NCBI RefSeq assembly: GCF_000009045.1
Contig: NC_000964.3
Span: 4,151,607 to 4,215,606, forward strand
DNA from: Bacillus subtilis subsp. subtilis str. 168
GTDB lineage: Bacteria > Bacillota > Bacilli > Bacillales > Bacillaceae
Reading direction: 5' to 3'
Length of the DNA: 64,000 nt
The notes below the pieces were generated by a model. The model was given only the letters and a program-made list of their open reading frames with translations, did no database searches and was not told the origin of the DNA. Positions 1 to 64,000 of the stretch are shown here, one piece after another (positions within the stretch are counted from its first letter, which is position 1; the number at the start of each line of letters is the position of its first letter). Made by a program: the position numbers and the translations under genes.

Positions 1-257
1 CAAATTTCTTCATAGAGGGCATTGTCATCCACTTTGTAATGAGCGCCGTCATCATGGATAAACATGTCCCTTGGCCTTACCGTTTCAGACAGCTTTTGGG
101 TGGTTTTTTCGATTTTATGTTTCACACGAACAGTAGACTCTGTTGAGGATGAGCCTTCAGAAAAGTTTGGCTGGAACGTCCATATCCCCCATGTAAAAAC
201 AAGACTGATGACGACGAGTACCGTAAGTAATATCGTTTTTATATTTTCACGCTTCAT
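1..257 (-). CDS. walH: WalH (YycH) regulator of WalK, 5' part only (runs off window)
   Basis: ATG at 257 overlaps the walK stop; reads MKRENIKTILLTVLVVISLVFTWGIWTFQP (N-terminal TM helix); position in the walRKHI operon. Confidence 0.9.
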   Translation of the reverse strand, partial: MKRENIKTILLTVLVVISLVFTWGIWTFQPNFSEGSSSTESTVRVKHKIEKTTQKLSETVRPRDMFIHDDGAHYKVDDNALYEEI

Positions 258-2082
258 CCCAATCATCCTCTTGTTCCTCTTTATATGGAAGAGTAAATGT
301 AATCGTCGTGCCTTTTCCTTCTATGCTGTCCGCCCAAATATCTCCACCGTGCGCCTGTACCATTTCCTTGGCAATCGCCAATCCCAGACCGGTGCCGCCA
401 AGCTTTCTCGTTCTCGCTTTATCCACCCTGTAGAAGCGGTCAAAGACTTTTTCGACATCTTTTTTCGGAATGCCGATCCCTTCATCCTTCACGCTGATAT
501 AGAGAAGTTCTTCCTCTTCATTGACATCAATCGAGAACGTGACATGTCCGCCTTCCGGTGAATATTTTAAAGCGTTAGAAATAATATTATCGAGCACCTG
601 CGTTATTTTATCCTGGTCAATCTCGACATACAGATCTCTGTCCGGCAGATTGCGGATAAACTCCACATGCTGCTCTTTTGTCATTTCAAAACGGTCAATA
701 ATAAGTGACATAAACCGGACAATCTGAATCCATTCCCGGTTAAATTGATAATCTTTACTGTCAAATTTCGACAGCTGAAGCAGATCATTGACAAGCCGGA
801 TCATACGCTCTGTTTCATTTTGCGTCACCATTAAGAAGCGCGGAGCAATGTCTTTATTTTCCCACGCGCCTTCAGCTAACGCTTCTAAATAGCTGCGCAT
901 TGTCGTAAGCGGCGTCCGCAGCTCATGTGATACATTCGCAACGAATTCTCTGCGTTCCTGATCCATTTTCTCTTGTTCGGTTACATCGTAAATGACAGCG
1001 ATTAAACCATCAATTTTGCCGTGTTCCCTTTGAATCACAGAGAAATTCACGCGAAGCACCGTTAATTCATCATCGCGCTCAATTTCAAGCAGCATAGAAT
1101 CCTGCTGTTCCACTAAATCTTCAAAAGTATAATTCTCTTGAAGCCCCAGCAAACTCGTAATCGGCATTTCTAAGGCTGTTTCACGTGAAACGTTCAACAG
1201 TTCCAGCGCCGGGCTGTTTAAGAGAATAATCGCTCCGTTTCGGTTTGTGGCGATAACGCCGTCTGTCATATAAGCAATGACAGAGGCTAGCTTTCTGCGT
1301 TCTCCTTCAGTCATCGCCTGGGCATCTTCAAGCTCTCTCGTTAAGTGGTTAAACGTTGTGGCCAGCTGCCCAATTTCATCATGTCCATACTTTTTAACCT
1401 TCCTCGAGAAATTCCCTTTCGCAAGCTCCATCGCCTGCTTTCGCATATCTGAAAGCGGGTGGGTAATGGTTCTTGCCAGAAAAATACCGAGAAGAGCCGT
1501 CAAAACAAGTGCCAAACCTGTGCCGGACGCCAGTATCGTGTTGATCGTCTTCATTTGATTAAAGACATCTTCCATACTCGCGACAACGTAGATCGCGCCC
1601 ACAACCTCTTGGTTTTCAGTCATGACGGGCTTCGCGGAAATAAGAACTCTGATTTTGCTTTTCGGGTCATAATATTTTCTTAAATACGACTGTTTGGTAG
1701 AAAAGATTCTTTTGAAAATCAGATCGGTCGTTTGTTTCCCAGCCACTTCCTCACCGTACGGCTTTGAAGAACCGACCACTTCATAGCTTTTATCTACAAA
1801 GCTAATTTCCCGAACCTCATCACTTTTCGTGAAGTCATTCAAAATACGGCTGACGTCATCCTTTATGACGGTACTGTCGTTATCGCTCTTATATTCTTGT
1901 TCGATATAATAAGAAAGGTTGTCGATTCGCTGATTCAGCGATTGTTCATAAGAGCTGATCAGCGACTTCTCTACCTGATTGACAAAATACACACCAATGA
2001 TTTGCATGGCAATGATAATCAAAAGCACATAAATCAAGGTAATCTTAAATTGGATCGACCGAAAAAAACCAACCTTATTCAT
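247..2082 (-). CDS. walK: Essential cell-wall sensor histidine kinase WalK
   Basis: 611 aa; 2 TM, HAMP, PAS, H-box FVANVSHELRTPL, G-box GGTGLGL. Confidence 0.98.
   Translation of the reverse strand: MNKVGFFRSIQFKITLIYVLLIIIAMQIIGVYFVNQVEKSLISSYEQSLNQRIDNLSYYIEQEYKSDNDSTVIKDDVSRILNDFTKSDEVREISFVDKSYEVVGSSKPYGEEVAGKQTTDLIFKRIFSTKQSYLRKYYDPKSKIRVLISAKPVMTENQEVVGAIYVVASMEDVFNQMKTINTILASGTGLALVLTALLGIFLARTITHPLSDMRKQAMELAKGNFSRKVKKYGHDEIGQLATTFNHLTRELEDAQAMTEGERRKLASVIAYMTDGVIATNRNGAIILLNSPALELLNVSRETALEMPITSLLGLQENYTFEDLVEQQDSMLLEIERDDELTVLRVNFSVIQREHGKIDGLIAVIYDVTEQEKMDQERREFVANVSHELRTPLTTMRSYLEALAEGAWENKDIAPRFLMVTQNETERMIRLVNDLLQLSKFDSKDYQFNREWIQIVRFMSLIIDRFEMTKEQHVEFIRNLPDRDLYVEIDQDKITQVLDNIISNALKYSPEGGHVTFSIDVNEEEELLYISVKDEGIGIPKKDVEKVFDRFYRVDKARTRKLGGTGLGLAIAKEMVQAHGGDIWADSIEGKGTTITFTLPYKEEQEDDWDEA
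1177..1192. promoter_or_regulatory. parS site (Spo0J/ParB binding) inside walK
   Basis: tgtttcacgtgaaacg, one mismatch to the TGTTNCACGTGAAACA consensus. Confidence 0.85.
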
Positions 2083-2089
2083 ATGGGCA

Positions 2090-2797
2090 TTAGTCCTGTT
2101 CTGGGTTTCTCAAGTAATAACCTACACCACGGCGTGTGACGATCCAATTTGGATGGCTCGGGTTGTCCTCGATTTTTTCACGAAGCCGGCGGACTGTTAC
2201 GTCAACCGTTCTGACATCGCCGAAGTAATCATAGCCCCAAACGGTTTGAAGCAAATGTTCACGGGTCATCACTTGTCCGATATGTTTTGCTAAATAATGA
2301 AGCAATTCGAACTCACGATGAGTCAATTCGATTGTTTCGTCTCGTTTTGATACAACGTACGCGTCAGGGAAGATGACGAGAGAGCCGATATGAATCTCGT
2401 TAGAGGAAGGCTCTTCCTCCGCAGGCGCTGTTGTCAGCTGGCGGCGCAGGTTCGCTTTTACACGCGCCAAGAGCTCGCGTGTGCTGAATGGTTTTGTGAC
2501 ATAGTCATCAGCACCGATTTCAAGCCCGATAACCTTGTCAATTTCTGAATCCTTAGCCGTCAGCATAATGATTGGCATATCGTATTTCTTTCTGACTTCG
2601 CGGCATACTTCAACGCCGTCTTTATTTGGGAGCATAATATCTAAAAGAATTAAATCAGGCTGAAGCTCTTCTACCATTTCAACGGCTTCGTTTCCGTCGT
2701 GGGCACAGTGCACTTCATAGCCTTCTTTTCTTAAGTTAAATTCCAATATATCTGCAATCGGTTTTTCATCATCTACTACAAGGATCTTTTTATCCAT
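2090..2797 (-). CDS. walR: OmpR-family response regulator WalR
   Basis: [18 protein letters not shown]...; 235 aa from ATG 2797; receiver plus winged-helix domain. Confidence 0.98.
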
Positions 2798-3180
2798 CAT
2801 TTTGATTTTCCTCCTGCCGAATGACTTCATTTCATCTATATAACATTCGTTTCATCACTTATGGCCCATGTAAAGAATGGGTCCTTGTCTATTATAACGG
2901 TTTAAGGTCAAAAGATAAAAAAAATAAAGGTTTAGAAAAAAAACACATGTTTCACCTTTATCGCCAGTTGTTTATCTATTGTCATGCTGGTCAACTTTTT
3001 TTAAAAAAGATAACTTTATTGAAACCTCCCCTCACCGGAGTGCGTCTTTATCAATGACGTCTTCTTCTTTGAACCGGCCGCAGGGCCGGTTCTCCCTTTT
3101 TCTTCTATTATAACACTCCTCATGTTTGCCTTTTTCCTAAAAGAAAAAACGCACCTACGATTGCAGATGCGTTTGGTAAG

Positions 3181-3253
<73 letters not shown>

Positions 3254-3288
3254 AAATGTTTTATTTTTCTCTACTAAGTAAAGTAAAA

Positions 3289-3365
3289 TGGCGGTCCGGA
3301 CGGGACTCGAACCCGCGACCTCCTGCGTGACAGGCAGGCATTCTAACCAACTGAACTACCGGACC
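3289..3365 (-). tRNA. trnY-Asp: tRNA-Asp(GTC), CCA encoded
   Basis: GGTCCGGTAGTTCAG...CTGTCAC...GGTTCGAGTCC...GGACCGCCA. Confidence 0.97.
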
Positions 3366-3446
3366 TTACAGTAATTGCCCGGAGAGCTGTCGTGTCAGCT
3401 CTCACAGACAAATAAGGAATTTAGCAATAACGCTAAAGTAAATCAA

Positions 3447-3518
3447 TGACCCGTACGGGATTCGAACCCGTGTTACCGCCGTGAAAGGGCGGTGTCTTAA
3501 CCGCTTGACCAACGGGCC
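3447..3518 (-). tRNA. trnY-Glu: tRNA-Glu(TTC), CCA not encoded
   Basis: GGCCCGTTGGTCAAGCGG...CTTTCAC...GGTTCGAATCC...GGGTCA. Confidence 0.97.
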
Positions 3519-3527
3519 TTCACGAAA

Positions 3528-3603
3528 TGGTGAGCCATGAAGGACTCGAACCTTCGACCCTCTGATTAAAAGTCAGATGCTCTACCAACTGAGCTAATGG
3601 CTC
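3528..3603 (-). tRNA. trnY-Lys: tRNA-Lys(TTT), CCA encoded
   Basis: GAGCCATTAGCTCAG...CTTTTAA...GGTTCGAGTCC...GGCTCACCA. Confidence 0.97.
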
Positions 3604-3780
3604 TTAAAGATGTCGGAATTTCTATAGAGCAAACGACTTAAATCTAGTTCTCATCTTGTACTCTATTGAAGCAGTTTCCGTAACAACGAGATTTATAATA
3701 TCACGAACAAATAGAAGTGGCAATAACTTTTTTGGTTTTTTTTCATATTTTTTTCTCAGACCAACTTATATGCGGCTTTC

Positions 3781-3811
3781 AAACAAAAACAAGCCCCTTA
3801 AATAGGGGCTT
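3781..3811 (-). terminator. Intrinsic terminator after purA
   Basis: aagcccct-taaat-aggggctt hairpin followed by a U-rich run on the minus strand. Confidence 0.8.
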
Positions 3812-3826
3812 GCAGACATATTCTAT

Positions 3827-5134
<1,308 letters not shown>

Positions 5135-5200
5135 TTAACCTTTCAAAACGATTCTATTCAAACAAATCAAGTTTATCAGTGAAGAAACAGAAAGTCAATT

Positions 5201-5245
5201 GTAAATCCGAACATTAATTTATTGTAAATCTATATTCGTTCGCTT
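5201..5245 (-). promoter_or_regulatory. Inverted PurBox pair (PurR operator) upstream of purA
   Basis: aaatccgaacatt (5203-5215) and an inverted CGAA core (ttcg at 5235-5238); matches the known PurR CGAA-box architecture. Confidence 0.65.
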
Positions 5246-5324
5246 CCATTCGTTTTATAAGCGTTTTCTCACTGCTTTGTCATAAAAAGCTTGCGAAACT
5301 TTCATCCTTTAGCATAAGAAAGAA

Positions 5325-5744
5325 TCACTTGCCTGATATCCCTTTTGAATTCATAAAAACGATCCGCCAGCCGTCCGGGTCCTCTATCGTCACGCCCCCA
5401 TTGCTCCAGTACGGGTTCTCTGATTCGACCTCTTGATAGCCCATGTGCTTTAGCTTTGAAGTGATCGCTGCCAGTTCAACTGCATTCGGCACATAAAAAA
5501 CAAGAAGGCTGTCGGGATGGGGAACGGGGGCAGTGCTTCCCCCTTCATACTGGGTGAATTCCAAATGATAATCGGCATGAGGAAGGCCGAACATGACACC
5601 GTCATACCCGTTATGCTGTGAAAATTCTCCTATTCGTTTCAAACACAGTCCCTCTTCGTAAAAACGAATAATCTCATCAAGCTGGCCCGTAGGACGCGCA
5701 ATTCGGATTTGTGCTGCTTGAAAAGACGAAAAACGTTTTCCCAT
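5325..5744 (-). CDS. yycE: VOC/glyoxalase-family protein
   Basis: MGKRFSS start with GGAG RBS; DPDGWRIVF C-terminal VOC motif. Confidence 0.85.
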   Translation of the reverse strand: MGKRFSSFQAAQIRIARPTGQLDEIIRFYEEGLCLKRIGEFSQHNGYDGVMFGLPHADYHLEFTQYEGGSTAPVPHPDSLLVFYVPNAVELAAITSKLKHMGYQEVESENPYWSNGGVTIEDPDGWRIVFMNSKGISGK

Positions 5745-5834
5745 ATTGTTACCATCTCCTTTTTGCACCATTTTATTAAAACGCTTTCAATTTTTCATCC
5801 GCTGAGCGAACGTCATTTCTTCCATCTTTCGAAT

Positions 5835-5865
5835 GAAAAAAACCCCAAGAGCAGCTCTTGGGGCT
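5835..5865 (-). terminator. Terminator after dnaC
   Basis: ccccaagag-cag-ctcttgggg stem with A-run on plus (U-run on minus). Confidence 0.8.
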
Positions 5866-7229
5866 TATGCGCCGGGCGGAACGCCTGCGTCATCAAAACG
5901 CCGTTCCAGGTTGACGAATTTGTTGTATTCTTTTACGAACGCAAGAGACACGGTTCCTACCGGGCCGTTACGCTGTTTGGCGATAATAATTTCGATAATA
6001 TTTTTATTCTCGGTTTCTTTGTCATAGTAGTCATCACGATAAAGGAACGCGACAATATCCGCGTCCTGCTCGATACTTCCTGATTCCCGGATATCAGACA
6101 TCATCGGACGTTTATCCTGACGCTGCTCAACACCCCTGGAAAGCTGAGAAAGCGCGATAACAGGGACTTGCAGCTCCCTCGCAATCGACTTCAGTTCACG
6201 GGAAATTTCAGATACTTCCTGCTGACGGTTGTCCTTTGAACGACCGCTTCCCTGAATCAATTGCAGGTAATCGATCAAAATCATGCCCAGCCCGCTTTCC
6301 TGCTTCAAGCGGCGGCACTTGGCACGGATTTCACTCACTCGAATACCCGGTGTATCATCGATGTAAATCCCGCTGTTCGATAGGCTTCCCATTGCCATCG
6401 TCAGCTTGCCCCAATCCTCTTCGGTCAGGTTACCTGTACGGAGATTCTGGGCATTGATATTTCCCTCGGCACAGAGCATACGCATAACGAGCTGCTCGGC
6501 ACCCATCTCAAGACTGAAAATCGCTACGCTCTCATCGGTCTTCGTCGCCACGTTTTGTGCGATGTTCAGGGCAAAGGCTGTTTTCCCTACTGAAGGACGG
6601 GCAGCCACAATGATCAAGTCGTTGCGCTGGAAACCCGCAGTCATCCGGTCAAGCTCCGTAAACCCTGTTGGAATTCCCGTGATATCACCTTTTCGATTGT
6701 GAAGCTGTTCGATATTATCATAGGTCTGGACAAGGACGTCCTTAATATTTTGGAAGGCACTCGTGTTTTTGCGCTGTGCCACTTCCATAATCGTTTTTTC
6801 CGCTTCACTGAGTAAATCCTCGACCTCATCCTCACGGGTATACCCGTCTTGAGCAATCGTTGTCGCAGTTCTGATTAATCGGCGAAGAATCGATTTTTCC
6901 TCAACGATTTTCGCGTAATATTCTATGTTAGCCGCTGTCGGCACCGAGTTTGCGATATCTGTCAAATATGAAATACCGCCTACTTCTTCCAGCAGGTCTG
7001 TGTTCGCAAGCTCTGATGTAACTGTCACCAGATCAACCGGTTCACCTCGGTCACCGAGCACCAGCATCGCATTATAGATTTTTTGGTGGGACATTCTATA
7101 GAAATCATCTGGAATCAATACTTCTGAAGCCAGTGTTAAAGCAGACGGCTGTAAAAAAATAGCGCCTAACACGGCTTGTTCGGCTTCTATATTTTGCGGA
7201 GGAAGCCGGTCATTCAGAAGGTCTGTCAT
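5865..7229 (-). CDS. dnaC: Replicative DNA helicase (DnaB family)
   Basis: Walker A ARPSVGKT, LILIDYLQL, DIRESGSIEQDAD; 454 aa from ATG 7229. Confidence 0.99.
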   Translation of the reverse strand: MTDLLNDRLPPQNIEAEQAVLGAIFLQPSALTLASEVLIPDDFYRMSHQKIYNAMLVLGDRGEPVDLVTVTSELANTDLLEEVGGISYLTDIANSVPTAANIEYYAKIVEEKSILRRLIRTATTIAQDGYTREDEVEDLLSEAEKTIMEVAQRKNTSAFQNIKDVLVQTYDNIEQLHNRKGDITGIPTGFTELDRMTAGFQRNDLIIVAARPSVGKTAFALNIAQNVATKTDESVAIFSLEMGAEQLVMRMLCAEGNINAQNLRTGNLTEEDWGKLTMAMGSLSNSGIYIDDTPGIRVSEIRAKCRRLKQESGLGMILIDYLQLIQGSGRSKDNRQQEVSEISRELKSIARELQVPVIALSQLSRGVEQRQDKRPMMSDIRESGSIEQDADIVAFLYRDDYYDKETENKNIIEIIIAKQRNGPVGTVSLAFVKEYNKFVNLERRFDDAGVPPGA

Positions 7230-7398
7230 GCTAAGCACCGTCCTCTCATTAAAAAATCTCCAACCTCCATTCTACCATTTCTACAGAAAAAAAATAGAAA
7301 AATTGTCTGTTTCCTGTTTTTTTCAGTTAGCAGATTGGATCGTTTCGGACAGTAACAAGGCGGGAAAAATGCAATAAAACATAAGGGAGGAATGAAAG

Positions 7399-7599
7399 AT
7401 GATAAAGAAATATGCGATTACACCTAATGTTGATGCGGACGGCTGGTTTATTGAGGTGGAGAATGTAGCGCCGACAGCTTTGTATACGTCTAAAGACGCC
7501 GCTATTGAAAAGGCCAAACAGGTGGCTAAGGAAAACAGTCCGTCTAAGCTTGTAATTTATGACCAGTTTAAAAATGTGGAAGAAGAACACTCATTTTAA
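7399..7599 (+). CDS. yycD: Small conserved protein (DUF2188-like)
   Basis: 66 aa; strong RBS gggaggaatg; ends in a terminator hairpin. Confidence 0.8.
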   Translation: MIKKYAITPNVDADGWFIEVENVAPTALYTSKDAAIEKAKQVAKENSPSKLVIYDQFKNVEEEHSF

Positions 7600-7646
7600 T
7601 GAATGAAAGCCTTCGCTGCAGCGAGGGTTTTTTAGCGGTTATCGGT

Positions 7647-7850
7647 TTATTTCATCCATTGGATGCCTATGTGCATCATCAAATCTGCCGCTTTTTGATA
7701 CAGATCCCACTCCCCGATCGAAGCAAATTTCCCCATCAGCTCCTGAAGCTTTAACCTCATTGCTATATATTCTTCGAAAGTGACAGCTTTTTCAGTGTCT
7801 ATTTGGTGTTCCTTCAGCATTTGTTTTAATAAGGATAACGGTGCGTGCAT
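7647..7850 (-). CDS. yyzB: Small hypothetical protein, 67 aa
   Basis: MHAPLSLLKQ start preceded by aagaggtaaggagg RBS. Confidence 0.7.
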   Translation of the reverse strand: MHAPLSLLKQMLKEHQIDTEKAVTFEEYIAMRLKLQELMGKFASIGEWDLYQKAADLMMHIGIQWMK

Positions 7851-7970
7851 AAGAACCCTCCTTACCTCTTTTATAACGGTCATTTTCCGATTGCTCTATT
7901 CCTTTGTGACATCTTCTTACATTTCACATCTGATTCTTGTACAATGGACAGAAGAGAGGAGGGATCTTTT

Positions 7971-8111
7971 GTGAGACCTTTGCAAATTTCTGCCGAAACT
8001 GCACAAAAGCTTGCAGAGTCCTTGAATCTGCCGCTTGAACAGATCATGCATATGCCTCAGCATATTCTGCTTGCCAAAATGGCTGAACTGCAAAAAGAGG
8101 ACAAATCATAG
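7971..8111 (+). CDS. yycC: YycC small protein, 46 aa
   Basis: GTG at 7971 after gaggaggg RBS; MRPLQISAETAQKLAESLNLPLEQIMHMPQH. Confidence 0.8.
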   Translation: MRPLQISAETAQKLAESLNLPLEQIMHMPQHILLAKMAELQKEDKS

Positions 8112-8183
8112 CCTTCATTCACATACTTGCTTACCTGTTTCGGGATAATATCATGTATATGTTAGAAAAGAGGAGTAACTGCT

Positions 8184-9392
8184 TTGCCACATCCACATAA
8201 TAAAAAAATCCAATCATTTTGGCTGATCACCGGCATTATCTTTATCGCCTTTAACTTACGGCCCGCGATCACTTCAGTCGGTCCGGTCATCAGCTCTATC
8301 CGGGCAGAGCTGCACATGTCCAATGGGGCAGCCGGTTTTTTGACCGCACTGCCGCTGCTTTCGTTTGCAGTTCTTTCTCCGCTTGCACCTAAGCTTGGAC
8401 AGCGCCTCGGTAATGAGCGAACTTTATGGCTAGGTCTCGTGATACTGCTGATCGGTGTTCTGACTCGTTCTACCGGCTATACTGCCGCTTTGTTTTTCGG
8501 AACAGCACTTATCGGCGTCGGGATTGCGATTGGTAACGTACTTTTGCCAAGCTTAATCAAACATAAATACCCTGAAAAGCCAGGGATCATGATCAGCCTG
8601 TATACGACATCAATGAATATATTCGCAGCTTTAGCATCGGGTGTCAGCGTTCCTTTAGCGACCCAGATGAATGGCGGATGGAAACAAGCCTTTCTCTTAT
8701 GGGGCGGGCTGGCTTTACTTGCATTGCTAATCTGGATACCTCAGCTGCGCCATCGAGATACGGCAAACCAGACAATGAAGCTGCAATCCAGTTCCATTTG
8801 GGCTTCCAAAATGGCATGGTATGTCACCATCTTTATGGGCCTGCAATCGTTTTTATTTTACAGCAGCATCGCTTGGTTTCCTGAAATTCTCCGTTCACAC
8901 GGGATTGATACGGCAACAGCCGGATGGATGGTATCACTCATGCAATTTGCGAGTCTGCCTTCCACTTTTCTGACGCCAGTTTTAGCTGACCGTGTGAAAC
9001 AGCAGCGCGGTATCGTTGCGGCGCTGGCCTCAGTTTATCTGATCGGCCTTTGCGGATTATTAGCGGGCGGAAGCCATACATTGCTTGCCATCTGGATGAT
9101 CATTATCGGTATCGGACAAGGCTCCAGCATTAGTCTGGCCCTTACTTTGATTGGTCTCCGCAGTGAAAATGCCCAACAGGCCGCTGCGCTGTCAGGCATG
9201 TCTCAGTCATTCGGCTACCTGCTGGCAGCAGTCGGGCCAATCTTTGTCGGCTATCTCTTTGACCAGACGCATTCTTGGACGATGCCGATTGTGCTTCTCA
9301 TTGCTGCCCTGATCGTAATGGGAGCAGCCGGACAGGGAGCCGGACGAGATCGATACATTTTCCAGTCAGAAAAACAAAGAAATTCAGCATAA
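8184..9392 (+). CDS. yycB: MFS transporter, CynX/NimT-like
   Basis: 402 aa, ~12 hydrophobic segments, FNLRPAITSVGP motif. Confidence 0.85.
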   Translation: MPHPHNKKIQSFWLITGIIFIAFNLRPAITSVGPVISSIRAELHMSNGAAGFLTALPLLSFAVLSPLAPKLGQRLGNERTLWLGLVILLIGVLTRSTGYTAALFFGTALIGVGIAIGNVLLPSLIKHKYPEKPGIMISLYTTSMNIFAALASGVSVPLATQMNGGWKQAFLLWGGLALLALLIWIPQLRHRDTANQTMKLQSSSIWASKMAWYVTIFMGLQSFLFYSSIAWFPEILRSHGIDTATAGWMVSLMQFASLPSTFLTPVLADRVKQQRGIVAALASVYLIGLCGLLAGGSHTLLAIWMIIIGIGQGSSISLALTLIGLRSENAQQAAALSGMSQSFGYLLAAVGPIFVGYLFDQTHSWTMPIVLLIAALIVMGAAGQGAGRDRYIFQSEKQRNSA

Positions 9393-9496
9393 AGCGGGGA
9401 AGATATCTCCGCTTTTTTCTTTGAATATTTATGGTTTATTCATAAGTTTTTCATATTTGTTTTTTACAATGAGACACCATAAAGAGGTGAAAAACG

Positions 9497-11554
9497 ATGA
9501 AAACCAAACGATTCGACGCAGCCCTTATTCTTATTTTGCTAGCAGCAGCTTTTTTGAATACGTATCACATTTGGCAGGATGATACAGCAAACCAGTACTA
9601 TTTGGCGGCTGTAAAAAGCATGACGCAAAGCTTCCATAACTTTTTTTATGCGTCATTTGACCCTTCTGGATTTGTGACAGTAGATAAGCCTCCTGTCGTG
9701 TTATGGATTCAAACGATTTTCGCACTGATTTTCGGTGTTCACACGTGGAGTGTCATCATTCCCCAGGCTCTTGCCGGAGTTGGATCTGTCTTCCTTCTCT
9801 ACAGAATGGTTAAGCCGACTTTTGGAGTTGGAGCGGCCCGCATTGCCGCACTTGTCATGGCACTGACCCCTATCGCAGTAGCTGTCAGCCGGACAAACAA
9901 TATCGACAGCATGCTTGTTTTTACCTTATTGCTCGGTTCAACTTGTCTGCTTAGGGCAGTAAAACAAGGCAAGCTGGTTTGGCTGCTGACGGCATTTGCC
10001 CTGATTGGGCTCGCCTTTAATATGAAGATGATGCAAGCGTTTATGGTATTGCCTGCATTTGTGTTATTCTACCTGATTGCATCTCGGGTTTCTCTGAAGA
10101 AAAAAATCGGGTCCCTGCTTCTGTCTCTTGTCCTTCTGACAGGCCTTTCACTCTCATGGGCGATTGCAGTGGATTCAGCCTCTTCCTCAAGCCGGCCTTA
10201 TGTAGGAAGCAGCCAGACTAACTCAGTGCTAGAACTGGCCTTTGGCTACAACGGCACAGAGCGTCTGTTTGGGCAAACTACGGGCCTTGCAAAGGGTGAT
10301 ATGAATGCTGCTGGCGGAGGGAACATGCAGAATCAAGACAACATGCAAGCGCCAAATGGCAACGGTTCATCTTTTTCTCAGAACGGTAATCAATCATTCG
10401 GAAACCATTCACAGGCGCCTCAGCCGCCTAACGGACAAACCGGCGCTCTCAATGGAGGCGGAGGCACACCTCCCACAGGTGGCAACGGACCTGGAAATGG
10501 AGGGCCTGGCGGCGGAGGCGGAAAAAGCGTGAATATGTTCGGCACCGGTGATCCTGGACCGCTTCGTCTCTTCCAATCAGCACTTTCCGGCCAAATCAGC
10601 TGGATGCTTCCATTCTCATTGATCGGATTACTGGGCGCAATCATCAGCTGGTACCGTGATCGCCGCGGACATGCTGCTAAAATGAAAGAAACGCTATTCT
10701 GGGCGGCTTGGCTTGTTCCCGTGGCTGGTTTCTTCAGCATCGCAGGATTCTTCCACCAGTATTATTTGATTATGCTGGCACCGCCGATTGCCGCCCTTTC
10801 TGGTATCGGATGGTATACGATGCACCGCTTATACAAAAATAATAAAGACTGGTCCAGCTATCTTCTGCCGGCAGCCGTCTTGATCACAGCCGTGTTTCAG
10901 GTGTATATTCTGAGCGCTTATACAAGCCAAATCGGCAGTGTATGGATGTATGTCCTGGGGCTCTTAGGACTGGGCATCACCCTTGCACTTCTGATGCTTA
11001 AACGCAGCCATCCGTTCAGTAAGCTGCTGACCATCATCAGCTTGTGCGTTCTGCTTCTCACACCAGTTTACTGGTCAGCAACGCCGCTTCTATACGGTGG
11101 CAACAGCGTCCTTCCTGAATCCGGCCCGCAGCTCAAAGGCTCAGCAAACGGCGGGAACATGTTCTCTTCAGAGGTCGACAGCGGGCTCCTGTCCTATCTG
11201 AGAAAACACAATACCGGCGAAGAGTATTTATTTGCTACTTTGACAACCGTAACAGCTGCGCCATACATCATTTACGAAAATGAATCTGTTATGGCAATGG
11301 GCGGGTTTAACGGCACGGATCCCATTCTGACTGTGTCGGAACTGAAAAAACTGATCAAAGAAGGCAAAGTGAAATACTTCCTTCTGTCAGAAAACAACTC
11401 AGGCAACAGCGAACTTGTTTCCTGGATTAAGAAAAACGGAAAAGAAATAACATCTGACGAGTACAGCGGTTCCTCCAGCAGCACAAACAGCGTGCAGGGA
11501 ATGCGAAGAGGACCTGGCGGAGAAAGCCAGCAAACTCTTTATCTCGTGGAATAA
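9497..11554 (+). CDS. yycA: Integral membrane glycosyltransferase (GT39/PMT-like)
   Basis: 685 aa; YY.AAVKSM...FFY.SFDP.GFVTVDKPP motif, many TMs, Gly/Asn-rich loop. Confidence 0.8.
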   Translation: MKTKRFDAALILILLAAAFLNTYHIWQDDTANQYYLAAVKSMTQSFHNFFYASFDPSGFVTVDKPPVVLWIQTIFALIFGVHTWSVIIPQALAGVGSVFLLYRMVKPTFGVGAARIAALVMALTPIAVAVSRTNNIDSMLVFTLLLGSTCLLRAVKQGKLVWLLTAFALIGLAFNMKMMQAFMVLPAFVLFYLIASRVSLKKKIGSLLLSLVLLTGLSLSWAIAVDSASSSSRPYVGSSQTNSVLELAFGYNGTERLFGQTTGLAKGDMNAAGGGNMQNQDNMQAPNGNGSSFSQNGNQSFGNHSQAPQPPNGQTGALNGGGGTPPTGGNGPGNGGPGGGGGKSVNMFGTGDPGPLRLFQSALSGQISWMLPFSLIGLLGAIISWYRDRRGHAAKMKETLFWAAWLVPVAGFFSIAGFFHQYYLIMLAPPIAALSGIGWYTMHRLYKNNKDWSSYLLPAAVLITAVFQVYILSAYTSQIGSVWMYVLGLLGLGITLALLMLKRSHPFSKLLTIISLCVLLLTPVYWSATPLLYGGNSVLPESGPQLKGSANGGNMFSSEVDSGLLSYLRKHNTGEEYLFATLTTVTAAPYIIYENESVMAMGGFNGTDPILTVSELKKLIKEGKVKYFLLSENNSGNSELVSWIKKNGKEITSDEYSGSSSSTNSVQGMRRGPGGESQQTLYLVE

Positions 11555-11588
11555 AAAAAGAGGCTTGGATGAATCCAAGCCTCTTTTC
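11553..11588. terminator. Bidirectional terminator yycA/rplI
   Basis: aaaagaggcttggat-ga-atccaagcctctttt perfect stem. Confidence 0.85.
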
Positions 11589-11590
11589 TA

Positions 11591-12040
11591 TTAAGCTTCT
11601 TCTTTTACATGTACCTTTAACACAGCCTGCACTTCAGGATGCAGCTTCACAGGCACGTTTGTATATCCTAATGCACGAATGCCGTCCGGCAGTTCAAGCT
11701 TCCGCTTATCTACTTTAATGTTATGGTCTTTTTGGAGCTGTTCAGTGATTTGCTTGCTTGTCACTGAACCAAATAAACGGCCGCCCTCACCTGATTTTGC
11801 GCTAAGCTCAACAGTCAGTTTTTCTAATGTCTCTTTCAAGCTCTTAGCCTGCTCAAGCTCAGCAATGGCTTCTTTTTTCTCTTTCTGCTTTTGTCCGTTT
11901 AACGCGCTGATGTTTGACGCGTTCGCTTCAACCGCGAGGCCTTTTTTAATTAGAAAGTTATGCGCATAACCGTCTGCTACGTTTTTGACTTCGCCTTTTT
12001 TTCCTTTTCCTTTTACATCTTGTAAGAAAATAACCTTCAT
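11591..12040 (-). CDS. rplI: 50S ribosomal protein L9
   Basis: [31 protein letters not shown]. Confidence 0.99.
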
Positions 12041-14016
12041 CTCTGTACGCCTCCCTCAAAATACTCATCTATGGCGTGCTTCAGCCGTTCCAGCGCTTCA
12101 GAAACTGAAATGCCGGACAACTGAGTCGCCGCATTTGTTAAATGCCCTCCGCCTTCCAGGGCCTCCATGATGATCTGAACATTTACCTCGCCAAGCGACC
12201 GAGCACTGATACAAACCGTTTGTTCATCCCGTCTCGCCACCGCAAATGAAGCCTCAACCTCACTCATCGATAGCAGCGAATCGGCAGCCTGCGCAATCAG
12301 CACTTGATCGAAGTATTCCTCTTCATTTTCAGGAAGAGAAGCAATCGCAATGTTATCTTTATAGAGGACCGTATGCTGGATCAGCTTCGCCCGTTTAATA
12401 TAGGAATCAACGGTTTCTTTCAGAAACTTCTGCACCAGCACCGTGTCGGCGCCTTTTGCCCTTAAATAAGAAGCCGCATCGAAAGTCCGCGAGCCCGTGC
12501 GGAGAGAAAAGCTCTTTGTATCCACTATTATACCAGCTAATAGGGCTGTTGCTTCAATCATATTGATTTTTAAGCGCTTCGGCTGATATTCAAGCAGCTC
12601 TGTCACCAATTCCGCTGTGGAAGAAGCGTATGGTTCCATATAAACGAGCAGCGGATCTCTGATAAACTCCTCACCTCTTCGGTGATGGTCGATGACCACG
12701 ATATGTTCAATTTTATTGACCAGCCGTTCCTCCATGACGAGTGACGGCTTATGTGTATCAACGATCACAAGCAGTGTGTCATCATTGGAAATCTCCATTG
12801 CTTCTTCAGGCGTAATAAATCTTGACCACAGTTCTTCATATTTTTTGATTTCCCCAATCAAACGCTGCACACTTGATCCGATTTGGTTTGGGTCAATCAC
12901 GATAAAACCATCTTTGTTATTTGCCTGAGCCACCTTTAAAATCCCGATCGCTGCGCCGATAGAATCCATGTCGGGGAATTTATGCCCCATGATAATCACA
13001 TTGCTGCTTTCGGTGACGATTTCCTTTAAGGCGTGAGAAATCACGCGGGCCCGCACCCTTGTTCGTTTCTCCATTGGGTTTGTTTTACCGCCGTAAAACT
13101 TCACCTTGCCGTTTGGCAGCTTAATGGCTACCTGGTCTCCGCCGCGTCCCAGTGCTAAGTCCAAGCTGGATTGCGCCAAATCGCCAAGTTCTTTCAGGGA
13201 AGAGACTGAAGCCCCGACACCGACGCTTAACGTCAGCGCTACACCGTCAAACGAGGTTTTTTCCCGCACTTCATCAAGAATCGAAAACTTCGAATTTTCG
13301 AGTTCAGTTAAGATATGTTCATTAAGTACAGCAATAAAGCGTTCTGAAGACGTCCTTTTCAAGAAGATCCCGTACTCCTGCGCCCAAGCGTTCAGCAAAG
13401 ATGTCACCTGGCTGTTCATCGTGCTTCTCGTCTGGTCATCCAATCCTTGTGTCACATCATCATAGTTATCAAGGAAAATATATGCCAGGACGGTTCTTTC
13501 GTTTTCATATAGCTTTTCAATCTGGATTTGTTCTGTTACATCAAAGAAATATAAGAGACGCTCATCCCGTTTGATGACAACCCTAAACTTGCGGTCATTC
13601 AATGTAACCGTTTCCGATTCCACCTCTTGTTTGATAAGCGGCACTACCGATTCACAAGTATCGTAAAGTGATCTCCCCACTAAAGTGCTTTCATTAAAAC
13701 AAGAGGAAAGAAACGGATTTGCCCATTCTATATAATATTGGTCATTAAAAAGCATGATTCCAATCGGCATTTCCATCAATGCCTCTTCACCGACTTTTTT
13801 CAACCTGTAGGACAACGTAGAAATATAAGCATCAATCTCTTGTCGAATAAGAGAATCAGCACGCTTAATAAAAAACAAAATAACTGCCAGCAGCAGCACT
13901 TCGACGGTTCCTAATATCCAGTTAAAATAAAAGCTGATGAGGATTGTAATAATTGACAGAGCAATCAATGCATAGATGGGATACCGAAACAGCGGTTTTT
14001 CATAAAAGCTTGGCAT
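12037..14016 (-). CDS. gdpP: c-di-AMP phosphodiesterase GdpP
   Basis: 2 TM, PAS, degenerate GGDEF (GGDQV), DHH (VVIDHHRR), DHHA1 (GGGHLTNAA). Confidence 0.97.
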
Positions 14017-14052
14017 TTCTATCACTCCCCACCATGTGAGTAAAACTCATGT

Positions 14053-14982
14053 TCACTTCACCTTATTCCTTATATGAAAGCCCATATCTAAAACGCCTAA
14101 AATGCGAATGGCCGCCATGAAGACCGGATGCACAAACCCAAGTATGACAGCAATCACAGCCGCAGCCTTTGGATATTGTTTCTTATGGCAATAGAAAAAG
14201 ATAAATGATAAACCTTGGATGAAAATCAGAAACCCGAGTATAAACTCCCCATTTAAAGCGATAGAGTACAGCATTTGGCCTTTTTCTAAAGGCAAAAATG
14301 AAAGCATGACAATAATCAAATACAGTACTACAACACTTTGCGGAAACTTCAACTCTCTAAAAGGCTTTAGATTAGGAATATCGGGGGAGAATCGCCTTAA
14401 GAGCGGCTTAGCGATAAGGTAACTGAGGAAAGAAAAAATAACTCCTACCATCACAATAGCTGTTGGAAAAAGATATTGAACGATACCCAATTGTTCTTCC
14501 ATCAGTTTTAATTGCTTCTCAAACTGCCCAGCATTGCCCGACTGCTTCGCTACAGTTTCTACAATATCAAGAGATTGCCGGTATTGTGTCATTGCCTCAT
14601 CAATGATATTGATACCCAAAAACTGAATGCTTATCACAAAATAGAAGACAATACTAAGCATATAAATAAGAGCGCCCGAAATAATGGCGTGCCCGGGCTC
14701 TTTCCTTTTGAAAAAATGTCCCATGGCAATGCCGGCGCAAGCTGACATAAAAGCTACAATAAGCCCGTTAAAGGACCCGACAATAAAAACAACCGGAAGA
14801 CTGACAGCGCCCATCCATATCCCTAGCTTCAATCCATGTCTGATCGTATACAAGATCATTGGCAGCGGCAGTGCAAATAACAGAATTGTTCCAATCACAG
14901 GAACATAAACGACCAGAAGCGTAATGATCGCAAACAGACTGATTAAAATAGCACCTTCCATTAAAGCTCTCGTTTGTTTCAC
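14053..14982 (-). CDS. yybS: YybS membrane protein (DUF2232)
   Basis: 309 aa, very hydrophobic, directly upstream of gdpP. Confidence 0.85.
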   Translation of the reverse strand: MKQTRALMEGAILISLFAIITLLVVYVPVIGTILLFALPLPMILYTIRHGLKLGIWMGAVSLPVVFIVGSFNGLIVAFMSACAGIAMGHFFKRKEPGHAIISGALIYMLSIVFYFVISIQFLGINIIDEAMTQYRQSLDIVETVAKQSGNAGQFEKQLKLMEEQLGIVQYLFPTAIVMVGVIFSFLSYLIAKPLLRRFSPDIPNLKPFRELKFPQSVVVLYLIIVMLSFLPLEKGQMLYSIALNGEFILGFLIFIQGLSFIFFYCHKKQYPKAAAVIAVILGFVHPVFMAAIRILGVLDMGFHIRNKVK

Positions 14983-15149
14983 TTAGTCACCTCGTATCAT
15001 CCTGAACATACGAATAGAAAAGAGCAGCATAAACGACTGCTCTTTTGTTCATCGCTGCAACATGCTTTGCACCGAATGTTTTTATATCATCTCTAAATTT
15101 TACTTTTATATTTTAACATAAGTCCAAATCGCAAGTAAAATGACGCTAA

Positions 15150-15165
15150 TGTTTCATGTGAAACA
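15150..15165. promoter_or_regulatory. parS site, intergenic yybS-cotF
   Basis: tgtttcatgtgaaaca, one mismatch to consensus. Confidence 0.85.
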
Positions 15166-15208
15166 TGAAAAAGGAAAAGACATTCTTTGAAAAGAATGCC
15201 CATCACAA

Positions 15209-15358
15209 TTAATGTTTATCATCCATAAAGCCAGAAGATTCCTTGTTTTTCTTTTTCGTTTTTCTGACATACATAAAAATTAAGATCACCAGTAAAAGGG
15301 TTGTTGCTTGCAGAACGCCGCTGCTAAACAAGAAAAAGTTCTTTATCATGTCCCACAT
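15209..15358 (-). CDS. yyzH: 49-aa single-TM protein (not in ORF track)
   Basis: gaggtg RBS, ATG; MWDMIKNFFLFSSGVLQATTLLLVILIFMYVRKTKKKNKESSGFMDDKH*. Confidence 0.7.
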   Translation of the reverse strand: MWDMIKNFFLFSSGVLQATTLLLVILIFMYVRKTKKKNKESSGFMDDKH

Positions 15359-15439
15359 TGTGTTTCACCTCTTTGTGCATGTTCTCAACCCGTATCCTAT
15401 ATAAGGTGAATTTCCCTTTTTAAAAACTTCAAAACATCA

Positions 15440-15470
15440 TGAACAACATTGAGCGTTGGGCATATGCTGA
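15440..15470 (+). promoter_or_regulatory. Possible sigma-K promoter of cotF
   Basis: aaca...catatgct resembles the sigma-K -35 AC / -10 CATA---T pattern upstream of a coat gene. Confidence 0.45.
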
Positions 15471-15503
15471 TATGGAATCTGATCGATAAAGGAGAATTTT
15501 CAC

Positions 15504-15986
15504 ATGGATGAACGCAGAACATTGGCTTGGCATGAAACATTAGAAATGCACGAGCTGGTTGCTTTTCAATCAAACGGACTCATTAAACTGAAGAAAATGA
15601 TAAGAGAAGTAAAAGACCCTCAGCTCAGACAGCTTTATAACGTGTCTATTCAGGGTGTTGAGCAAAATTTGAGAGAGCTTCTTCCGTTCTTTCCACAGGC
15701 TCCGCACAGAGAGGATGAGGAAGAAGAACGCGCAGATAACCCATTTTACAGCGGTGACCTGCTCGGTTTTGCCAAAACATCTGTCCGCAGCTATGCCATC
15801 GCAATTACAGAAACAGCAACACCTCAATTAAGAAACGTACTGGTCAAACAGCTGAATGCTGCCATCCAGCTGCACGCCCAAGTTTATCGATACATGTATC
15901 AGCATGGATATTATCCGTCTTACAACCTTTCTGAACTGTTGAAAAACGATGTCAGAAACGCCAACAGAGCCATTTCAATGAAATAA
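15504..15986 (+). CDS. cotF: Spore coat protein F
   Basis: 160 aa; two Coat_F repeats ([11 protein letters not shown]; [11 protein letters not shown]). Confidence 0.93.
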
Positions 15987-16015
15987 AACAAGCAGCAAAG
16001 GAGTTCCCTTTGCTG

Positions 16016-16393
16016 CTATTTCTGCTGATCCTTCACTAAGCCGTTCGAACGATAAGATTCCAGCACGTCTCTGTTGGATTCTCCCCATTCTTTCATTTGC
16101 AAAACAATCGGTTCAAGCGTGCGCCCAAATTCCGTCAGAGAGTACTCTACCTTGGGCGGCACCTGGTGATAAACCTCACGGTGCACGATGCCGTCCGCTT
16201 CCAGCTCCCTCAGCTGGAGAGTAAGCATTCTTTGAGTAATACTCGGGCAGATTCGCCGAAACTCATTAAATCGTTTCTTGCCATCTATCATGTGATAAAA
16301 AAGAATTCCTTTCCACTTTCCGCCAATGACATCTAGAGTGAATTCAACTGGACAGCCTTCTTTGTTCGGGTATATATTCTTTTTTTCACTCAT
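16016..16393 (-). CDS. hypR: HxlR/MarR-DUF24 redox-sensing regulator HypR
   Basis: GCPVEFTLDVIGGKWK, ITQRMLTLQLRELE, VPPKVEYSLT. Confidence 0.9.
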   Translation of the reverse strand: MSEKKNIYPNKEGCPVEFTLDVIGGKWKGILFYHMIDGKKRFNEFRRICPSITQRMLTLQLRELEADGIVHREVYHQVPPKVEYSLTEFGRTLEPIVLQMKEWGESNRDVLESYRSNGLVKDQQK

Positions 16394-16597
16394 TCTTGAC
16401 CCTCCAATAGTACCTTTTTTGATACTACATTACATTTTGCAACTAATCTACCCAGTATTTTACACACCTTTTCTCCTTAGCTCAAAGAAAATGCTTCTTA
16501 TTCACATCAATTTTTAAGGGTTTGCATGATTACACCTGCAGCAAGACGTGTTAAACTATATAAAGATTACACTACTTAAAAAAGGATAGGAGCTATC

Positions 16598-17527
16598 ATG
16601 GAAAAGATACTTATTTTCGGACACCAAAACCCAGATACAGATACGATTTGTTCTGCGATTGCTTATGCTGATTTGAAAAACAAACTCGGCTTCAATGCTG
16701 AGCCTGTCCGCCTCGGACAAGTCAACGGCGAAACACAATACGCGCTTGACTATTTCAAACAAGAAAGCCCGCGTCTTGTTGAAACAGCTGCAAACGAAGT
16801 AAACGGCGTTATCCTGGTTGACCATAACGAACGCCAGCAAAGCATCAAAGACATTGAAGAGGTTCAGGTTTTAGAGGTTATCGACCATCACCGCATCGCT
16901 AACTTTGAAACAGCTGAGCCGCTTTACTATCGTGCTGAGCCTGTAGGCTGTACGGCTACCATCTTAAACAAAATGTACAAAGAGAATAACGTGAAAATCG
17001 AGAAAGAAATTGCCGGCCTTATGCTGTCTGCGATCATTTCTGATTCCCTGTTATTTAAATCTCCAACTTGCACGGACCAAGACGTAGCAGCAGCAAAAGA
17101 GCTTGCGGAGATCGCTGGAGTAGATGCTGAAGAATACGGCTTGAACATGTTGAAAGCAGGCGCTGATCTAAGCAAAAAAACAGTGGAAGAGCTCATTTCT
17201 CTTGATGCGAAAGAATTTACACTCGGCAGCAAGAAAGTCGAAATCGCACAAGTAAACACAGTGGACATTGAAGATGTAAAAAAACGCCAAGCTGAATTAG
17301 AAGCTGTGATCTCAAAAGTTGTGGCTGAGAAGAATCTTGATCTGTTCCTTCTCGTTATCACAGATATCTTAGAAAATGATTCACTTGCTCTTGCAATCGG
17401 TAACGAAGCAGCGAAAGTGGAAAAAGCGTTCAACGTTACATTAGAAAACAACACAGCCCTCTTAAAAGGCGTTGTTTCCCGTAAAAAACAAGTCGTTCCT
17501 GTCTTAACAGACGCAATGGCTGAATAA
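16598..17527 (+). CDS. ppaC: Mn-dependent inorganic pyrophosphatase (family II)
   Basis: [27 protein letters not shown] motifs. Confidence 0.98.
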
Positions 17528-17529
17528 GC

Positions 17530-17558
17530 AAAAAGCATCCCGCGTCGGGATGCTTTTT
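17530..17558. terminator. Bidirectional terminator ppaC/yybP
   Basis: aaaaagcatccc-gcgtc-gggatgcttttt. Confidence 0.85.
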
Positions 17559-17559
17559 C

Positions 17560-18021
17560 TTATTCACCCAGCTTCTCAATTTGTCCCATCACATCAGTAA
17601 TTTGCTTTGCGTTTTGGACCAGGTCTGACTGCTCCAATTCTTTAAGCGATACCTTGCCTTCCTCGGCTTGTTTCAACACATCTTCAGCGCTTTTCTGCAA
17701 GGTTTCGTTATGCTCCTGAATGGTTCGATGAATCTCCGCTGCGGCATCAGGCGGCGTTAATTCATTAAAATCAGCGGCAGCCTTCTGAATCGACTCAAGC
17801 TGCGCTTCAAGTTTTTCTTTCGCCTCGGTGTCATTTACAGCTTTCTCAGCCAATTCAGGCGCTTCCTCTGCAAATGTCTTCACCTTCTCCACATAACCAG
17901 CTGCTTCACTCGTATAGTTCAATCCGTCGTTCACCTGATCAAGCATGCCGCATCCGCCTGCACTCAAAAGTCCCACTCCGGCAAGTACTGTCAAAATGAT
18001 CTTCATCTTCAGCCCCCTCAT
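17560..18021 (-). CDS. yybP: Lipoprotein YybP (start 18021 or 18006)
   Basis: Signal peptide with lipobox-like LSAGGC; ATGA overlap with the upstream 36-aa ORF. Confidence 0.85.
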   Translation of the reverse strand: MRGLKMKIILTVLAGVGLLSAGGCGMLDQVNDGLNYTSEAAGYVEKVKTFAEEAPELAEKAVNDTEAKEKLEAQLESIQKAAADFNELTPPDAAAEIHRTIQEHNETLQKSAEDVLKQAEEGKVSLKELEQSDLVQNAKQITDVMGQIEKLGE

Positions 18022-18128
18022 CGTTTCTTTTTCATTTTTTCTTTTAAGATCGGAATCAATTTCTCTTTCGCTAACGGCAGCCCTTTCCTCACCAATTCAC
18101 GCTTCAGCCACTTTTTCAGCTTAGACAT
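18018..18128 (-). CDS. 36-aa highly basic peptide downstream of the Mn riboswitch
   Basis: RBS gggagaggag then ATG 18128: MSKLKKWLKRELVRKGLPLAKEKLIPILKEKMKKKR*; the 115-aa ORF-track extension runs through the riboswitch and is spurious. Confidence 0.65.
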   Translation of the reverse strand: MSKLKKWLKRELVRKGLPLAKEKLIPILKEKMKKKR

Positions 18129-18160
18129 TCTGATGCTCCTCTCCCTTTTTGATAAAAATG

Positions 18161-18187
18161 AAAAAACTCCACCAATTTGGTGAAGTT
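18161..18187 (-). terminator. Riboswitch expression-platform terminator
   Basis: cttcacca-aat-tggtggag plus U-run on the minus strand; upstream atttggtgaag (18203-18213) can pair with the 5' arm as antiterminator. Confidence 0.8.
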
Positions 18188-18219
18188 CCTGAAACAAAAA
18201 GACCTTCACCAAATCAGAT

Positions 18220-18314
18220 TTGGCAAAGGTCTCGCTAACAATGAGATTGCCAGCAAAGCCGAGGACACCTTGTCCCGTAATGACGACTTTACTGTGAAAG
18301 CTACTCCCCTTTGG
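18220..18314 (-). ncRNA. yybP-ykoY (Mn2+-sensing) riboswitch aptamer
   Basis: Minus strand reads CCAAAGGGGAGTAGC...GTCGTCATTACG...GTTAGCGAGACCTTTGCC, the yybP-ykoY motif, upstream of yybP. Confidence 0.88.
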
Positions 18315-18438
18315 AGTGTTCATTTTTATTACTTTCATTCTAAAGCACCGATCTGTTCCAGTCAAATTCCTGCCGTTTATATAAAAGCGCGCTGTGGTAT
18401 TTAAAATTTGAATGGTTTTTCTATCAGGAGATCATGCT

Positions 18439-19746
18439 ATGACAGAGGAGGTTTTCATCATGAGTCAAGAGCGCGTGAAACGGCCTGGGCATACCAGATG
18501 GTACATATCTTCGTTACTTAGCGGCATTATTATTCTTAATTATTTTGACCGAGTGGCCATCTCGGTAGCGGCCCCTGCGATACAAGATTCGTTTCACCTT
18601 ACTGCAACTGAACTCGGCATCGTGTTTTCCATTTACACCTATTCCTATACACTGATGCAGCTGCCTGTCGGAAGTTTGCTGGACCGTTTTGGGGTCGCAT
18701 GGGTCACGAGGGTTGGAATGACAATATGGAGCTTTTTAACGATCCTTCTTGCTTTTTTGCAAGGAAAATTGCTGTTGTATCTGTTCCGGTTTCTCATTGG
18801 GCTGACGAGCGCCTCTGCGTTCCCTGCTGCCTCTAAAGCAACCGCTCTCTGGTTTCCTCCAAGTGAGCGGGGATTGGCAAACTCACTGTTCGATTCGGCC
18901 GCCAAGTTTTCAAATGTAATCGGCGCGCCATTGGTCGCCTTTCTTGTCACAACATTTGACTGGCGTGTCGCTTTTTTGACGATTGGATGCATCAATGTGC
19001 TGTTTACGATCTTTTTCTGGCAGTATTATGAACAGCCTGAACGGCACAAACGCATTTCTAAAAGTGAACTAAACTATATTCAAAAACACAATGCCATTAC
19101 AACAGAGCAAATCCCTTACAAAACGGGCCCGCTTTTAAAAAAGCTTTTCACCAATCGAAAAGTATGGGGCTTAATGATCGGATTTACAGGGTACGGGTAT
19201 ACATTCAACCTGCTGCTCACCTGGCTTCCGACTTTCTTTAAACATACATACGGTATGGATCTCATGTCGTCCGGTTTATTTACGGCAGTGCCGTGGCTGA
19301 TCTCAACCATTTCCGGAATTGCCGTCGGCGGCTGGCTCGTCGATTATTTTATTAAGAAAGGCTATCCTAATACCAAGGTGTACCGAACCGTAATCATAGT
19401 CGGAATGAGCTTTGGCTTTTTCTTTTTAGGATCCATTCTGACGAACAATATTACCGTAGCCATTATTTGCATTTCCATCGGACTCGCCGGAATTTCCGCA
19501 ACCGCTCCGGTCGGCTGGTCCATCTCCGCAGAACTCGCGCCGATCGGTTCCGTATCCATGCTGAGCTCCATGGTGAATCTCGCAAACAACCTGTTCGGAG
19601 GCATTATTGCTGCGTCACTGACAGGGTATTTGTTTGATGTGACAGGCTCCTTTACCCTCAGCTTTCTGGTAGCTGGTTTTGTGCTGTTGCTGGGATTGGT
19701 TTTTTATGTGTTTGTATTAGGGGATGTAAAACGAATTAAACTATAG
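18439..19746 (+). CDS. yybO: MFS transporter, anion:cation symporter (ACS) family
   Basis: INYFDRVAISVA motif, WFPPSERGLA, ~12 TM; 435 aa from ATG 18439. Confidence 0.9.
   Translation: MTEEVFIMSQERVKRPGHTRWYISSLLSGIIILNYFDRVAISVAAPAIQDSFHLTATELGIVFSIYTYSYTLMQLPVGSLLDRFGVAWVTRVGMTIWSFLTILLAFLQGKLLLYLFRFLIGLTSASAFPAASKATALWFPPSERGLANSLFDSAAKFSNVIGAPLVAFLVTTFDWRVAFLTIGCINVLFTIFFWQYYEQPERHKRISKSELNYIQKHNAITTEQIPYKTGPLLKKLFTNRKVWGLMIGFTGYGYTFNLLLTWLPTFFKHTYGMDLMSSGLFTAVPWLISTISGIAVGGWLVDYFIKKGYPNTKVYRTVIIVGMSFGFFFLGSILTNNITVAIICISIGLAGISATAPVGWSISAELAPIGSVSMLSSMVNLANNLFGGIIAASLTGYLFDVTGSFTLSFLVAGFVLLLGLVFYVFVLGDVKRIKL
19514..19740 (+). repeat. yybO 3'-end repeat, copy 1 (within the intact gene)
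   Basis: Aligns to 20248-20475 and, for its last ~170 nt, to 25076-25240. Confidence 0.95.
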
Positions 19747-19789
19747 AACATGAAAAAGAGAGCTGCCAGTTGGCAGCTCTCCCTTTACA

Positions 19790-20029
19790 TCAAAGAATCG
19801 GCCCGTCCCCATTTACCTTCTCCTCGTCCTGTTCCTCTATATCAAGCCCCGAAGCTAGCATTTCCTGCTCTATCTGTTCGAGCACCTGCTCGTTTTTTCC
19901 TTGAAGACCACCTTCATAATGAAAAGCATCCTGTGTGCCGTTTTCCTCTATTGTCGCTAAAATATCGTGGATATCATTATGGTCTCCTGAAATGGAGCCG
20001 AATCCCTGGTTTTGTTTTTTATAATTCAC
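19790..20029 (-). pseudogene. Acidic ORF, probably the 3' remnant of a gene truncated at the 20073 junction
   Basis: Frame is open back to 20086 with no good RBS/start; [35 protein letters not shown] then an Asp/Glu-rich tail. Confidence 0.45.
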
Positions 20030-20073
20030 AAAACCGCTGGGGAGGTTGTTTCCGAGGTTTACACATGATGCGC

Positions 20074-20201
20074 TCCGAGTAGTAATTCATCAGTGTATCA
20101 AAATCTTCATTTTGGATTGCCACATCACATGCAGAGATGATGTCTTTCAATTGCTGTTCCAAATGAATTCCCCTAATCATCATGATTGGATATATTATAC
20201 A
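20074..20201 (-). pseudogene. Duplicate of the yybH upstream region and first 30 codons
   Basis: 128 bp colinear with 26451-26578; reads [30 protein letters not shown] then diverges and stops at 20019. Confidence 0.92.
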
Positions 20202-20247
20202 ATGTTTGACACGTAGGGATCCTTTTCATTTTTGTTTTTACGGTTTC

Positions 20248-20495
20248 GCTGGTCCATTTCCGCAGAGCTGGCGCCGATCGGTTCCGTATCCATGCTGAGC
20301 TCCATGGTAAATCTGGCAAACAACCTGTTCGAAGGCATTATTGCGGCTTCATTGACGGGGTATTTTGTTTGATGTGACAAGGCTCCTTTACGCTCAGCTT
20401 TCTGGTAGCCAGTTTTGTTCTGCTGCTTGGATTGGTTTTTTACGTGTTTGTCTTAGGGGATGTAAAACGAATTAAGCGGGAATAAAGAGTGCTTG
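20248..20495 (+). pseudogene. yybO 3'-end repeat, copy 2 (two 1-nt insertions)
   Basis: WSISAELAPIGSVSMLSSMVNLANNLF...GDVKRIKRE*; tail ggaataaagagtgcttg shared with copy 3. Confidence 0.95.
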
Positions 20496-21175
20496 TAGAG
20501 AAAACGTTGTTCTTTCTACAAGCTTTTTAGTTTTGTGCTGTTTTTCAAGATATTCAGCTGTCATAAAAAGAAAATGAGCTCCCACATACCGGCTAGGTAT
20601 GTGGCGTTCTTCTTCATGTTCTGGCATGCAGCTGTGAGGAGGATTTGTTTGCTCACCCCCTGAACCTGCGATAGCTAAGCCCGTGCAGTTGTTTTGAACC
20701 TACAAAGCTTCGTTCTATTTTTTCTTTTCTTTTTTTAGAGATTTCCTGAAATAGAAAAGCAATCTTTTCTAACCTTTTCTTTATGGTTTTGCCATACATA
20801 CCGAGTAACGACTTTCTGGCGTTTCGTTGATTTTGTGTAATATTCTCAAACATATTTCAGGATTTGATTTATATGACCGATAGTCTTTGCGATCAATTGT
20901 TGAGTACGTAAGTGTATGCTGATTCAACAAATGTATCTGTATTGTTCACTTTATAATGAAATTTCCATTTTGGAAGCAAACCCCTGACTGGGTGATAACG
21001 TCTATGTGCGATGGCACCAAAAACTTGGAGGTCAAATAGTCCTTTAGAGATGAGAGTTGTTAAGTAGCCGGAATCTAGAGCGACGGCTTCTACTTGAAAA
21101 TCAAATCATGCAATTTAGTGATCCAATCGGTCAAGGTAGGGCTTGGAACAGAATCATGGACTTTTCTGGAGTTGC
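20491..21175 (-). mobile_element. Degenerate IS1182-family transposase remnant
   Basis: Across frameshifts and stops the minus strand reads VHDSVP, FQVEAVALDSGYLTT, AHRRYHP.RGLLPKWKF, IERSF..SKQLHGL.Y.RFRG, ILLTAACQNMKK; end hairpin gcttgtagagaaaacgttgttctttctacaagc at 20491-20523. Confidence 0.85.
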
Positions 21176-21507
21176 AAACTATTAATCGTCCTCATTAAAT
21201 TTATAATAAAAATATTCTCAATTGAGCAAATCGCCCACCCTTTTTCCTTTATAACATAAAATCCAATACTATCAATAAAATTCTTTACAGGTTATTACAG
21301 TTAAGATATAATATAGTTAATCTTTTACGTAAAAGGAGGTTTTTATTACTTGTGTTGAAGTTTTAAATAGGAGTAACTCCATCTCCCCATTACGGTCTTC
21401 ATTTAATTTCATCCTGAGTTTTATTTAGTTAGATATAAAAACGAAAATTTCACATTATTTTTAACTAACCGATAGTATAAAATATATATTGAAAGGATTG
21501 TAAAATT

Positions 21508-21945
21508 ATGAATAAATTCCTGAAGAGCAATTTCCGTTTCCTTCTTGCGGCTGCTTTAGGCATATCATTACTTGCTAGTAGTAATTTTATAAAAGCCAGC
21601 AATGATAACTATAAATTCCATTTACTTGTACCTTATGGCTATGGTAATGCCTATTCAAATGATGCATTTAGACAGACCACTCATACAGATAATCCTTGGA
21701 AAGTAAATTTACAGAAATCGGCAGAAGGTAAAGGTACAATCATGACATTTTGGTTGATTAACACAGGGAATAGTAAAATTCCAAAAGCTTCTAAAATACA
21801 TAACGTAAAACAAGGAAGCGGAGCTCATTATTATCATGCAAATAGCCAGGGAAGCCATACATATGTAGCCTTAGCAGTTGAAAACAACAATTACAGTGCA
21901 AGTTCTTATGGTATAGATGGTGTATGGGATGAAGAAACTTGGTAA
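21508..21945 (+). CDS. yybN: Secreted protein YybN (DUF2712-like)
   Basis: 145 aa; Sec-type signal ([25 protein letters not shown]...IKA); gaaagga RBS; AT-rich. Confidence 0.85.
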
Positions 21946-22058
21946 ACAAGAACCTTCTAAAAACGTTGGCACCTTTTAGCCACGCGAAAAAATTTAGAAT
22001 GATAATCTTTTTATAAGATTATCATTTTTATTTATTCTATTAAGAATTGAGTGAGAAC

Positions 22059-22814
22059 ATGGAAAGTCATATTTATCGCATTATCAAAAATAAATTAACT
22101 ATAATAATATTTACTATAATCATATTAATTCCTTGTGTTGATATATCACTATTGTTAATGACTAACACAGAATACCATCCTGCATATGCGTTTTTCCTTT
22201 CTGGCACTTCCGTAGGGCATGCTTCACAAATGATCCTATTATGGTTTCTTCCGCTTTATTTTTTGTTACTATGTGCTGACGATTCTATACAAGATTATAA
22301 AACAGGATATCATTACATTCTTATAAGCAAAGTTGGCAGAAAAAAATATTGTTTGGAAAAAATATTTACCTCTTTTATCATTTCATTTTTGACAATGTTT
22401 TTGTCACTAATATTAAACTTTTTATTGGTTCAGGTTTTCTTTTTTAAAGGTACATTTAAAAATGACTTAGACCAAATTAAATTCCCTGATAACAGCCTTT
22501 ATACTTTTAGTATGGCCCATCCTTATATAGCAATTGTGTTATTTTCTATTATTTGTTGTATTATGTCTGGATTTGTTGGAGCACTTGGTTCAAGCCTCAG
22601 TTTACTTTTTCGTGATAAGAAGTATGCCTACCCAGCAAGTTTTTTTATTTGGTTCGTACTTATACTAAAAAACAAATCATTAATGTTTTTATTCCAACCG
22701 TTTACAGAATACGGTTATAATGTACTTCTCCCTATCCTATGTTTGTCTATCTTTATTTTTCTAATAATAATTTCTAGTATTGTTTTATATGAGGCAAAAT
22801 ACAATGAAAATTAA
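22059..22814 (+). CDS. yybM: Membrane protein (ABC permease-like)
   Basis: ~6 TM segments, [11 protein letters not shown] loop; AT-rich; likely start MESHIY. Confidence 0.82.
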
Positions 22815-23514
22815 AAGACTACTATTAATTTTATGTTTACTACTATTTTTAGTTACTTTATGGTTCAACCAGAACCACACTTATCTTGGAAAGAATTCTA
22901 TCGCGTCATTACTATATATGAATAATAGTACATTCGGATATAGTTCAATATTTGCATATACCTTGTTTTATATTGTCCCGTTTCTTATGTTACTTAGTAA
23001 CTTTTTTCATTCAGAAAACCCCTACAAAGTAATGAGGATGGTTAAGCGTAAAAATTACTACAAGTCTAAAATTATGGAGATTGGGTTTGTTTCTTTACTT
23101 TTTTCTTCAATACATACTGTTATTAATATTACGTGTACACATATTTTCTTTAGTAAAAACTTGTTGGTCGAAGCAAACTTTTTATCAATTTGTTTATTAA
23201 ACATGATTAGTTTAGTGTTTTTCTACTTATCAGTAGGTATTATGTTTAGACTTACATACGATCTGTTTAATTCAGTAGCATTAGCAATTTTTATTGTGTA
23301 TATAATTTTAGATAGCTTGTATTTCGGCGTTAAATTATTACTTCCTAATGGATATTGGGAACCCTTTAGAGACTTGGCTATATTCACAAATATGCTCAAT
23401 AGATATTGGTCAACTTCAAATCTTATAATAGTTTATATTAGACAGATAATAATAGTTTTTATTTTTTATTTAGTTGGATCTTCAATTTTTTTGAATAAGG
23501 ATTATAAAAAATGA
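22804..23514 (+). CDS. yybL: Membrane protein (ABC permease-like)
   Basis: MKIKRLL start overlaps the yybM end; ~6 TM. Confidence 0.82.
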
Positions 23515-24266
23515 GGATTAAAGGCTTTTTCATAACTTTAGTTGCGATAATATTTCAGGCGTCATTATCGAGTTATAATAATAATAAAAATGTCTTTCCT
23601 TTTTTAGATGGCATACCAATAAGCACCTCGGGTCATTATGAGTATCAAAATATTTTATTGTGGTTTGTACCTATTGTTTCCCTAAGTTTTTGTTTCTCTG
23701 GGAGTATTAGAGATACATACATTTCGTATGAGCAATTAAAGTTAGTAAGAGAACATAGTAGAGTTAAATGGGTAACATCTCAATTCTTAATAATTACAGT
23801 TGTACTTTTAATCTTTACTTTATCTCAGATTGCTATATTTTATATTTATTCACTTGTATCTCTTCATAACCTTGATATTAATTCCGTTATCAATAAAAGA
23901 TTTGTTATGATGACACTCATGTATTATCTAACCTTACTTAACTTATTTAGTTTTCAATTATTTATGGAGCTTTATTATAAATCTCAAATAGCACAATTAA
24001 ATATAAGCGTTTATATTATTTTTTCGTTAATTTTAGCAAAGAAGTTAGTGCAATTAAATTCTCCGAAAGTTATTCACTACTTTTTAATTCCAAACTACAG
24101 TAATGGATTAAGAACTGGGTTAAGCTATTATTCCCAATCTGGAACTGCTATTATTGAACCATTATTAGGTTTGTTTATTATAATCATTTTACAGATTTCA
24201 ATAGTTATATTATCTGTCTTAAAGTTCAAAAAAATAGATATGCTAAAAAGTGAGGGCTTACAATGA
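23511..24266 (+). CDS. yybK: Membrane protein (ABC permease-like, DUF2705-like)
   Basis: ATGA-type overlap with yybL; ~6 TM. Confidence 0.82.
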
Positions 24267-24919
24267 TTGAGGTATTAAACCTAACAAAAAAAATTAAAAA
24301 GACTACAGTTTTAGATAATATCTCTTATACATTTGAAAAAGGAACAATTTATGGACTATTTGGGAGTAATGGTTCTGGAAAGACCATGCTACTTCGTGCA
24401 TTATCCGGGTTAATAGTCCCTACTGAAGGGAGTATAACTATTAAAGGTGAACAATTACATAAAGATATCTCTTTTCCTAAAAGTGTAGGATTAATTATAG
24501 AAAATATGCAGTTACTTCCTCAGTATGATGCTTTTACTAACCTTAAAATTTTGTCAAAAATTAAAAAGATCGCATCAGATAATGATATATTAGATTCTAT
24601 TAGTAGAGTTGGTTTGGAAAATTTTAATAGTGTAAAGGTTAGTAAATTCTCGTTAGGAATGAAACAACGATTAAATATTGCACAGGCTATTTTTGAAAAA
24701 CCTGATATATTGCTACTTGATGAACCAACAAATGCGATTGATGAAAAAGGAGTTGCATTTGTTCATGACATTCTTTTACAAGAGAAAAAAAGGGGAGCTA
24801 CCATTATTATTACTAGTCATCACAAGGAAGATATTATATCTTTATGTGACATTGCATTAGAAATGAATCATGGACGTCTAGAAACTTCAGAAAAAGTAAT
24901 ATATAAGAAAGATAGTTAG
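24263..24919 (+). CDS. yybJ: ABC transporter ATP-binding protein
   Basis: Walker A GSNGSGKT, signature FSLGMKQR, Walker B LLLDEP, H-loop TSHH. Confidence 0.95.
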   Translation: MIEVLNLTKKIKKTTVLDNISYTFEKGTIYGLFGSNGSGKTMLLRALSGLIVPTEGSITIKGEQLHKDISFPKSVGLIIENMQLLPQYDAFTNLKILSKIKKIASDNDILDSISRVGLENFNSVKVSKFSLGMKQRLNIAQAIFEKPDILLLDEPTNAIDEKGVAFVHDILLQEKKRGATIIITSHHKEDIISLCDIALEMNHGRLETSEKVIYKKDS

Positions 24920-25075
24920 TTTAAACTGGCTATTTCTTATCCAATGATAGACTGCAGACAAGTTCAACTGCTGTAATGCTAGAAAATCCAATGAAATGCT
25001 GATAATTGCGAAGAGATATGATCAGTCAGAAAACAAATCTTAAAAAGAAAAAGTAAATTCATCAATATTTCTAAT

Positions 25076-25258
25076 AAACCTGGCAAACAACCTGTTCGGA
25101 GGCATTATAGCTACTTCACTGACGGGATATTTATTTGATGTGACAGGCTCCTTACGCTCAGCTTTCTGGTGCCGGTTTTGTGTTGTTGCTGGGATTGGTT
25201 TTTTATGTGTTTGTATTAGGGGATGTAAAACGAATTAAACTGGAATAAAGAGTGCTTG
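25076..25258 (+). pseudogene. yybO 3'-end repeat, copy 3 (two 1-nt deletions), running into the terminator
   Basis: NLANNLFGGII...VLGDVKRIKLE*. Confidence 0.93.
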
Positions 25259-25276
25259 CTGAAAAGCACTCTTTTT
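25247..25276. terminator. Terminator between yybO copy 3 and yybI
   Basis: aaagagtgctt-gctgaa-aagcactcttttt. Confidence 0.85.
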
Positions 25277-25293
25277 CTGCATCGAAAGAATAC

Positions 25294-26082
25294 TTAAGAT
25301 AAGTCACTCCCAAAAATCGTAACAGTCTGACGGTTAAACATAAACCTCTGCCCGTTCCATTTTAATACGGTTTGAACATATCCCAATGAGTCGGCGTTAT
25401 ACCTTCCCGCTATCCGCTGGTACGCCAATAATTCGTATACGCCGTCTCTGTCAAAATCAACCGGATACAAGCCCGATAAAGGATTCACCCATCCTTCTAT
25501 CGGCATTTTTAACACACCTTGGCTGTTATAAATCTCATTCAAATATTCCCTGCCCTTGTAAGTAAGGTCGAGGATATACGTTTCGTTTTGCTGATGACTG
25601 ATAACGCTCGCTTTATATTGATTTTGATACCTCACACTGTACTTTAATTCATCATTCAATACATCTGAATTGAAAATTCGCCGGAACTGCCTGTTTAGAT
25701 AGGCAAACACATATGCATAAATAGCACCGCCGCTTCCCCCTGTGTCCATTACTACTGCCACATCCTCAATCTTGTCGCCTGTCATATCCCCCAGAAAAAG
25801 TGACGGATTGTATCCCATATTGTTTTGAAGCTGAATCCGCTGCTCCTGATGGGTTCTGCCATCACGGATCACCAATGTGATATTTCTCCATAACGGGCTG
25901 CCGGGCATTTGATTTCCAGTTAGAAAGACCTCGTCAATAACGCCGTCTCCCGTTACATCGCCGCGGGTAGATACAATGATTGCACGTGAGGAGACAGGCT
26001 GCCGAAATACGTATGGATGTTGAACAAGTCCTCTGCCTTCATAAAACCAATAAGGAGCCATTCTGATGTCATACACATTCAA
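25294..26082 (-). CDS. yybI: Spore coat-associated protein with DxxGDG(VCBS-like) repeats
   Basis: TTG start after gggaagg; GDVTGDGVID, GDMTGDKIED, VDFDRDGVYE; sigma-E-like -10 catataat at 26116-26123. Confidence 0.85.
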   Translation of the reverse strand: MNVYDIRMAPYWFYEGRGLVQHPYVFRQPVSSRAIIVSTRGDVTGDGVIDEVFLTGNQMPGSPLWRNITLVIRDGRTHQEQRIQLQNNMGYNPSLFLGDMTGDKIEDVAVVMDTGGSGGAIYAYVFAYLNRQFRRIFNSDVLNDELKYSVRYQNQYKASVISHQQNETYILDLTYKGREYLNEIYNSQGVLKMPIEGWVNPLSGLYPVDFDRDGVYELLAYQRIAGRYNADSLGYVQTVLKWNGQRFMFNRQTVTIFGSDLS

Positions 26083-26149
26083 TTGTGTCACCTTCCCTAA
26101 TCAGCTGAATGAATCATTATATGCAGGAATGGCACATCAAAGACATATC

Positions 26150-26539
26150 TTACACACCAATTAAATCCGTACCATATGAATTATCAATTACACAAAGCCA
26201 CTCGCCTTGCGCATTCTTTTTAAATACATAGGTCGCCCTTCTTTCCATCGCATACTCGGAGTCCTTTTTATCCGAATCAAGCAGTGTCTGAGAAAGAACG
26301 AGTACCGTGTCACCTGCTTCCAACAGGATCATTTTCCCTTGTGTCGGGACAATATGATGATTGAAATAGTTCGCAATCGTGATAAACGCTTTTTTGATTT
26401 CTTCCTTGCCTCGCGCGATCATGCCCGGCTTCACAACTAAAACGGCATCTTCCGAATAATAATTCATCAGTGTATCAAAATCTTCATTTTGGATTGCCAA
26501 ATCACACGCAGAGATGATGTCTTTCAATTGCTGTTCCAA
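26150..26539 (-). CDS. yybH: SnoaL/NTF2-like protein (DUF4440)
   Basis: 129 aa from TTG 26539; [18 protein letters not shown]. Confidence 0.85.
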
Positions 26540-26684
26540 ATGAATTCCCCCAATCATCATGATTGGATATATTATACATCGCTAGACCACTGAAACCTTG
26601 AAAACAAAATGAAAAGTATCCTTTTTTCCTATATAATCAAATAGATATATTTAACAAAGTACCCAAGTGAAGGGGTGAACATTA

Positions 26685-27524
26685 TTGTCTGCGGAAGTAA
26701 CGTTACATGACAATATACATTATGATTTAAGTGCGGATTGCCAGCACTGTTTTGGCCTGTGCTGTGTCGCCTTGCCTTATGCGAAGTCGGCAGATTTTGC
26801 TTTTGATAAAGACGGGGGCACGCCTTGCCGCAACTTACAATCAAACTATCAATGTTCTATACATAAAGATCTCAGAGAAAAAGGATTTCGAGGCTGCTCT
26901 GCATATGAATGCTTTGGCGCCGGCCAAAAAGTATCCCAAATCACTTATGAGGGAAAGGATTGGCGAAACAGCCCCGAAACGGCCAACCAGATGTTTGACG
27001 TTTTTCCTATCATGCAGCAGCTGCACGAAATGCTCTGGTATTTACATGAAGCTCTTTCTATAGATATAGCCAAGCCGATTCATTCTGAACTGAGAACCAC
27101 TTTCGAAAAAATAGAAAGGCTCACCAGACTCAGCAAAGAACGCTTGCTGACACTGCAGGTGGACGAGCATCGAGCTGAGGTCAATGAATGGCTGTTAAAA
27201 ACAAGTGAACTGGTGCGTGCCCAAGCCCGCCATCCAAAACTCCCGAAAAAGGTCAGCCGGGGAAGTGTCCTGATCGGCGCGAAACTGAAAGGGCTTGATC
27301 TGCGAGGAGCAAATCTAAGAGGGGCGCTGCTCATAGCCGCCGATCTGAGAAATGCCGATTTGAGAATGACAGACTTTATCGGTGCAGATATGAGAGACGC
27401 TGATCTCAGCGGCGCCGACCTGACCGGGAGCATCTTTTTGACACAGGCACAGGTGAACGCCGCCAACGGCGATTCGAATACAAAGCTGCCGCTGTCTGTA
27501 CGAACCCCTGCCCATTGGAAATAA
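26685..27524 (+). CDS. yybG: Cys-rich N-terminus plus C-terminal pentapeptide repeats
   Basis: DCQHCFGLCC...C...C.IH...GC..YEC; LKGLDLRGANLRGALLIAADLRNADLRMTDFIGADMRDADLSGADL. Confidence 0.88.
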   Translation: MSAEVTLHDNIHYDLSADCQHCFGLCCVALPYAKSADFAFDKDGGTPCRNLQSNYQCSIHKDLREKGFRGCSAYECFGAGQKVSQITYEGKDWRNSPETANQMFDVFPIMQQLHEMLWYLHEALSIDIAKPIHSELRTTFEKIERLTRLSKERLLTLQVDEHRAEVNEWLLKTSELVRAQARHPKLPKKVSRGSVLIGAKLKGLDLRGANLRGALLIAADLRNADLRMTDFIGADMRDADLSGADLTGSIFLTQAQVNAANGDSNTKLPLSVRTPAHWK

Positions 27525-27556
27525 AAAAGGACCCGCTAACGGTCCTTTTTTACTGA

Positions 27557-28771
27557 TCAATTCAATCCTTTTTCGTTCCTCTTATCCGGCATTTTCACAC
27601 TTCTTGCCAAGTATCCCGACAGCCATAACGCAACCAGCAGCATGAAGGTGATCATACCGACGACGCCCAGCCAGTGAAAACCAGACCAGAATAGCCCTCC
27701 GATTGTTCCGAAAACACTTGAACCGGCGTAATAAAAGAACAAATACAGCGATGAAGCCTGTGCTTTGTTGTGAAGGGCTCTCCTGCCCACCCAGCTGCTG
27801 GCAACTGAATGCCCTCCGAAAAAACCGAATGTAAAGAGGGCAATCCCCAGAATTTTCACTGCCAGCATATTGTTTATCGTAAATAACGCACCTGCAATGA
27901 CGATGAAAATATTCATCACCAATATTTTCGGATAGCCATACCGATCAACCATTCTTCCAATGAAAGACGAGCTGAAAATGCCTACAATCATCACAATAAA
28001 GATCCAGCTGGAAAATGCTTTATTAAGCGAATACGGCGGGCCCAACAGCACATACACAATGTAATTAAACAAGGCAACATTGCTTCCAAGCAGCAAAAAA
28101 CCAATGAGAAACAAGCTGAATAGTTTACGGTCCCTCAAGTGGCCGATCAGAGACATTCCCAATTTCCCGAGCTTCAATTTTCTTGGCGTAAAATGCCTGG
28201 ATGGCGGCAAATTTATAAAAAATATAACACTAGCAATCAAACTAATGACACCAATTGTCCCCATCGCCATATGCCAATTCAAGTACTCGCTCAGGAGCCC
28301 GGAAACGATCCTTCCGAAAACGGCGCCGATTGCATTTCCGCTGATATATAGCCCCATCGCTGATCCAAGACTTCCGGGTTCAATTTCTTCCCCAAGATAA
28401 GCCATCGCAATCGACGGAAGGCCTGCGAGCGCAACGCCTTGAATGGTTCTCAATACGAGCAGTGTATGAAAGCTCGGACTAAAGGCCGATGCCAGACAGA
28501 GAACCGATGCGGCCAGCATGGAAATACCCATAATAGGCTTGCGTCCCCACACCTCGGATAATGAACCAAAGACAAGCATGCTCACAGCTAACAGCATTGT
28601 GGTAACAGATAAAGAAAGACTCGCCGCAGTAGGCGTTACATGAAATTCCCGCGTGAATTCCTCCATGAGCGGCTGTACGCAATATAGAATCGCAAATGTA
28701 TTGAAACCCGCAGCGAAGAAAGCAAACGTAATTTTTCGAAAAACCGGTGTGCCTTTTCGAATGTATGTCAT
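27557..28771 (-). CDS. yybF: MFS transporter (YnfM-like)
   Basis: 404 aa; FAILYCVQPL, GSLSEVWGRK. Confidence 0.88.
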   Translation of the reverse strand: MTYIRKGTPVFRKITFAFFAAGFNTFAILYCVQPLMEEFTREFHVTPTAASLSLSVTTMLLAVSMLVFGSLSEVWGRKPIMGISMLAASVLCLASAFSPSFHTLLVLRTIQGVALAGLPSIAMAYLGEEIEPGSLGSAMGLYISGNAIGAVFGRIVSGLLSEYLNWHMAMGTIGVISLIASVIFFINLPPSRHFTPRKLKLGKLGMSLIGHLRDRKLFSLFLIGFLLLGSNVALFNYIVYVLLGPPYSLNKAFSSWIFIVMIVGIFSSSFIGRMVDRYGYPKILVMNIFIVIAGALFTINNMLAVKILGIALFTFGFFGGHSVASSWVGRRALHNKAQASSLYLFFYYAGSSVFGTIGGLFWSGFHWLGVVGMITFMLLVALWLSGYLARSVKMPDKRNEKGLN

Positions 28772-28957
28772 CGGGACTTTATCGGTCCCTCATCATGTTG
28801 TGGAGCACTGCCATTCATAAACAATCATCCTTTATTTCTTACGAATTCAAACATCCTCGAGTCTGTTTATATTATTATCTTAGCACCGTTGATATATGTT
28901 GTATAATGCATATAAAATATCCTTTTCATGCTTATATGTAATAAGGAGAGATGATAA

Positions 28958-29836
28958 TTGGAATGGGAACAACTTGAATATTTTCAAACACTGGCCCGGA
29001 TGCAGCACGTCACGAAAGCCGCAAAAAGCCTCTCCATCACACAGCCTGCACTTTCACGCTCTATCGCCAGGCTGGAAAATCATTTGGGCGTCCCGCTATT
29101 TGACAGGCAAGGACGATCCATCAGCTTAAATCAATACGGACACATTTTTTTACGACGGGTTCAGGCGATGATGAAGGAGTATACCGAAGGAAAAGAAGAA
29201 ATCCAAGCCTTATTAAAGCCAGACCAAGGCGTAGTCTCTCTCGGTTTTTTACATACATTAGGCACCACGCTCGTGCCCGATCTCATCGGCTCCTTTCAGC
29301 AGGAATACCCCAACATTTCCTTCCAGCTGAAGCAAAACCACTCTTATTGGCTGCTTGAACGATTAAAATCCGGAGATCTGGACCTCTGTCTCCTCGCTTC
29401 GATTAAGCCTGAAAATCCGATCCAATGGATCAAGCTGTGGAGTGAAGAACTCTTTGTATTTGTGCCAAATGATCACCCATTAGCCAGTCGCGAAAGCATT
29501 ACCCTGAATGAGATTGCCGGGGAGCGTTTTATTTTATTGAAAAAGGGCTATGCGCTTCGGATGACGGTCGATGAGCTGTTTGAGAAGGCCAATATACAGC
29601 CGAACATTATGTTTGAAGGAGAAGAAGCAACTACTGCCGCAGGTTTTGTGGCAGCCGGTCTGGGCATATCTATTCTCCCAGACCTGAAAGGCTTAGACCA
29701 AAGCAAAATCACCAAAATCCGCGTCAGCTGGCCGGAATGTCAGCGTGTCATAGGAATTGCCTGGATAAAAGGCAGGTTTTTATCACCGGTTGCTGAGACC
29801 TTTAAACAATATGTGATCAGCCATTTTTCTGAGTAG
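28958..29836 (+). CDS. yybE: LysR-family regulator
   Basis: HVTKAAKSLSITQPALSRSIARLE HTH; divergent from yybF. Confidence 0.93.
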   Translation: MEWEQLEYFQTLARMQHVTKAAKSLSITQPALSRSIARLENHLGVPLFDRQGRSISLNQYGHIFLRRVQAMMKEYTEGKEEIQALLKPDQGVVSLGFLHTLGTTLVPDLIGSFQQEYPNISFQLKQNHSYWLLERLKSGDLDLCLLASIKPENPIQWIKLWSEELFVFVPNDHPLASRESITLNEIAGERFILLKKGYALRMTVDELFEKANIQPNIMFEGEEATTAAGFVAAGLGISILPDLKGLDQSKITKIRVSWPECQRVIGIAWIKGRFLSPVAETFKQYVISHFSE

Positions 29837-29849
29837 GAAGGATTCAAGC

Positions 29850-30293
29850 ATGAATGTCAAAAAAATCACGTCAGAACAGGATTTACATACAGCGTTTGAA
29901 ATCAGAAAGGCAGTATTTGTAGAGGAACAAGGCTGTCCCATTTCGGATGAATTCGATGAGTTCGATACACTCCACGGTGACTGCCAGCACATCCTGGCTT
30001 ATCATCAGAATGTACCTGTTGGCACTGCACGTGTCCGTATCGTTGGCCACACGGGGAAACTGGAACGAATCTGCATTCTGAAGTCTTACCGCAAATTCGG
30101 TTTGGGAAAAGTGATCGTCGATGCATTAGAACGTATTGTAAAAGAACAAGGCATTTCTGCCTTCAAACTGCACGGCCAGACACAGGCGGCAGGCTTTTAT
30201 GAAAAGCTCGGCTATCGGACTGCATCAGAAGAATTTATGCTGGACGGCATTCCGCATGTGCTGATGACAAAACAAGACGATTCTGCGCTATAG
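29850..30293 (+). CDS. yybD: GNAT acetyltransferase (ElaA/YjcF-like)
   Basis: IRKAVFVEEQ, KLERICIL, YRKFGLG, AAGFYEKLGY. Confidence 0.9.
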   Translation: MNVKKITSEQDLHTAFEIRKAVFVEEQGCPISDEFDEFDTLHGDCQHILAYHQNVPVGTARVRIVGHTGKLERICILKSYRKFGLGKVIVDALERIVKEQGISAFKLHGQTQAAGFYEKLGYRTASEEFMLDGIPHVLMTKQDDSAL

Positions 30294-30375
30294 ATTGTTC
30301 ACAAATTTGTCACTTATGAGCATGAACGGTTCATTGGTATACTAATCACCGATTATGGAGAGAAGGAATGATTGT

Positions 30376-30855
30376 ATGCCAGCAAATAAAAAAGAAGGCC
30401 TTATATTTGGCGTGATGATGTGCTTTGGAATGGTTTGCGTCATGTCGATTTACAATGCCATCATCAACCGAGCCATCTACGATTTTTCACTGATGACCGT
30501 TTTTGAAATGGTCATCGGTTTTATGATCGCCCTCCTGTTAGATTTACTGTTAGTGGGCCCCCTCGCCAAGAAGATTGCATTCCGCATGCCGTTCGACAAG
30601 ACTAAAAAAATTTATGTCATCCTTGCCATGTCAACTTGTATGGTGATTGGCATGGTACTTTGTATGTCTGTGTTCGGTTTAGTGACAGCGGTTCTAGCAA
30701 ATGGGCTGAACGGGGACAGCCTCTTCAGTGCTTATCTTATGATTGTGTTGAAAAATTTCATCCTGGCCTATCCGTTGCAATTACTGATTATGGGCCCATT
30801 AGTCAGAGGAGTTTTCATGAAATTTGTAAAACCAAAGCTCACAGCCGCAATTTAA
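30376..30855 (+). CDS. yybC: Membrane protein (DUF2798-like)
   Basis: 159 aa, four hydrophobic segments. Confidence 0.8.
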   Translation: MPANKKEGLIFGVMMCFGMVCVMSIYNAIINRAIYDFSLMTVFEMVIGFMIALLLDLLLVGPLAKKIAFRMPFDKTKKIYVILAMSTCMVIGMVLCMSVFGLVTAVLANGLNGDSLFSAYLMIVLKNFILAYPLQLLIMGPLVRGVFMKFVKPKLTAAI

Positions 30856-30879
30856 ATAGAAAAGGAGTGAGCCTGACAC

Positions 30880-30987
30880 TCACTCCTTTTGCTCATGAAT
30901 CGAATGTAAAACAAGCTCCGCAAAAGCCTCTGCGGCAGGCAGCTGCCATTTTTTCTTTTTGGGTGTGAGTAAATCGGATCGAGGGCT
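30880..30987 (-). pseudogene. Possible orphan 3' end of a LysR-type gene
   Basis: SPRSDLLTPKKKKWQLPAAEAFAELVLHSIHEQKE* with no start codon, ending at the terminator 30860-30890. Confidence 0.3.
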
Positions 30988-31029
30988 TCACCATGCTGGA
31001 GATTTTTCAGCTTATGTTTTTCACTTCCA

Positions 31030-31692
31030 TTAATCCCTATACCTTACCACATAGTTTTTATACAATTCTTCGTTATAAAGGATTTCTTCGCCATGTGAAG
31101 AGCAAATGAGCGTTGGTTTGATTTGATCTATGATTGAGCCGCTGTCGATGTTCTCATTTATATCAACACTGAATCTTCTTATAGGTGGGTGTAAATCCTC
31201 CTTACTTGTGATAAAAAGGTCGCCCGTCAATAGCGTACGATCGATTTTATGATAATACACAACATGCCCCGGCGAATGGCCAGGTGTTAAATAGTATTTC
31301 AGAGGCAGATGAGCAAGCGTTTGCTCCGTCAGCGGCTGTACAATATGGGCTACCCCTGTGTTCTCCACTTCATTTTTGTTCGGATATGGCTCTTCCCCAT
31401 TGATGTACTTTAGTTCTTTCTGGTGCGCAAAAATCGGAATATCAAATCTCTCTAACCATTTTGATGCACCCCCGATATGATCACTGTGGCCATGGGTAAG
31501 CAAAATGGCTTTTGGATTGCCGATCGCTAACGCTGCCCTAATTTGAGCATCAGCAAAACGTTCTATTCCCGTATCAACAATATAAACATCATCACCATCT
31601 TTGATAAACCAGGTATGAACCGGAATACGAAGAGGCACATCAAGCTCAAATTCACATTGAAAGACATGTTCTGATAGTTGTCTCAAATTCAC
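31030..31692 (-). CDS. yybB: Metallo-beta-lactamase-fold hydrolase
   Basis: LTHGHSDHIGG, TPGHSPGH, LLTGD, SHG; GTG at 31692 after ggag. Confidence 0.9.
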   Translation of the reverse strand: MNLRQLSEHVFQCEFELDVPLRIPVHTWFIKDGDDVYIVDTGIERFADAQIRAALAIGNPKAILLTHGHSDHIGGASKWLERFDIPIFAHQKELKYINGEEPYPNKNEVENTGVAHIVQPLTEQTLAHLPLKYYLTPGHSPGHVVYYHKIDRTLLTGDLFITSKEDLHPPIRRFSVDINENIDSGSIIDQIKPTLICSSHGEEILYNEELYKNYVVRYRD

Positions 31693-31838
31693 GCAAACCA
31701 TCTCCTGTGGAAATTTTTTGATAGTTTTAAAGAAAACAGAAGTGAACGGACTATTTTCACCCACGCTCGAGCTGACTGGATTCTTGAGAGGAAACGCCGA
31801 TTTTCGCCAGCATCAGCTCAACTTGTTAACGTTGTCCA

Positions 31839-32291
31839 TTAATAATCCCTTTTGTTCCCCTTCTTCACATATTCCCAATCACGTTCTATATTCTTCCTCA
31901 CTCTATGAAGGAGTGCAGAAATGGTTTCCTTTTCCTCTGAAGTAAAACCGGACAAGGCCACTTCCGTGGAATGTTCTCCTTCTCTTCTTAACAATGGATA
32001 TACCTTTTTCCCTTTCTCAGTCGGGAACAGTTTTTTTATTTTTTTATTTTGCTCATCCGGCAGTTTTTGAATAAATCCCTGCATTTCCAGCTTCTTAATG
32101 GCCCGCGCGGCCGTTGTCCGGTCCACTTTTATCATTTCCGCCAATTTTTCTTGAATAATTCCCGGATTTTCGTATATACGCACGAGATAGAGATACTGCC
32201 CTCTTGTTAAGTCTAAATCTTTAAATTCGATGTTGCTTATGGAATCCAACGCTCTTGCTATCATGCCGATCTCACGCAAAATATCATTCAT
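31839..32291 (-). CDS. yybA: MarR-family regulator
   Basis: 150 aa; LTRGQYLYL, VDRTTAARAIKKLE. Confidence 0.9.
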   Translation of the reverse strand: MNDILREIGMIARALDSISNIEFKDLDLTRGQYLYLVRIYENPGIIQEKLAEMIKVDRTTAARAIKKLEMQGFIQKLPDEQNKKIKKLFPTEKGKKVYPLLRREGEHSTEVALSGFTSEEKETISALLHRVRKNIERDWEYVKKGNKRDY

Positions 32292-32410
32292 TCCTAAAAC
32301 CCCTCACGTATTTTTGTTGCAATTACAACAAAAATGTTTTAACCTTACTATTATAAGACCACATGCGTGCTGTACAGTCCAGACTAATATCAGAAAAGGA
32401 TTGATTCATA

Positions 32411-32857
32411 ATGAATATAAAAAGAATAACAACTGAAGCTGATTTACATGAAGCTTTAAAGATTAGAAGAGGCGTTTTCATTGAGGAGCAACATGTGTCT
32501 GAAGCCGATGAGTTCGATGAATTTGATACGCTTCAGGAACAATGCCAGCATATCTTGGTATATCATGAGAATCAGCCTGTCGGCACCGGACGCGCGCGCA
32601 TCGTTGGCCATACAGCAAAGCTGGAAAGAATCTGCATCCTAAAACCTTACCGTAAGTACGGATTGGGGAAGATCATCGTAAGCGGGTTAGAGGAAATCAT
32701 GAAAGAAAAAGGACTGACTTCATATAAGCTGCATGGTCAAACACAAGCGGCAGGCTTTTATCAAAAACTGGGCTACCAGATTTCTTCACAGGAATTTATG
32801 GAGGACGGCATCCCTCACGTCTTGATGACAAAAGAAATATCGCGGAATATAACATGA
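32411..32857 (+). CDS. yyaT: GNAT acetyltransferase, paralogue of yybD
   Basis: Colinear with YybD over its full length (DEFDEFDTL, KLERICILK, KLHGQTQAAGFY, DGIPHVLMTK). Confidence 0.9.
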   Translation: MNIKRITTEADLHEALKIRRGVFIEEQHVSEADEFDEFDTLQEQCQHILVYHENQPVGTGRARIVGHTAKLERICILKPYRKYGLGKIIVSGLEEIMKEKGLTSYKLHGQTQAAGFYQKLGYQISSQEFMEDGIPHVLMTKEISRNIT

Positions 32858-33459
32858 AATATATGTATTACGGAATAGGCATACTCATATTAAGTTTGGG
32901 CATTTCCTTAACCATACAATCAGGACTGGGCACATCACCCTTCGATGCCCTTTTGGTTGGTCTGTCAAAAAAAATCGGTCTTACCGTAGGAAGCTGGGAG
33001 GTCCTTATTTCTGTGATCCTCTTAATCTGCAACGCTATATTAACGAGAAAAAAACCTATTTTGCTGGGCTTGATTACAGCATTCATTACTGGAATAGGCA
33101 TTGACCTATGGTTGTTTGTTGTAAAAAACACCATCTATCTAAACTCGTTGTTAAGCAAACTGATTTGTTTTGGAATTGGTTTGGTGCTCATCGGTCTTGG
33201 AACAGCCATCTATCTTCAGACGAAATTCGCATCAACACCGATCGATCATTTAACACTTATTATCCGAGATCTCTCCAAAAGAACAATATTGTTTTCAAGG
33301 ACATTGGTATACGCTCTTTTCTTAGTATTAGCCATCATCTTTAAAGGCCCTATCGGCATCGGAACTCTTTTAACGGTTTGTTTGGGAGGAATGCTCCTTC
33401 ACGTTTTTATGCCTATTGTGGAAAGACATTTCTTATCAAAGAATAGAAGAGGTTATTAA
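32854..33459 (+). CDS. yyaS: YczE/YyaS/YitT-family membrane protein
   Basis: GLGTSPFDAL, GPIGIGTLL; overlaps the yyaT stop. Confidence 0.85.
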   Translation: MKYMYYGIGILILSLGISLTIQSGLGTSPFDALLVGLSKKIGLTVGSWEVLISVILLICNAILTRKKPILLGLITAFITGIGIDLWLFVVKNTIYLNSLLSKLICFGIGLVLIGLGTAIYLQTKFASTPIDHLTLIIRDLSKRTILFSRTLVYALFLVLAIIFKGPIGIGTLLTVCLGGMLLHVFMPIVERHFLSKNRRGY

Positions 33460-33553
33460 GAAACCTCTTCTCGATCCAAAAAACGAAACGCAAAACAAGC
33501 CCCGTTTCGTTGTCAATTCTTTATCTCTGGTACTGTTGAGGTTTTATAATCAA

Positions 33554-34075
33554 TTAAAATTTATAGTACCAAAAAATCGCAATTTCATTTGCTGTTGGAA
33601 AGTTGGAATAAAGCATCGTATCAACCGCACCTATTATAAAGTGATGTTTGGCATAAAAATGACAAGCTGAAATATTAATATCTTGGGTTTCAAGCATAAG
33701 ACCACAAAAATGATTCTCCTTTGCCCACTCAATCGCTTTATGTAATAATGCTGTTCCAACACCTTTTTTTCTATAGTCTTTTGCCACGGCAATGTCCTCT
33801 ATTAGTGCATACCCATTCCAGTTAGAACGGATCTTAATCCGGCCAATGCAGTTGTTTTCAAGATAATATAAAAAAGCCGCTTTCCCCTCTTCTTCAACAT
33901 AACTAACATCCATGTCATCATCTTCATATTGTTTAAAATAAGGTTTAGAAAATCGTTCCTCAGTATATGTCCAAACACCGTTTTCAAAAGCAGGTATCAT
34001 TCTCCCAAAAACAACGAAAGGTTCGTTTGGTTTATTGAAATCTTTCATATTCAAATGAGTCATTTTCATGATCAT
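33554..34075 (-). CDS. satA: Streptothricin acetyltransferase SatA (GNAT)
   Basis: 173 aa; IEDIAVAKDYRKKGVG, LMLETQDINISACHFYAK, SAT-family pattern. Confidence 0.85.
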   Translation of the reverse strand: MIMKMTHLNMKDFNKPNEPFVVFGRMIPAFENGVWTYTEERFSKPYFKQYEDDDMDVSYVEEEGKAAFLYYLENNCIGRIKIRSNWNGYALIEDIAVAKDYRKKGVGTALLHKAIEWAKENHFCGLMLETQDINISACHFYAKHHFIIGAVDTMLYSNFPTANEIAIFWYYKF

Positions 34076-34262
34076 ATCAATCTCCGCCAATCGAGATAAT
34101 ATTTAGTAAACTCGTTTCGATACTATTCAACAACAGCTTCCAAAAGTGTACTCTTTAAGAGAACAGCATTAGATAAGGCATCCATTACCTTATATATTTC
34201 ACTATCTTAATGAGGTATTTCAACAGAGGCTTGTGGTACAGTAAAAAGGAATAGAAACAAGA

Positions 34263-34375
34263 GAAAAGAAGATGAACCTATGCCCACTAACAATAAACTC
34301 AATGAGAAATATCATACTTCCTTCAACTCGCCCACAACCCTGTTGACTAGTATCCGTGGAGAGAGGAAGCTTTGA
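34263..34375 (+). pseudogene. yyaL 5'-end repeat, copy A (most degenerate)
   Basis: agaagatgaacctATGcccactaacaataaactcaat[~12-nt gap]gagaaat...cgcccacaaccctgttgactagt..ccgtggagagaggaagctttga aligns to 39578-39702. Confidence 0.85.
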
Positions 34376-34485
34376 CACAGCTTCTGCCATTGATGACATC
34401 TCTATTGAAGTATCCAAAGGACAACCAAGGATCGCTCTTTGACTTTTTCAAGAAGAAAGTAGAGTGAATAAAGGAGTGATTGAGT

Positions 34486-34842
34486 ATGTTAACAAGAGAA
34501 GATATCTTTAAACACGTCAAAGAAAAATACGGTACATCGCCTGATTACCCGTGGGAGAAATACCCAAACTATGCTTCTTTGAGACATACATCAAACAAAA
34601 AATGGTACGGTCTTATCATGAATGTTCTCCCAGAAAAATTAGGCTTGGATGGTCATGGCGAAATAGATATTCTAAATCTAAAATGTCCCCCTGAAATAAG
34701 TGATCGCTTAAGAAACGGGGAAAATATCTTACCCGGATATCATATGGATAAGGAACATTGGATTTCAATTGTTTTAGAACGGACAGATCCAGAAGGCGAA
34801 ATCTATAACTTAATCGAGCAGAGCTTTCATTTAACCAAGTGA
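34486..34842 (+). CDS. yyaQ: MmcQ/YjbR-family protein
   Basis: KKWYGLI, ILNLKCPP, ILPGYHMDKEHWIS. Confidence 0.88.
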   Translation: MLTREDIFKHVKEKYGTSPDYPWEKYPNYASLRHTSNKKWYGLIMNVLPEKLGLDGHGEIDILNLKCPPEISDRLRNGENILPGYHMDKEHWISIVLERTDPEGEIYNLIEQSFHLTK

Positions 34843-35001
34843 AGATAAAGAGTGTTCCTGCTAATCAAGCTGCGAAGAGTAGTGGGCACTTTCATTTTAG
34901 GATACTGTTCTTCACTCTGTCCACAAACGCAACTTAGTTCATCTGGTGCGAGAGTGGGAGAAGAATTTCAACCAACTTCTTATGTAAAAGGATGAATAGT
35001 T

Positions 35002-35568
35002 ATGACAAATAACTTAAAACAGAGAAGAATCATTTTAGATTTAGCAGTTACTTTAGATGGTTTTATTGAAGGGAAAAATGGAGAAGTTGATTGGTGTATT
35101 ATGGACCCTGATATGGGGTTTACTGATTTTTTAAATCAAATTGATACTATTTTATATGGTAGAAAAAGCTTCGATTTATGGGGACAATACATTCCAAAAA
35201 ATGAAGACCCTGATACAGAAAAGGAACTTTGGAAATTGGTTCATAGTAAAAAGAAATATGTTTTTTCCAGAACACAAAATGAGATTGATAATCAAGCCAT
35301 ATTTATAAATGATAATATTCTTGAAGAAGTAAATAAATTGAAGAAAAATCCTGGTAAAGACATCTGGCTATATGGTGGAGCGAGTCTCATTACAACTTTT
35401 ATAAATTTGGGGCTTGTTGATGAATTTAGATTATCTATTCACCCTGTTGTTTTGGGAGAAGGAAAACCGTTGTTTATTGATGTAAAACAGAGGATAAATT
35501 TAAAAATGGTGAATACAAGAACATTTTCCTCTGGCGTTGTGCAAATCGTTTATCATTGGAATGGCTAA
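35002..35568 (+). CDS. yyaP: Dihydrofolate reductase / RibD C-terminal family protein
   Basis: LAVTLDGFIEG, ILYGRKSF, DIWLYGGASL, HPVVLGEGKPLF. Confidence 0.9.
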   Translation: MTNNLKQRRIILDLAVTLDGFIEGKNGEVDWCIMDPDMGFTDFLNQIDTILYGRKSFDLWGQYIPKNEDPDTEKELWKLVHSKKKYVFSRTQNEIDNQAIFINDNILEEVNKLKKNPGKDIWLYGGASLITTFINLGLVDEFRLSIHPVVLGEGKPLFIDVKQRINLKMVNTRTFSSGVVQIVYHWNG

Positions 35569-35795
35569 CATTGTAAAGTAACACTCGACAGTAATCCTTC
35601 TTATTGAACTAAAGGGGAATCCATAAATAATGGGTTCCCCTTAATATACTATGGAATTATCAATATCAAATTTTCTGTAATAAAAGAGGATTGAAAAGGA
35701 CGATGTCTCCTCAATTAACATCATTAAGCATTATAGTATATTTTCTTCTCCCTCTTTTAAGTAATCGGCTAAGTTTTGTATTTATAAAAAAACGA

Positions 35796-35972
35796 AAGAA
35801 GGTGATCCAATGCCTACTAACAATAAACCCAATAGATTAATCGCTGAGAAATCTACTTATTTTACTTCAACATGCTCATAACCCTGTGGACTGGTTCCCT
35901 TGGGGAGAAGAAGCATATGAAAAAGCGAAACGCGAAAACAAGCCTGTTCTCGTATCTATTGGGTATAGCTAA
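35796..35972 (+). pseudogene. yyaL 5'-end repeat, copy B (+1 frameshift)
   Basis: aagaaggtgatcc ATG(35810) [52 protein letters not shown]. Confidence 0.93.
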
Positions 35973-36023
35973 CGATGGCTAATCTAAAGAACATGCTATT
36001 GATGCCATGTTTATTCATTTTAC

Positions 36024-36067
36024 AAAAAAGGATCAACCTTGAATTACTTTCACAAGATTGATCCTTT
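36024..36067 (-). terminator. Terminator after tet(L)
   Basis: aaaggatcaaccttg...caagattgatccttt stem. Confidence 0.75.
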
Positions 36068-36074
36068 CACTCAT

Positions 36075-37451
36075 TTAGCCATGTCTCCGCGAACGTTTAT
36101 ATACATTCAAGATTACTAGCCAACAAATAACAATGATTCCTGCAAAAAGTATGAGCATATTGCTATACAAATAGGTAGAGTGATCAACGTCAATAGGCAG
36201 CAGCCTATGATCTAGGAAGCCGATAGATAATAAACCGCCTACAATCGCAATACCCGTTCCCTCTGATAAAAAGCTCGTGAAATTAAGCAAACTCATTCCA
36301 GCGCCCGCTTCCTTTTCTTTCAAACTGCTAGACACAACTGTAGATATAACTGTTTTTGTGAAAGATAGCCCCCCAAAAACAAAAATTACTATAATTGTCA
36401 TGATCCATGGTGCTGCATCTATAAAAAAGGCAGCGATTAAAAAGCCGGAAGAAAGCAATGCACTTCCAATAGTTAGTACATACAAGGAACCTTTCCGATC
36501 AACAAGCAATCCCCCAATGTAACCAAAGATGATGACACTCATTGTTCCGGGGAAAATAATGCCGCTTCCAATTGCTGCAGTACTTAAATGGTGAACATCT
36601 TTCATCATGTAAGGAACCATAGAGACAAATCCTGCTACTGTACCAAATATTAGTCCTCCGCAAAGGGTTCCAATCACAAAAAAGACGTTTTTCCCTAATT
36701 CAGGGTCAACAAAAGGGTCCTGAGCTTTCCTAATGTGTTGCACAAATATGAAGAAAGCAAGGATACTGATGATCAGAAAAGAAAATCTATAAGATGTTGT
36801 AAACAGCATAAAAAATACGATACCTGCAGACATCAATATAATCCCTGCCATATCAATGTGTCCTCTTATTCTCTCTTCCTTTTTCAACAATTTTATAAGG
36901 AATGGAACGGTGATAATTGTTGCAGTTGGAATAAGCAGCAAATACGACCAATGGATATAATGAGCAACCATTCCGCCAATAGCTGGCCCAACACCTTCTC
37001 CCATTGCTACCAGGGACCCGATCAGGCCAAATGCTTTCCCCCTGTTCTCTTTTGGAATATAGCGCGCAACGACAACCATCACAAGAGCTGGGAATGCGGC
37101 TGCACCAATTCCTTGAATAAATCGGGCTAGAATGAGAATAGGAAAGAAAGAGTGTCCAACAAATCCAATGATCGACCCTAAGCCATTTACCATAATCCCA
37201 AATAGAAGCAGATTTTTGATGCCCAGCTGGTCTGATAGCTTTCCATATAGAGCTGTTCCAATGGAGAAGGTTAACATAAAGGCTGTATTCACCCAGTTTG
37301 CACTTGCTGGCAGTTTATTAAACTCGTTGGCAATATCAGGTAATGAGACGTTCAGAACCATTTCATTTAATACGCTGAAAAATGATAGAACACAAAGCCA
37401 AATCAAAACTTGATTGTGCCGTAAAGTTGACTGTGAATAAGACGTATTCAC
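36075..37451 (-). CDS. tetB: Tet(L) tetracycline-metal/H+ antiporter, 14-TMS MFS
   Basis: 458 aa; [35 protein letters not shown]; GTG start. Confidence 0.97.
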
Positions 37452-37484
37452 AATTTCCCCTCCATTAATGAGGGCAGACGCAGT

Positions 37485-37547
37485 TTATAGGGTCATTGAT
37501 ACGCTTCCCTCTTTTAATTGTACCCTGTTCATTTTATTGCACTTCAT
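37485..37547 (-). CDS. tetL: tet(L) leader peptide (translational attenuation), 20 aa
   Basis: MKCNKMNRVQLKEGSVSMTL* after a strong RBS, 33 nt upstream of the tetB start. Confidence 0.88.
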   Translation of the reverse strand: MKCNKMNRVQLKEGSVSMTL

Positions 37548-37785
37548 AATAACTCCCCCTACATTTGATTGATATGATCTTATTATATATAGACTAAGGA
37601 TTAAACTTTTACTTTTTTTATAAAAATTTGACCAGATTGCGAAACAAGGAAAAACGTTATTCGCATTTATCTCAAGTGGCAAAATGAAACATTAGTTTAT
37701 ATTTTCACATCACAATTATCGATAAGCAGTCAGTTATTGTATTTGTTTAGGATAACTGTGGTAACCTGAATATAACCAACTTAGG

Positions 37786-37977
37786 AAGAAGGTGATCCCA
37801 TGCCAAATAAAAGTAAACCCAATAGATTAATCGCTGAAAAGTCTCCTTATTTACTCCAACACGCCCACAACCCTGTGGACTGGTTCCCGTGGGGAGAAGA
37901 AGCATTTGCAAAAGCAAAACGCGAAAACAAGCCGGTTCTGGTCAGCATCGGTTATTCGACGACTTGTCATTGGTGGC
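37786..37977 (+). repeat. yyaL 5'-end repeat, copy C (near-identical)
   Basis: 9 substitutions plus a 3-nt gac duplication over ~172 coding nt by manual alignment; homology ends at cattggtg. Confidence 0.97.
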
Positions 37978-38039
37978 CTGGGATAATCAAATCGTGTGGA
38001 ACTCCATTAAAAGATAACAGAAGCCATTTTAAACGATAA
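37800..38039 (+). CDS. yyaO: Truncated yyaL paralogue, 79 aa (chimeric tail)
   Basis: First ~58 aa match YyaL, then an unrelated tail; has RBS and a downstream terminator. Confidence 0.7.
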
Positions 38040-38134
38040 TACTATTTGTTCAAACAATACAGTCTACCTTTTATTTCATTCATTTTCTAAAACCTGTAAT
38101 CCGTAACCACGCGGTAGCAGGTTTTTTTATTTGC

Positions 38135-38165
38135 TTGACTTAGAGTTAACTCTAAATTGTAAACT
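38135..38165 (+). promoter_or_regulatory. MerR-type promoter/operator of yyaN-yyaM
   Basis: TTGACT-19 nt-TAAACT with perfect dyad ttagagttaactctaa (38140-38155) in the spacer. Confidence 0.88.
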
Positions 38166-38189
38166 AACTTTAATTAAATGAGAGGGATG

Positions 38190-38606
38190 ATGTTGTTGTA
38201 TTCCATTAGTAAAGCTGCTGAGAAGACTAGTATTAGTTCGTATACATTAAGATATTACGAAAAGATTGGGTTACTTCCACCACCAAAACGAAAAAACAGT
38301 GGAAGGCGTTTTTATACGGAGACTGATATTCAGTTCATGTTATTCCTGAAAAGTTTAAAGGAAACAGGTATGTCTTTGGAGGATATTAATGAGTTTGTCA
38401 AAGACGGATGCATTTTGGAAAAAATCAATTCGGATGTTAAATCGGCACAACTCTCCCCATCTATAAATAAACGTATTGAGATTTTAACCAAGCACTTAGA
38501 GAAAATGGAAATTAAAAAAAGGGAGCTGGAAGAAGTGATTTCTACTACAAAAGGAAAACTGGATACATATTATTCAATTTTGAAAGAGGAAGTGGAAAAC
38601 AAATGA
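38190..38606 (+). CDS. yyaN: MerR-family regulator
   Basis: YSISKAAEKTSISSYTLRYYEKIGLL, RFYTETDI. Confidence 0.92.
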   Translation: MLLYSISKAAEKTSISSYTLRYYEKIGLLPPPKRKNSGRRFYTETDIQFMLFLKSLKETGMSLEDINEFVKDGCILEKINSDVKSAQLSPSINKRIEILTKHLEKMEIKKRELEEVISTTKGKLDTYYSILKEEVENK

Positions 38607-39520
38607 AACATTTAAATATATACATAATGTTACTTGGCTTCTCTATTTTCACGGGAGCTACTTTTAATCTTGCAAAATATACAGTTGGATATTTTTCTCC
38701 ATCGTCTTCTGCGGCATGGCGTTTCGGTTTAGCGGCTGCAGTGATGCTCATCATTTTGATTTTTACTGAAGGTATAAAGAAGAGTCAATTACGGAAAAAC
38801 GCCGTTTCATACATTGTTCTTGGAATTATAGGAATCTTTGGATTTAATGCCTTGTTTTTTGTTGGTTTAAAATATACATCTCCCGTTAACGGAGCATTAA
38901 TAATGGGGCTGAATCCTTTATTAACAGCAATTCTCGCTCGAATTATCTTAAAGGACAACATGACAAAAAAACAAGTACTCGGCATATTCTTTGCATTCAT
39001 CGGTGTATTGTTAGTCATTACACAAGGTTCTATCGAAACCATTAAAACCTTATCAATTTCAGGAGGAGACTTAATAATCTTTACAGGTAACGTTTGTTGG
39101 GCACTTTATGGCGTACTTGGACGTCGGTTTGTAAAGGATGGTACACCGCTATCTACAACCACTTATACGATGGTTATTGGTGCTGTTAGTTTAATAGTAG
39201 TTTCCTTATTTACATCCAAACCTGTTTCTTTATCGAACATCCCGATTGGAGTTTGGGGGGCAATTGCTTTTATGGCTTTTTTTACAAGTGTTTTGGGTTA
39301 CCTATGGTGGAATCAGGGGATTAAAGAGATTGGAGCTAGTAAAACATCTTTATTTTTCAACCTTGTTCCCGTTGTAACGATGATTATTTCATTTGCCGTT
39401 GGAACACCAATAAAGGTATTTCAAGTTATTGGGGCTGTGCTAGTTATATTAGGCGTTTTAACCGCTTCGGGGGTAATACGTATTCCTAAGTACAATACTA
39501 AAGAACAGTCAGCTATATAA
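38603..39520 (+). CDS. yyaM: EamA/DMT-family exporter
   Basis: 305 aa, 10 TM, two EamA repeats; ATGA overlap with yyaN. Confidence 0.9.
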   Translation: MKHLNIYIMLLGFSIFTGATFNLAKYTVGYFSPSSSAAWRFGLAAAVMLIILIFTEGIKKSQLRKNAVSYIVLGIIGIFGFNALFFVGLKYTSPVNGALIMGLNPLLTAILARIILKDNMTKKQVLGIFFAFIGVLLVITQGSIETIKTLSISGGDLIIFTGNVCWALYGVLGRRFVKDGTPLSTTTYTMVIGAVSLIVVSLFTSKPVSLSNIPIGVWGAIAFMAFFTSVLGYLWWNQGIKEIGASKTSLFFNLVPVVTMIISFAVGTPIKVFQVIGAVLVILGVLTASGVIRIPKYNTKEQSAI

Positions 39521-39591
39521 AGAAATAGGGAGTATTTTTGAGAAAATGTGTTAAGTTAAATATACACTAATTATAGGAAGAAGGTGATCCC

Positions 39592-41661
39592 ATGCCAAAC
39601 AAAAGTAAACCCAATAGATTAATCAATGAGAAATCACCATATTTACTCCAACACGCCCACAACCCTGTGGACTGGTTCCCGTGGGGAGAAGAAGCTTTTG
39701 AAAAAGCAAAACGCGAAAACAAGCCGGTTCTGGTCAGCATCGGTTATTCGACTTGTCATTGGTGCCACGTGATGGCCCACGAAAGCTTTGAAGACGAAGA
39801 AATCGCGCGTCTTCTCAATGAACGGTTTGTGGCGATTAAAGTCGACCGGGAAGAGCGGCCTGATGTGGATTCTGTTTATATGAGAATCTGCCAGCTGATG
39901 ACCGGGCAGGGCGGCTGGCCGCTGAATGTGTTTATCACGCCTGATCAAAAGCCGTTTTACGCGGGTACATATTTTCCAAAGACGAGCAAATTCAATCGTC
40001 CCGGTTTTGTTGATGTGCTTGAGCATCTGTCTGAGACGTTTGCGAACGACCGCGAGCATGTCGAGGATATTGCGGAGAACGCCGCTAAACATTTGCAGAC
40101 CAAAACAGCTGCAAAAACTGGTGAGGGCCTTAGCGAATCAGCGATTCACCGGACATTCCAGCAGCTTGCCAGCGGGTTTGACACGATCTACGGCGGTTTC
40201 GGGCAGGCACCGAAATTTCCAATGCCTCATATGCTGATGTATTTGCTACGTTATGATCACAATACAGGGCAGGAGAACGCTCTATACAACGTGACGAAAA
40301 CATTGGACAGCATGGCGAATGGCGGCATTTACGATCATATCGGCTATGGGTTCGCCCGCTATTCGACCGATGACGAGTGGCTCGTTCCCCACTTTGAAAA
40401 AATGCTGTACGACAATGCGCTGCTGCTGACCGCTTATACAGAAGCCTATCAGGTCACGCAAAACAGCCGCTATAAAGAGATTTGTGAGCAGATCATTACG
40501 TTCATTCAGAGGGAAATGACTCATGAAGACGGAAGCTTTTTCTCGGCTTTGGACGCGGACACAGAAGGAGAAGAAGGAAAGTACTACGTGTGGTCAAAGG
40601 AAGAGATTCTAAAAACGCTCGGGGACGATCTCGGAACGCTGTATTGCCAAGTGTATGACATCACTGAAGAAGGAAACTTTGAAGGCAAAAATATTCCTAA
40701 CCTCATTCACACAAAGCGAGAACAAATCAAAGAGGATGCCGGGTTAACCGAAAAAGAGCTCAGTCTCAAACTCGAAGACGCAAGACAGCAGCTCTTGAAG
40801 ACACGCGAGGAAAGAACCTATCCGCATGTCGATGATAAAGTGCTTACCTCATGGAACGCGCTGATGATCGCGGGTCTTGCGAAAGCGGCAAAGGTATACC
40901 AGGAGCCGAAATATCTCAGCCTAGCGAAAGACGCCATCACATTTATTGAAAACAAATTAATCATCGACGGCCGTGTGATGGTCCGATATCGTGATGGCGA
41001 AGTGAAAAACAAAGGCTTTATCGACGATTACGCTTTTCTCCTATGGGCTTATCTGGATCTCTATGAAGCTTCGTTTGATCTTTCTTATTTACAAAAAGCG
41101 AAGAAACTGACAGACGATATGATCAGCTTATTTTGGGATGAGGAGCATGGCGGATTCTACTTCACCGGACACGATGCAGAAGCCTTAATCGTACGGGAAA
41201 AAGAAGTGTACGACGGCGCCGTGCCTTCAGGAAACAGTGTGGCAGCTGTTCAGCTGCTGCGTCTCGGGCAAGTCACAGGCGACTTATCACTGATCGAAAA
41301 AGCGGAAACAATGTTTTCCGTGTTCAAGCCAGACATAGAAGCGTATCCGAGCGGCCATGCTTTCTTTATGCAAAGTGTGTTAAGGCATCTGATGCCTAAA
41401 AAAGAAATCGTGATTTTTGGCAGCGCAGACGATCCAGCCAGAAAACAAATTATAGCGGAGCTTCAAAAAGCCTTTAAGCCCAACGACTCCATTCTGGTGG
41501 CAGAGCAGCCCGAGCAATGCAAAGACATTGCGCCATTTGCAGCAGACTACCGCATCATAGACGGCAAAACAACCGTTTATATTTGTGAAAACTTCGCCTG
41601 CCAGCAACCGACAACAAATATTGAAGAAGCGATCCACACATTAATAAGCAGCAGGGATTAA
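39592..41661 (+). CDS. yyaL: Thioredoxin-like (DUF255) plus six-hairpin glycosidase-like protein (SPATA20/SSP411 family)
   Basis: 689 aa; [36 protein letters not shown]. Confidence 0.92.
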
Positions 41662-42557
41662 GACCCTTGCTGCTTACTTTTTGATTTCTTATGGTACCAT
41701 AAAGCGATCCCCGCAAACACAAGGTTGACCGCTATCGTAAAGAAAGCCTCCCACATCGGGTTCCCCCGCGTAACGGTAAACAGAGAAGGAATTCCTCCAT
41801 ACACACTGTTTTTTTCTGTAATAAACATACACAAAAACATATTATTCGCGGCATGGGCGCCAAGTGATATTTCGATGCTCCCAGTTTTAATCGTGTAATA
41901 CGTCCACACAAACCCAAATGTTAAGTACTCAATTCCTGCCCAGACAGCGCCATTGTTCATTTCTGGATTCGCAAAATGCAATACGCCAAACAATCCTCCG
42001 ACAATCAGTGTCAAAAATAGAGGATTTTTCGTCAATCTCCCGAAAGCTTGAAGCAAAAATCCCCTGAAAAATAGTTCCTCAGCTGATGTCTGAATCGGAA
42101 CCAAAATGAGGGCAGCCGCTAGCAGCCAGATAAATCGTGATGCATTAAACTCTTGCATTGAATAGCTATCAGGATGAATCACAAAATCAATCAATTGTAC
42201 GGCGATCATTAGCAAGAAATAAGCAATAAAACCAAAGGAAATTCTCCGCCAATTCATCTTTGAATTTGGTGTTATCACCGTTCGGAAAGGCCGCTTCAAA
42301 ATAAAGCGCACAGCCAGCCAAACTCCCGGAATGGCGAATAAATAAATCACATGGGACAAATAAAGATCTACGAGGGGATCACTCAGCACAGCTTCATCCA
42401 AATCAAACGTGATATTGGGATTCACAATAACCGTGAACAATATAGCGAAAAGGTAAGCTATATTCCCTAATACATATAACCCTACCATCACCAAAAAAGC
42501 GAAAAAATATCTCCACAACGTATTGTTTCCTTCTATAGGACGGATAAATGAATTCAT
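41658..42557 (-). CDS. yyaK: CPBP (CAAX/Abi) intramembrane metalloprotease
   Basis: [21 protein letters not shown] motifs. Confidence 0.9.
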
Positions 42558-42782
42558 TCCTTCTATGTCTCTTCCTTTCAATGAGAATATTACTATATAT
42601 TTGCATAAATTGGTCTATGAATCTACTGTTTTGGAAATCTTTTAAGCAAAATTAAAATATAAAGTGTGAATTTAGTTCTTCCATCTAGTGATTTGAACTC
42701 TGTTGCCAATGAACCAAGATACTTATAATAGTCCCAAGAGGGGAATTTTCAGTCTTTTCTACTACTCAAAAGGGGGTTTTTT

Positions 42783-44138
42783 ATGAATACGATCTTCAAA
42801 CAAAAGAATACACATCCTTTCTCAAACGCAGCGAATCGTTTAGACCGCCTTCCGATTTCACGCGTTCATTTCCAAGTGTTAACCGCTCTCGGCATTGTTT
42901 ATTTCTTTGATCTCGCAGATTTATTTACCCTCAGCAACGTAGCGCCGGCACTGATCGAGCATTGGGGCATCCCGCTTTCAACTATTGCTAACGTAACGGC
43001 CGCTTCGTTTTTAGGCATGTTTTTAGGCGCTTCACTGGGCGGACGGCTGTCCGATCGAATCGGCCGCAAAAAAGCCTTAAATCTATTTGTCTTTGTTTTC
43101 TCAATCGCATCGCTATGCAATGCTGCGGCATGGGACATTCCATCTTTAATGACATTCCGTTTCCTCACCGGATTTGGCGTTGCAGCCGCCATGGTCATTA
43201 CGAATAGCTATTTGGCGGAATTTTTCCCTTCAAGTGTACGTGGAAAATATATTTCTTTTTGTGCCATGATTGGATTGATTGGGGTTCCGATCACCAACAT
43301 TGTGTCTGCCTTTGTCATTCCTCTTGGTTCATGGGGATGGAGGCTAGTATTTGTATGGGGTGCCGTCGGCCTTATTTATTTTTTCTTCATCCACCGTCTG
43401 GAAGAGTCACCTCGCTGGCACGAAAATCGCGGGGAATATGCGAAAGCCGATGCGATCCTCACCCGAATTGAAGAACAGGTTGAAAAGGAGAAAGGCCCGC
43501 TTCCGGCAGCATCCCAGCCTAAAGTAAGCGAAACTGTTAAGCAGAATGCAGGTTACGCAGGCTTATTGAAAGGCAGAAACCTCAAAATTACCATCGTATT
43601 ATCTGCTGTATGGATTTTTGAAACGTTTGGGTTTTACGGATTTGCTTCATGGGTTCCAAGCCTGCTAAAAAGCAATGGCGTAACCATGGAAAATACATTA
43701 TGGTATAACGTATTGCATTCCGTCGGCGCTCCACTTGGCGCACTGCTCGGCTCCATGATTTCCGAAAGATTTCAAAGAAAATGGATTTTAGCTGCGAGTG
43801 CGTTTCTGACGGCCATCGCCGGGCTCTTATATGGTATGACTTTTATTCCCATCATGATCATTGTATTTGGTTTTATCGTGAATATCACAGAACGGGTCTT
43901 TACCTCGAACTTATACGCCTATACATCTGAACCTTATCCGACTGAATACCGCTCGTCTGGCAGCGGTTTAGCCTATGGTCTTGGCCGTTTTTCAAACATT
44001 TTTGGCTCATTGCTTGTCGGATTTATTGCCGTTCAGCTCGGCTATATCAGCGTCTTCTTATTTATTGGGGGCTGTTGGCTCGCATGCTCCTTGCTGTTAA
44101 TCTTCTTCGGTCCTAATACGAATGCAAAACAGATTTAA
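42783..44138 (+). CDS. yyaJ: MFS transporter (sugar/aromatic acid-like)
   Basis: GRLSDRIGRKK, YLAEFFPSSVRG, EPYPTEYRSSG. Confidence 0.88.
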   Translation: MNTIFKQKNTHPFSNAANRLDRLPISRVHFQVLTALGIVYFFDLADLFTLSNVAPALIEHWGIPLSTIANVTAASFLGMFLGASLGGRLSDRIGRKKALNLFVFVFSIASLCNAAAWDIPSLMTFRFLTGFGVAAAMVITNSYLAEFFPSSVRGKYISFCAMIGLIGVPITNIVSAFVIPLGSWGWRLVFVWGAVGLIYFFFIHRLEESPRWHENRGEYAKADAILTRIEEQVEKEKGPLPAASQPKVSETVKQNAGYAGLLKGRNLKITIVLSAVWIFETFGFYGFASWVPSLLKSNGVTMENTLWYNVLHSVGAPLGALLGSMISERFQRKWILAASAFLTAIAGLLYGMTFIPIMIIVFGFIVNITERVFTSNLYAYTSEPYPTEYRSSGSGLAYGLGRFSNIFGSLLVGFIAVQLGYISVFLFIGGCWLACSLLLIFFGPNTNAKQI

Positions 44139-44171
44139 AAAAGTCAGTGCGGATCTGCCGCACTGATCTCA

Positions 44172-44726
44172 TTACAATTGCTTCAAAATCCTTGCGGGGT
44201 TTCCGCCTACAACAGTATTAGCGGGTACATCCTTAGTGACAACAGATCCAGAAGCAATCACTGCGTTATCACCGATTGTCACTCCCGGGTTAATCACCGC
44301 CCGGCCTCCAATCCAAACTTGATCTCCAATTGTCACAGGCTTACCGAACTCCTTCCCGGATTTCCTTTCGATCGGATCAAGAGGATGACCGGCCGTGTAG
44401 ATATGTACACCTGGCGCAATCAAACAATGACAGCCGATACGCACCTCACACACATCTAAAATGACACAGTCAAAATTAACAAATGTATGATCTCCGATAT
44501 GAATGTGATAGCCATAATCACAGCGGAATGTCGGCAAAATCGTGACTTGATCCCCAACCGAACCGAGCAGCTCCTTCAAAAGCTTCGTCCGCACTGCATC
44601 ATCTTCCGGTGTTTCGTTGTATTGTCTAATCAGCTGTCTCGCATGCTTGCGTTCTAGTAATAGTTGTTGATCTTCCGAATTGTATAATTCTCCGGCTGCC
44701 ATTTTTTCTTTTTCTGTCCTCAGCAT
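44172..44726 (-). CDS. maa: Maltose O-acetyltransferase
   Basis: [12 protein letters not shown], hexapeptide repeats, VVGGNPAR. Confidence 0.93.
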
Positions 44727-44743
44727 TTAAGTCACTCCAGATG

Positions 44744-45124
44744 TCAGATTGTAATCTCGATCAAATTTCCTTCATCATCCTCAATCACGCTTTCATAGTA
44801 GCCGTCTCCTGTTGTCCTCGGGCCGTTTACTACTGCGAAACCATCCGCCTTCAATCGATCAGTCAGTTCGTCAACTTTCTCCCGGCTCCCAACGGAAAAG
44901 GCAATATGTGCCCAGCCTGTCATTGTTTGTGAGGGCGGATCGGTCACATTCCCTTTTTTCATAATTTCCAGCCTTGCTCCGGAATCAAACGTAATAAAAT
45001 AAGACTTAAAATCTTTTTTCTCATTATGATACAAATCATTCGCTTCGCCATTAAAATACGATTCATAAAAAGACTTCATTCGCTCTAAATCATTGACCCA
45101 GACCGCTGTATGTTCAATCTGCAT
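44744..45124 (-). CDS. yyaH: VOC/glyoxalase-family protein
   Basis: [14 protein letters not shown]...GWAHIAF...DDEGNLIEI; ATG 45124 after ggaggaag. Confidence 0.88.
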
Positions 45125-45179
45125 TTCTTCCTCCTCCTTCGCCTTCAATGAAGTTATAAGGTATGAAATGCATTTCAGT

Positions 45180-46115
45180 TCAAGCTTTTTTCTTAAATTT
45201 ATGCTGAATTTTGATATCAGCGGGTTCATCCTGCAAAAATAGAGAAAATGCTGCGATGCCGAGCTGCTCAAGATTCAAATCAAGCGACGGAAAACCAAGA
45301 ACACGGCTGATAGAAGTATTTCCCTCGCCTATGATTTCAACATCCCAATTATTCTTTTTGGCAAATAGATGAATTCCAGCTGCCACTTCATCACTATTTG
45401 CATAAATAGCAGTCGGAACCCGCCCGCTCATATAAAAATGTTCAGCTGCCAGCTCACCATCATTCATATCGTTGCATCCGGACAGCATATGGCGGTCTTC
45501 CAACCTTCCGCAGACAGCTTTATAGGCCGCAGCTTTATCAGCCGTGCTCGGGCTCCTATCAGCTTCTCTGACACACGTAAAAGCAATATTCTCATGCCCG
45601 CGGCTCTTTAAATAGCGAAAGCTCTCTGCATAAGCAGTTTTTCTGTCATTAAAAGCACAAGGGACATCAATGTCTCCGGTATCCTCACAAGCGATGACCG
45701 GCCCATATTCCTGATAAGCTAAAATGCTGTCCCAATGATTGGCGCGGGAAGTAATGATGAGACCGTCTATTTTCTTCGTTCTTAACAGCTCTAAATATTT
45801 GATTTCAATATCGGGGTTATAATTGGTGGGGAGAAGGGTCGTTGCATACTCATGCTGAAAAGCCGCCTTGGTGATTCCGTTAACGATTTTATCAAAGCAG
45901 GGATGATCGCTATAAGGCAGAATCACACCGACCGTATGGGTTTTCCCGCGAATGAGATCGATTGCGGTTCGATTTGGTGTATAATCCAATTCCTTCATGA
46001 CTTGATGAACAAGCTTTCTCTTTTCTTCAGATACATACGGATGATGATTCAATACACGCGAGACAGTCGAAACAGATACATTTGCCAGTCTTGCGATCTC
46101 TTTTATATTTGCCAT
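45180..46115 (-). CDS. ccpB: LacI-family regulator CcpB
   Basis: [23 protein letters not shown]; 311 aa from 46115. Confidence 0.93.
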
Positions 46116-46173
46116 CTCTTTCTCCTTTTCATATAAAAAAAGCAGTAAGTGTAAAATCCTTACTGCTATCTCA

Positions 46174-46932
46174 TCATATATTGATGATAAGTTCAACAGG
46201 ACAATGGTCGGAACCCATGACGTCCGCTGATATGCTGGCATCTTCAATCTGTTCCTTAAGGCTTTCAGAAACAACAAAATAATCAATCCGCCATCCAATA
46301 TTTCTGTCCCGGGCGCCGGCACGATACGACCACCAGGAATAAGCGCCTTCAAGATCAGGATAAACATGACGAAAAGAATCAACAAAGCCAGCTTCTAAGA
46401 AACGAGTGAATGCCTCTCTTTCTTGATCTGAAAATCCAGCGTTATTCCGGTTCGCCTTTGGATTTTTCAAGTCAATCTCCTGATGGGCTACATTCAAATC
46501 ACCGCATAAAATCACTGGTTTTTTCTGATCCAATTCAAGAATATAAGACAGTAAAGCCTCTTCCCATTGCATGCGGTAATCAATCCGCTCTAATCCCCTT
46601 CTGGAATTGGGCGTGTAAACAGTCATCACAAACACGTTTTCAAATTCCAGCGTAATCACTCTGCCTTCTTGGTCATGCTCTTCTACTCCGATACCGTAGA
46701 TGACCTGCAGCGGTTCTTGCTTAGAAAAAACAGCTGTGCCGGAATATCCTTTTTTCACTGCATAATTCCAGTACACATGATAGTCTTCAGGCTGGAGATC
46801 AACCTGGCCGTCCTGTATCTTCGTTTCCTGAAGACATATAATATCTGCATCCTCTTCTTTCAAATAAGAGAGGAAATCCATTTTTCTCATCACAGCCCGC
46901 AGGCCGTTTACATTCCATGAAATCAACTTCAT
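46174..46932 (-). CDS. exoA: Exodeoxyribonuclease III / AP endonuclease
   Basis: [34 protein letters not shown]. Confidence 0.97.
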
Positions 46933-46996
46933 GTTTCATCCTCCCCCCTATAAAAAAGAGCAAGAACCCGAAGGTCCTTGCTCTTTACATATCAGC

Positions 46997-47263
<267 letters not shown>

Positions 47264-47279
47264 TTAGGCGATAATCACA

Positions 47280-47798
47280 TTAGAATGGAAGATCATCATC
47301 CGAGATGTCAATCGGTTTGCCGTCGTTGGCAAATGGGTCATCATTAAAGCTGTTCCCCTGATTGCGTCTCTGGTTGTTTTGATTTCCCCCAAATGGATTA
47401 TCATTTTGGCCTCCGCCAAAGTACTGGCCTCCGCCGCTGTTTCCTTCGTTGTATCCACCTGAACCAGAACCGCCGCCGTTTTTCGGCTCAAGAAATTGAA
47501 CACTTTCAGCTTGGACCTCTGTCACGAAGACACGCTGTCCTTGCTGGTTTTCATAGTTTCTTGTTTGTAAACGGCCATCTACGCCTGCAAGGCTTCCTTT
47601 TTTCAAGAAGTTTGCAACGTTTTCGGCTTGTCTTCTCCAAGTGACACAATTAATGAAATCGGCCTCACGTTCTCCGGACTGGTTCGTAAATGTACGATTC
47701 ACAGCAAGAGTAAACGTAGCAACAGCCGCACCGTTTGGCGTATAACGAAGCTCTGGGTCTTTTGTCAGTCTTCCGACTAATACAACTCGGTTAAGCAT
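47280..47798 (-). CDS. ssbA: Single-stranded DNA-binding protein
   Basis: [18 protein letters not shown], Gly/Asn linker, DDDLPF tail. Confidence 0.99.
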
Positions 47799-47838
47799 AA
47801 GAAAGACCACCTTTTACCATTATATATTTCAAAATTGC

Positions 47839-48185
<347 letters not shown>

Positions 48186-48236
48186 TACTCACAATTTTAT
48201 ATTATACCAAAGCTCTTGTCCCTTTACAACTGCATC

Positions 48237-49337
48237 CTATACATTAAATCGGAAATGAATAACATCTCCGTCTTGGACCACATATTCTTTCCCTTCAAGG
48301 CGGACTTTTCCTGCCTCTTTAGCTCCTGCCATACCGCCGCCCGCAAGAAGATCCTCATAAGCAACTGTCTCAGCACGAATGAAGCCCCGCTCAAAGTCAC
48401 TATGAATAATTCCTGCACACTCAGGGGCTTTCATGCCTTTTTTGAATGTCCAAGCTCTGACTTCCTGTTCTCCGGCTGTGAAATATGTTGCGAGGCCGAG
48501 AAGAGAGTAAGACGCTTTGATCAGCTGATCAAGACCTGATTCTTGAATGCCCAGCTCTTCCAAGAACATTTGCTTTTCTTCGCCTTCAAGCTCAGCGATT
48601 TCAGATTCGATTTTTGCACACACAACGATAACTTCTGCGTTTTCGCCGGCAGCGTACTCGCGAATCTTCGCTACATTTTCATTGCCAGATGGATCAGCAA
48701 CTTCATCTTCACTTACGTTGGCCACGTACAAAATAGGCTTCGAAGTCAGTAAATGGAGCTGCTTCACAAGCTTTTGCTGCTCTTCAGTGAATTCTACAGA
48801 TCGAGCAGGCTTTTCACTCTCAAACGCTTCTTTCAGTTTAGATAAAATCTCAAACTCAAATACAGCGTCTTTATCTTTTTGCTTCGCAAGCTTGCTGACG
48901 CGTGTAATCCGCTTTTCAACTGTTTCCATATCAGCGAGGATCAGCTCAAGGTTGATCGTTTCAATGTCATCAATCGGATCAACCTTTCCGGAAACGTGTG
49001 TAATGTTGTCATCGGAAAAAGCACGGACAACGTGGCAAATCGCGTCAACTTGGCGAATATGAGATAGGAACTTGTTGCCGAGTCCTTCTCCTTTAGATGC
49101 GCCCTTTACAATCCCTGCAATATCAGTGAATTCAAAAGCAGTCGGCACAGTCTTCTTCGGGTTGACCAGCTCAGTCAGCTTTTGCAGACGATCATCCGGC
49201 ACCTCTACAATTCCCACGTTCGGATCAATTGTACAGAACGGGTAGTTGGCTGATTCGGCACCGGCCTGTGTAATTGCGTTAAATAGTGTTGATTTTCCGA
49301 CGTTCGGCAAACCAACAATTCCAGCTGTTAAAGCCAT
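48237..49337 (-). CDS. ychF: YchF Obg-family ATPase
   Basis: [39 protein letters not shown]-terminus. Confidence 0.97.
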
Positions 49338-49463
49338 TCTTTCATCTCCTCTATATAAAACCGTCATTGTATGAACGTATTTTGAACCTAGAGCAATTAT
49401 AAGGAGGTTCACTGGAAAAGACAAGCTGACAAAAAAGCATTTTCAGCTTGCCAATCCCTTTGA

Positions 49464-51467
49464 TTATGCTTTTTTCAAGCCTACTAAACAGTCAAAAAGC
49501 GTACTTCCCATTCCATTATCAGAATTTGTATCATTTGTCAGTGCATTGACTGACCCTCCAAAAGCCGCCCACATGCCTTCATCTATATTAATCGTCTTCG
49601 CATGAGCCTGCTTCATCACTTTCACCTTGCCCTTCATGCTTCCGCGGTCATTAAAGATGACAACTTCGTCTCCATCCTGAAGATCCTGCCCAGCCGCTAT
49701 ATCTGGAGAAATATCGACCTGAACGTGCTGAAGCTTTTCAATAAACGGCACATGCTGTGAATGATTGGAACGCTGCGGATGAATGGATAAGAGCGTATAA
49801 GGGTACTTTCCAGCTAACTCCTCATTATGGAAAACAGATTCTTCGGGCACATTTAATTGAAGCGAGCCGCTAAATCCTTTTTGCTCAGCTAGCGACGAAG
49901 TAAATTCAAATTTTCCACTCGGCGTCAAAAACTGATAATCATCCCACGGCACCTGTTTTACTGGAAGAGGGAGGTGGCCTTTTTCTTTTAAACGCTCAAG
50001 TGTCACATCCTCTGCTTCCAATGAAGAAAGCCCCATCTCTAAAAATTCTTGAGTGCTGTATTCAAACAGCTCGCCAAACCCAAGACGTTTTGCAAGCTCT
50101 GACCAGATCCAGCTGTCCGATTTCGCTTCACCCTGCGGCTCCACAAGCTTCTTCCCGTACTGAACATAATGATGATACATACTGGAATAGTAGATATCTT
50201 CTTCTTCAAAAACAGTGGCAGTCGGCAAAACATAATCACACAGCTCTGCGGTATCCGTCATAATGGAATCAATCGCGACCGTCATTGGAACCTTTTCAAA
50301 TGCTTGTCTCACCTTATTTGTATTCGGCACCTGAGTCAGCGGATTTCCGCACGTCACAATAATCATCTCAATCGCAGGATCAGCAGCGGTCAACACTTCT
50401 TCAGCCTGTGTCATCATTGAAAAAGAACGGGATGTTGTTTTTAATTCCGGCAGCGTCAGCTTTGTTTTTGCAAAGCTCTCACCAATCTGGACATTTCCGA
50501 AATTCGCGCCGCCGCCCTTAATTCCGACATTTCCGCTTGCCGCCACAAGTGCATCAATCCAACGAATCGTTCCCCCGCCGTTTTTATATCGCTGCATGCC
50601 AAGCCCCATAAAAGTAGACACCGGACCATCAGCATACAAACCTGCCAAATACTCCAGCTCCTCCATAGAAGTTTCTGTTTTCACAATAAACTCTTCCAGA
50701 GAAACGGTCTTCAAAAGCTCTTTCACATCATCAAAACCGACAGAATGCTCAGAAATAAACGTTTCATCCGTTCTTCCCATCTCAATCAGAACCTTCAAAA
50801 CGGCTGCCGCAAGCCAGCCGTCCATTCCAGGCTTTACAGAGATATAGCGGTCGGCAAGCTTAGCAGTCGGGTTGAAGATCGGATCAATCACCGTAATCGT
50901 GGCGCCCTTCTTTTTCACCTGCTGCAAGTGATGGTATAAGTGCATATTTGTTCTTGATACATTTCTTCCCCACACAACAACATGCTTGCTGTTGTAAATA
51001 TCAAGCGGTCCGTGACCGTACGAACGGCCAAAATCCCAGCTTTGCGCCTCGATACCGGAGCCCCAGCATATGCTTCCGACGATTTCGGTCACGCCGCCAT
51101 ATCCATTAAAAAAACGCTGATCAAGCGCTTTTAACAGACCGTTATTCGCATAATCATGGCTGTGCAAAACAGCAGTCGTCTCCGACGTTTCCTTGATTTC
51201 CCGAAGTTTATCGGCAATTTCATCAAGTGCCTGCTCCCAAGAAATCCGCACAAACTCGCCATTTTGTTTTTTCATTGGATAGCGAAGCCGATCAGGCGAA
51301 TTTGTTTTTGTCTCAAGCATTCTGCCGCGGCCGCAGATTTTACCTTCCGTAATCGGATGGTTTGGATCTCCGTCCACTTTTGTTACCTTTCCATCATCAA
51401 CAGTCACCAAAAAGCCGCAGCTGTCCCAACAATTCAGCGGACATGCCGACTGATGCACTTTGCTCAT
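49464..51467 (-). CDS. yyaE: Molybdopterin oxidoreductase
   Basis: CPLNCWDSC...ICGRG Fe-S motif; ADRY, ELCDYVLP, molybdopterin-dinucleotide-binding C-terminus. Confidence 0.9.
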   Translation of the reverse strand: MSKVHQSACPLNCWDSCGFLVTVDDGKVTKVDGDPNHPITEGKICGRGRMLETKTNSPDRLRYPMKKQNGEFVRISWEQALDEIADKLREIKETSETTAVLHSHDYANNGLLKALDQRFFNGYGGVTEIVGSICWGSGIEAQSWDFGRSYGHGPLDIYNSKHVVVWGRNVSRTNMHLYHHLQQVKKKGATITVIDPIFNPTAKLADRYISVKPGMDGWLAAAVLKVLIEMGRTDETFISEHSVGFDDVKELLKTVSLEEFIVKTETSMEELEYLAGLYADGPVSTFMGLGMQRYKNGGGTIRWIDALVAASGNVGIKGGGANFGNVQIGESFAKTKLTLPELKTTSRSFSMMTQAEEVLTAADPAIEMIIVTCGNPLTQVPNTNKVRQAFEKVPMTVAIDSIMTDTAELCDYVLPTATVFEEEDIYYSSMYHHYVQYGKKLVEPQGEAKSDSWIWSELAKRLGFGELFEYSTQEFLEMGLSSLEAEDVTLERLKEKGHLPLPVKQVPWDDYQFLTPSGKFEFTSSLAEQKGFSGSLQLNVPEESVFHNEELAGKYPYTLLSIHPQRSNHSQHVPFIEKLQHVQVDISPDIAAGQDLQDGDEVVIFNDRGSMKGKVKVMKQAHAKTINIDEGMWAAFGGSVNALTNDTNSDNGMGSTLFDCLVGLKKA

Positions 51468-51517
51468 CGCCGTCTTCTCCTTACCTTCTATATGAAAAAG
51501 CATGAGTGTCGGCCTAT

Positions 51518-51724
51518 TTATGAAGTAGGCTCCTCATGCTTGACTAGTACTTTTTTTAGTTTTCTTTCAAATTCTCTTCTCGGAATCATAACACTGTGAG
51601 AGCATCCCTCACACTTAATTCGAATATCCATTCCCATGCGTATAATTTTCCAGCTGTTCGCTCCGCATGGATGCGGTTTTTTCATTTCTACGATATCATT
51701 CAGGCCAAAGTCTTTATCCGCCAA
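51518..51724 (-). CDS. yyzM: DUF951 protein
   Basis: VEMKKPHPCGANSWKIIRMGMDIRIKCEGC. Confidence 0.88.
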   Translation of the reverse strand: MADKDFGLNDIVEMKKPHPCGANSWKIIRMGMDIRIKCEGCSHSVMIPRREFERKLKKVLVKHEEPTS

Positions 51725-51817
51725 GACCCTTCACCTCTTTTCCTAAACTGCTGTATCTATTGTACAAAAAAACTGATCATAAGAGCAATCAAGATACCCG
51801 AAAAGAAATACATCCTC

Positions 51818-52834
51818 TTATTTCCATTTACTCAAAATAGGATATAAGAGCAGACAAACTAACAAATACAAATTGAGCATCCCATATATCGGATACAAGA
51901 ACGCGATCAAATCAGAAAATCCGAAAGAAGTAAAAGGTACCATTAACACTAACAAAATCAACACAATCATCCATCTCGGCATATGAATAAACGCCATCAG
52001 CCGGCTGGACAAACCCAGCAAACCAGCTACCGTCGTCGTGTAAATCGCCAGGCACAGCACCGCCGTCATACATAAAAAAAGGAAATAAGGCGCACCCTCC
52101 AGAACGGCAAACAGCGGTATTTCAAACTGAGAAAGGGAGCCCGCCAGCTCCACCAACGTTTCATTATAAACAAATGAGATCACGCCAAAAATAAGACCGC
52201 TTGCCACACTTGCGATTTTTGCTTCTCCGAGCCCTTTCATCTCTTTCCCAACAGAGGATAAAATCGCAACAACTGAAAGGATGTTTAAAGAGGTAAACGT
52301 AATGCTCGCAGGCCAGTTATACTGCTGGGACAAATCAATCGTCCACGTATGGTGATGTGTGCTCTGAAAGGAGATCAGCGCATATAAAAGCCCCGCTACT
52401 AACACAGGAATCAAAATACTATTTATAGATAATATTCCTTTCACATCCCACAAAAACAAGCACACTGTCACGATGCAAATCAGCGTGATTCCCCACCAGA
52501 AAGGAAGCTTGTACATTTGCAGGGTCACACCGCCTCCGGCAATCATCACCATAGTCGTCGAAAACAAATAAAAAATGATGAGGACATCATAAATTTTCGC
52601 CAGCCATGGCCCCATTAAATGCTCCAGAACCGGCAGAAAATGAGTGGATTGAACCTTAAAACTGATTTTCATCACAATATAAGACGAGAAAATGAACATA
52701 ATTGTAAACAGCACAATAGCAAGTCCGCTTTCCGCCCCAAAAAACTGCCATATCTCCTGACCGCTCGCATATCCGGCCCCGATCAGGCTCCCTAATATGA
52801 GCAGCATCCACTTCATTCCGGCTCTCCACAACAC
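51818..52834 (-). CDS. yyaD: YkvI-like membrane protein
   Basis: LIGAGYASGQEIWQFF; GTG 52834 after gaggtg. Confidence 0.85.
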   Translation of the reverse strand: MLWRAGMKWMLLILGSLIGAGYASGQEIWQFFGAESGLAIVLFTIMFIFSSYIVMKISFKVQSTHFLPVLEHLMGPWLAKIYDVLIIFYLFSTTMVMIAGGGVTLQMYKLPFWWGITLICIVTVCLFLWDVKGILSINSILIPVLVAGLLYALISFQSTHHHTWTIDLSQQYNWPASITFTSLNILSVVAILSSVGKEMKGLGEAKIASVASGLIFGVISFVYNETLVELAGSLSQFEIPLFAVLEGAPYFLFLCMTAVLCLAIYTTTVAGLLGLSSRLMAFIHMPRWMIVLILLVLMVPFTSFGFSDLIAFLYPIYGMLNLYLLVCLLLYPILSKWK

Positions 52835-53293
52835 TATCACCTCATAGACAAAGTTCAGCTTGTTCCCGTTATTGTTACTATATAAATAAAGGAAAGCAAA
52901 CATGCCATATTTTCATAGACATTTGAACACAAGCTGAAATTATCATACGAAATACACATAAAAAAGACTGCTAATACGGCAGTCTAAAAAGAGATATTTA
53001 TTTGTTTGTCCGCGGAATGAAGAAGTGAACTTCACTCTTCACTTTTTTCTAACCATTCCTACCTATTCAAGTGTTTCATAAGCAGACCATTGCTTGATCA
53101 TGATCGAGGCAATGGGGGACAATACTTGTAATCGCCCACTAACCATTCATATCATGCCCTCTACTTTTTTAAAATCTCTGGTGCCATACACAAAGCATAA
53201 AAAATCATACTGCTGGATATACTGTAAACAACCTTACATAACTACACACACCATAGCAATTCTGTTACCTACTATAACAAGGAAGTGAAACCC

Positions 53294-53911
53294 ATGAATC
53301 GAAAAGGCGGGCTTTTTTCTTCTCAGGAACGAGTAAAGCAATATGTTTCACATACAGATGCTGCAGCGGCAAAACAAATCCAAACCATCCTTTCTTCATC
53401 CTTACGTAAAGCTGCTGGCAAACCAATTGTCGTGGTTTGTATCGGAACAGACCGTTCAACCGGTGACTCATTAGGCCCGCTCGTAGGAATGAAACTCAAA
53501 CAGATGCAGCTCACCAGATTCCATGTCTACGGAACCTTATCTGACCCCGTCCATGCTGTGAACATGAAGGATAAAATCAATGACATTCATAAATTACATA
53601 AAAACCCATTTGTTATAGCAGTCGATGCATGCTTAGGCCGCGTTAAGAGTGTGGGTTCATTTCAAATCGGGGACGGGCCATTAAAGCCCGGAGCCGGTGT
53701 ACAAAAAGACCTTCCTGAAGTGGGAGATCTTCATATTAACGGAATCGTGAATGTGAGCGGTTTTATGGAATATTTTGTATTGCAAAATACTAGACTCAAC
53801 TTGGTCATGAATATGGCAAATGTTCTAGCGGAAGGTTTGAGTTTAACAGATCGGACAGAGTGGAGGCAAGAACGCCTTAACCCGTTGCAAAGGCTCACTG
53901 GGCGCATATAA
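53294..53911 (+). CDS. yyaC: Spore protease YyaC (GPR-like)
   Basis: CIGTDRSTGDSLGPLVG, IAVDACLG, LKPGAGV. Confidence 0.92.
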   Translation: MNRKGGLFSSQERVKQYVSHTDAAAAKQIQTILSSSLRKAAGKPIVVVCIGTDRSTGDSLGPLVGMKLKQMQLTRFHVYGTLSDPVHAVNMKDKINDIHKLHKNPFVIAVDACLGRVKSVGSFQIGDGPLKPGAGVQKDLPEVGDLHINGIVNVSGFMEYFVLQNTRLNLVMNMANVLAEGLSLTDRTEWRQERLNPLQRLTGRI

Positions 53912-53949
53912 AATAAAAACCATCTTCGTTTGAAAGATGGTTTTTTCAT

Positions 53950-54798
53950 TTATGATTCTCGTTCAGACAAAAGCTCTAAAATCCGGTCAAGGTCTTCATT
54001 AGAGAAAAATTCAATTTCGATTTTGCCTTTTTTCTTCTGTCTTTTAATATTAACTGTTGTTCCAAAATAATTTTGGAGATAGGATTCCCGTTCTTTTAGA
54101 ACCGCATCTTTCACAGGTTCTTTTTTCTTTGTTTCACGTGGAACATTCTGATTCAACTGCTGAATCAGCTGCTCAAGTTGGCGAACATTGAGCTGCTCCG
54201 CAATCACTTTTTGTACCAGCGGTTCAAGCTTATTTTTGTTTTTTAAGCCAAGAAGCGTGCGTCCATGTCCCATAGAAAGCGTGCCTTCGGCAATAAGCTG
54301 TTGAATATTTTCTGGCAGTGTCAGCAGTCTTAAATGATTCGCAATATGCGGTCTGCTTTTCCCAAGACGTTTGGCAAGCTGCTCTTGTGTGAGATCTAAG
54401 TGTTTCAAAAGGGAGTCATATGCCTGAGCCTCTTCAAGCGGAGATAAATCTTCACGCTGAAGGTTTTCTAATAAAGCAATTTCCCTCATTAACGCCTCTG
54501 ATAATTCACGGACAATGGCCGGAACTGTATCTAAACCTGCCAGCTTTGCCGCTCGAAAACGCCGTTCACCCGCAACAATATCATAGCCTTTTAAAGATTT
54601 TCTGACGATAAGCGGCTGAAGAATGCCATGCTGCAGCACAGATTCTTTTAGTTCAGCTAATGCCTCGTCATCAAAGTGTTTTCTTGGCTGATAAGGATTA
54701 GGGCGTAAATCGGCAATTTTAATTTCTTCAACTGTCTCTTCAGACAAATCTACCTGATTAAATAACGCATTAATCCCTTTTCCAAGGCCTTTAGCCAT
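53950..54798 (-). CDS. parB: ParB/Spo0J
   Basis: [32 protein letters not shown]. Confidence 0.99.
54130..54145. promoter_or_regulatory. parS site inside spo0J
   Basis: tgtttcacgtggaaca = TGTTCCACGTGAAACA on the minus strand, exact consensus. Confidence 0.95.
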
Positions 54799-55552
54799 TC
54801 GCAGCCACTTCCTTTGCTAAATCTAAATATACTTCCGCACCTCTTGACCGCGGATCGTATAAAATGATGGGTTTTCCGTGACTCGGTGCCTCACTCAGAC
54901 GGACATTACGCGGAATAACTGTCTTATATACTTTATCCCTAAAATACTTTTTAACCTCTTCAATCACTTGAATGCCAAGGTTTGTCCGGGCATCAAGCAT
55001 TGTCAGCAATACACCTTCAATCATTAAATCAGTATTCAAATGCTTTTGCACAAGACGTACTGTATTTAATAACTGGCTGAGACCCTCCAAGGCATAATAT
55101 TCGCACTGTACAGGAATCACAACGGAATCCGAGGCAGTAAGGGCATTAATCGTCAGCAAGCCCAATGACGGCGGACAATCAATGATAATATAATCATAAT
55201 TTTGCTTTACTGCTTCAAGCGCTCTCTTCAATCTCACTTCTCTTGATATTGTAGGAACCAGCTCGATCTCAGCCCCTGCAAGCTGAATCGTCGCAGGAAT
55301 CACATCCAAGTTCTCTACTGTCGTTGCTTTAATAATATCTATTACATCTGCATCATCTACTAAAATATCGTACACACACTGCTCTACATCGGCTTTTTCA
55401 ATCCCTAATCCGCTTGTCGCATTTCCCTGCGGATCAATATCTACCAGCAGAACCCTTTTCCCTATGTAAGCCAAACATGCCCCAAGGTTGACAGACGTCG
55501 TTGTTTTGCCGACCCCGCCTTTTTGGTTCGTAATTGCTATGATTTTTCCCAC
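54791..55552 (-). CDS. parA: ParA/Soj ATPase
   Basis: [29 protein letters not shown]; GTG at 55552. Confidence 0.99.
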
Positions 55553-55799
55553 GATGTCACCTACTTTCACATGAACATGTACTATCTTGCTTCTATTCTA
55601 TCAAAAAAAGATTAAAGCGTTTCATTTTTTTCATCATTTTGTTCCGAATCAGAAGGGAAATAATTGAAAATTCAAGCACGCTTTATGCTTTCTCTTATAA
55701 ATTCTGCAATTTCTATGTTTTTTTGACTTAAAAAAGGAATTTCTTAAAGAAAAAAAGAAGAAGTCACAGTACAGAACGTGGAAACAGGATGGTGAGAAA

Positions 55800-56240
55800 A
55801 TGGTTTATCAAACGAAGAGAGATGTACCCGTTACGCTGATGATTGTGTTTCTCATATTACTGATACAAGCAGATGCCATTGTTCCTTTTGTGCTGGGAAA
55901 TATGAGAGTTTCCGGCTGGATCATTTTTATTCTGCTGACTCTTTTAAATGGACTCATCATTTGGAGCTTTATTGACCTAAAATATGTATTGAAGGAACAC
56001 CATCTGATCATTAAAGCCGGATTGATCAAACATCAAATTCCTTATGAAAACATCGATAAAGTCGTTCAAAAAAAGAAACTATGGTCCGGTTTTCGTCTGA
56101 TCGGCTCTCGCCATGCCATCACAATATATTATCAGGGGGGATGGGGACATGCAGTAATTTCACCGCAAAAATCTGAAGAATTTATCCACAAGCTCAAAGA
56201 AAAGAATTCTAATATAATAATATTCACTAAAAGTAAGTGA
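55800..56240 (+). CDS. yyaB: Membrane protein with bacterial PH domain
   Basis: Two N-terminal TMs, IPYENIDKV, ISPQKSEEFI. Confidence 0.82.
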   Translation: MVYQTKRDVPVTLMIVFLILLIQADAIVPFVLGNMRVSGWIIFILLTLLNGLIIWSFIDLKYVLKEHHLIIKAGLIKHQIPYENIDKVVQKKKLWSGFRLIGSRHAITIYYQGGWGHAVISPQKSEEFIHKLKEKNSNIIIFTKSK

Positions 56241-56290
56241 TTACCTTTTGTTAAAAATATAAAAAGCTCTCCTGCTTTTCAGGAGAGCTT

Positions 56291-57142
56291 CTATTTTGGT
56301 ATGCGAATCGTTAATTGAATATATTCTTCAAATTCTTCTTCTTCCGTATTCAATTTTACACCGCTGTCTTCCACCATTGATAGTGACTGGCGAATCGTGT
56401 TCATCGCAATTCTTGTATCTCTGCTGAATGCTTTGCGTCTCGGCTTTGGCTTTCTCTGGCCTTGCTCCAGCATTTTCACCACGCGGTCTTCTGTCTGCTT
56501 TACATTTAAACTTTTCTCAATAATCTCTGTGAGCAGTGTGACTTGGAGCTCAGGCTGTTTCAGCGGAATCAGTGCTCTGGCATGGCGCTCGGTGATTTTC
56601 TTCTCCATAATCGCCTCTTGGACCGGCTGAGGCAGCTTTAATAACCGAAGCTTATTCGCGATTGTAGACTGCCCTTTTCCTAAGCGCTGTGCGAGTGCCT
56701 CCTGTGTTAAATCATGCAGCTCAAGCAGCCTAGCATAAGCATGCGCTTCCTCAATAGAAGACAGTTCTTCCCGCTGCAAGTTTTCGATTAACGCCACAGA
56801 AGCGGTTTCCGTGTCGGAAAAATCCTTAATAATTGCCGGAATCTTTTCCCACTCAAGCGATTGCACCGCTCTCCAGCGTCTTTCACCTGCAATGAGTTCG
56901 TATTGGCCTTCTTCTTCTGTATGCCTAACAACAATCGGCTGAATAATGCCGTGTGTATGAATGGTCATTGCTAACTCTTTGATTTTTTCATCTGAGAAAA
57001 TGGTGCGTGGCTGAAAACGGTTGGGAACGATAGCATTTACCGGTATTTCCAGAATCTCTTCTTTGTTTGTATCATGTTCAGCAATCTCCGGCTCCTGTTC
57101 CTTCTCACCAAGCCCGAAGAAACGAGAGAATGAATGCTTCAT
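56291..57142 (-). CDS. noc: Nucleoid occlusion protein Noc
   Basis: [12 protein letters not shown] amphipathic N-terminus plus ParB domain. Confidence 0.98.
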
Positions 57143-57263
57143 GTACCTACACCACCTTTAAAAACTGCCATTTTTATAATTCTATTTTCTCATGGTTTTT
57201 CCTGCTGTACATCCATCAATTTTGATGAAAATATGATGGTATTGTCATATCAGGCTGTCTAAA

Positions 57264-57983
57264 TTACCCTTCAATTGGCGATTTATTAGGAGTTCCCGGT
57301 TTTCTTGGATACTTCTTAGGTGTATTTTTTATTTTGCGTATCACCATAATATTACGATCGCTTTCTTCAATAGGCAGCTTAAAAGAATGGATATTCTCAA
57401 GTTCTCCTCCAAGCGTCGTGATTGCTTTTTTGCCTGCATTCAGTTCTTCTTCAGCTGATGCGGCTTTTAAAGCAACAAATAAACCGTTTTTCTTCACCAG
57501 AGGCAAGCAAAGCTCACTCAAAACAGATAATCTCGCAACTGCGCGCGCCGTCACAATATCATAGCTTTCACGCACGTCTTTCCGTTGCCCGAACGTTTCA
57601 GCTCTGTCATGGCAGAATGTTGTATTCTCCAATTGCAAAGCTTCAGACAACTTTTCTAAAAACGTAATCCGTTTGTTTAGTGAATCCACGATTGTGACAT
57701 GGAGGTGCGGAAAGCATATTTTTATCGGCAGACTTGGAAAACCCGCTCCCGCTCCAACATCACAAATCGTGTTCACCTGATTGAAGTCGACATAAAAAGC
57801 AGCTGTAATGGAATCATAAAAATGCTTTAAATACACTTCTTTTTTCTCTGTTATTGAAGTCAGATTGATTTTTTCGTTCCATTCAACCAGCATGTCGTAA
57901 TACAGCTCAAATTGCTCCAGCTGACGGGGAGAAAGGGAGATCCCTTTTTCCGCCAAACCAGAAGTGAATTCTTCAATATTCAT
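57264..57983 (-). CDS. rsmG: 16S rRNA m7G methyltransferase RsmG (GidB)
   Basis: [22 protein letters not shown]. Confidence 0.98.
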
Positions 57984-57996
57984 GCCGTCATCCTTT

Positions 57997-59883
57997 CTAC
58001 TCGGCTATCTTCGCAATGCGTCCCTGCTCTAAATACACCAATAGAATTGAAATGTCCGCCGGGTTTACACCGGAAATGCGGGAAGCCTGGGCAACAGACA
58101 AAGGCCGTACATTTTTCAGTTTTTGACGCGCCTCGGTCGCAATCCCCTTAATTGCGTCATAATCAATTCGGTCTGGAATTTTTTTATTTTCCATCTTCTT
58201 CAGTTTTTCCACTTGCTGAAGAGATTTTTCAATATATCCTTCATATTTCACTTGGATTTCTACTTGTTCTGCCACGTCTTGAGGAACCGGCACTTCTGGC
58301 GGCGCCAGTTTTGTGACTGTTTCATAGTTCATTTCAGGACGTTTCATCAAGTCTGTGCCGCGAACTCCATCTTTCAATTCGCTTCCGCCAAGAGAACGGA
58401 TATATTCTTGATTTTCCGGAGACGGCTTGATAATTACAGAATGAAGACGTTTTTTCTCCGCCTCGATCGCCGCTTTTTTCTTCTCAAAAGCCGCATAGCG
58501 CTCATCAGAAATCAATCCAATGCGATGTCCGATTTCTGTCAGACGCAAATCAGCATTGTCATGGCGAAGCAGCAATCTGTATTCCGCACGTGATGTCAAA
58601 AGACGATATGGCTCATTGGTACCTTTTGTCACAAGGTCATCAATCAGAACACCAATATAGGCGTCAGAACGGCTTAGAATTACTTCTTCTTTTCCAAGCG
58701 CTTTTCGTCCTGCATTGATTCCCGCCATAATCCCTTGTCCCGCAGCTTCTTCATAACCGGATGTTCCGTTAATTTGGCCTGCAGTATAAAGGTTTGTGAT
58801 TTTTTTGGTTTCAAGTGTCGGCCATAGCTGTGTCGGTACGATTGCATCATACTCGATCGCATAGCCGGCTCTCATCATTTGCACGTTTTCAAGTCCAGGA
58901 ATCGTTGCAAGCATTCTTTGCTGTACGTCTTCTGGAAGACTTGTAGATAAACCTTGGACATAGACTTCCTGTGTATTTCTGCCTTCCGGCTCAAGGAAGA
59001 TTTGGTGACGCGGTTTATCATTAAAACGGACAACTTTGTCTTCAATGGATGGGCAGTATCTTGGGCCCGTACCTTTGATCATACCGGAATACATCGGTGA
59101 ACGGTGCAGGTTGCTGTCAATAATCTCATGTGTCTCAGGGCTTGTATATGTCAGCCAGCAAGGGAGCTGATCTGTGATATATTCCACTGTTTCATATGAG
59201 AAAGCGCGAGGCACATCGTCACCAGGCTGAATTTCCGTTTTGCTGTAATCAATCGTGTCGCTTTTAACGCGAGGCGGCGTACCTGTTTTAAAACGAACAA
59301 GGTCAAAACCGAGTTCCTCCAAATGCTCAGAAAGCTTAATAGAAGGCTGCTGGTTATTCGGGCCGCTTGAGTAAGACAGATCGCCAAGAATGATACGTCC
59401 TCTTAAATATGTCCCTGTCGTCATGACAACTGCTTTCGCACGATAATGTGCGCCTGTTTGTGTAATAACGCCTCGGCATTCGCCGTCTTCAACGATCAGC
59501 CGCTCCACAATTCCTTGCAGCAATGTTAAGTTTGGTTCTTTTTCAAGCGTATTTTTCATTTCGTGCTGATATTGGAATTTGTCTGCTTGCGCACGCAATG
59601 CACGAACCGCAGGACCTTTTCCTGTATTCAGCATTCTCATTTGAATATGTGTTTTATCGATGTTTCTTCCCATTTCTCCGCCGAGCGCGTCAATTTCGCG
59701 GACGACAATCCCTTTTGCGGGGCCGCCGACAGACGGATTACATGGCATAAATGCAACCATATCTAGGTTGATGGTCAAGACAAGCGTTTTGGCGCCTTGG
59801 CGTGCAGATGCGAGGGCAGCCTCAACACCGGCATGCCCGGCGCCAATCACAATCACATCGTATTGGCCTGCTTCATACCCCAT
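57997..59883 (-). CDS. mnmG: tRNA modification enzyme MnmG (GidA)
   Basis: [42 protein letters not shown]. Confidence 0.99.
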
Positions 59884-59903
59884 GATTCTAGTTCCTCCTT
59901 TAA

Positions 59904-61283
59904 TTATTTTCCTAAACAGAATTGAGAAAAGAGCTGATCAATTAAGCTTTCGTGGACAGAATCTCCAATGATTTCCCCTAAAAGCTCCCAGCATCTTGTA
60001 AGGTCAATTTGCACCATGTCGATCGGGACATCCTGTTCGATGCCGCTAAGCGCATCTTCAATGGCGCGTTTTGCTTGCTGTAAAATAGTGATGTGACGTG
60101 TGTTGCTGACATAAGTCAGATCACCGCTTTCAATGGCACCCGTGTAGAACAGTGATTGAATCGCTTCTTCCAGATCATTGATGCCTTCCTCTTTTAAAAG
60201 AGATGTCGTAACAACTGGACGTCCATTGGCAAGCTCACGGACACGTTCAGTGTCAATCTTCGGCTCAAGGTCAGTCTTATTCAAAATCACGATAACATCC
60301 ATGCCCTCAACGGCTTCAAAAAGCTTCACGTCTTCTTCAGAAAGCTCTTCACTATAATTAAGCACAAGTAAAATCAGGTCCGCTTCCTTTAGGACCTGGC
60401 GAGAACGTTCAACACCGATTCGCTCAACAATATCCTCTGTTTCACGAATACCTGCTGTATCAACCAGACGAAGCGGAACGCCCCTTACATTCACGTATTC
60501 CTCAATCACATCCCGTGTCGTTCCGGGAATATCGGTTACAATGGCTTTTGCCTCATGAACGAGGCTGTTCAGAAGAGATGATTTTCCTACGTTTGGCCGG
60601 CCGATAATGACGGTAGAAAGACCTTCACGCAAGATTTTTCCTTGCTCAGAAGTCCTCAGCAGCGTCTCAATTTCCTTTTTCACGGCGGTTGCCTTTTCGA
60701 CTAAAATCTGATGCGTCATTTCCTCTACATCATCATACTCCGGATAATCAATATTCACCTCAACATGGGCCAGTGTTTCTAAAATCTCACTGCGCAAACG
60801 GCGCACCAAAGCAGAAAGACGCCCTTCCATTTGATTCATAGCAACGTTCATTGCCCGGTCCGTTTTCGCTCTGATTAAGTCCATAACCGCTTCCGCCTGT
60901 GAAAGATCGATTCGGCCGTTTAAAAACGCACGTTTCGTAAATTCACCAGGCTCTGCCAGTCTCGCTCCCTCTCTCAATGCAAGCTGAAGCACTTGGTTCA
61001 CAGTCACAATTCCCCCGTGACAGTTAATCTCGATGACATCTTCTCGTGTAAAAGTTCTCGGCGCTTTTAACACTGATACCATTACTTCCTCAACGACACG
61101 ATCCGAAGGTCTGTCTACGATATGACCATAATGAATCGTATGTGATTCGACCGAGCTGAGTGTTTTCCCCTTCGGTCCCTTATAAATTTTATCTGCGATT
61201 TGAATGGCTTCTGGTCCGCTCAACCGTACAATCGCAATCGCGCCTTCTCCCATCGGTGTGGAAATTGCCGCAATTGTATCCAT
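59904..61283 (-). CDS. mnmE: tRNA modification GTPase MnmE (TrmE)
   Basis: [29 protein letters not shown]. Confidence 0.99.
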
Positions 61284-61382
61284 GTTGTTCACCTCTCTTT
61301 ACTTATACTTCATCTATATAAAAAAATTTTTATTATGCCAAAACTAAAAGATAACATAGTTTGGTTCGAAGTGGAAGATTTG

Positions 61383-61440
61383 TTATCCACAGAAATAGAA
61401 ATTCGTCCCTTATTACTTTAACTTATCCACATGTGAATAA
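61383..61440. promoter_or_regulatory. DnaA-box cluster in the mnmE-jag intergenic region
   Basis: ttatccaca (61383), ttatccaca (61423), tgtgaataa (61432). Confidence 0.85.
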
Positions 61441-61593
61441 CAATTAATTTTATTTCCTGAACTTCCTTTTTATCAACAGGATACACCTAAAAAGAAAAAA
61501 CTTAAACGGCAAAACCTTGATATTACTAGGAAAAGTAGATTTTTCGGATACAAAAAAACCGAAATCCAATTTTTATCGGACTTCGGTTTTATG

Positions 61594-62220
61594 CTATCTT
61601 TTATGGGAAATAACGAGATGACGATTTTCGCCTTCACCCATTGAATATGTTTTGATCTGGTGGTTTGCATATCCAGAAAGAGTATCGTGAATAATTTTTC
61701 TTTCGCTGGACGGCATGGGCTCAAGCTGGATGGATTTTTTCGTTTTCAAAACCTGGTCAGCAAGCTTGATGGCCAGCTGGCTCAGTGTTTCTTTTCTTTT
61801 CAAACGATAGTTTTCTGCATCCACCGTCACATTTTTATATTGGCCTGGATAACGGTTAAGGGCAAGCTGTGTCAAAGTTTCAAGGGCGTTTAAAGTTTGT
61901 CCTCTTTTCCCAATCAACAATGCTGCCTTTTCACCTGTTATATGATATCTCACTGTCTTTTTGCTTTCTTGAACAGTCACATCAGACTTCCCGGCAATGG
62001 CTTCGGCAATCGTTTGAAGATATAACTTCGCTTGCTGAATCGGATCAATCTTTTCAACCAGCTTTACGATCGCAGGCTTTTTACCGAAAATACCGAGAAA
62101 CCCTTTGTTTCCCTCTTCAATAACAGTAATTTCTACCTTATCCTTCGTTAATCCCAACTCTTGCAATCCGGACTGTACTGCTTCATCGACATTTCGCCCT
62201 GCAGCAGTCACATTCCTCAC
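61594..62220 (-). CDS. jag: Jag/KhpB RNA-binding protein
   Basis: Jag_N, KH (IGKRGQTL), R3H (ERKIIH). Confidence 0.96.
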
Positions 62221-63002
62221 TTTTTCTTTCCTCCGGCTTTTTGCGGCTCAGGATTTTTTTTAATATCAGGTCCTTTAATGAGGAAAGTTTGCGCAATCAT
62301 AAACAAGTTACCAACTACCCAATAAAGAGAAAGAGCCGCCGGGAAGTTGATCGCAAATACGATAATCATAATTGGCATAATCCAAAGCATCATCGCCATT
62401 TGCGGATTTTGCTGCGCATTGCCAGCCATCATCAGTTTTTGCTGAACAAATGTAGCGACACCGGCAACGATAGGAAGAATATAGTAAGGATCTTTTTCTC
62501 CTAAGTCAAACCATAAGAAGCTATGCTCTGAAATCGCCTGGGTTCTCATGATCGCATGATAGAATCCAATTAAAATCGGCATCTGGATCAAAATCGGGAA
62601 ACATCCCGCCAATGGATTGACACCATGCTTTTGGAATAAAGCCATTGTTTCCTGTTGAAGCTTTTGCTGCGTTTTTTGATCCTTTGAGCTGTATTTTTCT
62701 TTAAGCTTTTGCATTTCCGGCTGTAAAGCCTGCATCGCTTTCGAACTTCTCAGCTGCTTAATCATCAGCGGTAAAATTAATAAACGAATTAAAATGGTAA
62801 CTAGAATAATTGAAAGCCCGTAGTTATCTCCCGTCAATTTCGCTACATACGTAATGAGCTCAGACAATGGATATACTACGTACTTGTCCCAGAAATGCGG
62901 ACTATCTGCAGTGATCGGCTCTTTCACACTCGAGCATCCAGCCAAAAGCATGAATACGCCAACCATACTTAATAGCAACCCTATTCTCCTTTTCAACAAC
63001 AT
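62217..63002 (-). CDS. spoIIIJ: YidC-family membrane insertase SpoIIIJ (lipoprotein)
   Basis: Lipobox [26 protein letters not shown]. Confidence 0.98.
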
Positions 63003-63146
63003 TTCCTCCTATAATTAATCTTTACACTCTTTTATTGCAAAGCATACTTGTATGTATTTTAGCATCTTTCAGTTTTAAATGGTGTCTTTTTCTGATCAAC
63101 CAGAAAGGAAGCGCTTTTAAAAGTTGTAAGAAAGCAGTGGTGATGC

Positions 63147-63506
63147 CTACTTTGACGAAGATTTCTTATATAATGAAGACTTTCTGAATAGATGCTGCAG
63201 ACTTTTTTTCGTTTCCTCATATGTCAGCTGGCTCGCCGGTTTTCTGGCAATAATGATGTAATCCTTTTCCTTCAGTCTCTCTTTCTCTTCAAGAAAGGCC
63301 TGCCGAATCAAACGTTTGATCCGATTTCGCATCACAGCATTGCCAATTTTTTTGCTGACGGAAAGCCCGACACGCAGTTCATCATTTTCAGGCTGATCAA
63401 GCGTATATAAGACAAACTGGCGGTTTGCAACTGATGTCCCATGTTTAAACACTTTTTGAAAATCTTCATTTTTCTTTAAACGATTTCGCTTCTTCAAATG
63501 ACTCAC
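63147..63506 (-). CDS. rnpA: RNase P protein subunit (alternative start 63497)
   Basis: [21 protein letters not shown]. Confidence 0.98.
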
Positions 63507-63619
63507 TCCGATACTGGCTGGCAGAAACTTTTAAAATTTATTATGAACATGAGATGCATCTGAACCAGGAAGCATGCCCCGGTTCATTACGCATCACATC
63601 TATCTTTTCCCATAACGTG

Positions 63620-63648
63620 AAAAAAGACCACTGACATTATTCAGTGGC

Positions 63649-63650
<2 letters not shown>
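63620..63650 (-). terminator. Hairpin after rpmH
   Basis: ccactga-catta-ttcagtgg with U-run on the minus strand. Confidence 0.65.

Positions 63651-64000
<350 letters not shown>

Follow-up and report, generated by a model that had tools for sequence, protein, structure and literature searches.

Two unrelated gene-end repeat arrays in Bacillus subtilis 168: an apparent serine-recombinase element hotspot at yyaL and a probable local rearrangement at yybO

SCC/SCCmec cassettes are moved by large serine (Ccr) recombinases into a fixed site at the 3' end of the origin-proximal gene rlmH (orfX), where they accumulate in tandem, many of them without recombinase genes, with cargo that includes resistance genes and with repeats of ~15 bp. 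SXT/R391, a conjugative element of ~100 kb found in Gammaproteobacteria and carrying a tyrosine integrase, enters the 5' end of prfC, which receives its new promoter and 5' coding sequence from the element and stays functional; no arrays of small cassettes are formed. Integrative elements are also known to accrete in tandem and to decay to cis-mobilizable elements (CIMEs), as for the ICESt1 type at fda and for IMEs of Firmicutes (PMC5704250, where tandem accretion of CIMEs is attributed to Pavlovic et al. 2004). These cases mostly involve tyrosine integrases, gene 3' ends or tRNA genes and short repeats, and elements that use serine recombinases as a rule disrupt the target that they enter, with no more than very short repeats left at their ends (PMC5704250). 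In spore formers, large serine recombinases move gene-intervening elements, namely skin in sigK, SPbeta in spsM and gin in gerE, according to the account in PMC5595907. Finally, the insertion with long target duplication described by the Kobayashi group produces direct duplications of tens to hundreds of bp and of variable length, with no mobility gene, with a single-copy empty site in relatives and mostly in naturally competent species (PMC2853133).

The window considered here (the whole stretch of DNA analysed, 64,000 nt of the B. subtilis 168 chromosome) contains the yybO 3' end three times and the yyaL 5' end four times, gene copies included, as established by blastn and alignments. The original prediction had described both repeat families, their span (19514-39763) and their topology, in which a displaced gene-end copy brackets each insert, the intact gene lies at the array edge and the extra copies are damaged, and all of this was confirmed. 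G+C content is 27-36% between the repeat copies and 44-48% in the flanks, and ~9 kb of ordinary genes (25242-34230) lie between the two arrays. The repeat scan of the region found no inverted repeats of 40 nt or longer. An integron was rejected, as the region encodes no tyrosine integrase and the cassette boundaries are gene fragments, not attC hairpins. We conclude that the arrays are two unrelated phenomena and not a single recombinase-free capture system: the yyaL repeats look like leftovers of mobile elements that used one fixed site via a serine recombinase, and the yybO repeats are a separate, one-off local rearrangement. To this reading in full, a serine-recombinase element hotspot with decayed cassettes at yyaL and two insertions within the B. 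subtilis lineage, equivalent to Campbell-type events, at yybO, we give a probability of about 0.65.

The yyaL array resembles SCC in its single fixed site within a housekeeping-type gene near the origin, in the large serine recombinase that would act there, in its tandem cassettes, many of which have no recombinase gene, and in its resistance cargo; unlike SCC, its target is the 5' part of yyaL and the closest solved relative of its recombinase is SPbeta SprA. With SXT/R391 the yyaL elements would share insertion in the 5' coding part of a gene and a replacement promoter and 5' coding sequence. As in CIME arrays (PMC5704250), integration genes would have been lost, the next element would enter a reconstituted site and the intact gene remains at the edge, but yyaL differs from those cases by a large serine recombinase, a target in the 5' part of the gene and units that each include a promoter-like motif and ~190 nt from the start of the gene. 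The flanking of units by ~190-nt fragment copies is also the main departure from the serine-recombinase family (PMC5704250). The likeness to skin, SPbeta and gin lies in the genus Bacillus, the large serine recombinase and the location inside a protein-coding gene, and some of those elements are small and non-prophage-like; in so far as PMC5595907 covers them, however, they split a gene that is rebuilt by excision at sporulation, with neither a replacement fragment nor arrays. The fixed-boundary yyaL array does not fit insertion with long target duplication, whereas the yybO array does, with its variable duplications of more than 30 bp and its single-copy relatives, although the published cases (PMC2853133) are restriction-modification genes and the inserts at yybO comprise an ABC-transporter island accompanied by an IS remnant and, separately, a local rearrangement.

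The right edge of the second array is the intact thioredoxin-domain (DUF255) gene yyaL (39592-41661), whose ribosome-binding site and first ~170 nt recur in three further copies upstream, A, B and C; all of these, and all features below unless stated, are on the forward strand. Copy A (34232-34392) has a -10-like motif, a ribosome-binding site and a decayed 5' coding part ending in CTGCCATT/GATG (a slash marks the break point throughout); it is strongly decayed, its aligned part (~34256-34392) showing 84% identity to yyaL over 76 nt and a 13-nt gap. The cargo of cassette 1 (34480-35568) consists of yyaQ (YjbR-like) and yyaP (RibD_C-like reductase), without homolog in the arrays of the other species compared. 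Copy B (35786-35990) bears a decayed type-1 P-arm insertion, GGCTAATCTAAAGAACATGCTATT/GATGCCATGT; at 35796-35953 it is 86% identical to yyaL (E 3e-48), with insertions of 1 nt and ~21 nt, and the 5' segments resident in B. tequilensis and B. swezeyi match it at 89-90% identity. The cargo of cassette 2 (36024-37605, reverse strand) is the tet(L) efflux gene (36075-37451; NCBIfam Tet(L) match, 971 bits) with its leader, and this span alone is homologous to tet(L) plasmids (80% to the pBC16 type). Copy C (37754-37975), which ends in TTGTCATT/GGTGGCCTGGGAT with a type-3 left end, is 91% identical to yyaL over 224 nt (E 2e-83), or 94% when only the fragment as far as the core is counted, and corresponds to the 79-aa open reading frame 'yyaO' (37800-38039). 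Cassette 3 contains yyaN (MerR regulator) and yyaM (EamA transporter) at 38178-39520. The 5' segment attached to yyaL itself (39547-39760) comprises a -10-like motif, a ribosome-binding site and codons 1-56, is supported by a motif search (three matches against none expected) and, judging by its mosaic identities, probably came in with cassette 3. The putative attB core is at 39751-39770, ACTTGTCATT/GGTGCCACGT, encoding T-C-H-W-C-H-V, and its break point is common to all fragment copies. The three cassettes look like decayed remnants of such elements, and no recombinase gene or remnant was found in them.

When fragment junctions from six species were aligned, every copy was seen to begin at the ribosome-binding site and to end in or just after TGYCATT/GGTG (within ~15 nt), the sequence that encodes the CxxC motif of yyaL. 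The fragment pattern is present in B. subtilis, B. tequilensis, B. atrophaeus, B. swezeyi and B. licheniformis, and in other B. subtilis strains the skin element contains copies with the same ends; B. velezensis has an intact yyaL plus only a 51-nt reversed remnant. At least 16 named Bacillus species have complete genomes in which short open reading frames made of yyaL fragments are annotated. Cassette cargo is different and unrelated from species to species, and the cassette end types recur in different species. The yyaL array is one instance of a Bacillus-wide insertion hotspot.

The yyaL-proximal 7-kb cassette of B. swezeyi encodes a 494-aa large serine recombinase (7766-9250 of locus L090) with Resolvase, Recombinase and Zn_ribbon domains, for which SPbeta SprA/YokA is the closest solved relative (E 1.5e-26). 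This recombinase was seen in B. swezeyi only, in two strains, and searches of phages, plasmids, viral contigs and metagenomes returned no relatives. B. velezensis encodes, upstream of its yyaL, a homolog (67.5%) of the ImmA-like M78 peptidase of the B. swezeyi element. We rebuilt attP by joining the two inner flanks of a cassette and assessed significance by 20,000 shuffles. The rebuilt attP of B. swezeyi is symmetric at 19/26 dyad positions, 12/16 in the outer arm, a score reached by 7/20,000 and 9/20,000 shuffles in two runs, and the hybrid junctions reach 9/26 dyad positions only. Joining the flanks of a recombinase-less cassette in the skin element gave another type of attP (16/26; 18/20,000 shuffles). 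Four other cassettes, besides the three of the window, rebuilt no symmetric attP. Those of the window score 6-14/26 (best ~0.05), i.e. no symmetric sites; they keep the core CATT/GRTG, and their arms are not recognisable as attP halves. Judged by the refuting condition that the original prediction itself had set, the claim that the yyaL array is integrase-free fails against the fixed core, the recombinase and the two dyad-symmetric sites, and the alternative named in the original prediction, a recombinase acting in trans, is a better fit for yyaL. The B. swezeyi recombinase would then catalyse integration at the yyaL core, and the window cassettes probably arrived by recombinase integration like the B. 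swezeyi element.

The original prediction itself supposes that both arrays formed without a dedicated recombinase, by RecA-dependent or homology-facilitated capture of fragment-bearing circles or transforming DNA, and several observations speak for such events. No recombinase gene was found in Pfam profile tables for 8439-51661 of the window, and inserts that lack mobility genes but are flanked by long target duplications have been described, chiefly from naturally competent species (PMC2853133). Homologous recombination between fragment copies does occur, as had been proposed: in a pair of B. licheniformis strains, L105 has a hybrid fragment with the crossover in the first ~59 nt of the repeat. 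In B. swezeyi two ~75%-identical copies crossed over within the longest stretch that they share without a mismatch. Recombination in such a stretch can account for both occupied-versus-empty strain pairs, which are no proof of site-specific exchange. Capture, however, accounts for the spread and loss of cassettes and not for the first joining of unrelated cargo to a yyaL fragment, and it leaves unexplained the ~15-nt break shared by independent yyaL cassettes in six species, the recurring end types whose halves form inverted repeats and the serine recombinase in the gene-proximal element. We consider it improbable as an account of both arrays, although it comes ahead of the other alternatives discussed below.

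The preferred reading, recombinase-mediated integration at yyaL, would proceed as follows. Codons 54-60 of yyaL (ACWTGYCATT/GGTGCCAYGT, T-C-H-W-C-H-V) would be the chromosomal attachment site at which large serine recombinases insert a family of small integrative elements. Each element would bring its own yyaL start at its gene-side end, with a -10-like motif, a ribosome-binding site and ~170 nt of coding sequence. Integration would shift the old start upstream as a dead fragment and join the element's copy to the gene body, and repeated integration at the same core would build an array with the newest element beside the gene. Most elements may then shed their recombinase and arms and persist as cargo cassettes, and the fragment repeats may later serve homologous recombination that deletes or reshuffles cassettes. 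Gene bodies of yyaL are 93% identical between B. subtilis and B. tequilensis and 73% between B. tequilensis and B. swezeyi, and the corresponding values for the 5' segment are 83% and 90%; the resident 5' segment departs from the species tree and therefore travels with mobile DNA. The fragment in recombinase-type elements carries an in-frame stop, and because of this stop these elements do not restore yyaL.

The left edge of the first array is yybO (18439-19746), an intact MFS transporter gene (NCBIfam MFS matches) that encodes an identical 435-aa protein in the same context in 24/24 contigs read. Its 3' end (gene-attached copy, 19514-19746), which is followed by a non-native terminator hairpin (19758-19781), recurs twice downstream. 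Two reverse-strand features lie between the first two copies. An open frame of ~94 codons (19790-20073), for which none of the fetched loci has a homolog, looks like a remnant of the 3' part of some gene. It is followed at 20074-20201 by a duplicate of the yybH promoter together with codons 1-37 (96% to 26451-26578). The junction to copy 2 is formed by an inverted copy of the yybH-yybG spacer (20217-20254, from 26585-26621; 84% over 38 nt in reverse orientation). Copy 2 (20248-20496) contains two frameshifts and is followed by half of the native terminator; at 20248-20475 it is 91% identical over 228 nt (blastn E 8e-88) with two 1-nt insertions. It directly abuts an IS1182-family transposase remnant (20491-21166), 79.5% identical to the IS1182 transposase of B. 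subtilis plasmids. The low-G+C (27%) island yybN-yybJ (21508-24919), whose products are DUF2712, WxPxxD- and DUF2705-family membrane proteins and an ABC ATPase, is absent from the B. spizizenii and B. atrophaeus loci. Copy 3 (25077-25275), in which the native terminator is retained, lacks 62 nt on its left and carries two 1-nt deletions; at 25077-25241 it is 92% identical over 167 nt (E 6e-64), and it is probably the original chromosomal gene end. Native B. spizizenii sequence downstream of yybO matches that after copies 2 and 3, not that after the gene-attached copy.

The yybO copies are 90-93% identical to one another and 83-86% to B. spizizenii; they are in-lineage paralogs. Their duplications measure 229 nt and 165 nt; the left boundaries differ (19514 vs 19576) and so do the right ones. 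The two downstream copies begin 62 nt apart and differ in their end, and therefore have no common core; a conserved motif at the repeat ends is found at yyaL and not at yybO. A cognate integrase with a fixed att core, which the original prediction had named as evidence against itself, probably explains yyaL, and yybO has neither. Variable boundaries are what homology-facilitated capture would predict, but the pattern is not seen in the relatives examined, whose yybO loci are single-copy in 8/8 cases (two species, B. spizizenii and B. atrophaeus). One logic common to both loci is contradicted by these single-copy loci, by the varying boundaries, by the paralogy of the copies and by the junction made from local DNA. 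The original prediction as a whole is partly supported.

Alternatively, yybO could have received site-specific islands at its 3' end through a since-lost integrase (e.g. tyrosine), and both loci would then share a conventional logic. The arrangement is the one that integration at a 3' end, with replacement of that end, would produce, and the very low G+C (27%) and the transposase remnant would suit an island, but profile searches found no integrase or remnant at this array, the first insert is largely local DNA and the two related species are single-copy; we regard this explanation as quite unlikely. Still less probable, by a little, is local tandem duplication or amplification including the gene end, with the interior later replaced piecemeal by horizontally acquired DNA. 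The local DNA (yybH 5' copy and inverted spacer) at the junction before yybO copy 2, and the clustering of the yybO copies by identity, agree with amplification. At yyaL, however, the fragment copies fall in different clades common to several species, copy B of the window clusters with the segments resident in B. tequilensis and B. swezeyi, the cargo is wholly unrelated between cassettes with no trace of a duplicated interior, and amplification would not yield dyad-symmetric split arms. We retain for yybO two insertions with long, variable-length target duplication, equivalent to Campbell-type events, both of which would have arisen inside the B. subtilis lineage; one would have delivered the foreign low-G+C ABC-transporter island plus the IS1182 remnant, and the other would be a local rearrangement containing the yybH start copy.

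A more far-reaching proposal, which we put forward tentatively and consider rather doubtful, is that cassettes throughout the B. subtilis, B. licheniformis and B. pumilus clades use the yyaL start as a platform that renews itself. Serine-recombinase elements would enter at the CxxC codons, a subset with type-3 ends (e.g. yyaN-yyaM) would restore both gene and site through a faithful promoter and 5' segment, and recombinase-less cassettes would be moved in trans or by transformation. The site could be reused again and again, since the gene and the attachment site would both be rebuilt; recombinase-less cargo would include tet(L), defence systems (ABC-3C) and signalling genes, and in transformation the yyaL fragment would act as a portable homology arm. 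If true, the yyaL platform would be the Bacillus counterpart of SCC, with a gene-restoring twist that would be undescribed for serine-recombinase elements.

The repeated gene ends on which the original prediction was built, at the yybO 3' end and the yyaL 5' end, are real. The last ~230 nt of yybO (18439-19746, + strand) are present twice more downstream, as copy 2 (20248-20475; 91% identity, two 1-nt insertions) and copy 3 (25077-25241; 92% identity, two 1-nt deletions, without the first 62 nt), and the ribosome-binding site and first ~170 nt of yyaL (39592-41661, + strand) are present three times more upstream, as copy C (37754-37975; 91% over 224 nt, 94% to the resident yyaL fragment up to the core), copy B (35796-35953; 86% identity) and the heavily decayed copy A (~34256-34392; 84% over 76 nt). 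The 79-aa "yyaO" ORF (37800-38039) is yyaL copy C. The blastn E-values of these repeats range from 3e-17 to 8e-88, and G+C content is 27-36% between repeat copies against 44-48% in the flanks. The gene content of the window is that of the B. subtilis yyb/yya region: yybO is followed by an IS1182 remnant and then by the yybN-J ABC-transporter island, and upstream of yyaL lie yyaQ-yyaP, the Tet(L) efflux gene and the MerR/EamA pair yyaN-yyaM. A 300-nt direct repeat outside both arrays (29946-30245 and 32507-32806, 73% identity) is accounted for by paralogous GNAT acetyltransferase genes (ORFs 29850-30293 and 32411-32857). Immediately left of the yyaL array, YyaR (33554-34090, - strand) matches the streptothricin acetyltransferase Sat4 (E 1.6e-56), with a score under the family's curated cut-off.

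In every copy aligned, yyaL homology begins at GAAAGAAGGTGATCC-ATG and stops at, or at most ~15 nt past, TGYCATT|GGTG, which corresponds to the yyaL codons T-C-H-W-C-H-V. In these alignments the break point is fixed; a conserved crossover motif at the repeat ends was recovered for yyaL (CATT|GGTG, a putative attB) and not for yybO. A -10-like motif, TGTGnTAnnnT, is located 10-35 nt upstream of the ribosome-binding site before copies A and C and resident yyaL (3 matches in the window versus 0 expected, using a variable-gap search), and also upstream of fragment copies in four other species. A fixed-spacing version of this search found nothing, and a generic sigma-70 scan gave no enrichment (25 sites versus 19.8 +/- 4.5). 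Two viral-contig matches to the ribosome-binding-site motif, in high-G+C phages, were rejected as chance.

The two sides of this core have different histories of similarity. Between B. subtilis and B. tequilensis, identity is 93% for the gene body after the core and 83% for the 5' segment before it; the corresponding values are 78% and 93% for B. subtilis and B. atrophaeus, and 73% and 90% for B. tequilensis and B. swezeyi. Window copy B has 89-90% identity to the resident 5' segments of B. tequilensis and B. swezeyi. Such identities indicate that the yyaL 5' segment is itself mobile. Stronger N-terminal constraint could raise some 5'-segment identities but is insufficient as an explanation, since between B. 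subtilis and B. tequilensis the 5' segment has diverged further than the gene body to which it belongs.

Two B. swezeyi strains have a ~7-kb yyaL-adjoining cassette that encodes an SBF transporter, a 494-aa or 503-aa protein, VanZ, DUF4467 and an ImmA-like M78 peptidase. The 494-aa protein (L090 7766-9250) has the domains Resolvase, Recombinase and Zn_ribbon, gives a full-length alignment to SPbeta SprA/YokA in a PDB search (E 1.5e-26) and has about 30% identity to SPbeta-type phage integrases. We rebuilt the attP from the two inner flanks of the element, joining the sequence that adjoins the gene-side junction on its left with that adjoining the far junction on its right, which gave TAGTTTGGTTATTCTAATGCACATGCCATT|GGTGCCATGTCTATTAAAATAACCATAAAT, with dyad symmetry at 19/26 positions compared with 9/26 for the junctions as they stand; its outer arm matches at 12/16, a value that 7 of 20,000 shuffles attained in one run and 9 in another, these counts being simple controls and not probabilities. 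The rebuilt site is as should be expected of an integrated serine-integrase element, the link to a recombinase coming from one species. A ~21-nt "insertion" in the yyaL-attached fragment of B. swezeyi, B. tequilensis and B. licheniformis, found also in window copy B, is explained as outer P-arm sequence; an in-frame TAG within it splits the genes of these three species, and a split at the same place accounts for several close YyaL homologs being annotated as 625-629 aa. The recombinase-type elements carry the very yyaL fragment that their own P-arm insertion interrupts. A second arm type, GTAGCTATACGCACATG ... CATGTTCGTATAGCTAC, was rebuilt from the ends of a recombinase-less skin-element cassette of some B. 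subtilis strains (dyad 16/26, reached by 18/20,000 shuffles under the same simple control), and a third left-end type, GGTGGCYTRGGAT, is common to the window yyaN-yyaM cassette and a B. atrophaeus cassette, both of which adjoin an intact yyaL. No relatives of the B. swezeyi recombinase were found in viral or metagenome contigs, its phage and plasmid relatives have at most 35% identity, and an exact search of metagenomes for the type-1 arm found nothing; the recombinase with a rebuilt attP was seen in one species, with no further examples in phages, plasmids, viral contigs or metagenomes.

No recombinase gene was called in window positions 8439-51661, and tblastn with the B. swezeyi element proteins detected no remnant of such a gene, either here or in the other loci. 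The rebuilt arms of the window's own cassettes are asymmetric (6-14/26), and copy B has kept a decayed type-1 P arm and a type-1-like right flank. We infer that the window's yyaL cassettes came by the recombinase route and then decayed. An integron was ruled out (no IntI, no attC). Homology to tet(L) plasmids is limited to 36024-37605, with the fragments outside; a simple plasmid Campbell insertion of the tet cassette was rejected because this homology excludes the fragments. Amplification of tet has reportedly been described in old reports, and our literature search found no text tying yyaL fragment repeats to it.

Recombination at repeated gene ends, which the original prediction made the means of capture, does operate at yyaL as a secondary process, but probably not as the primary one, given the fixed core and the recombinase. 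The B. swezeyi loci L090 and L091 differ exactly by one ABC-3C defence cassette and one fragment, with the crossover inside the 14-nt block CATTGGTGCCATGT; as the two copies, ~75% identical overall, share no longer run of identity than this block, the difference fits either mechanism. In B. licheniformis, locus L105 is without the ThrRS cassette of L104, and its fragment is a hybrid whose parent switches within the first ~59 nt. This hybrid records a homologous crossover rather than a site-specific one, which makes homologous recombination real in the secondary role.

With identical YyaL, the array was unchanged in 24/24 contigs read, and exact YyaL and YybO look-ups gave one context each, without variation within the strain group. 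In other species the yyaL-fragment architecture recurs with unrelated genes, and the window cassette genes had no counterpart in the arrays compared. In B. tequilensis, two fragments flank a beta-lactamase-type cassette and a two-component cassette; B. atrophaeus has one fragment and a two-component cassette; B. swezeyi has at least three fragments; B. licheniformis has two fragments flanking a CNNM/MerR cassette and an MbnB/MFS/second-ThrRS cassette; and B. velezensis has only a 51-nt reversed remnant. The 79-aa fragment ORF used as query matched 2101 short proteins, which include annotated fragment ORFs from the complete genomes of 16 or more named Bacillus species of the subtilis, licheniformis and pumilus clades. 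A YyaL scan of species-representative genomes gave, among the matches listed, only distant homologs (at most 56% identity) with uninformative synteny. The fragment was not found in the phage collection, and all its plasmid matches were to full-length yyaL homologs, from Paenibacillus and distant taxa.

The B. swezeyi L090 locus carries a fragment-bounded ABC-3C-type defence system (1711-6345; HNH-CTD11, MC6/MC7, AAA_23-DUF2326) that is precisely absent in another strain. Fragments also occur far from yyaL, in the skin element of B. subtilis strains, next to spoIVCA (L085-L088, ~400-14200 in locus coordinates), where they flank an ADH/OYE/TetR/ketoacyl synthase cassette and a yqcK/arsR/TetR/ADH cassette; the ketoacyl-synthase-plus-fragment block has 89% identity to a block upstream of yyaL in B. 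tequilensis. The B. licheniformis cassette at L104 12546-17455 combines a gene of the MbnB/TglH family with an MFS transporter and a second gene resembling threonyl-tRNA synthetase, and may be a module for a natural product or for self-resistance. In B. velezensis (L083, 8062-8948), HTH and ImmA-like M78 peptidase genes lie upstream of the EamA gene and yyaL, the peptidase sharing 67.5% identity with its counterpart at the right-hand end of the recombinase element of B. swezeyi. This points to the relic of an old element, even though the locus has no direct fragment copy.

The yybO array stands apart. B. spizizenii (L093, L094) and B. atrophaeus (L095, L096, L098) have a single yybO 3' end, and no yybN-J island, yybH or yybG at these loci. 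Their native terminator matches the DNA after copies 2 and 3 and not that after the gene-attached copy, so copy 3 is probably the original end. Copies 2 and 3 start 62 nt apart and have different end points, hence they share no core. The segment of 500 nt from yybO to copy 2 is not foreign cargo: behind a terminator and an orphan frame of 94 codons, it has a copy of yybH (promoter plus the first 37 codons, 96% identity) and 38 nt of the yybH-yybG spacer in inverted orientation. A full yybH paralog was rejected here, the match covering 37 codons only. The three 3' copies have 90-93% mutual identity versus 83-86% to B. spizizenii. Against L093, the 3' region (19514-19742) has 83-86% identity and the rest of the gene 93%, a difference that gene conversion among the three copies could produce. 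No yybO fragment occurred among the plasmid matches listed. Insertions with long, variable target duplication are a described class (PMC2853133), and the array fits two of them, one foreign, arriving with the IS1182 remnant, and the other a local rearrangement. In the window, yybH and yybG (a pentapeptide-repeat protein) occupy 26150-27524. The loci of B. spizizenii and B. atrophaeus lack this segment and have yybF or other genes immediately after yybI, pointing to a further insertion or deletion. The proposal that yybO and yyaL share one logic is thus abandoned: yybO has no common core, its first insert is largely local DNA, and the relatives examined are single-copy. Look-alike repeat architectures 9 kb apart can differ in origin.

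The yyaL locus resembles the SCC arrays at rlmH and the restoration of prfC by SXT. Our literature search turned up no description of yyaL as a target of insertion. According to the review PMC5704250, elements with serine recombinases interrupt the target gene and are flanked by repeats that are very short; the yyaL locus is like the tandem accretion and decay to cis-mobilizable elements considered there, but its units differ in that each carries about 190 nt of gene start.

If the recombinase and rebuilt attP are functional, they would make a new landing-pad pair, of serine-integrase type, available for engineering Bacillus. Reading yyaL as an insertion site accounts for several oddities of strain 168, namely the 79-aa "yyaO", the position of chromosomal tet(L) and the patchwork of small, mutually unrelated operons upstream of yyaL, as well as for the N-terminally truncated YyaL annotations of 625-629 aa in several species. 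It also points to an origin-proximal insertion hotspot at which many Bacillus species have gathered cassettes for resistance and anti-phage defence, of relevance to pangenome analysis and to following resistance genes in Bacillus strains from foods and probiotics.

Follow-up and report, generated by a model that had tools for sequence, protein, structure and literature searches.

Genomic islands that target tRNA genes carry a replacement gene end in their attachment site, and in integrative islands at gene 3' ends (tRNA/tmRNA type) the restored gene end and the displaced partial end form direct repeats. The yybO region of the 64,000-nt stretch of the Bacillus subtilis 168 chromosome analysed here (the window) is alike in this respect: direct repeats of the target gene end surround an insert, with the gene restored on one side, both in B. 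inaquosorum (locus L023, repeats of 208 bp) and in the window (copies 2 and 3 of the yybO end, described below). It differs in that no recombinase was found here, the repeats are long and later diverged, and the position of the join varies; the crossover point was not reused, the two joins lying at the equivalents of yybO positions 19514 and 19576. The locus also resembles replacement-type flexible genomic islands, in which alternative, non-homologous gene sets are exchanged by homologous recombination between conserved flanks and are polymorphic within a species: three alternative contents occur between the conserved yybO and yybH/yybG, polymorphism is found within species and identity breaks sharply at the cassette edges. 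Unlike in such islands, however, the cassettes of the window are stacked, with truncated flank copies between them, and not cleanly swapped.

A further comparison is with homology-facilitated illegitimate recombination (de Vries & Wackernagel 2002; Prudhomme 2002; Meier & Wackernagel 2003, all as cited in PMC6382021). Integration during transformation in which one end is homologous and the other is joined illegitimately is known from several naturally transformable species and has been discussed for B. subtilis (PMC6382021); according to the same paper, which reports very short integrated segments, the classical form with long heterologous DNA is undescribed for this species. Our locus would share with this process one homologous end, and it does share another join with an overlap of 0-4 nt, a net gain of foreign DNA and a competent species. 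Novel joints with a few-base overlap on one side are present (AAC, 3 nt, in one; about 2-4 nt plus a 35-nt inverted patch in the other). The process is here deduced from natural end products only, and kb-scale additions are unshown experimentally in B. subtilis (PMC6382021).

The AT-rich island of this locus, yybNMLKJ, is itself previously known. The yybN region is of low GC content, has a postulated horizontal origin and is bound by Rok over >5 kb, and yybN and yybM-L-K are listed as Rok targets (Smits & Grossman 2010, PMC2978689); YybJKL is listed merely as an ABC exporter (PMC11466899). The Rok-bound AT-rich region of strain 168 described there and the island analysed here are one and the same; the AT-richness was computed here and the Rok binding is taken from the paper, which makes no mention of the yybO repeats, the fragment of yybH, the stump of the gerP cassette or the insertion sequence remnant (PMC2978689).

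Three yybO ends and their origin

Intact yybO (18439..19746, + strand; an open reading frame, called as a gene in the identical locus L020) encodes an MFS transporter of 435 aa ending in KRIKL* (MFS_1 domain match in a profile search, E = 1.8e-57). The initial annotation had reported that its 3' end is present three times, and pairwise alignment and BLAST (E-values of 1e-62 to 1e-64 among the yybO ends, far beyond chance) bear this out. Copy 1 (19514..19742, +) belongs to the intact gene, and copy 2 (20248..20485, +, ending KRIKRE*) and copy 3 (25077..25248, +, ending KRIKLE*) are pseudogene fragments. Positions 19514-19739 and 20248-20475 are identical at 208 of 226 sites (92.0%), 19576-19742 and 25077-25241 at 154 of 165 (93.3%), and copies 2 and 3 share 88.4% identity. 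As annotated, copy 2 has two 1-nt insertions relative to intact yybO, which are placed at 20363 and 20379, and copy 3 has two 1-nt deletions, located after 25151 and after 25170; likewise, the motif agagtgcttg directly follows the stop of both fragments, whereas intact yybO is followed by a different terminator hairpin (19753-19786). A recount of codon changes gave the same result for copy 3 (10 synonymous, 1 non-synonymous); for copy 2 the 17 synonymous changes stand, and the non-synonymous ones number three (G>E, G>S and the final L>R) instead of two, the R/L difference having been given separately before.

About 29% of changes are expected to be synonymous under random substitution, and the observed excess has P = 3e-7 for copy 2 and P = 4e-5 for copy 3. 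Because their differences are nearly all synonymous, copies 2 and 3 must have diverged while they still served as functional gene ends elsewhere, in other lineages, and not as duplicates decaying in place. Up to its last codon, copy 1 shares 99.1-100% identity with the yybO of B. subtilis L026-L032, L040, L041, L044 and L045. Copy 2 is 88-93% identical to all yybO compared (the best being B. spizizenii TU-B-10, 93%), and copy 3 is 91-93% identical to B. subtilis yybO ends and closest to B. inaquosorum (95-96%). By these identities, copy 1 is the native B. subtilis end, and copies 2 and 3 are foreign alleles that came in with imported DNA. Copy 3 is therefore not the ancestral end of the 168 lineage, as had been proposed for it together with its terminator. 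Its frameshifts form a series, with no deletion in L023, one in L040 and L041, and two in L044, L045 and the window.

The tract between native yybO and native yybI

The tract opens (19743..19789) with the last codon, the stop and the two-way terminator hairpin of an alternative 'Type 2' allele; this segment is cassette-specific, with continuous homology only to the Type 2 carriers L004, L021, L022 and L033. In the genomes compared, the KRIKL* end with its own terminator was found solely alongside an alternative gerP-like/Hsp20 cassette, which B. tequilensis and some B. stercoris carry instead of yybI; only the last codon, stop and terminator of yybO belong to that cassette. There follows (19790..20073, - strand) what is left of a GerPA/F-like gene, namely its 3' two-thirds; the gene is the final one of a six-gene gerP-like/Hsp20 operon that is present in full in the same four carriers. 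The remnant matches L021 and L033, both loci of the B. stercoris type, at 98.8-99.1% identity, and in comparison with L033, 2260 bp (10637-12896) are absent at window position 20073/20074. The 19747-20247 block matches the intact stercoris-type cassette at the same 98.8-99.1%, but the adjacent yybO reaches only 95%, with a sharp break at about 19750.

Next to the stump lies a second duplicated gene, absent from the initial annotation: codons 1-37 of yybH with the start codon at 20183 and a leader of about 30 nt (20074..20213, -). Positions 20074-20201 match the yybH 5' end and leader at 26451-26578 with 96% identity, and the duplicate is 97.8-98.5% identical to stercoris-type yybH. The join to copy 2 is formed by an inverted piece of about 35 nt from the yybH-yybG spacer (20214..20247, a reverse-complement match), which is 97% identical to L015 and L033 and 84% to window positions 26585-26621; the functional yybH and spacer, with the source sequences of these duplicated and inverted pieces, lie at 26150..26621 (-). 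What had been read as a simple insert at 19747-20247 supplying a new yybO end is the stump of a deleted six-gene cassette, a partial yybH duplicate and a 35-nt inversion.

Copy 2 is followed, after agagtgcttg and within the loop of its terminator hairpin, by a truncated and degenerate IS1182-family element (20491..21166, -) comprising one end and the 3' ~575 nt of the transposase gene, i.e., the 3' ~675 bp of the element. Aligned with the 3' part of an intact annotated IS1182-family element on plasmid NZ_CP032858, the remnant shows 79.5% identity; unlike members of that family it is truncated, lacks the second terminal end and an open frame for the DDE transposase, and is immobile because only one end is left. 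In L019 and L027 the same IS end is flanked by duplicated hairpins, and its position in the terminator loop of copy 2, like these hairpin targets, indicates a probably independent later hit on the hairpin. The element had been regarded as part of a delivered yybNMLKJ block; however, island-bearing loci with two yybO ends carry no IS, which would have landed in the hairpin of copy 2 and been truncated later.

The island proper (21172..25076, +, including a 156-nt tail) contains yybN (21508-21945), yybM (22059-22814), yybL (22804-23514), yybK (23511-24266) and yybJ (24263-24919), with GC of 0.23-0.35 across 21250-25000 versus 0.41-0.50 in the flanks; for the island between the yybO copies GC is put at 25-31%. 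Its proteins belong to DUF2712, DUF2705, WxPxxD membrane protein and ABC ATPase families; no integrase, transposase or defence-system signature was detected in the five ORFs (Pfam, NCBIfam, PADLOC) or, by six-frame reading, in the non-coding left part of the island in L023, and neither revealed a recombinase. Homologous islands occupy the same site in L023, L040, L041, L044 and L045. The junction with copy 3, TTTCTAATAAAC joined to CTGGCAAAC with the 3-nt overlap AAC, is identical in the window, L023 and L044 and is likewise carried by L040, L041 and L045, and the 208-bp repeats around the island of L023 are 97.6% identical. Positions 4200-7600 of the L044 island differ by ~1% from L023 and by ~10% from the window, and downstream of ~7600, in yybK, the relation is reversed, which shows two haplotypes about 10% apart that apparently circulate and recombine.

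Beyond copy 3 stands a complete yybO-type terminator hairpin shared with yybI (25249..25277, read from the sequence), which matches L040-L045 at 100% and L003 and L023 at 95% identity. The adjoining yybI 3' end (25294..25400, -) differs from merR-type B. subtilis at 13-16 sites per 90 nt, and divergence falls to ~1% from 25400 onward; this is taken as a foreign gene end and the right edge of the imported tract. Copy 3 is thus likely to have entered together with the island and ~100 nt of foreign yybI 3' end. Altogether, these comparisons show a putatively foreign tract of 5.66 kb, from 19743 to ~25400, between native yybO and native yybI/yybH. The breakpoints between foreign and native sequence (the yybO stop at ~19742 and ~25400 in yybI), like that between haplotypes in yybK, are not tied to a given illegitimate joint.

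Variants of the locus in related bacilli

Island-free B. subtilis and most relatives have a merR-like gene between yybO and yybI. In a two-copy form, found in B. inaquosorum L023 and in true B. subtilis (L040, L041, L044, L045), intact yybO is followed by the island, copy 3, the terminator and yybI, and the 19747-20247 block is absent. The empty site expected by the initial annotation, i.e., yybO ending KRIKLE* and running straight into a copy-3-type terminator and yybI, exists in B. inaquosorum KCTC 13429 (L003), Bacillus sp. N13C7 (L001) and B. spizizenii DV1-B-1 (L016); this site, which lacks merR, may be a secondary loss via recombination between the repeats. B. subtilis is polymorphic for merR-type (L026-L032, L036-L039), two-copy island type (L040-L045) and 168-type loci, and B. 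stercoris for merR plus yybI (L015) and the gerP cassette (L021, L033). Sampling was thin, with one genome per species plus exact-protein look-ups. We think it rather probable that the yybO-yybH/yybG interval is a hot spot of cassette exchange in the B. subtilis species complex, with at least three alternative contents: a merR-like gene with yybI, the yybNMLKJ island with yybI, and the six-gene gerP-like/Hsp20 sporulation operon without yybI. Since the two-copy forms lack the 19747-20247 block, the proposed sequential addition holds in its order (the island before the block), while the IS is to be separated from the island and the block is no simple insert. Between the two-copy and three-copy forms within B. 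subtilis, the direction of change is ambiguous.

Probable assembly of the nested tract

The 168-type locus would be a nested composite into which cassettes from related bacilli recombined one after another. We consider it probable that this happened by successive recombination with DNA of related lineages, presumably through transformation, one end being homologous and the other joined illegitimately; this mechanism is inferred, as it is read from end products only. In each event, one side would have been resolved by homology in the flanking gene and the other closed by an illegitimate join at the level of microhomology inside the flanking gene, so that DNA was added and not replaced, and a truncated copy of the flank was left. 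In the first event, the island tail was joined to yybO at the equivalent of 19576, as the shared junction shows, giving a repeat of the last 171 nt of yybO plus terminator on either side of the island; copy 3 is its right-hand member and would have travelled with the island into B. subtilis. In the second, the yybH leader/spacer of a gerP-cassette allele may have been joined, via the inverted patch, to yybO (19514 equivalent) in a lineage with copy 2 as its functional yybO end, the structure being observed and the mechanism conjectural. The order and host of this second event are not fixed, because among one genome per species and the exact-protein look-ups we found neither a lineage with copy 2 as a working yybO end nor an intact gerP cassette followed by the copy 2 join. 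Later decay would include insertion of the IS1182-family element, its truncation together with the left edge of the island, the loss of 2.26 kb from the gerP cassette and the frameshifts in copies 2 and 3. No site-specific recombinase would have been involved in the build-up. The microhomology at the joins (0-4 nt) is too short by itself to discriminate between mechanisms.

Other routes to such a structure have to be weighed against this one. A tandem duplication from yybO codon ~360 to the yybH-yybG spacer, arising by unequal crossing-over or transformation-triggered merodiploidy, with the allele of one copy replaced by ordinary homologous recombination and deletions thereafter, would predict a single novel joint, and the join at 20201-20254 does link the end of such a segment (yybH leader/spacer) to its start (yybO 19514); the short inverted patch fits duplication by template switching, and merodiploids can arise through transformation (PMC3784515). 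However, the two copies hold different cassettes and alleles, and therefore extra replacement events are needed; the yybH fragment is closer to the stercoris type (98.5%) than to the resident gene (96%), and so is the spacer piece (97% versus 84%). Copy 3, with its junction at a different yybO position, is left unexplained, and we regard this route as unlikely. Duplication of the resident yybO end in place, followed by pseudogene decay, is in line with the frameshifts of both fragments, but 85-90% of the differences are synonymous (P down to 3e-7), copy 1 resembles conspecific alleles while copies 2 and 3 stand at between-species distance, and the copy 3 junction is common to B. inaquosorum, so that this explanation is essentially refuted.

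If the island and the 19747-20247 block were integrative elements inserted site-specifically into the yybO 3' end and carrying replacement gene ends, the same topology would result: the insert would lie between direct repeats, with the intact gene at one edge and a displaced, partial 3' end at the other. We hold this to be very improbable: neither the window nor the better-preserved versions in L023 and L044 contain an integrase or recombinase, the 208-bp repeat spans the whole terminator, the two joins lie at different yybO positions, the block is a chromosomal cassette bounded by yybH and no element, and a distant homologue of the operon in B. velezensis is found at another locus without repeats. 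More improbable still is that the island was brought in by an IS1182-family element, acting as a composite or one-ended transposon, which also made the repeats. In its favour, copy 2 and the island have the remnant exactly between them; yet both island and repeats occur without any IS in two-copy strains and in B. inaquosorum, only a single IS end is present, and this end sits in a terminator loop, as it does at the intact copies in L019 and L027.

Returning to successive recombination with one-sided joins, it is conceivable, though we put it forward tentatively, that the last 171 nt of yybO with the terminator serve as a portable homology arm by which the island is moved or lost precisely and cassettes are stacked. 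If so, transformation would carry the yybNMLKJ island from one species of the B. subtilis complex to another, recombination from repeat to repeat would remove it precisely and leave merR-less 'empty' sites, and the arm combined with one-sided illegitimate joining would let cassettes stack. The locus would then preserve, in a natural and datable form, how B. subtilis has added genes by transformation. The locus offers a natural worked example of how a competent soil bacterium may stack foreign cassettes at one site without mobile-element machinery: intermediates (island-free, two-copy and three-copy) survive in sequenced relatives, and the stepwise frameshifts of copy 3 and the near-exclusively synonymous divergence of the displaced ends provide an internal clock. 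The nested yybO ends are nevertheless an instructive yet ordinary genome scar that leaves general principles unchanged.

For the annotation of 168-type genomes, 19790-20485 and 25077-25248 are gene fragments (gerP-like, yybH', yybO' and yybO'), 20491-21166 is an IS1182-family remnant, and the small ORFs called in these regions (79, 61, 54 and 51 aa) are by-products. Those who use the yybN region as a Rok target may take the foreign tract as extending over the 19743 to ~25400 interval.

Native and foreign yybO ends

The region is the yybP-yybO...yybI-yybH-yybG neighbourhood of B. subtilis, with 100% identity to the complete B. subtilis genome L020 (CP127089), and an exact-protein look-up placed the unchanged YybN protein on more than 1000 contigs. 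The intact MFS transporter gene yybO (18439-19746) has its last 229 nt repeated twice elsewhere, with BLAST E-values of 1e-62 to 1e-64: copy 2 matches at 20248-20475 (92.0% identity; 1-nt insertions at 20363 and 20379) and copy 3 at 25077-25241 (93.3% identity; 1-nt deletions after 25151 and 25170). The alignments bear out the triplication described in the initial annotation, together with its codon counts, its AT-rich tract between the repeats (GC 0.23-0.35 over 21250-25000 vs 0.41-0.50 outside) and its different gene ends: KRIKRE* closes copy 2 and KRIKLE* copy 3, both followed by agagtgcttg, whereas the working yybO ends in KRIKL* and then a different hairpin (19753-19786). Against intact yybO, copy 2 carries 17 synonymous and 3 non-synonymous changes and copy 3 carries 10 and 1 (P = 3e-7 and 4e-5 for the synonymous excess, with about 29% of random substitutions being synonymous). 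This strong bias shows that the divergence of copies 2 and 3 took place in other lineages, where both served as working gene ends; their loss of function is recent.

The proposal that copy 3 is the ancestral end was contradicted by the comparison with other strains. Copy 1, the end of the intact gene (19514-19742), is 99.1-100% identical to the yybO ends of all B. subtilis strains compared, up to the last codon, while copy 3 reaches only 91-93% with B. subtilis yybO and is closest to B. inaquosorum (95-96%), and copy 2 shows 88-93% identity to every yybO compared; only such nearest-neighbour identities are usable, a maximum-likelihood tree of the shared 167 nt placing copies 1-3 in an unresolved comb. 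Copies 2 and 3 are thus foreign. No lineage with a still-functional copy 2 was found: no compared yybO exceeded 93% identity to it, the KRIKRE ending was absent from 15 of 15 yybO cluster members, protein look-ups did not recover it, and a metagenome scan contained zero full-length yybO with copy-2-type bases. On the right-hand side, yybI shows 13-16 differences per 90 nt over its first ~100 nt (25294-25400) from B. subtilis strains carrying a merR-like gene at this site, and about 1% beyond. Judged by the near-identity of copy 1 and this drop in divergence, the window is native B. subtilis as far as 19742 and from ~25400 onward, and the 5.66 kb in between form a mosaic of foreign pieces, comprising a stercoris-like cassette stump, copy 2, an insertion sequence (IS) remnant, an island haplotype and the inaquosorum-like copy 3.

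A cassette stump and an IS1182-family remnant

A repeat search revealed a second duplicated gene that the initial annotation had overlooked: 20074-20201 matches 26451-26578, which is yybH codons 1-37 plus leader, with 96% identity. The adjoining piece of the yybH-yybG spacer (20214-20247, 35 nt) lies in inverted orientation and resembles the B. stercoris sequence (97% identity) more closely than the spacer of the window itself (84%). To the left, a 79-codon ORF (19790-20029, minus strand) is the 3' part of a 131-aa B. tequilensis gene (L004); alone it gave zero Pfam or NCBIfam matches, and it was identified solely via the full-length gene and GerPA-annotated relatives, the gerPA/gerPF Pfam family being found in some relatives of the 131-aa protein. 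In B. tequilensis the gene is the last of a six-gene minus-strand operon that lies between yybO and yybH and replaces yybI, and whose products also include one protein of Hsp20 type and another that is gerPA-like; this gerP cassette is intact in L021, L022, L033 and L035 as well. Identity to the stercoris-type cassette is 98.8-99.1% over 19747-20073 of the window and 97.8-98.5% over the yybH fragment, whereas the adjoining yybO is only 95% identical to stercoris-type loci, with a sharp break at ~19750; relative to L033, 2260 bp are absent at 20073/20074, with an overlap of at most 2 nt at the break. This near-full identity, the sharp break and the 2260-bp loss show that the block at 19747-20247 is not the added insert proposed initially but the deleted stump of an alternative chromosomal cassette with its right-hand flank, here the yybH fragment and inverted spacer; of the working yybO, the cassette contributes only the last codon, stop and terminator.

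Within 20019-20213 (minus strand), the orphan yybH fragment retains its leader and start codon and runs into the gerP-like stump, giving a 54-codon chimeric ORF. The 79-, 61- and 51-aa ORFs called by gene callers in the scar region of L020 are probably spurious. The start codon of yybH lies within reach of a perfect 7-bp palindrome, CCAATCATCATGATTGG (26550-26566), which overlaps it and is preserved in the duplicated fragment at ~20173-20189. Two of the cassette loci, L033 and L035 (GCA_003052465.1 and Logan runs), are labelled B. subtilis; their flanks reach only 94-97% identity with the window and correspond to B. stercoris loci, and the label is probably outdated.

The IS1182-family remnant (20491-21166, minus strand) matches an IS1182-family element with 79.5% identity over its non-coding terminus and the final ~575 nt of its transposase gene, and the same end sequence opens two intact copies located elsewhere (L019, L027), each with a duplicated hairpin as flank. 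In the window the IS end begins within the loop of the copy 2 terminator: where copy 3 reads agagtgcttGCTGAAaagcactct, copy 2 has agagtgcttg and then the IS directly. The inner part of the IS and whatever adjoined it on the right are absent, and homology of the island to other strains restarts at 21172. From its position in the loop and the missing inner part, the IS was an independent later hit on the hairpin followed by deletion, and did not arrive with the delivered block, as had been suggested. Both intact copies have a short terminator-like palindrome on both sides (L019, 1776-1800 and 3255-3400; L027, 541-565 and 2020-2160), which suggests that this element targets hairpins and duplicates them. 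In another B. subtilis strain (L028, 10664-11853), the region of the merR-like gene holds an IS3-family element with rve domains; the short yybO-yybI interval has therefore been struck by different insertion sequences.

The island and its site in related strains

The island between copies 2 and 3 (21172-25076) encodes YybN (DUF2712; signal-peptide-like N-terminus), the DUF2705 membrane proteins YybM and YybK, the WxPxxD-family membrane protein YybL and the ABC ATPase YybJ, which is nearest to lantibiotic-protection ATPases but below the family cut-off and showed only generic ATPase similarity in PADLOC. YybJ2KL appears as a type V exporter of unknown function in a structural survey (PMC11466899), and the yybN region is already known to be bound by Rok and is presumed to be of horizontal origin (PMC2978689). 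B. velezensis has a distant version of the yybN-J operon (67-75% nucleotide identity; YybK 47% amino acid identity), which lies at an unrelated locus, adjoins a fragment of an IS3-type transposase and lacks flanking repeats (L024, 687-4121; L025, 587-4021).

We scanned one genome per species and added further strains via exact-protein look-ups; as no B. subtilis representative came out of the scan, the conspecific strains came from such look-ups and longest contigs only, and arrangement frequencies are therefore not estimates. Besides the gerP cassette, three arrangements occurred in this sample. In the merR type, yybO (KRIKLE*) is followed by a terminator, a merR-like gene, yybI, yybH and yybG; it is present in B. 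stercoris L015, B. spizizenii TU-B-10, B. rugosus and B. halotolerans (partly decayed), and in true B. subtilis (L026-L029, L031, L032; flanks 99.1-99.5% identical to the window), and L036-L039 share this gene order. The two-copy island type has intact yybO, terminator, ~0.7 kb of non-coding DNA, island, copy 3, terminator and yybI, and is found in B. inaquosorum L023 (208-bp repeats, 97.6% identical; the 657-bp non-coding left part gave no plasmid match and no readable frame) and in true B. subtilis (L040, L041, L044, L045). The third, yybO-terminator-yybI without merR, is the empty site predicted initially, and it does exist in B. inaquosorum KCTC 13429 (L003), Bacillus sp. N13C7 (L001) and B. 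spizizenii DV1-B-1 (L016). However, because ~35-70 nt after the left repeat of two-copy strains match the merR-side flank of other species, such sites may have arisen secondarily, when the repeats recombined with each other, and may not be the ancestral state. Look-ups of YybN and a YybK variant gave only the three-copy arrangement of strain 168.

The junction of island tail and copy 3, ...TTTCTAATAAAC|CTGGCAAAC, with 3 nt common to yybO, is the same in the window and in all two-copy loci, and this join therefore formed once. Deletions are absent from the L023 copy 3, whereas L040 and L041 have one there and L044, L045 and the window have two. The window's island haplotype differs by ~10% from that common to L023 and L044 (mutual divergence ~1%), and the breakpoint between haplotypes falls in yybK. 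The 156-nt non-coding tail after yybJ (24920-25075; L023, 10407-10563; L044, 8658-8814) is 98.7-99.4% identical between haplotypes and species, although the same haplotypes diverge by 5-12% immediately upstream of it and by ~5% immediately downstream; the tail may be a conserved element, or it may merely belong to a recombination tract.

On a larger scale, rpsR-ssb-rpsF follow yybO almost directly in the B. licheniformis group (L008-L012: B. haynesii, B. paralicheniformis, B. glycinifermentans, B. sonorensis), and B. swezeyi (L010) has other genes there; the whole yybN-yyaX-type stretch downstream of B. subtilis yybO is variable as well.

Assembly of the mosaic

The pieces are nested, so that the nested additions proposed initially were broadly right, while four points had to be revised: which end is ancestral, what the 19747-20247 block is, what part the IS played and which state of the site came first. 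The homologous breakpoints are multiple, and the island is free of recombinases (Pfam, NCBIfam and PADLOC scans; frame reading of the left part in L023). Each stacking event probably involved a homologous crossover on one side and an illegitimate join in the opposite flank, a pattern known from transformable bacteria as homology-facilitated illegitimate recombination (work cited in PMC6382021). The strongest competing explanation is that the segment from the yybO 3' end to the yybH 5' end was duplicated in tandem and that another allele then replaced one of the copies; such a duplication could come from transformation-triggered merodiploidy (PMC3784515), and the spacer-to-yybO joint with its 35-nt inversion is compatible with it and also with stacking by illegitimate join. 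The two-copy B. subtilis form may be the precursor of the three-copy form, or may instead descend from it through the import of an inaquosorum-type island half. Integrase-mediated insertion, IS-mediated delivery and in-place duplication followed by decay fit poorly or are contradicted.

The phenomenon is of known kinds, namely a flexible island where recombination is frequent (a hot spot), scars made of gene fragments and the remnant of an IS, in a well-studied genome whose island had already been reported as foreign; among the titles and abstracts listed, no publication on the repeated yybO ends was found. A promoter-like scan did not exceed shuffled expectation (35 found vs 33.7 expected), and Rfam at curated thresholds gave nothing in 16000-28000. 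The Mn2+ (yybP-ykoY) riboswitch upstream of yybP (18173-18321, minus strand) scores 26.9 bits against RF00080 (gathering score 45; E = 1.8e-5) and escapes the curated threshold, although yybP names the family.

Follow-up and report, generated by a model that had tools for sequence, protein, structure and literature searches.

The region analysed here lies directly upstream of yyaL in the window, by which we mean the whole stretch of 64,000 nt of Bacillus subtilis 168 DNA. From left to right, it is made up of A, yyaQ, yyaP, B, tet(L), C, yyaN-yyaM, D and the remainder of yyaL, where A to D are copies (units) of the yyaL gene start. Loci of other genomes used for comparison are denoted by L and a number. 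The features of the window are as follows:

33554..34090, - strand: satA/yyaR-like GNAT acetyltransferase (ORF list; Pfam Acetyltransf_1 on the identical locus L081)
34266-34396, + strand: unit A, decayed yyaL RBS and 5' coding sequence (nhmmer E 2.4e-19), ending at a degenerate CHW core, ..TGCCATTGATGACATC
34397..34950, + strand: yyaQ (YjbR family) cassette, gene at 34486-34842, left end TCTATTGAAGTATCCAAAGGACAACC
34951..35795, + strand: yyaP (RibD_C family) cassette, gene at 35002-35568 (ORF, Pfam RibD_C)
35796-36008, + strand: unit B, a type-2 unit (nhmmer E 1.9e-60, span 35797-36011)
36009..37785, - strand: tet(L) cassette, with tetB(L) at 36075-37451 and a leader peptide at 37485-37547, both on the - strand (ORF list)
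37786-37977, + strand: unit C, or yyaO (nhmmer E 5.4e-60; ORF 37800-38039, 79 aa, Pfam Thioredox_DsbH)
37978..39577, + strand: yyaN-yyaM cassette and the promoter region of unit D, with yyaN (MerR) at ~38190-38606 and yyaM (EamA) at 38603-39520 (ORFs, Pfam)
39578-39766, + strand: unit D, the current, stop-free 5' end of intact yyaL (repeat, alignment and profile searches)
39747..39767, + strand: putative attB-like core TTCGACTTGTCAT-TG-GTGCCA, codons S-T-C-H-W-C (table of 17 junction sites)

Exactly four copies of the yyaL promoter, RBS and 5' coding sequence are found in the window, all on the + strand (starts at 34266, 35796, 37786 and 39578; nhmmer E values of 1e-19 to 1e-60 over the whole window). 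The same number had been claimed in a preliminary description of this DNA, and is borne out by repeat search, pairwise local alignment and profile scan. The intact yyaL coding sequence (39592-41661) specifies 689 aa with a Thioredox_DsbH domain (Pfam). Units C and D are 89.5% identical over 239 nt, including ~50 nt upstream, and 95% identical over 179 nt without gaps. Unit C is intact as far as the CHW codons, where it breaks at ..TGTCATTGGTG/GCCTGGGATAATC, and has a 3-nt duplication (GAC) immediately left of the core. Unit B is about 84-86% identical to D and 88% identical to C (158 nt, 1 indel), and it contains in-frame stops and one frameshifting indel. The frameshift had been described before, with 29 differences from D; the frameshift stands, and the differences number 22 in 158 columns. 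Unit B had also been thought to end at ~35953, but it actually runs for 53 codons to ..IGYS, through a TAA (35971-35973) and an 18-nt spacer, into a degenerate T-C-H-W-C-H stretch with its right end at ~36008 (..GATGCCATG/TTTATTC). Unit A, which is 71-75% identical to the other copies, is gapped as described (internal deletions of ~14 and ~45 nt); it is nonetheless not cut short of the CHW codons, which it reaches at ~34396 (..TGCCATTGATGACATC/TCTATTGAAG). It is probably the oldest copy of the array, the order of which would be chronological. The TGTGGTA-type motif noted upstream of A, C and D is indeed present, and also occurs upstream of most units in other genomes; a generic sigma-70 scan gave no enrichment (28 sites against 21.7 expected).

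The cassettes of the window are bounded by the four units and by one junction that consists of a core only, and the same is true of loci L082, L084, L087, L102 and L105. The core-only junction is the degenerate sequence ACTTAGTTCATCTGGTGCG (34932-34950) at the right end of the yyaQ cassette. Each interval between copies had been thought to hold a single self-contained unit, which does not apply to the A-B interval, since it contains two cassettes, yyaQ and yyaP, with this core between them. The yyaQ cassette is 84% identical over 591 nt to L084 (7516-8101), where the homology begins exactly at the junction and, in both genomes, ends directly past the degenerate core; beyond it, the L084 sequence diverges, and the yyaP cassette is not part of the L084 array. 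For the tet(L) cassette, Pfam MFS_1 and Tet_res_leader matches were obtained on the co-linear loci L100/L101, and plasmid tet(L) genes (~80%) match only 36024-37605. The left end of the yyaN-yyaM cassette, GCCTGGGATAATCAA, is kept in L102, with a degenerate core, TGTTGTTGGTA, before it there. The satA/yyaR-like gene, left of copy A, falls inside a strain-variable zone that starts near 33437. As the preliminary description had stated, the array is free of integrases and transposases: Pfam on the called genes finds no recombinase in the copy interval, and tblastn with two large serine recombinases finds neither a recombinase nor a remnant of one in the whole window. The cassettes of the window also lack transfer genes, and no ICE-derived remnant was found among them, so that their derivation from such elements is something we infer.

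The core TGTCAT-TG-GTGCCA encodes a thioredoxin-type CxxC motif (yyaL codons 55-59). Across 17 junctions, drawn from Bacillus, Paenibacillus, Exiguobacterium and Desulfosporosinus, the similarity to yyaL stops 0-10 nt past the same TG, which would place the crossover at or near 39760-39761. The repeated unit is 190-300 nt long, yet the junctions cluster at this dinucleotide; more than 12 of them are independent, with different cassettes and genera, and all lie within ~12 nt of the one core. Some boundaries consist of cores of 11-20 nt alone, without long homology, namely those of the L102 cassette X, the L105 ars cassette and the right end of yyaQ. In addition, a ~20-nt left-end motif, CTnTTARARTAACCAAWA, directly follows the core in three unrelated cassettes.

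Cassette content upstream of yyaL varies among strains and species, and the boundaries in other genomes coincide with copies of the yyaL start, both as had been proposed; the yyaQ homology with L084 is one example. Up to 33437, B. subtilis L105 matches the window at 96.9% identity; beyond this point its content is different. B. subtilis L102 has an extra 1.7-kb cassette (X) exactly at the C junction, bounded by TGTCATTGGTG and TGTTGTTGGTA. Since X is internal and does not adjoin the gene body, either strict polarity fails or 168 has lost X. The 168-like strains and L100 have A, B and C in common and differ solely to the right of C, so growth of the array at the yyaL-proximal end is plausible.

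Between B. tequilensis and a licheniformis-group genome, the 5' segments of the resident gene are 88-98% identical and the gene bodies 60-85%, and this mosaic pattern reverses when the comparison is made with the window; the yyaL 5' segment has been replaced horizontally. This supports the earlier suggestion that every insertion came with a yyaL 5' end of its own and pushed the older one aside. The accompanying idea, that similarity decays with distance from yyaL and can serve as a clock, is confounded, as A and B stem from other lineages of the unit: B is nearer to resident units of other species (91% for B. tequilensis; 89%) than to D (84%), and A is nearest to a displaced fragment of B. tequilensis (85%, against 80% for D). 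The same architecture recurs with different cargo in distant genera, and fragment-ORF clusters are widespread in Firmicutes (more than 1000). Many of the surrogate units have a conserved stop after codon 53, and this stop and the att arm leave the gene split.

In other strains of the B. subtilis group, this very junction is occupied by a ~21-kb element that resembles ICEBs1 and encodes a 503-aa large serine recombinase. B. subtilis L100/L106 share the A-B-tet(L)-C array with the window and carry, 56 nt after C, the 503-aa protein (Resolvase, Recombinase and Zn_ribbon_recom domains) together with ConE-, ConG- and CwlT-like genes; ICEs of this kind are also present in L104, L105, L107 and L108. 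In three different left-flank contexts, one and the same recombinase lies directly beside a yyaL fragment, and the attL is the same each time (..CATTGGTRC/CAAGTTCGTATAGCTACACA); the attL of L100, L104 and L105 breaks 2-4 nt past the core TG. A recombinase-bearing element is found at the yyaL core of Exiguobacterium (L090-L092) as well; the resolvase, recombinase and zinc ribbon domains were identified by Pfam for the L100 protein and by hmmscan for that of L090. Among solved structures, the SPbeta integrase YokA comes nearest (E 1.8e-27). L104 overlaps at its right edge with the left edge of L083 (a 92-aa gene, 84% aa identity), and joining the two gives a whole element that runs from attL through the recombinase, conjugation genes, MobT relaxase, ImmR/ImmA, cargo and a surrogate unit to attR; the loci behind this composite ICE belong to two species, and its two ends come from different genomes.

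Joining the left part of attR (L082/L084) to the right part of attL (L100) yields a predicted attP of 44 bp, deduced from the att sites of different genomes rather than seen as a circle. It has a perfect 11-bp terminal inverted repeat, GTAGCTATACG...CGTATAGCTAC, and the centre CAT-TG-G. The site of the unrelated Exiguobacterium recombinase (32% identity) has a 12-bp arm with one mismatch and the same centre. Inverted symmetry is absent from the att arms reconstructed for the tet(L) cassette (10/30) and the yyaN-yyaM cassette (7/30), the shuffled background being 7.6 +/- 2.4; the count is crude and non-specific (one mismatched control scored 16/30) and carries weight only in contiguous blocks. 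A recombinase origin of these two cassettes would thus rest on analogy. B. velezensis L109 carries ImmR/ImmA 91.5% identical to those of the ICE, without recombinase or transfer genes and with an intact yyaL after them; its gene content marks it as a decayed ICE remnant, and decay evidently does occur at the yyaL site.

We consider it likely that the array upstream of yyaL grew by tandem accretion, with site-specific elements and recombinase-less (CIME-like) remnants accumulating at one short site. Integrative elements would target the CxxC-coding core, at least one family of them being the ~21-kb ICEBs1-like conjugative element with its large serine recombinase. Such an element would carry at its far end a surrogate yyaL start (promoter, RBS and the first ~57 codons), and for this reason integration would push the old gene start leftward, where it would decay, and fuse the element's own start to the gene body. 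The site would be re-created beside the gene body and be usable by the next element. Older elements, with recombinase and transfer genes lost or never present, would persist as cargo cassettes, each with one or two genes between gene-start copies or bare 11-20-nt cores. This reading is built on what is observed directly, that is, the copies, the clustering of junctions, the exchange of 5' segments, the core-bounded cassette polymorphism, the ICE at the same junction and the decayed ICE of B. velezensis. Catalysis of the insertions by a recombinase is the expected step, and by analogy the four or five cassettes of 168 itself would have arrived by recombinase-mediated integration. For ICEs and IMEs, accretion with CIME formation in three steps is an established model (PMC5704250). 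The process is a known one, and we found no paper describing the yyaL hotspot itself.

The preliminary description had instead proposed circular DNAs with a piece of the yyaL 5' end, inserted by RecA-dependent single crossover (Campbell type) without a site-specific recombinase. Natural competence of B. subtilis would suit this, as would the 190-300 nt that the units have in common at 72-95% identity, which is sufficient for homologous recombination, and the lack of a recombinase in the window. Homologous crossover, however, does not predict that copies from many unrelated cassettes and genera should all end, on their right side, within the same ~12 nt. This coincidence, the cassettes bounded by cores only, and the recombinase-bearing ICE with a symmetric predicted attP at the same junction speak against an integrase-free mechanism, which we regard as very improbable. 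Still further from the evidence, and scarcely credible, are local segmental duplications of the yyaL start with unrelated genes inserted later between the copies. The direct repeats do share one orientation, as duplication would have it, but A and B are nearer to units of other species than to D, the 5' segment is exchanged horizontally, and the architecture recurs with other cargo in distant genera.

More weight, if still on the unlikely side, goes to a reading in which yyaQ, yyaP, tet(L), yyaN-yyaM and X are not decayed ICEs but small non-autonomous cassettes, putatively moved one by one in trans by serine recombinases of co-resident elements, as in an integron analogue anchored on the yyaL core. 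The cassettes are tidy, contain one or two genes and are free of ICE pseudogene debris; yyaQ has both ends at cores in two species, with an identity (84%) above that of the surrounding gene bodies; X is present or absent among B. subtilis strains, with core repeats at either end; and the shared left-end motif and the large number of fragment-ORF clusters fit as well. On the other hand, L109 shows that decay happens at the site, the tet(L) and yyaN-yyaM junctions have no recognisable symmetric arms, and the left-end motif has no paired recombinase. A broader version, possible but rather doubtful, makes the yyaL core the docking site of a Firmicutes-wide system, in which small recombinase-less cassettes (yyaQ, yyaP, tet(L), yyaN-yyaM, X, ars), each with a short att arm and in many cases its own surrogate gene start, are captured, excised and exchanged in trans by the large serine recombinases of passing ICEs. 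Here, the stop past codon 53 may be a selected device, gating yyaL integrity or acting as a bypass or re-initiation signal, and not damage. If true, a serine recombinase and a gene start would amount to a functional integron analogue.

The array had been likened to integrons and CRISPR, of which the defining parts are missing. As in mobile integrons, a single recombination site carries an ordered series of short promoter-proximal accessory and resistance cassettes, of which the one nearest the anchor would be the newest. There is, however, no IntI, the recombinases at the yyaL site in other genomes being of the serine type; the cassettes have their own promoters and occur in both orientations; and their ends are gene-start copies or 11-20-nt cores, not attC hairpins (neither the units nor the core-only junction fold better than shuffled sequences, z -1.19 to +0.46). 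CRISPR arrays have near-identical repeats of about 23-55 nt, similar-sized spacers and cas genes, whereas the yyaL repeats are 130-215 nt long and 72-95% identical, the "spacers" are gene cassettes of 0.5-1.8 kb, and no cas genes are present in the copy interval (ORF list, Pfam on called genes).

Tandem accretion at yyaL resembles the SCC/SCCmec composite islands of staphylococci. These use large serine recombinases and a conserved housekeeping-type gene end, the 3' end of rlmH (orfX), as attB, and form tandem arrays that include recombinase-less pseudo-elements with resistance genes, each flanked by short direct repeats. The yyaL array shares the large serine recombinases, the gene-end attB and the tandem recombinase-less resistance elements with short direct repeats on either side. 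It differs in that the recombinase is not a Ccr (NCBIfam CcrB 91 bits, cutoff 900; nearest solved structure an SPbeta integrase), the 5' rather than the 3' end is used, and the vehicle is a conjugative element of the ICEBs1 type.

Another close parallel is the tandem accretion, with CIMEs, of ICESt1/ICESt3-related elements at the 3' end of fda in Streptococcus thermophilus (Pavlovic 2004, Bellanger 2011, reviewed in PMC5704250). In both cases, as we read the yyaL array, integration is site-specific at a gene end, and the element supplies a replacement end, so that the att site is regenerated; older elements lose recombination and transfer genes and keep the flanking att repeats, and newcomers enter the site beside the gene, giving an ordered array. 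At yyaL, in contrast, the target is the 5' end, and the element must therefore bring a promoter, RBS and ~57 codons (the 190-300-nt unit); the recombinases are large serine and not tyrosine integrases, many cassettes are just 0.5-2 kb, and many surrogate units carry the stop and att arm that leave the gene split. The yyaL-site ICE is itself like ICEBs1 in gene order and families (ImmR/ImmA, a MobT-type relaxase (NicK), ConQ, ConB/ConD/ConE/ConG and CwlT), but it has a large serine recombinase at the opposite end in place of the tyrosine integrase beside immA, and its target is yyaL rather than trnS-leu2.

The window matches 168-type Bacillus subtilis chromosomes at the origin-proximal yyaL region; YyaL occurs in identical form on 24 contigs, all of which have one neighbourhood in common. 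Repeat search, local alignment and profile scan agree on four copies, and no more, of the yyaL RBS and 5′ CDS in the 64 kb, all on the + strand. Chance is excluded by their nhmmer E-values, for which 13 units from seven genomes supplied the profile.

Copies of the yyaL 5′ end in the window
34266-34396, + strand: copy A, gapped (E 2.4e-19)
35796-36008, + strand: copy B (E about 1e-60)
37786-37977, + strand: copy C (E about 1e-60)
39578-39766, + strand: copy D, the start of the intact 689-aa yyaL (E about 1e-60)

By local alignment, C and D are 89.5% identical across 239 nt, including ∼50 nt upstream, B is 88% identical to C and 86% to D, and copy A aligns to the other copies with gaps at 71-75%. 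The preliminary description, a reading of the sequence, was right in its coordinates and gene content, but three details need revision. Both A and B reach the C-H-W codons, B has a TAA stop (35971-35973) directly after codon 53 followed by an 18-nt spacer, and the A-B interval consists of two cassettes, split at 34932-34950 by a bare, degenerate version of the core, TGTCAT-TG-GTGCCA, which codes for the thioredoxin CxxC motif of yyaL. A generic promoter/terminator scan of the window was uninformative.

The same architecture recurs in other genomes. YyaL homologs include a recurrent class of 626-629-aa proteins without the first ∼60 residues, and at their loci several small Thioredox_DsbH ORFs lie upstream, with unrelated genes between. 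Two such arrays are as follows.

Arrays in other genomes (unit positions within each locus)
L082, B. tequilensis: units at 945, 5950 and 9787; cassettes include a VTT-domain protein, a two-component system and a methyltransferase
L084, licheniformis group: units at 7336, 8562 and 9787; a YjbR cassette and a LysE cassette

The profile scan found at least five unit copies in the Paenibacillus locus L087, and a search with one 53-aa fragment returned 1002 clusters of 52-92-aa fragment ORFs, from the subtilis, licheniformis and pumilus groups, Paenibacillus, Exiguobacterium, Lentibacillus, Sporolactobacillus and Desulfosporosinus. Uniform content upstream of yyaL had been named beforehand as speaking against an array; because L082, L084, L087 and the fragment clusters show other arrays, the cassette content is instead found to vary strongly between genomes.

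The boundaries of these cassettes are set very precisely. In all 17 junctions aligned on the His-Trp codons, yyaL similarity ends 0-10 nt after one TG, the central one of the core, so that cassette boundaries elsewhere do coincide with yyaL-start copies, as had been anticipated. The mechanism first proposed, homologous single crossover at the gene start, is not supported by this alignment. The repeated unit is 190-300 nt long, though the junctions cluster at the core, and homologous crossover does not predict such clustering; moreover, several cassettes have, at one end, a short core without long homology: yyaQ on its right, in B. subtilis and L084 alike, the ars cassette of locus L105, and cassette X of L102. 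The B. subtilis locus L102 is co-linear with the window save for an insert of 1.7 kb (DUF4944, Amidase_6), placed precisely at the copy-C junction and bounded by TGTCATTGGTG ... TGTTGTTGGTA. Strain 168 and loci L100, L101 and L103 have A-B-C in common, with their differences confined to the right of C, a comparison that fits growth of the array at its yyaL-proximal end; strict polarity is not proven, because cassette X occupies an internal junction. Copy C of the window also has a 3-nt duplication, TTCGACGACTTGTC, at 37957-37962, immediately left of the core; neither D nor the orthologous copy C of L100 and L102 has this duplication.

A candidate recombinase is found in B. subtilis loci L100 and L106, which carry a satA-yyaQ-yyaP-tet(L)-C array like that of the window (90-99% identity). 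Here a 503-aa large serine recombinase (L100 10257-11765), closest among solved structures to the SPbeta integrase, begins 56 nt after copy C, and is followed by CwlT-, ConG-, YddF-, ConE- and ConD/ConB-like genes. The same recombinase, with the same attL junction (..CATTGGTRC joined to CAAGTTCGTATAGCTACACA), adjoins the yyaL fragment in three left-flank contexts, including the ars-cassette array of another B. subtilis strain and GntR-EamA in the velezensis group. The other end of the element is seen in B. amyloliquefaciens (L083), as a MobT-type relaxase, ConQ, ImmR, ImmA, cargo, and a surrogate unit fused to yyaL. The two ends overlap in one 92-aa gene (84% amino acid identity), and the two views, when joined, give a putative whole element that is ICEBs1-like and about 21 kb long. 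Assignment of the recombinase to the Ccr family was rejected (CcrB 91 bits versus a cutoff of 900). In Exiguobacterium (L090-L092), the displaced fragment and the resident gene are separated by a different element, which encodes a tyrosine recombinase as well as a large serine recombinase of 512 aa that shares 32% identity with its Bacillus counterpart. The cargo beside the surrogate unit in L083 (7266-9749) comprises an AAA_21-type ATPase and a DUF4435 protein, a pair that resembles anti-phage defence systems; NCBIfam similarity to PtuA is weak.

Combining attR-left (L082/L084) with attL-right (L100) yields a predicted attP, GTAGCTATACG-CACATGTCAT-TG-GTACCAAGTT-CGTATAGCTAC, 44 bp in length, whose ends form a perfect inverted repeat of 11 bp about the core, as expected for the attP of a serine integrase. 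The target in the intact yyaL of the window would be at 39747-39767. In the Exiguobacterium element the arm is 12 bp long, with one mismatch and the same centre. The symmetry count is crude and not specific (a mismatched control scores 16/30), and by this count the tet(L) and yyaN-yyaM junctions of the window have no arm symmetry (10/30 and 7/30); for the small cassettes, a mirrored “GGTTATTC/GAATAACC” arrangement was considered but is unsupported at these junctions. The reconstruction explains the “insert” that splits yyaL into 53 aa and ∼630 aa in many genomes as the element-side attP arm, placed between the core and the surrogate codons. This accounts for the ∼20-nt, stop-bearing sequence better than two alternatives that were considered, the footprint of a tiny transposon and a gap for translational bypass. 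In every type-2 unit, i.e., a surrogate gene start with a stop and spacer, the stop (TAG; TAA in copy B) falls exactly after codon 53 (..SIGYS) and divides the resident yyaL accordingly.

Stops of type-2 units (positions within each locus)
Window, copy B: 35971-35973
L082: 9970
L084: 9970
L087: 8460 and 10160
L090: 10160
L093: 7195

The 12-20 nt past the stop are entirely different between elements and genera. A Ser codon is repeated just ahead of the Thr codon in three of five cases, a pattern similar to the take-off and landing codons known from translational bypass. The Exiguobacterium insert keeps the reading frame, and the ORF beyond it begins MSTCHWC.

Sliding identity shows that the resident gene is a mosaic. 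Between L082 and L084, identity is 88-98% from the RBS as far as about +230 but only 60-85% in the gene body, whereas L082 and the window show the reverse (75-85% in the 5′ segment, 88-98% downstream); therefore, each insertion brings a foreign gene start. The units closest to copy B are those at the resident genes of B. tequilensis (91%) and L084 (89%), compared with 84% for D; copy A is nearest to a displaced fragment of B. tequilensis (85%), compared with 80% for D. The gradient of similarity with distance from intact yyaL, first read as age, is partly a lineage difference, with B and A closer to the units of other species.

B. velezensis L109 has the left flank of locus L104 (94.6%) and ImmR/ImmA 91.5% identical to those of the ICE, contains no recombinase and no transfer genes, and has an intact yyaL behind a stop-free unit. 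Its displaced yyaL fragment (5667-5718) is a 51-nt inverted piece, 100% identical to the L104 fragment, and is a rearrangement scar of the decayed ICE’s left end. L109 is the intermediate predicted by the three-step accretion/CIME model, in which an element integrates, decays to a remnant with att sites on its flanks, and is followed by a new integration at the gene-end att site (PMC5704250).

For the window array (copy A, yyaQ / yyaP, copy B, tet(L), copy C, yyaN-yyaM, copy D and yyaL), the best reading is a sediment left by site-specific elements that integrated again and again at the yyaL core; a candidate large serine recombinase is proposed to act at that core, and the small cassettes of 168 may then be decayed ICEs. 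The more novel reading, that they moved in trans instead, has some support, as the cassettes are tidy, yyaQ is core-bounded in two species (84% identity), and a left-end motif of ∼20 nt is common to three unrelated cassettes. The array would be of more interest if the cassettes are indeed trans-mobilisable. As for tet(L), it is a plasmid-type determinant (∼80% identity, window 36024-37605) that nearly fills its cassette, and matches pBC16-type and many Enterococcus and Staphylococcus plasmids. The plasmid homology begins 16 nt inside the left junction and stops ∼180 nt short of unit C, and the cassette is essentially a bare tet(L) module with its leader. The search of known plasmids matched this determinant only and did not find the yyaL unit, so a plasmid-Campbell origin is without support. 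The tet(L) cassette (36009-37785) is 98.7% identical to that of L100 (8210-9986), compared with 90-93% for neighbouring cassettes, which suggests a more recent exchange or conversion. Amplification of tet(L) is reportedly the subject of older papers by Ives and Bott.

The yyaL array works like tandem ICE/IME/CIME accretion arrays and SCC composite islands. It differs from a CRISPR array, and from an integron in having no IntI and no attC fold, and the integron- or CRISPR-like label of the preliminary description is given up. Nothing relevant on yyaL or DUF255 as an integration site was found in the searchable literature, and, as far as this can be searched, what is new is the site (the yyaL 5′ end and its CxxC core), its breadth across Firmicutes, and the requirement that the element supply a complete surrogate promoter and 5′ CDS. 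This describes a very widespread, previously unremarked Firmicutes integration hotspot, with a core of ∼17 bp and a candidate recombinase and attP pair. A long-annotated oddity of 168, the yyaO fragment and the chromosomal grouping of tet(L), yyaQ/P, yyaN/M and satA, is explained as integration sediment; “intrinsic” resistance and detoxification genes near yyaL would lie in att-bounded cassettes that co-resident ICEs may re-mobilise. Many of the 626-642-aa proteins annotated as “YyaL”, and of the 53-92-aa ORFs annotated as “DUF255”, are integration products rather than independent genes.

The yyaL unit had no match in phages, by pattern scan of viral contigs and blastn against a phage collection. 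In B. subtilis loci L094-L099 (e.g., CP095736.1, ∼2.67 Mb), units bearing the ICE att arms (GTAGCTATACG / CGTATAGCTAC), at 398-593 and 9988-10180 in L094, lie inside a skin-like region with arsR, yqcK, rapE, LXG toxin genes and a spoIVCA-like recombinase. They adjoin a ketoacyl-synthase gene that in B. tequilensis is part of the yyaL array, and a piece of the array seems to have moved onto another mobile element in these strains.
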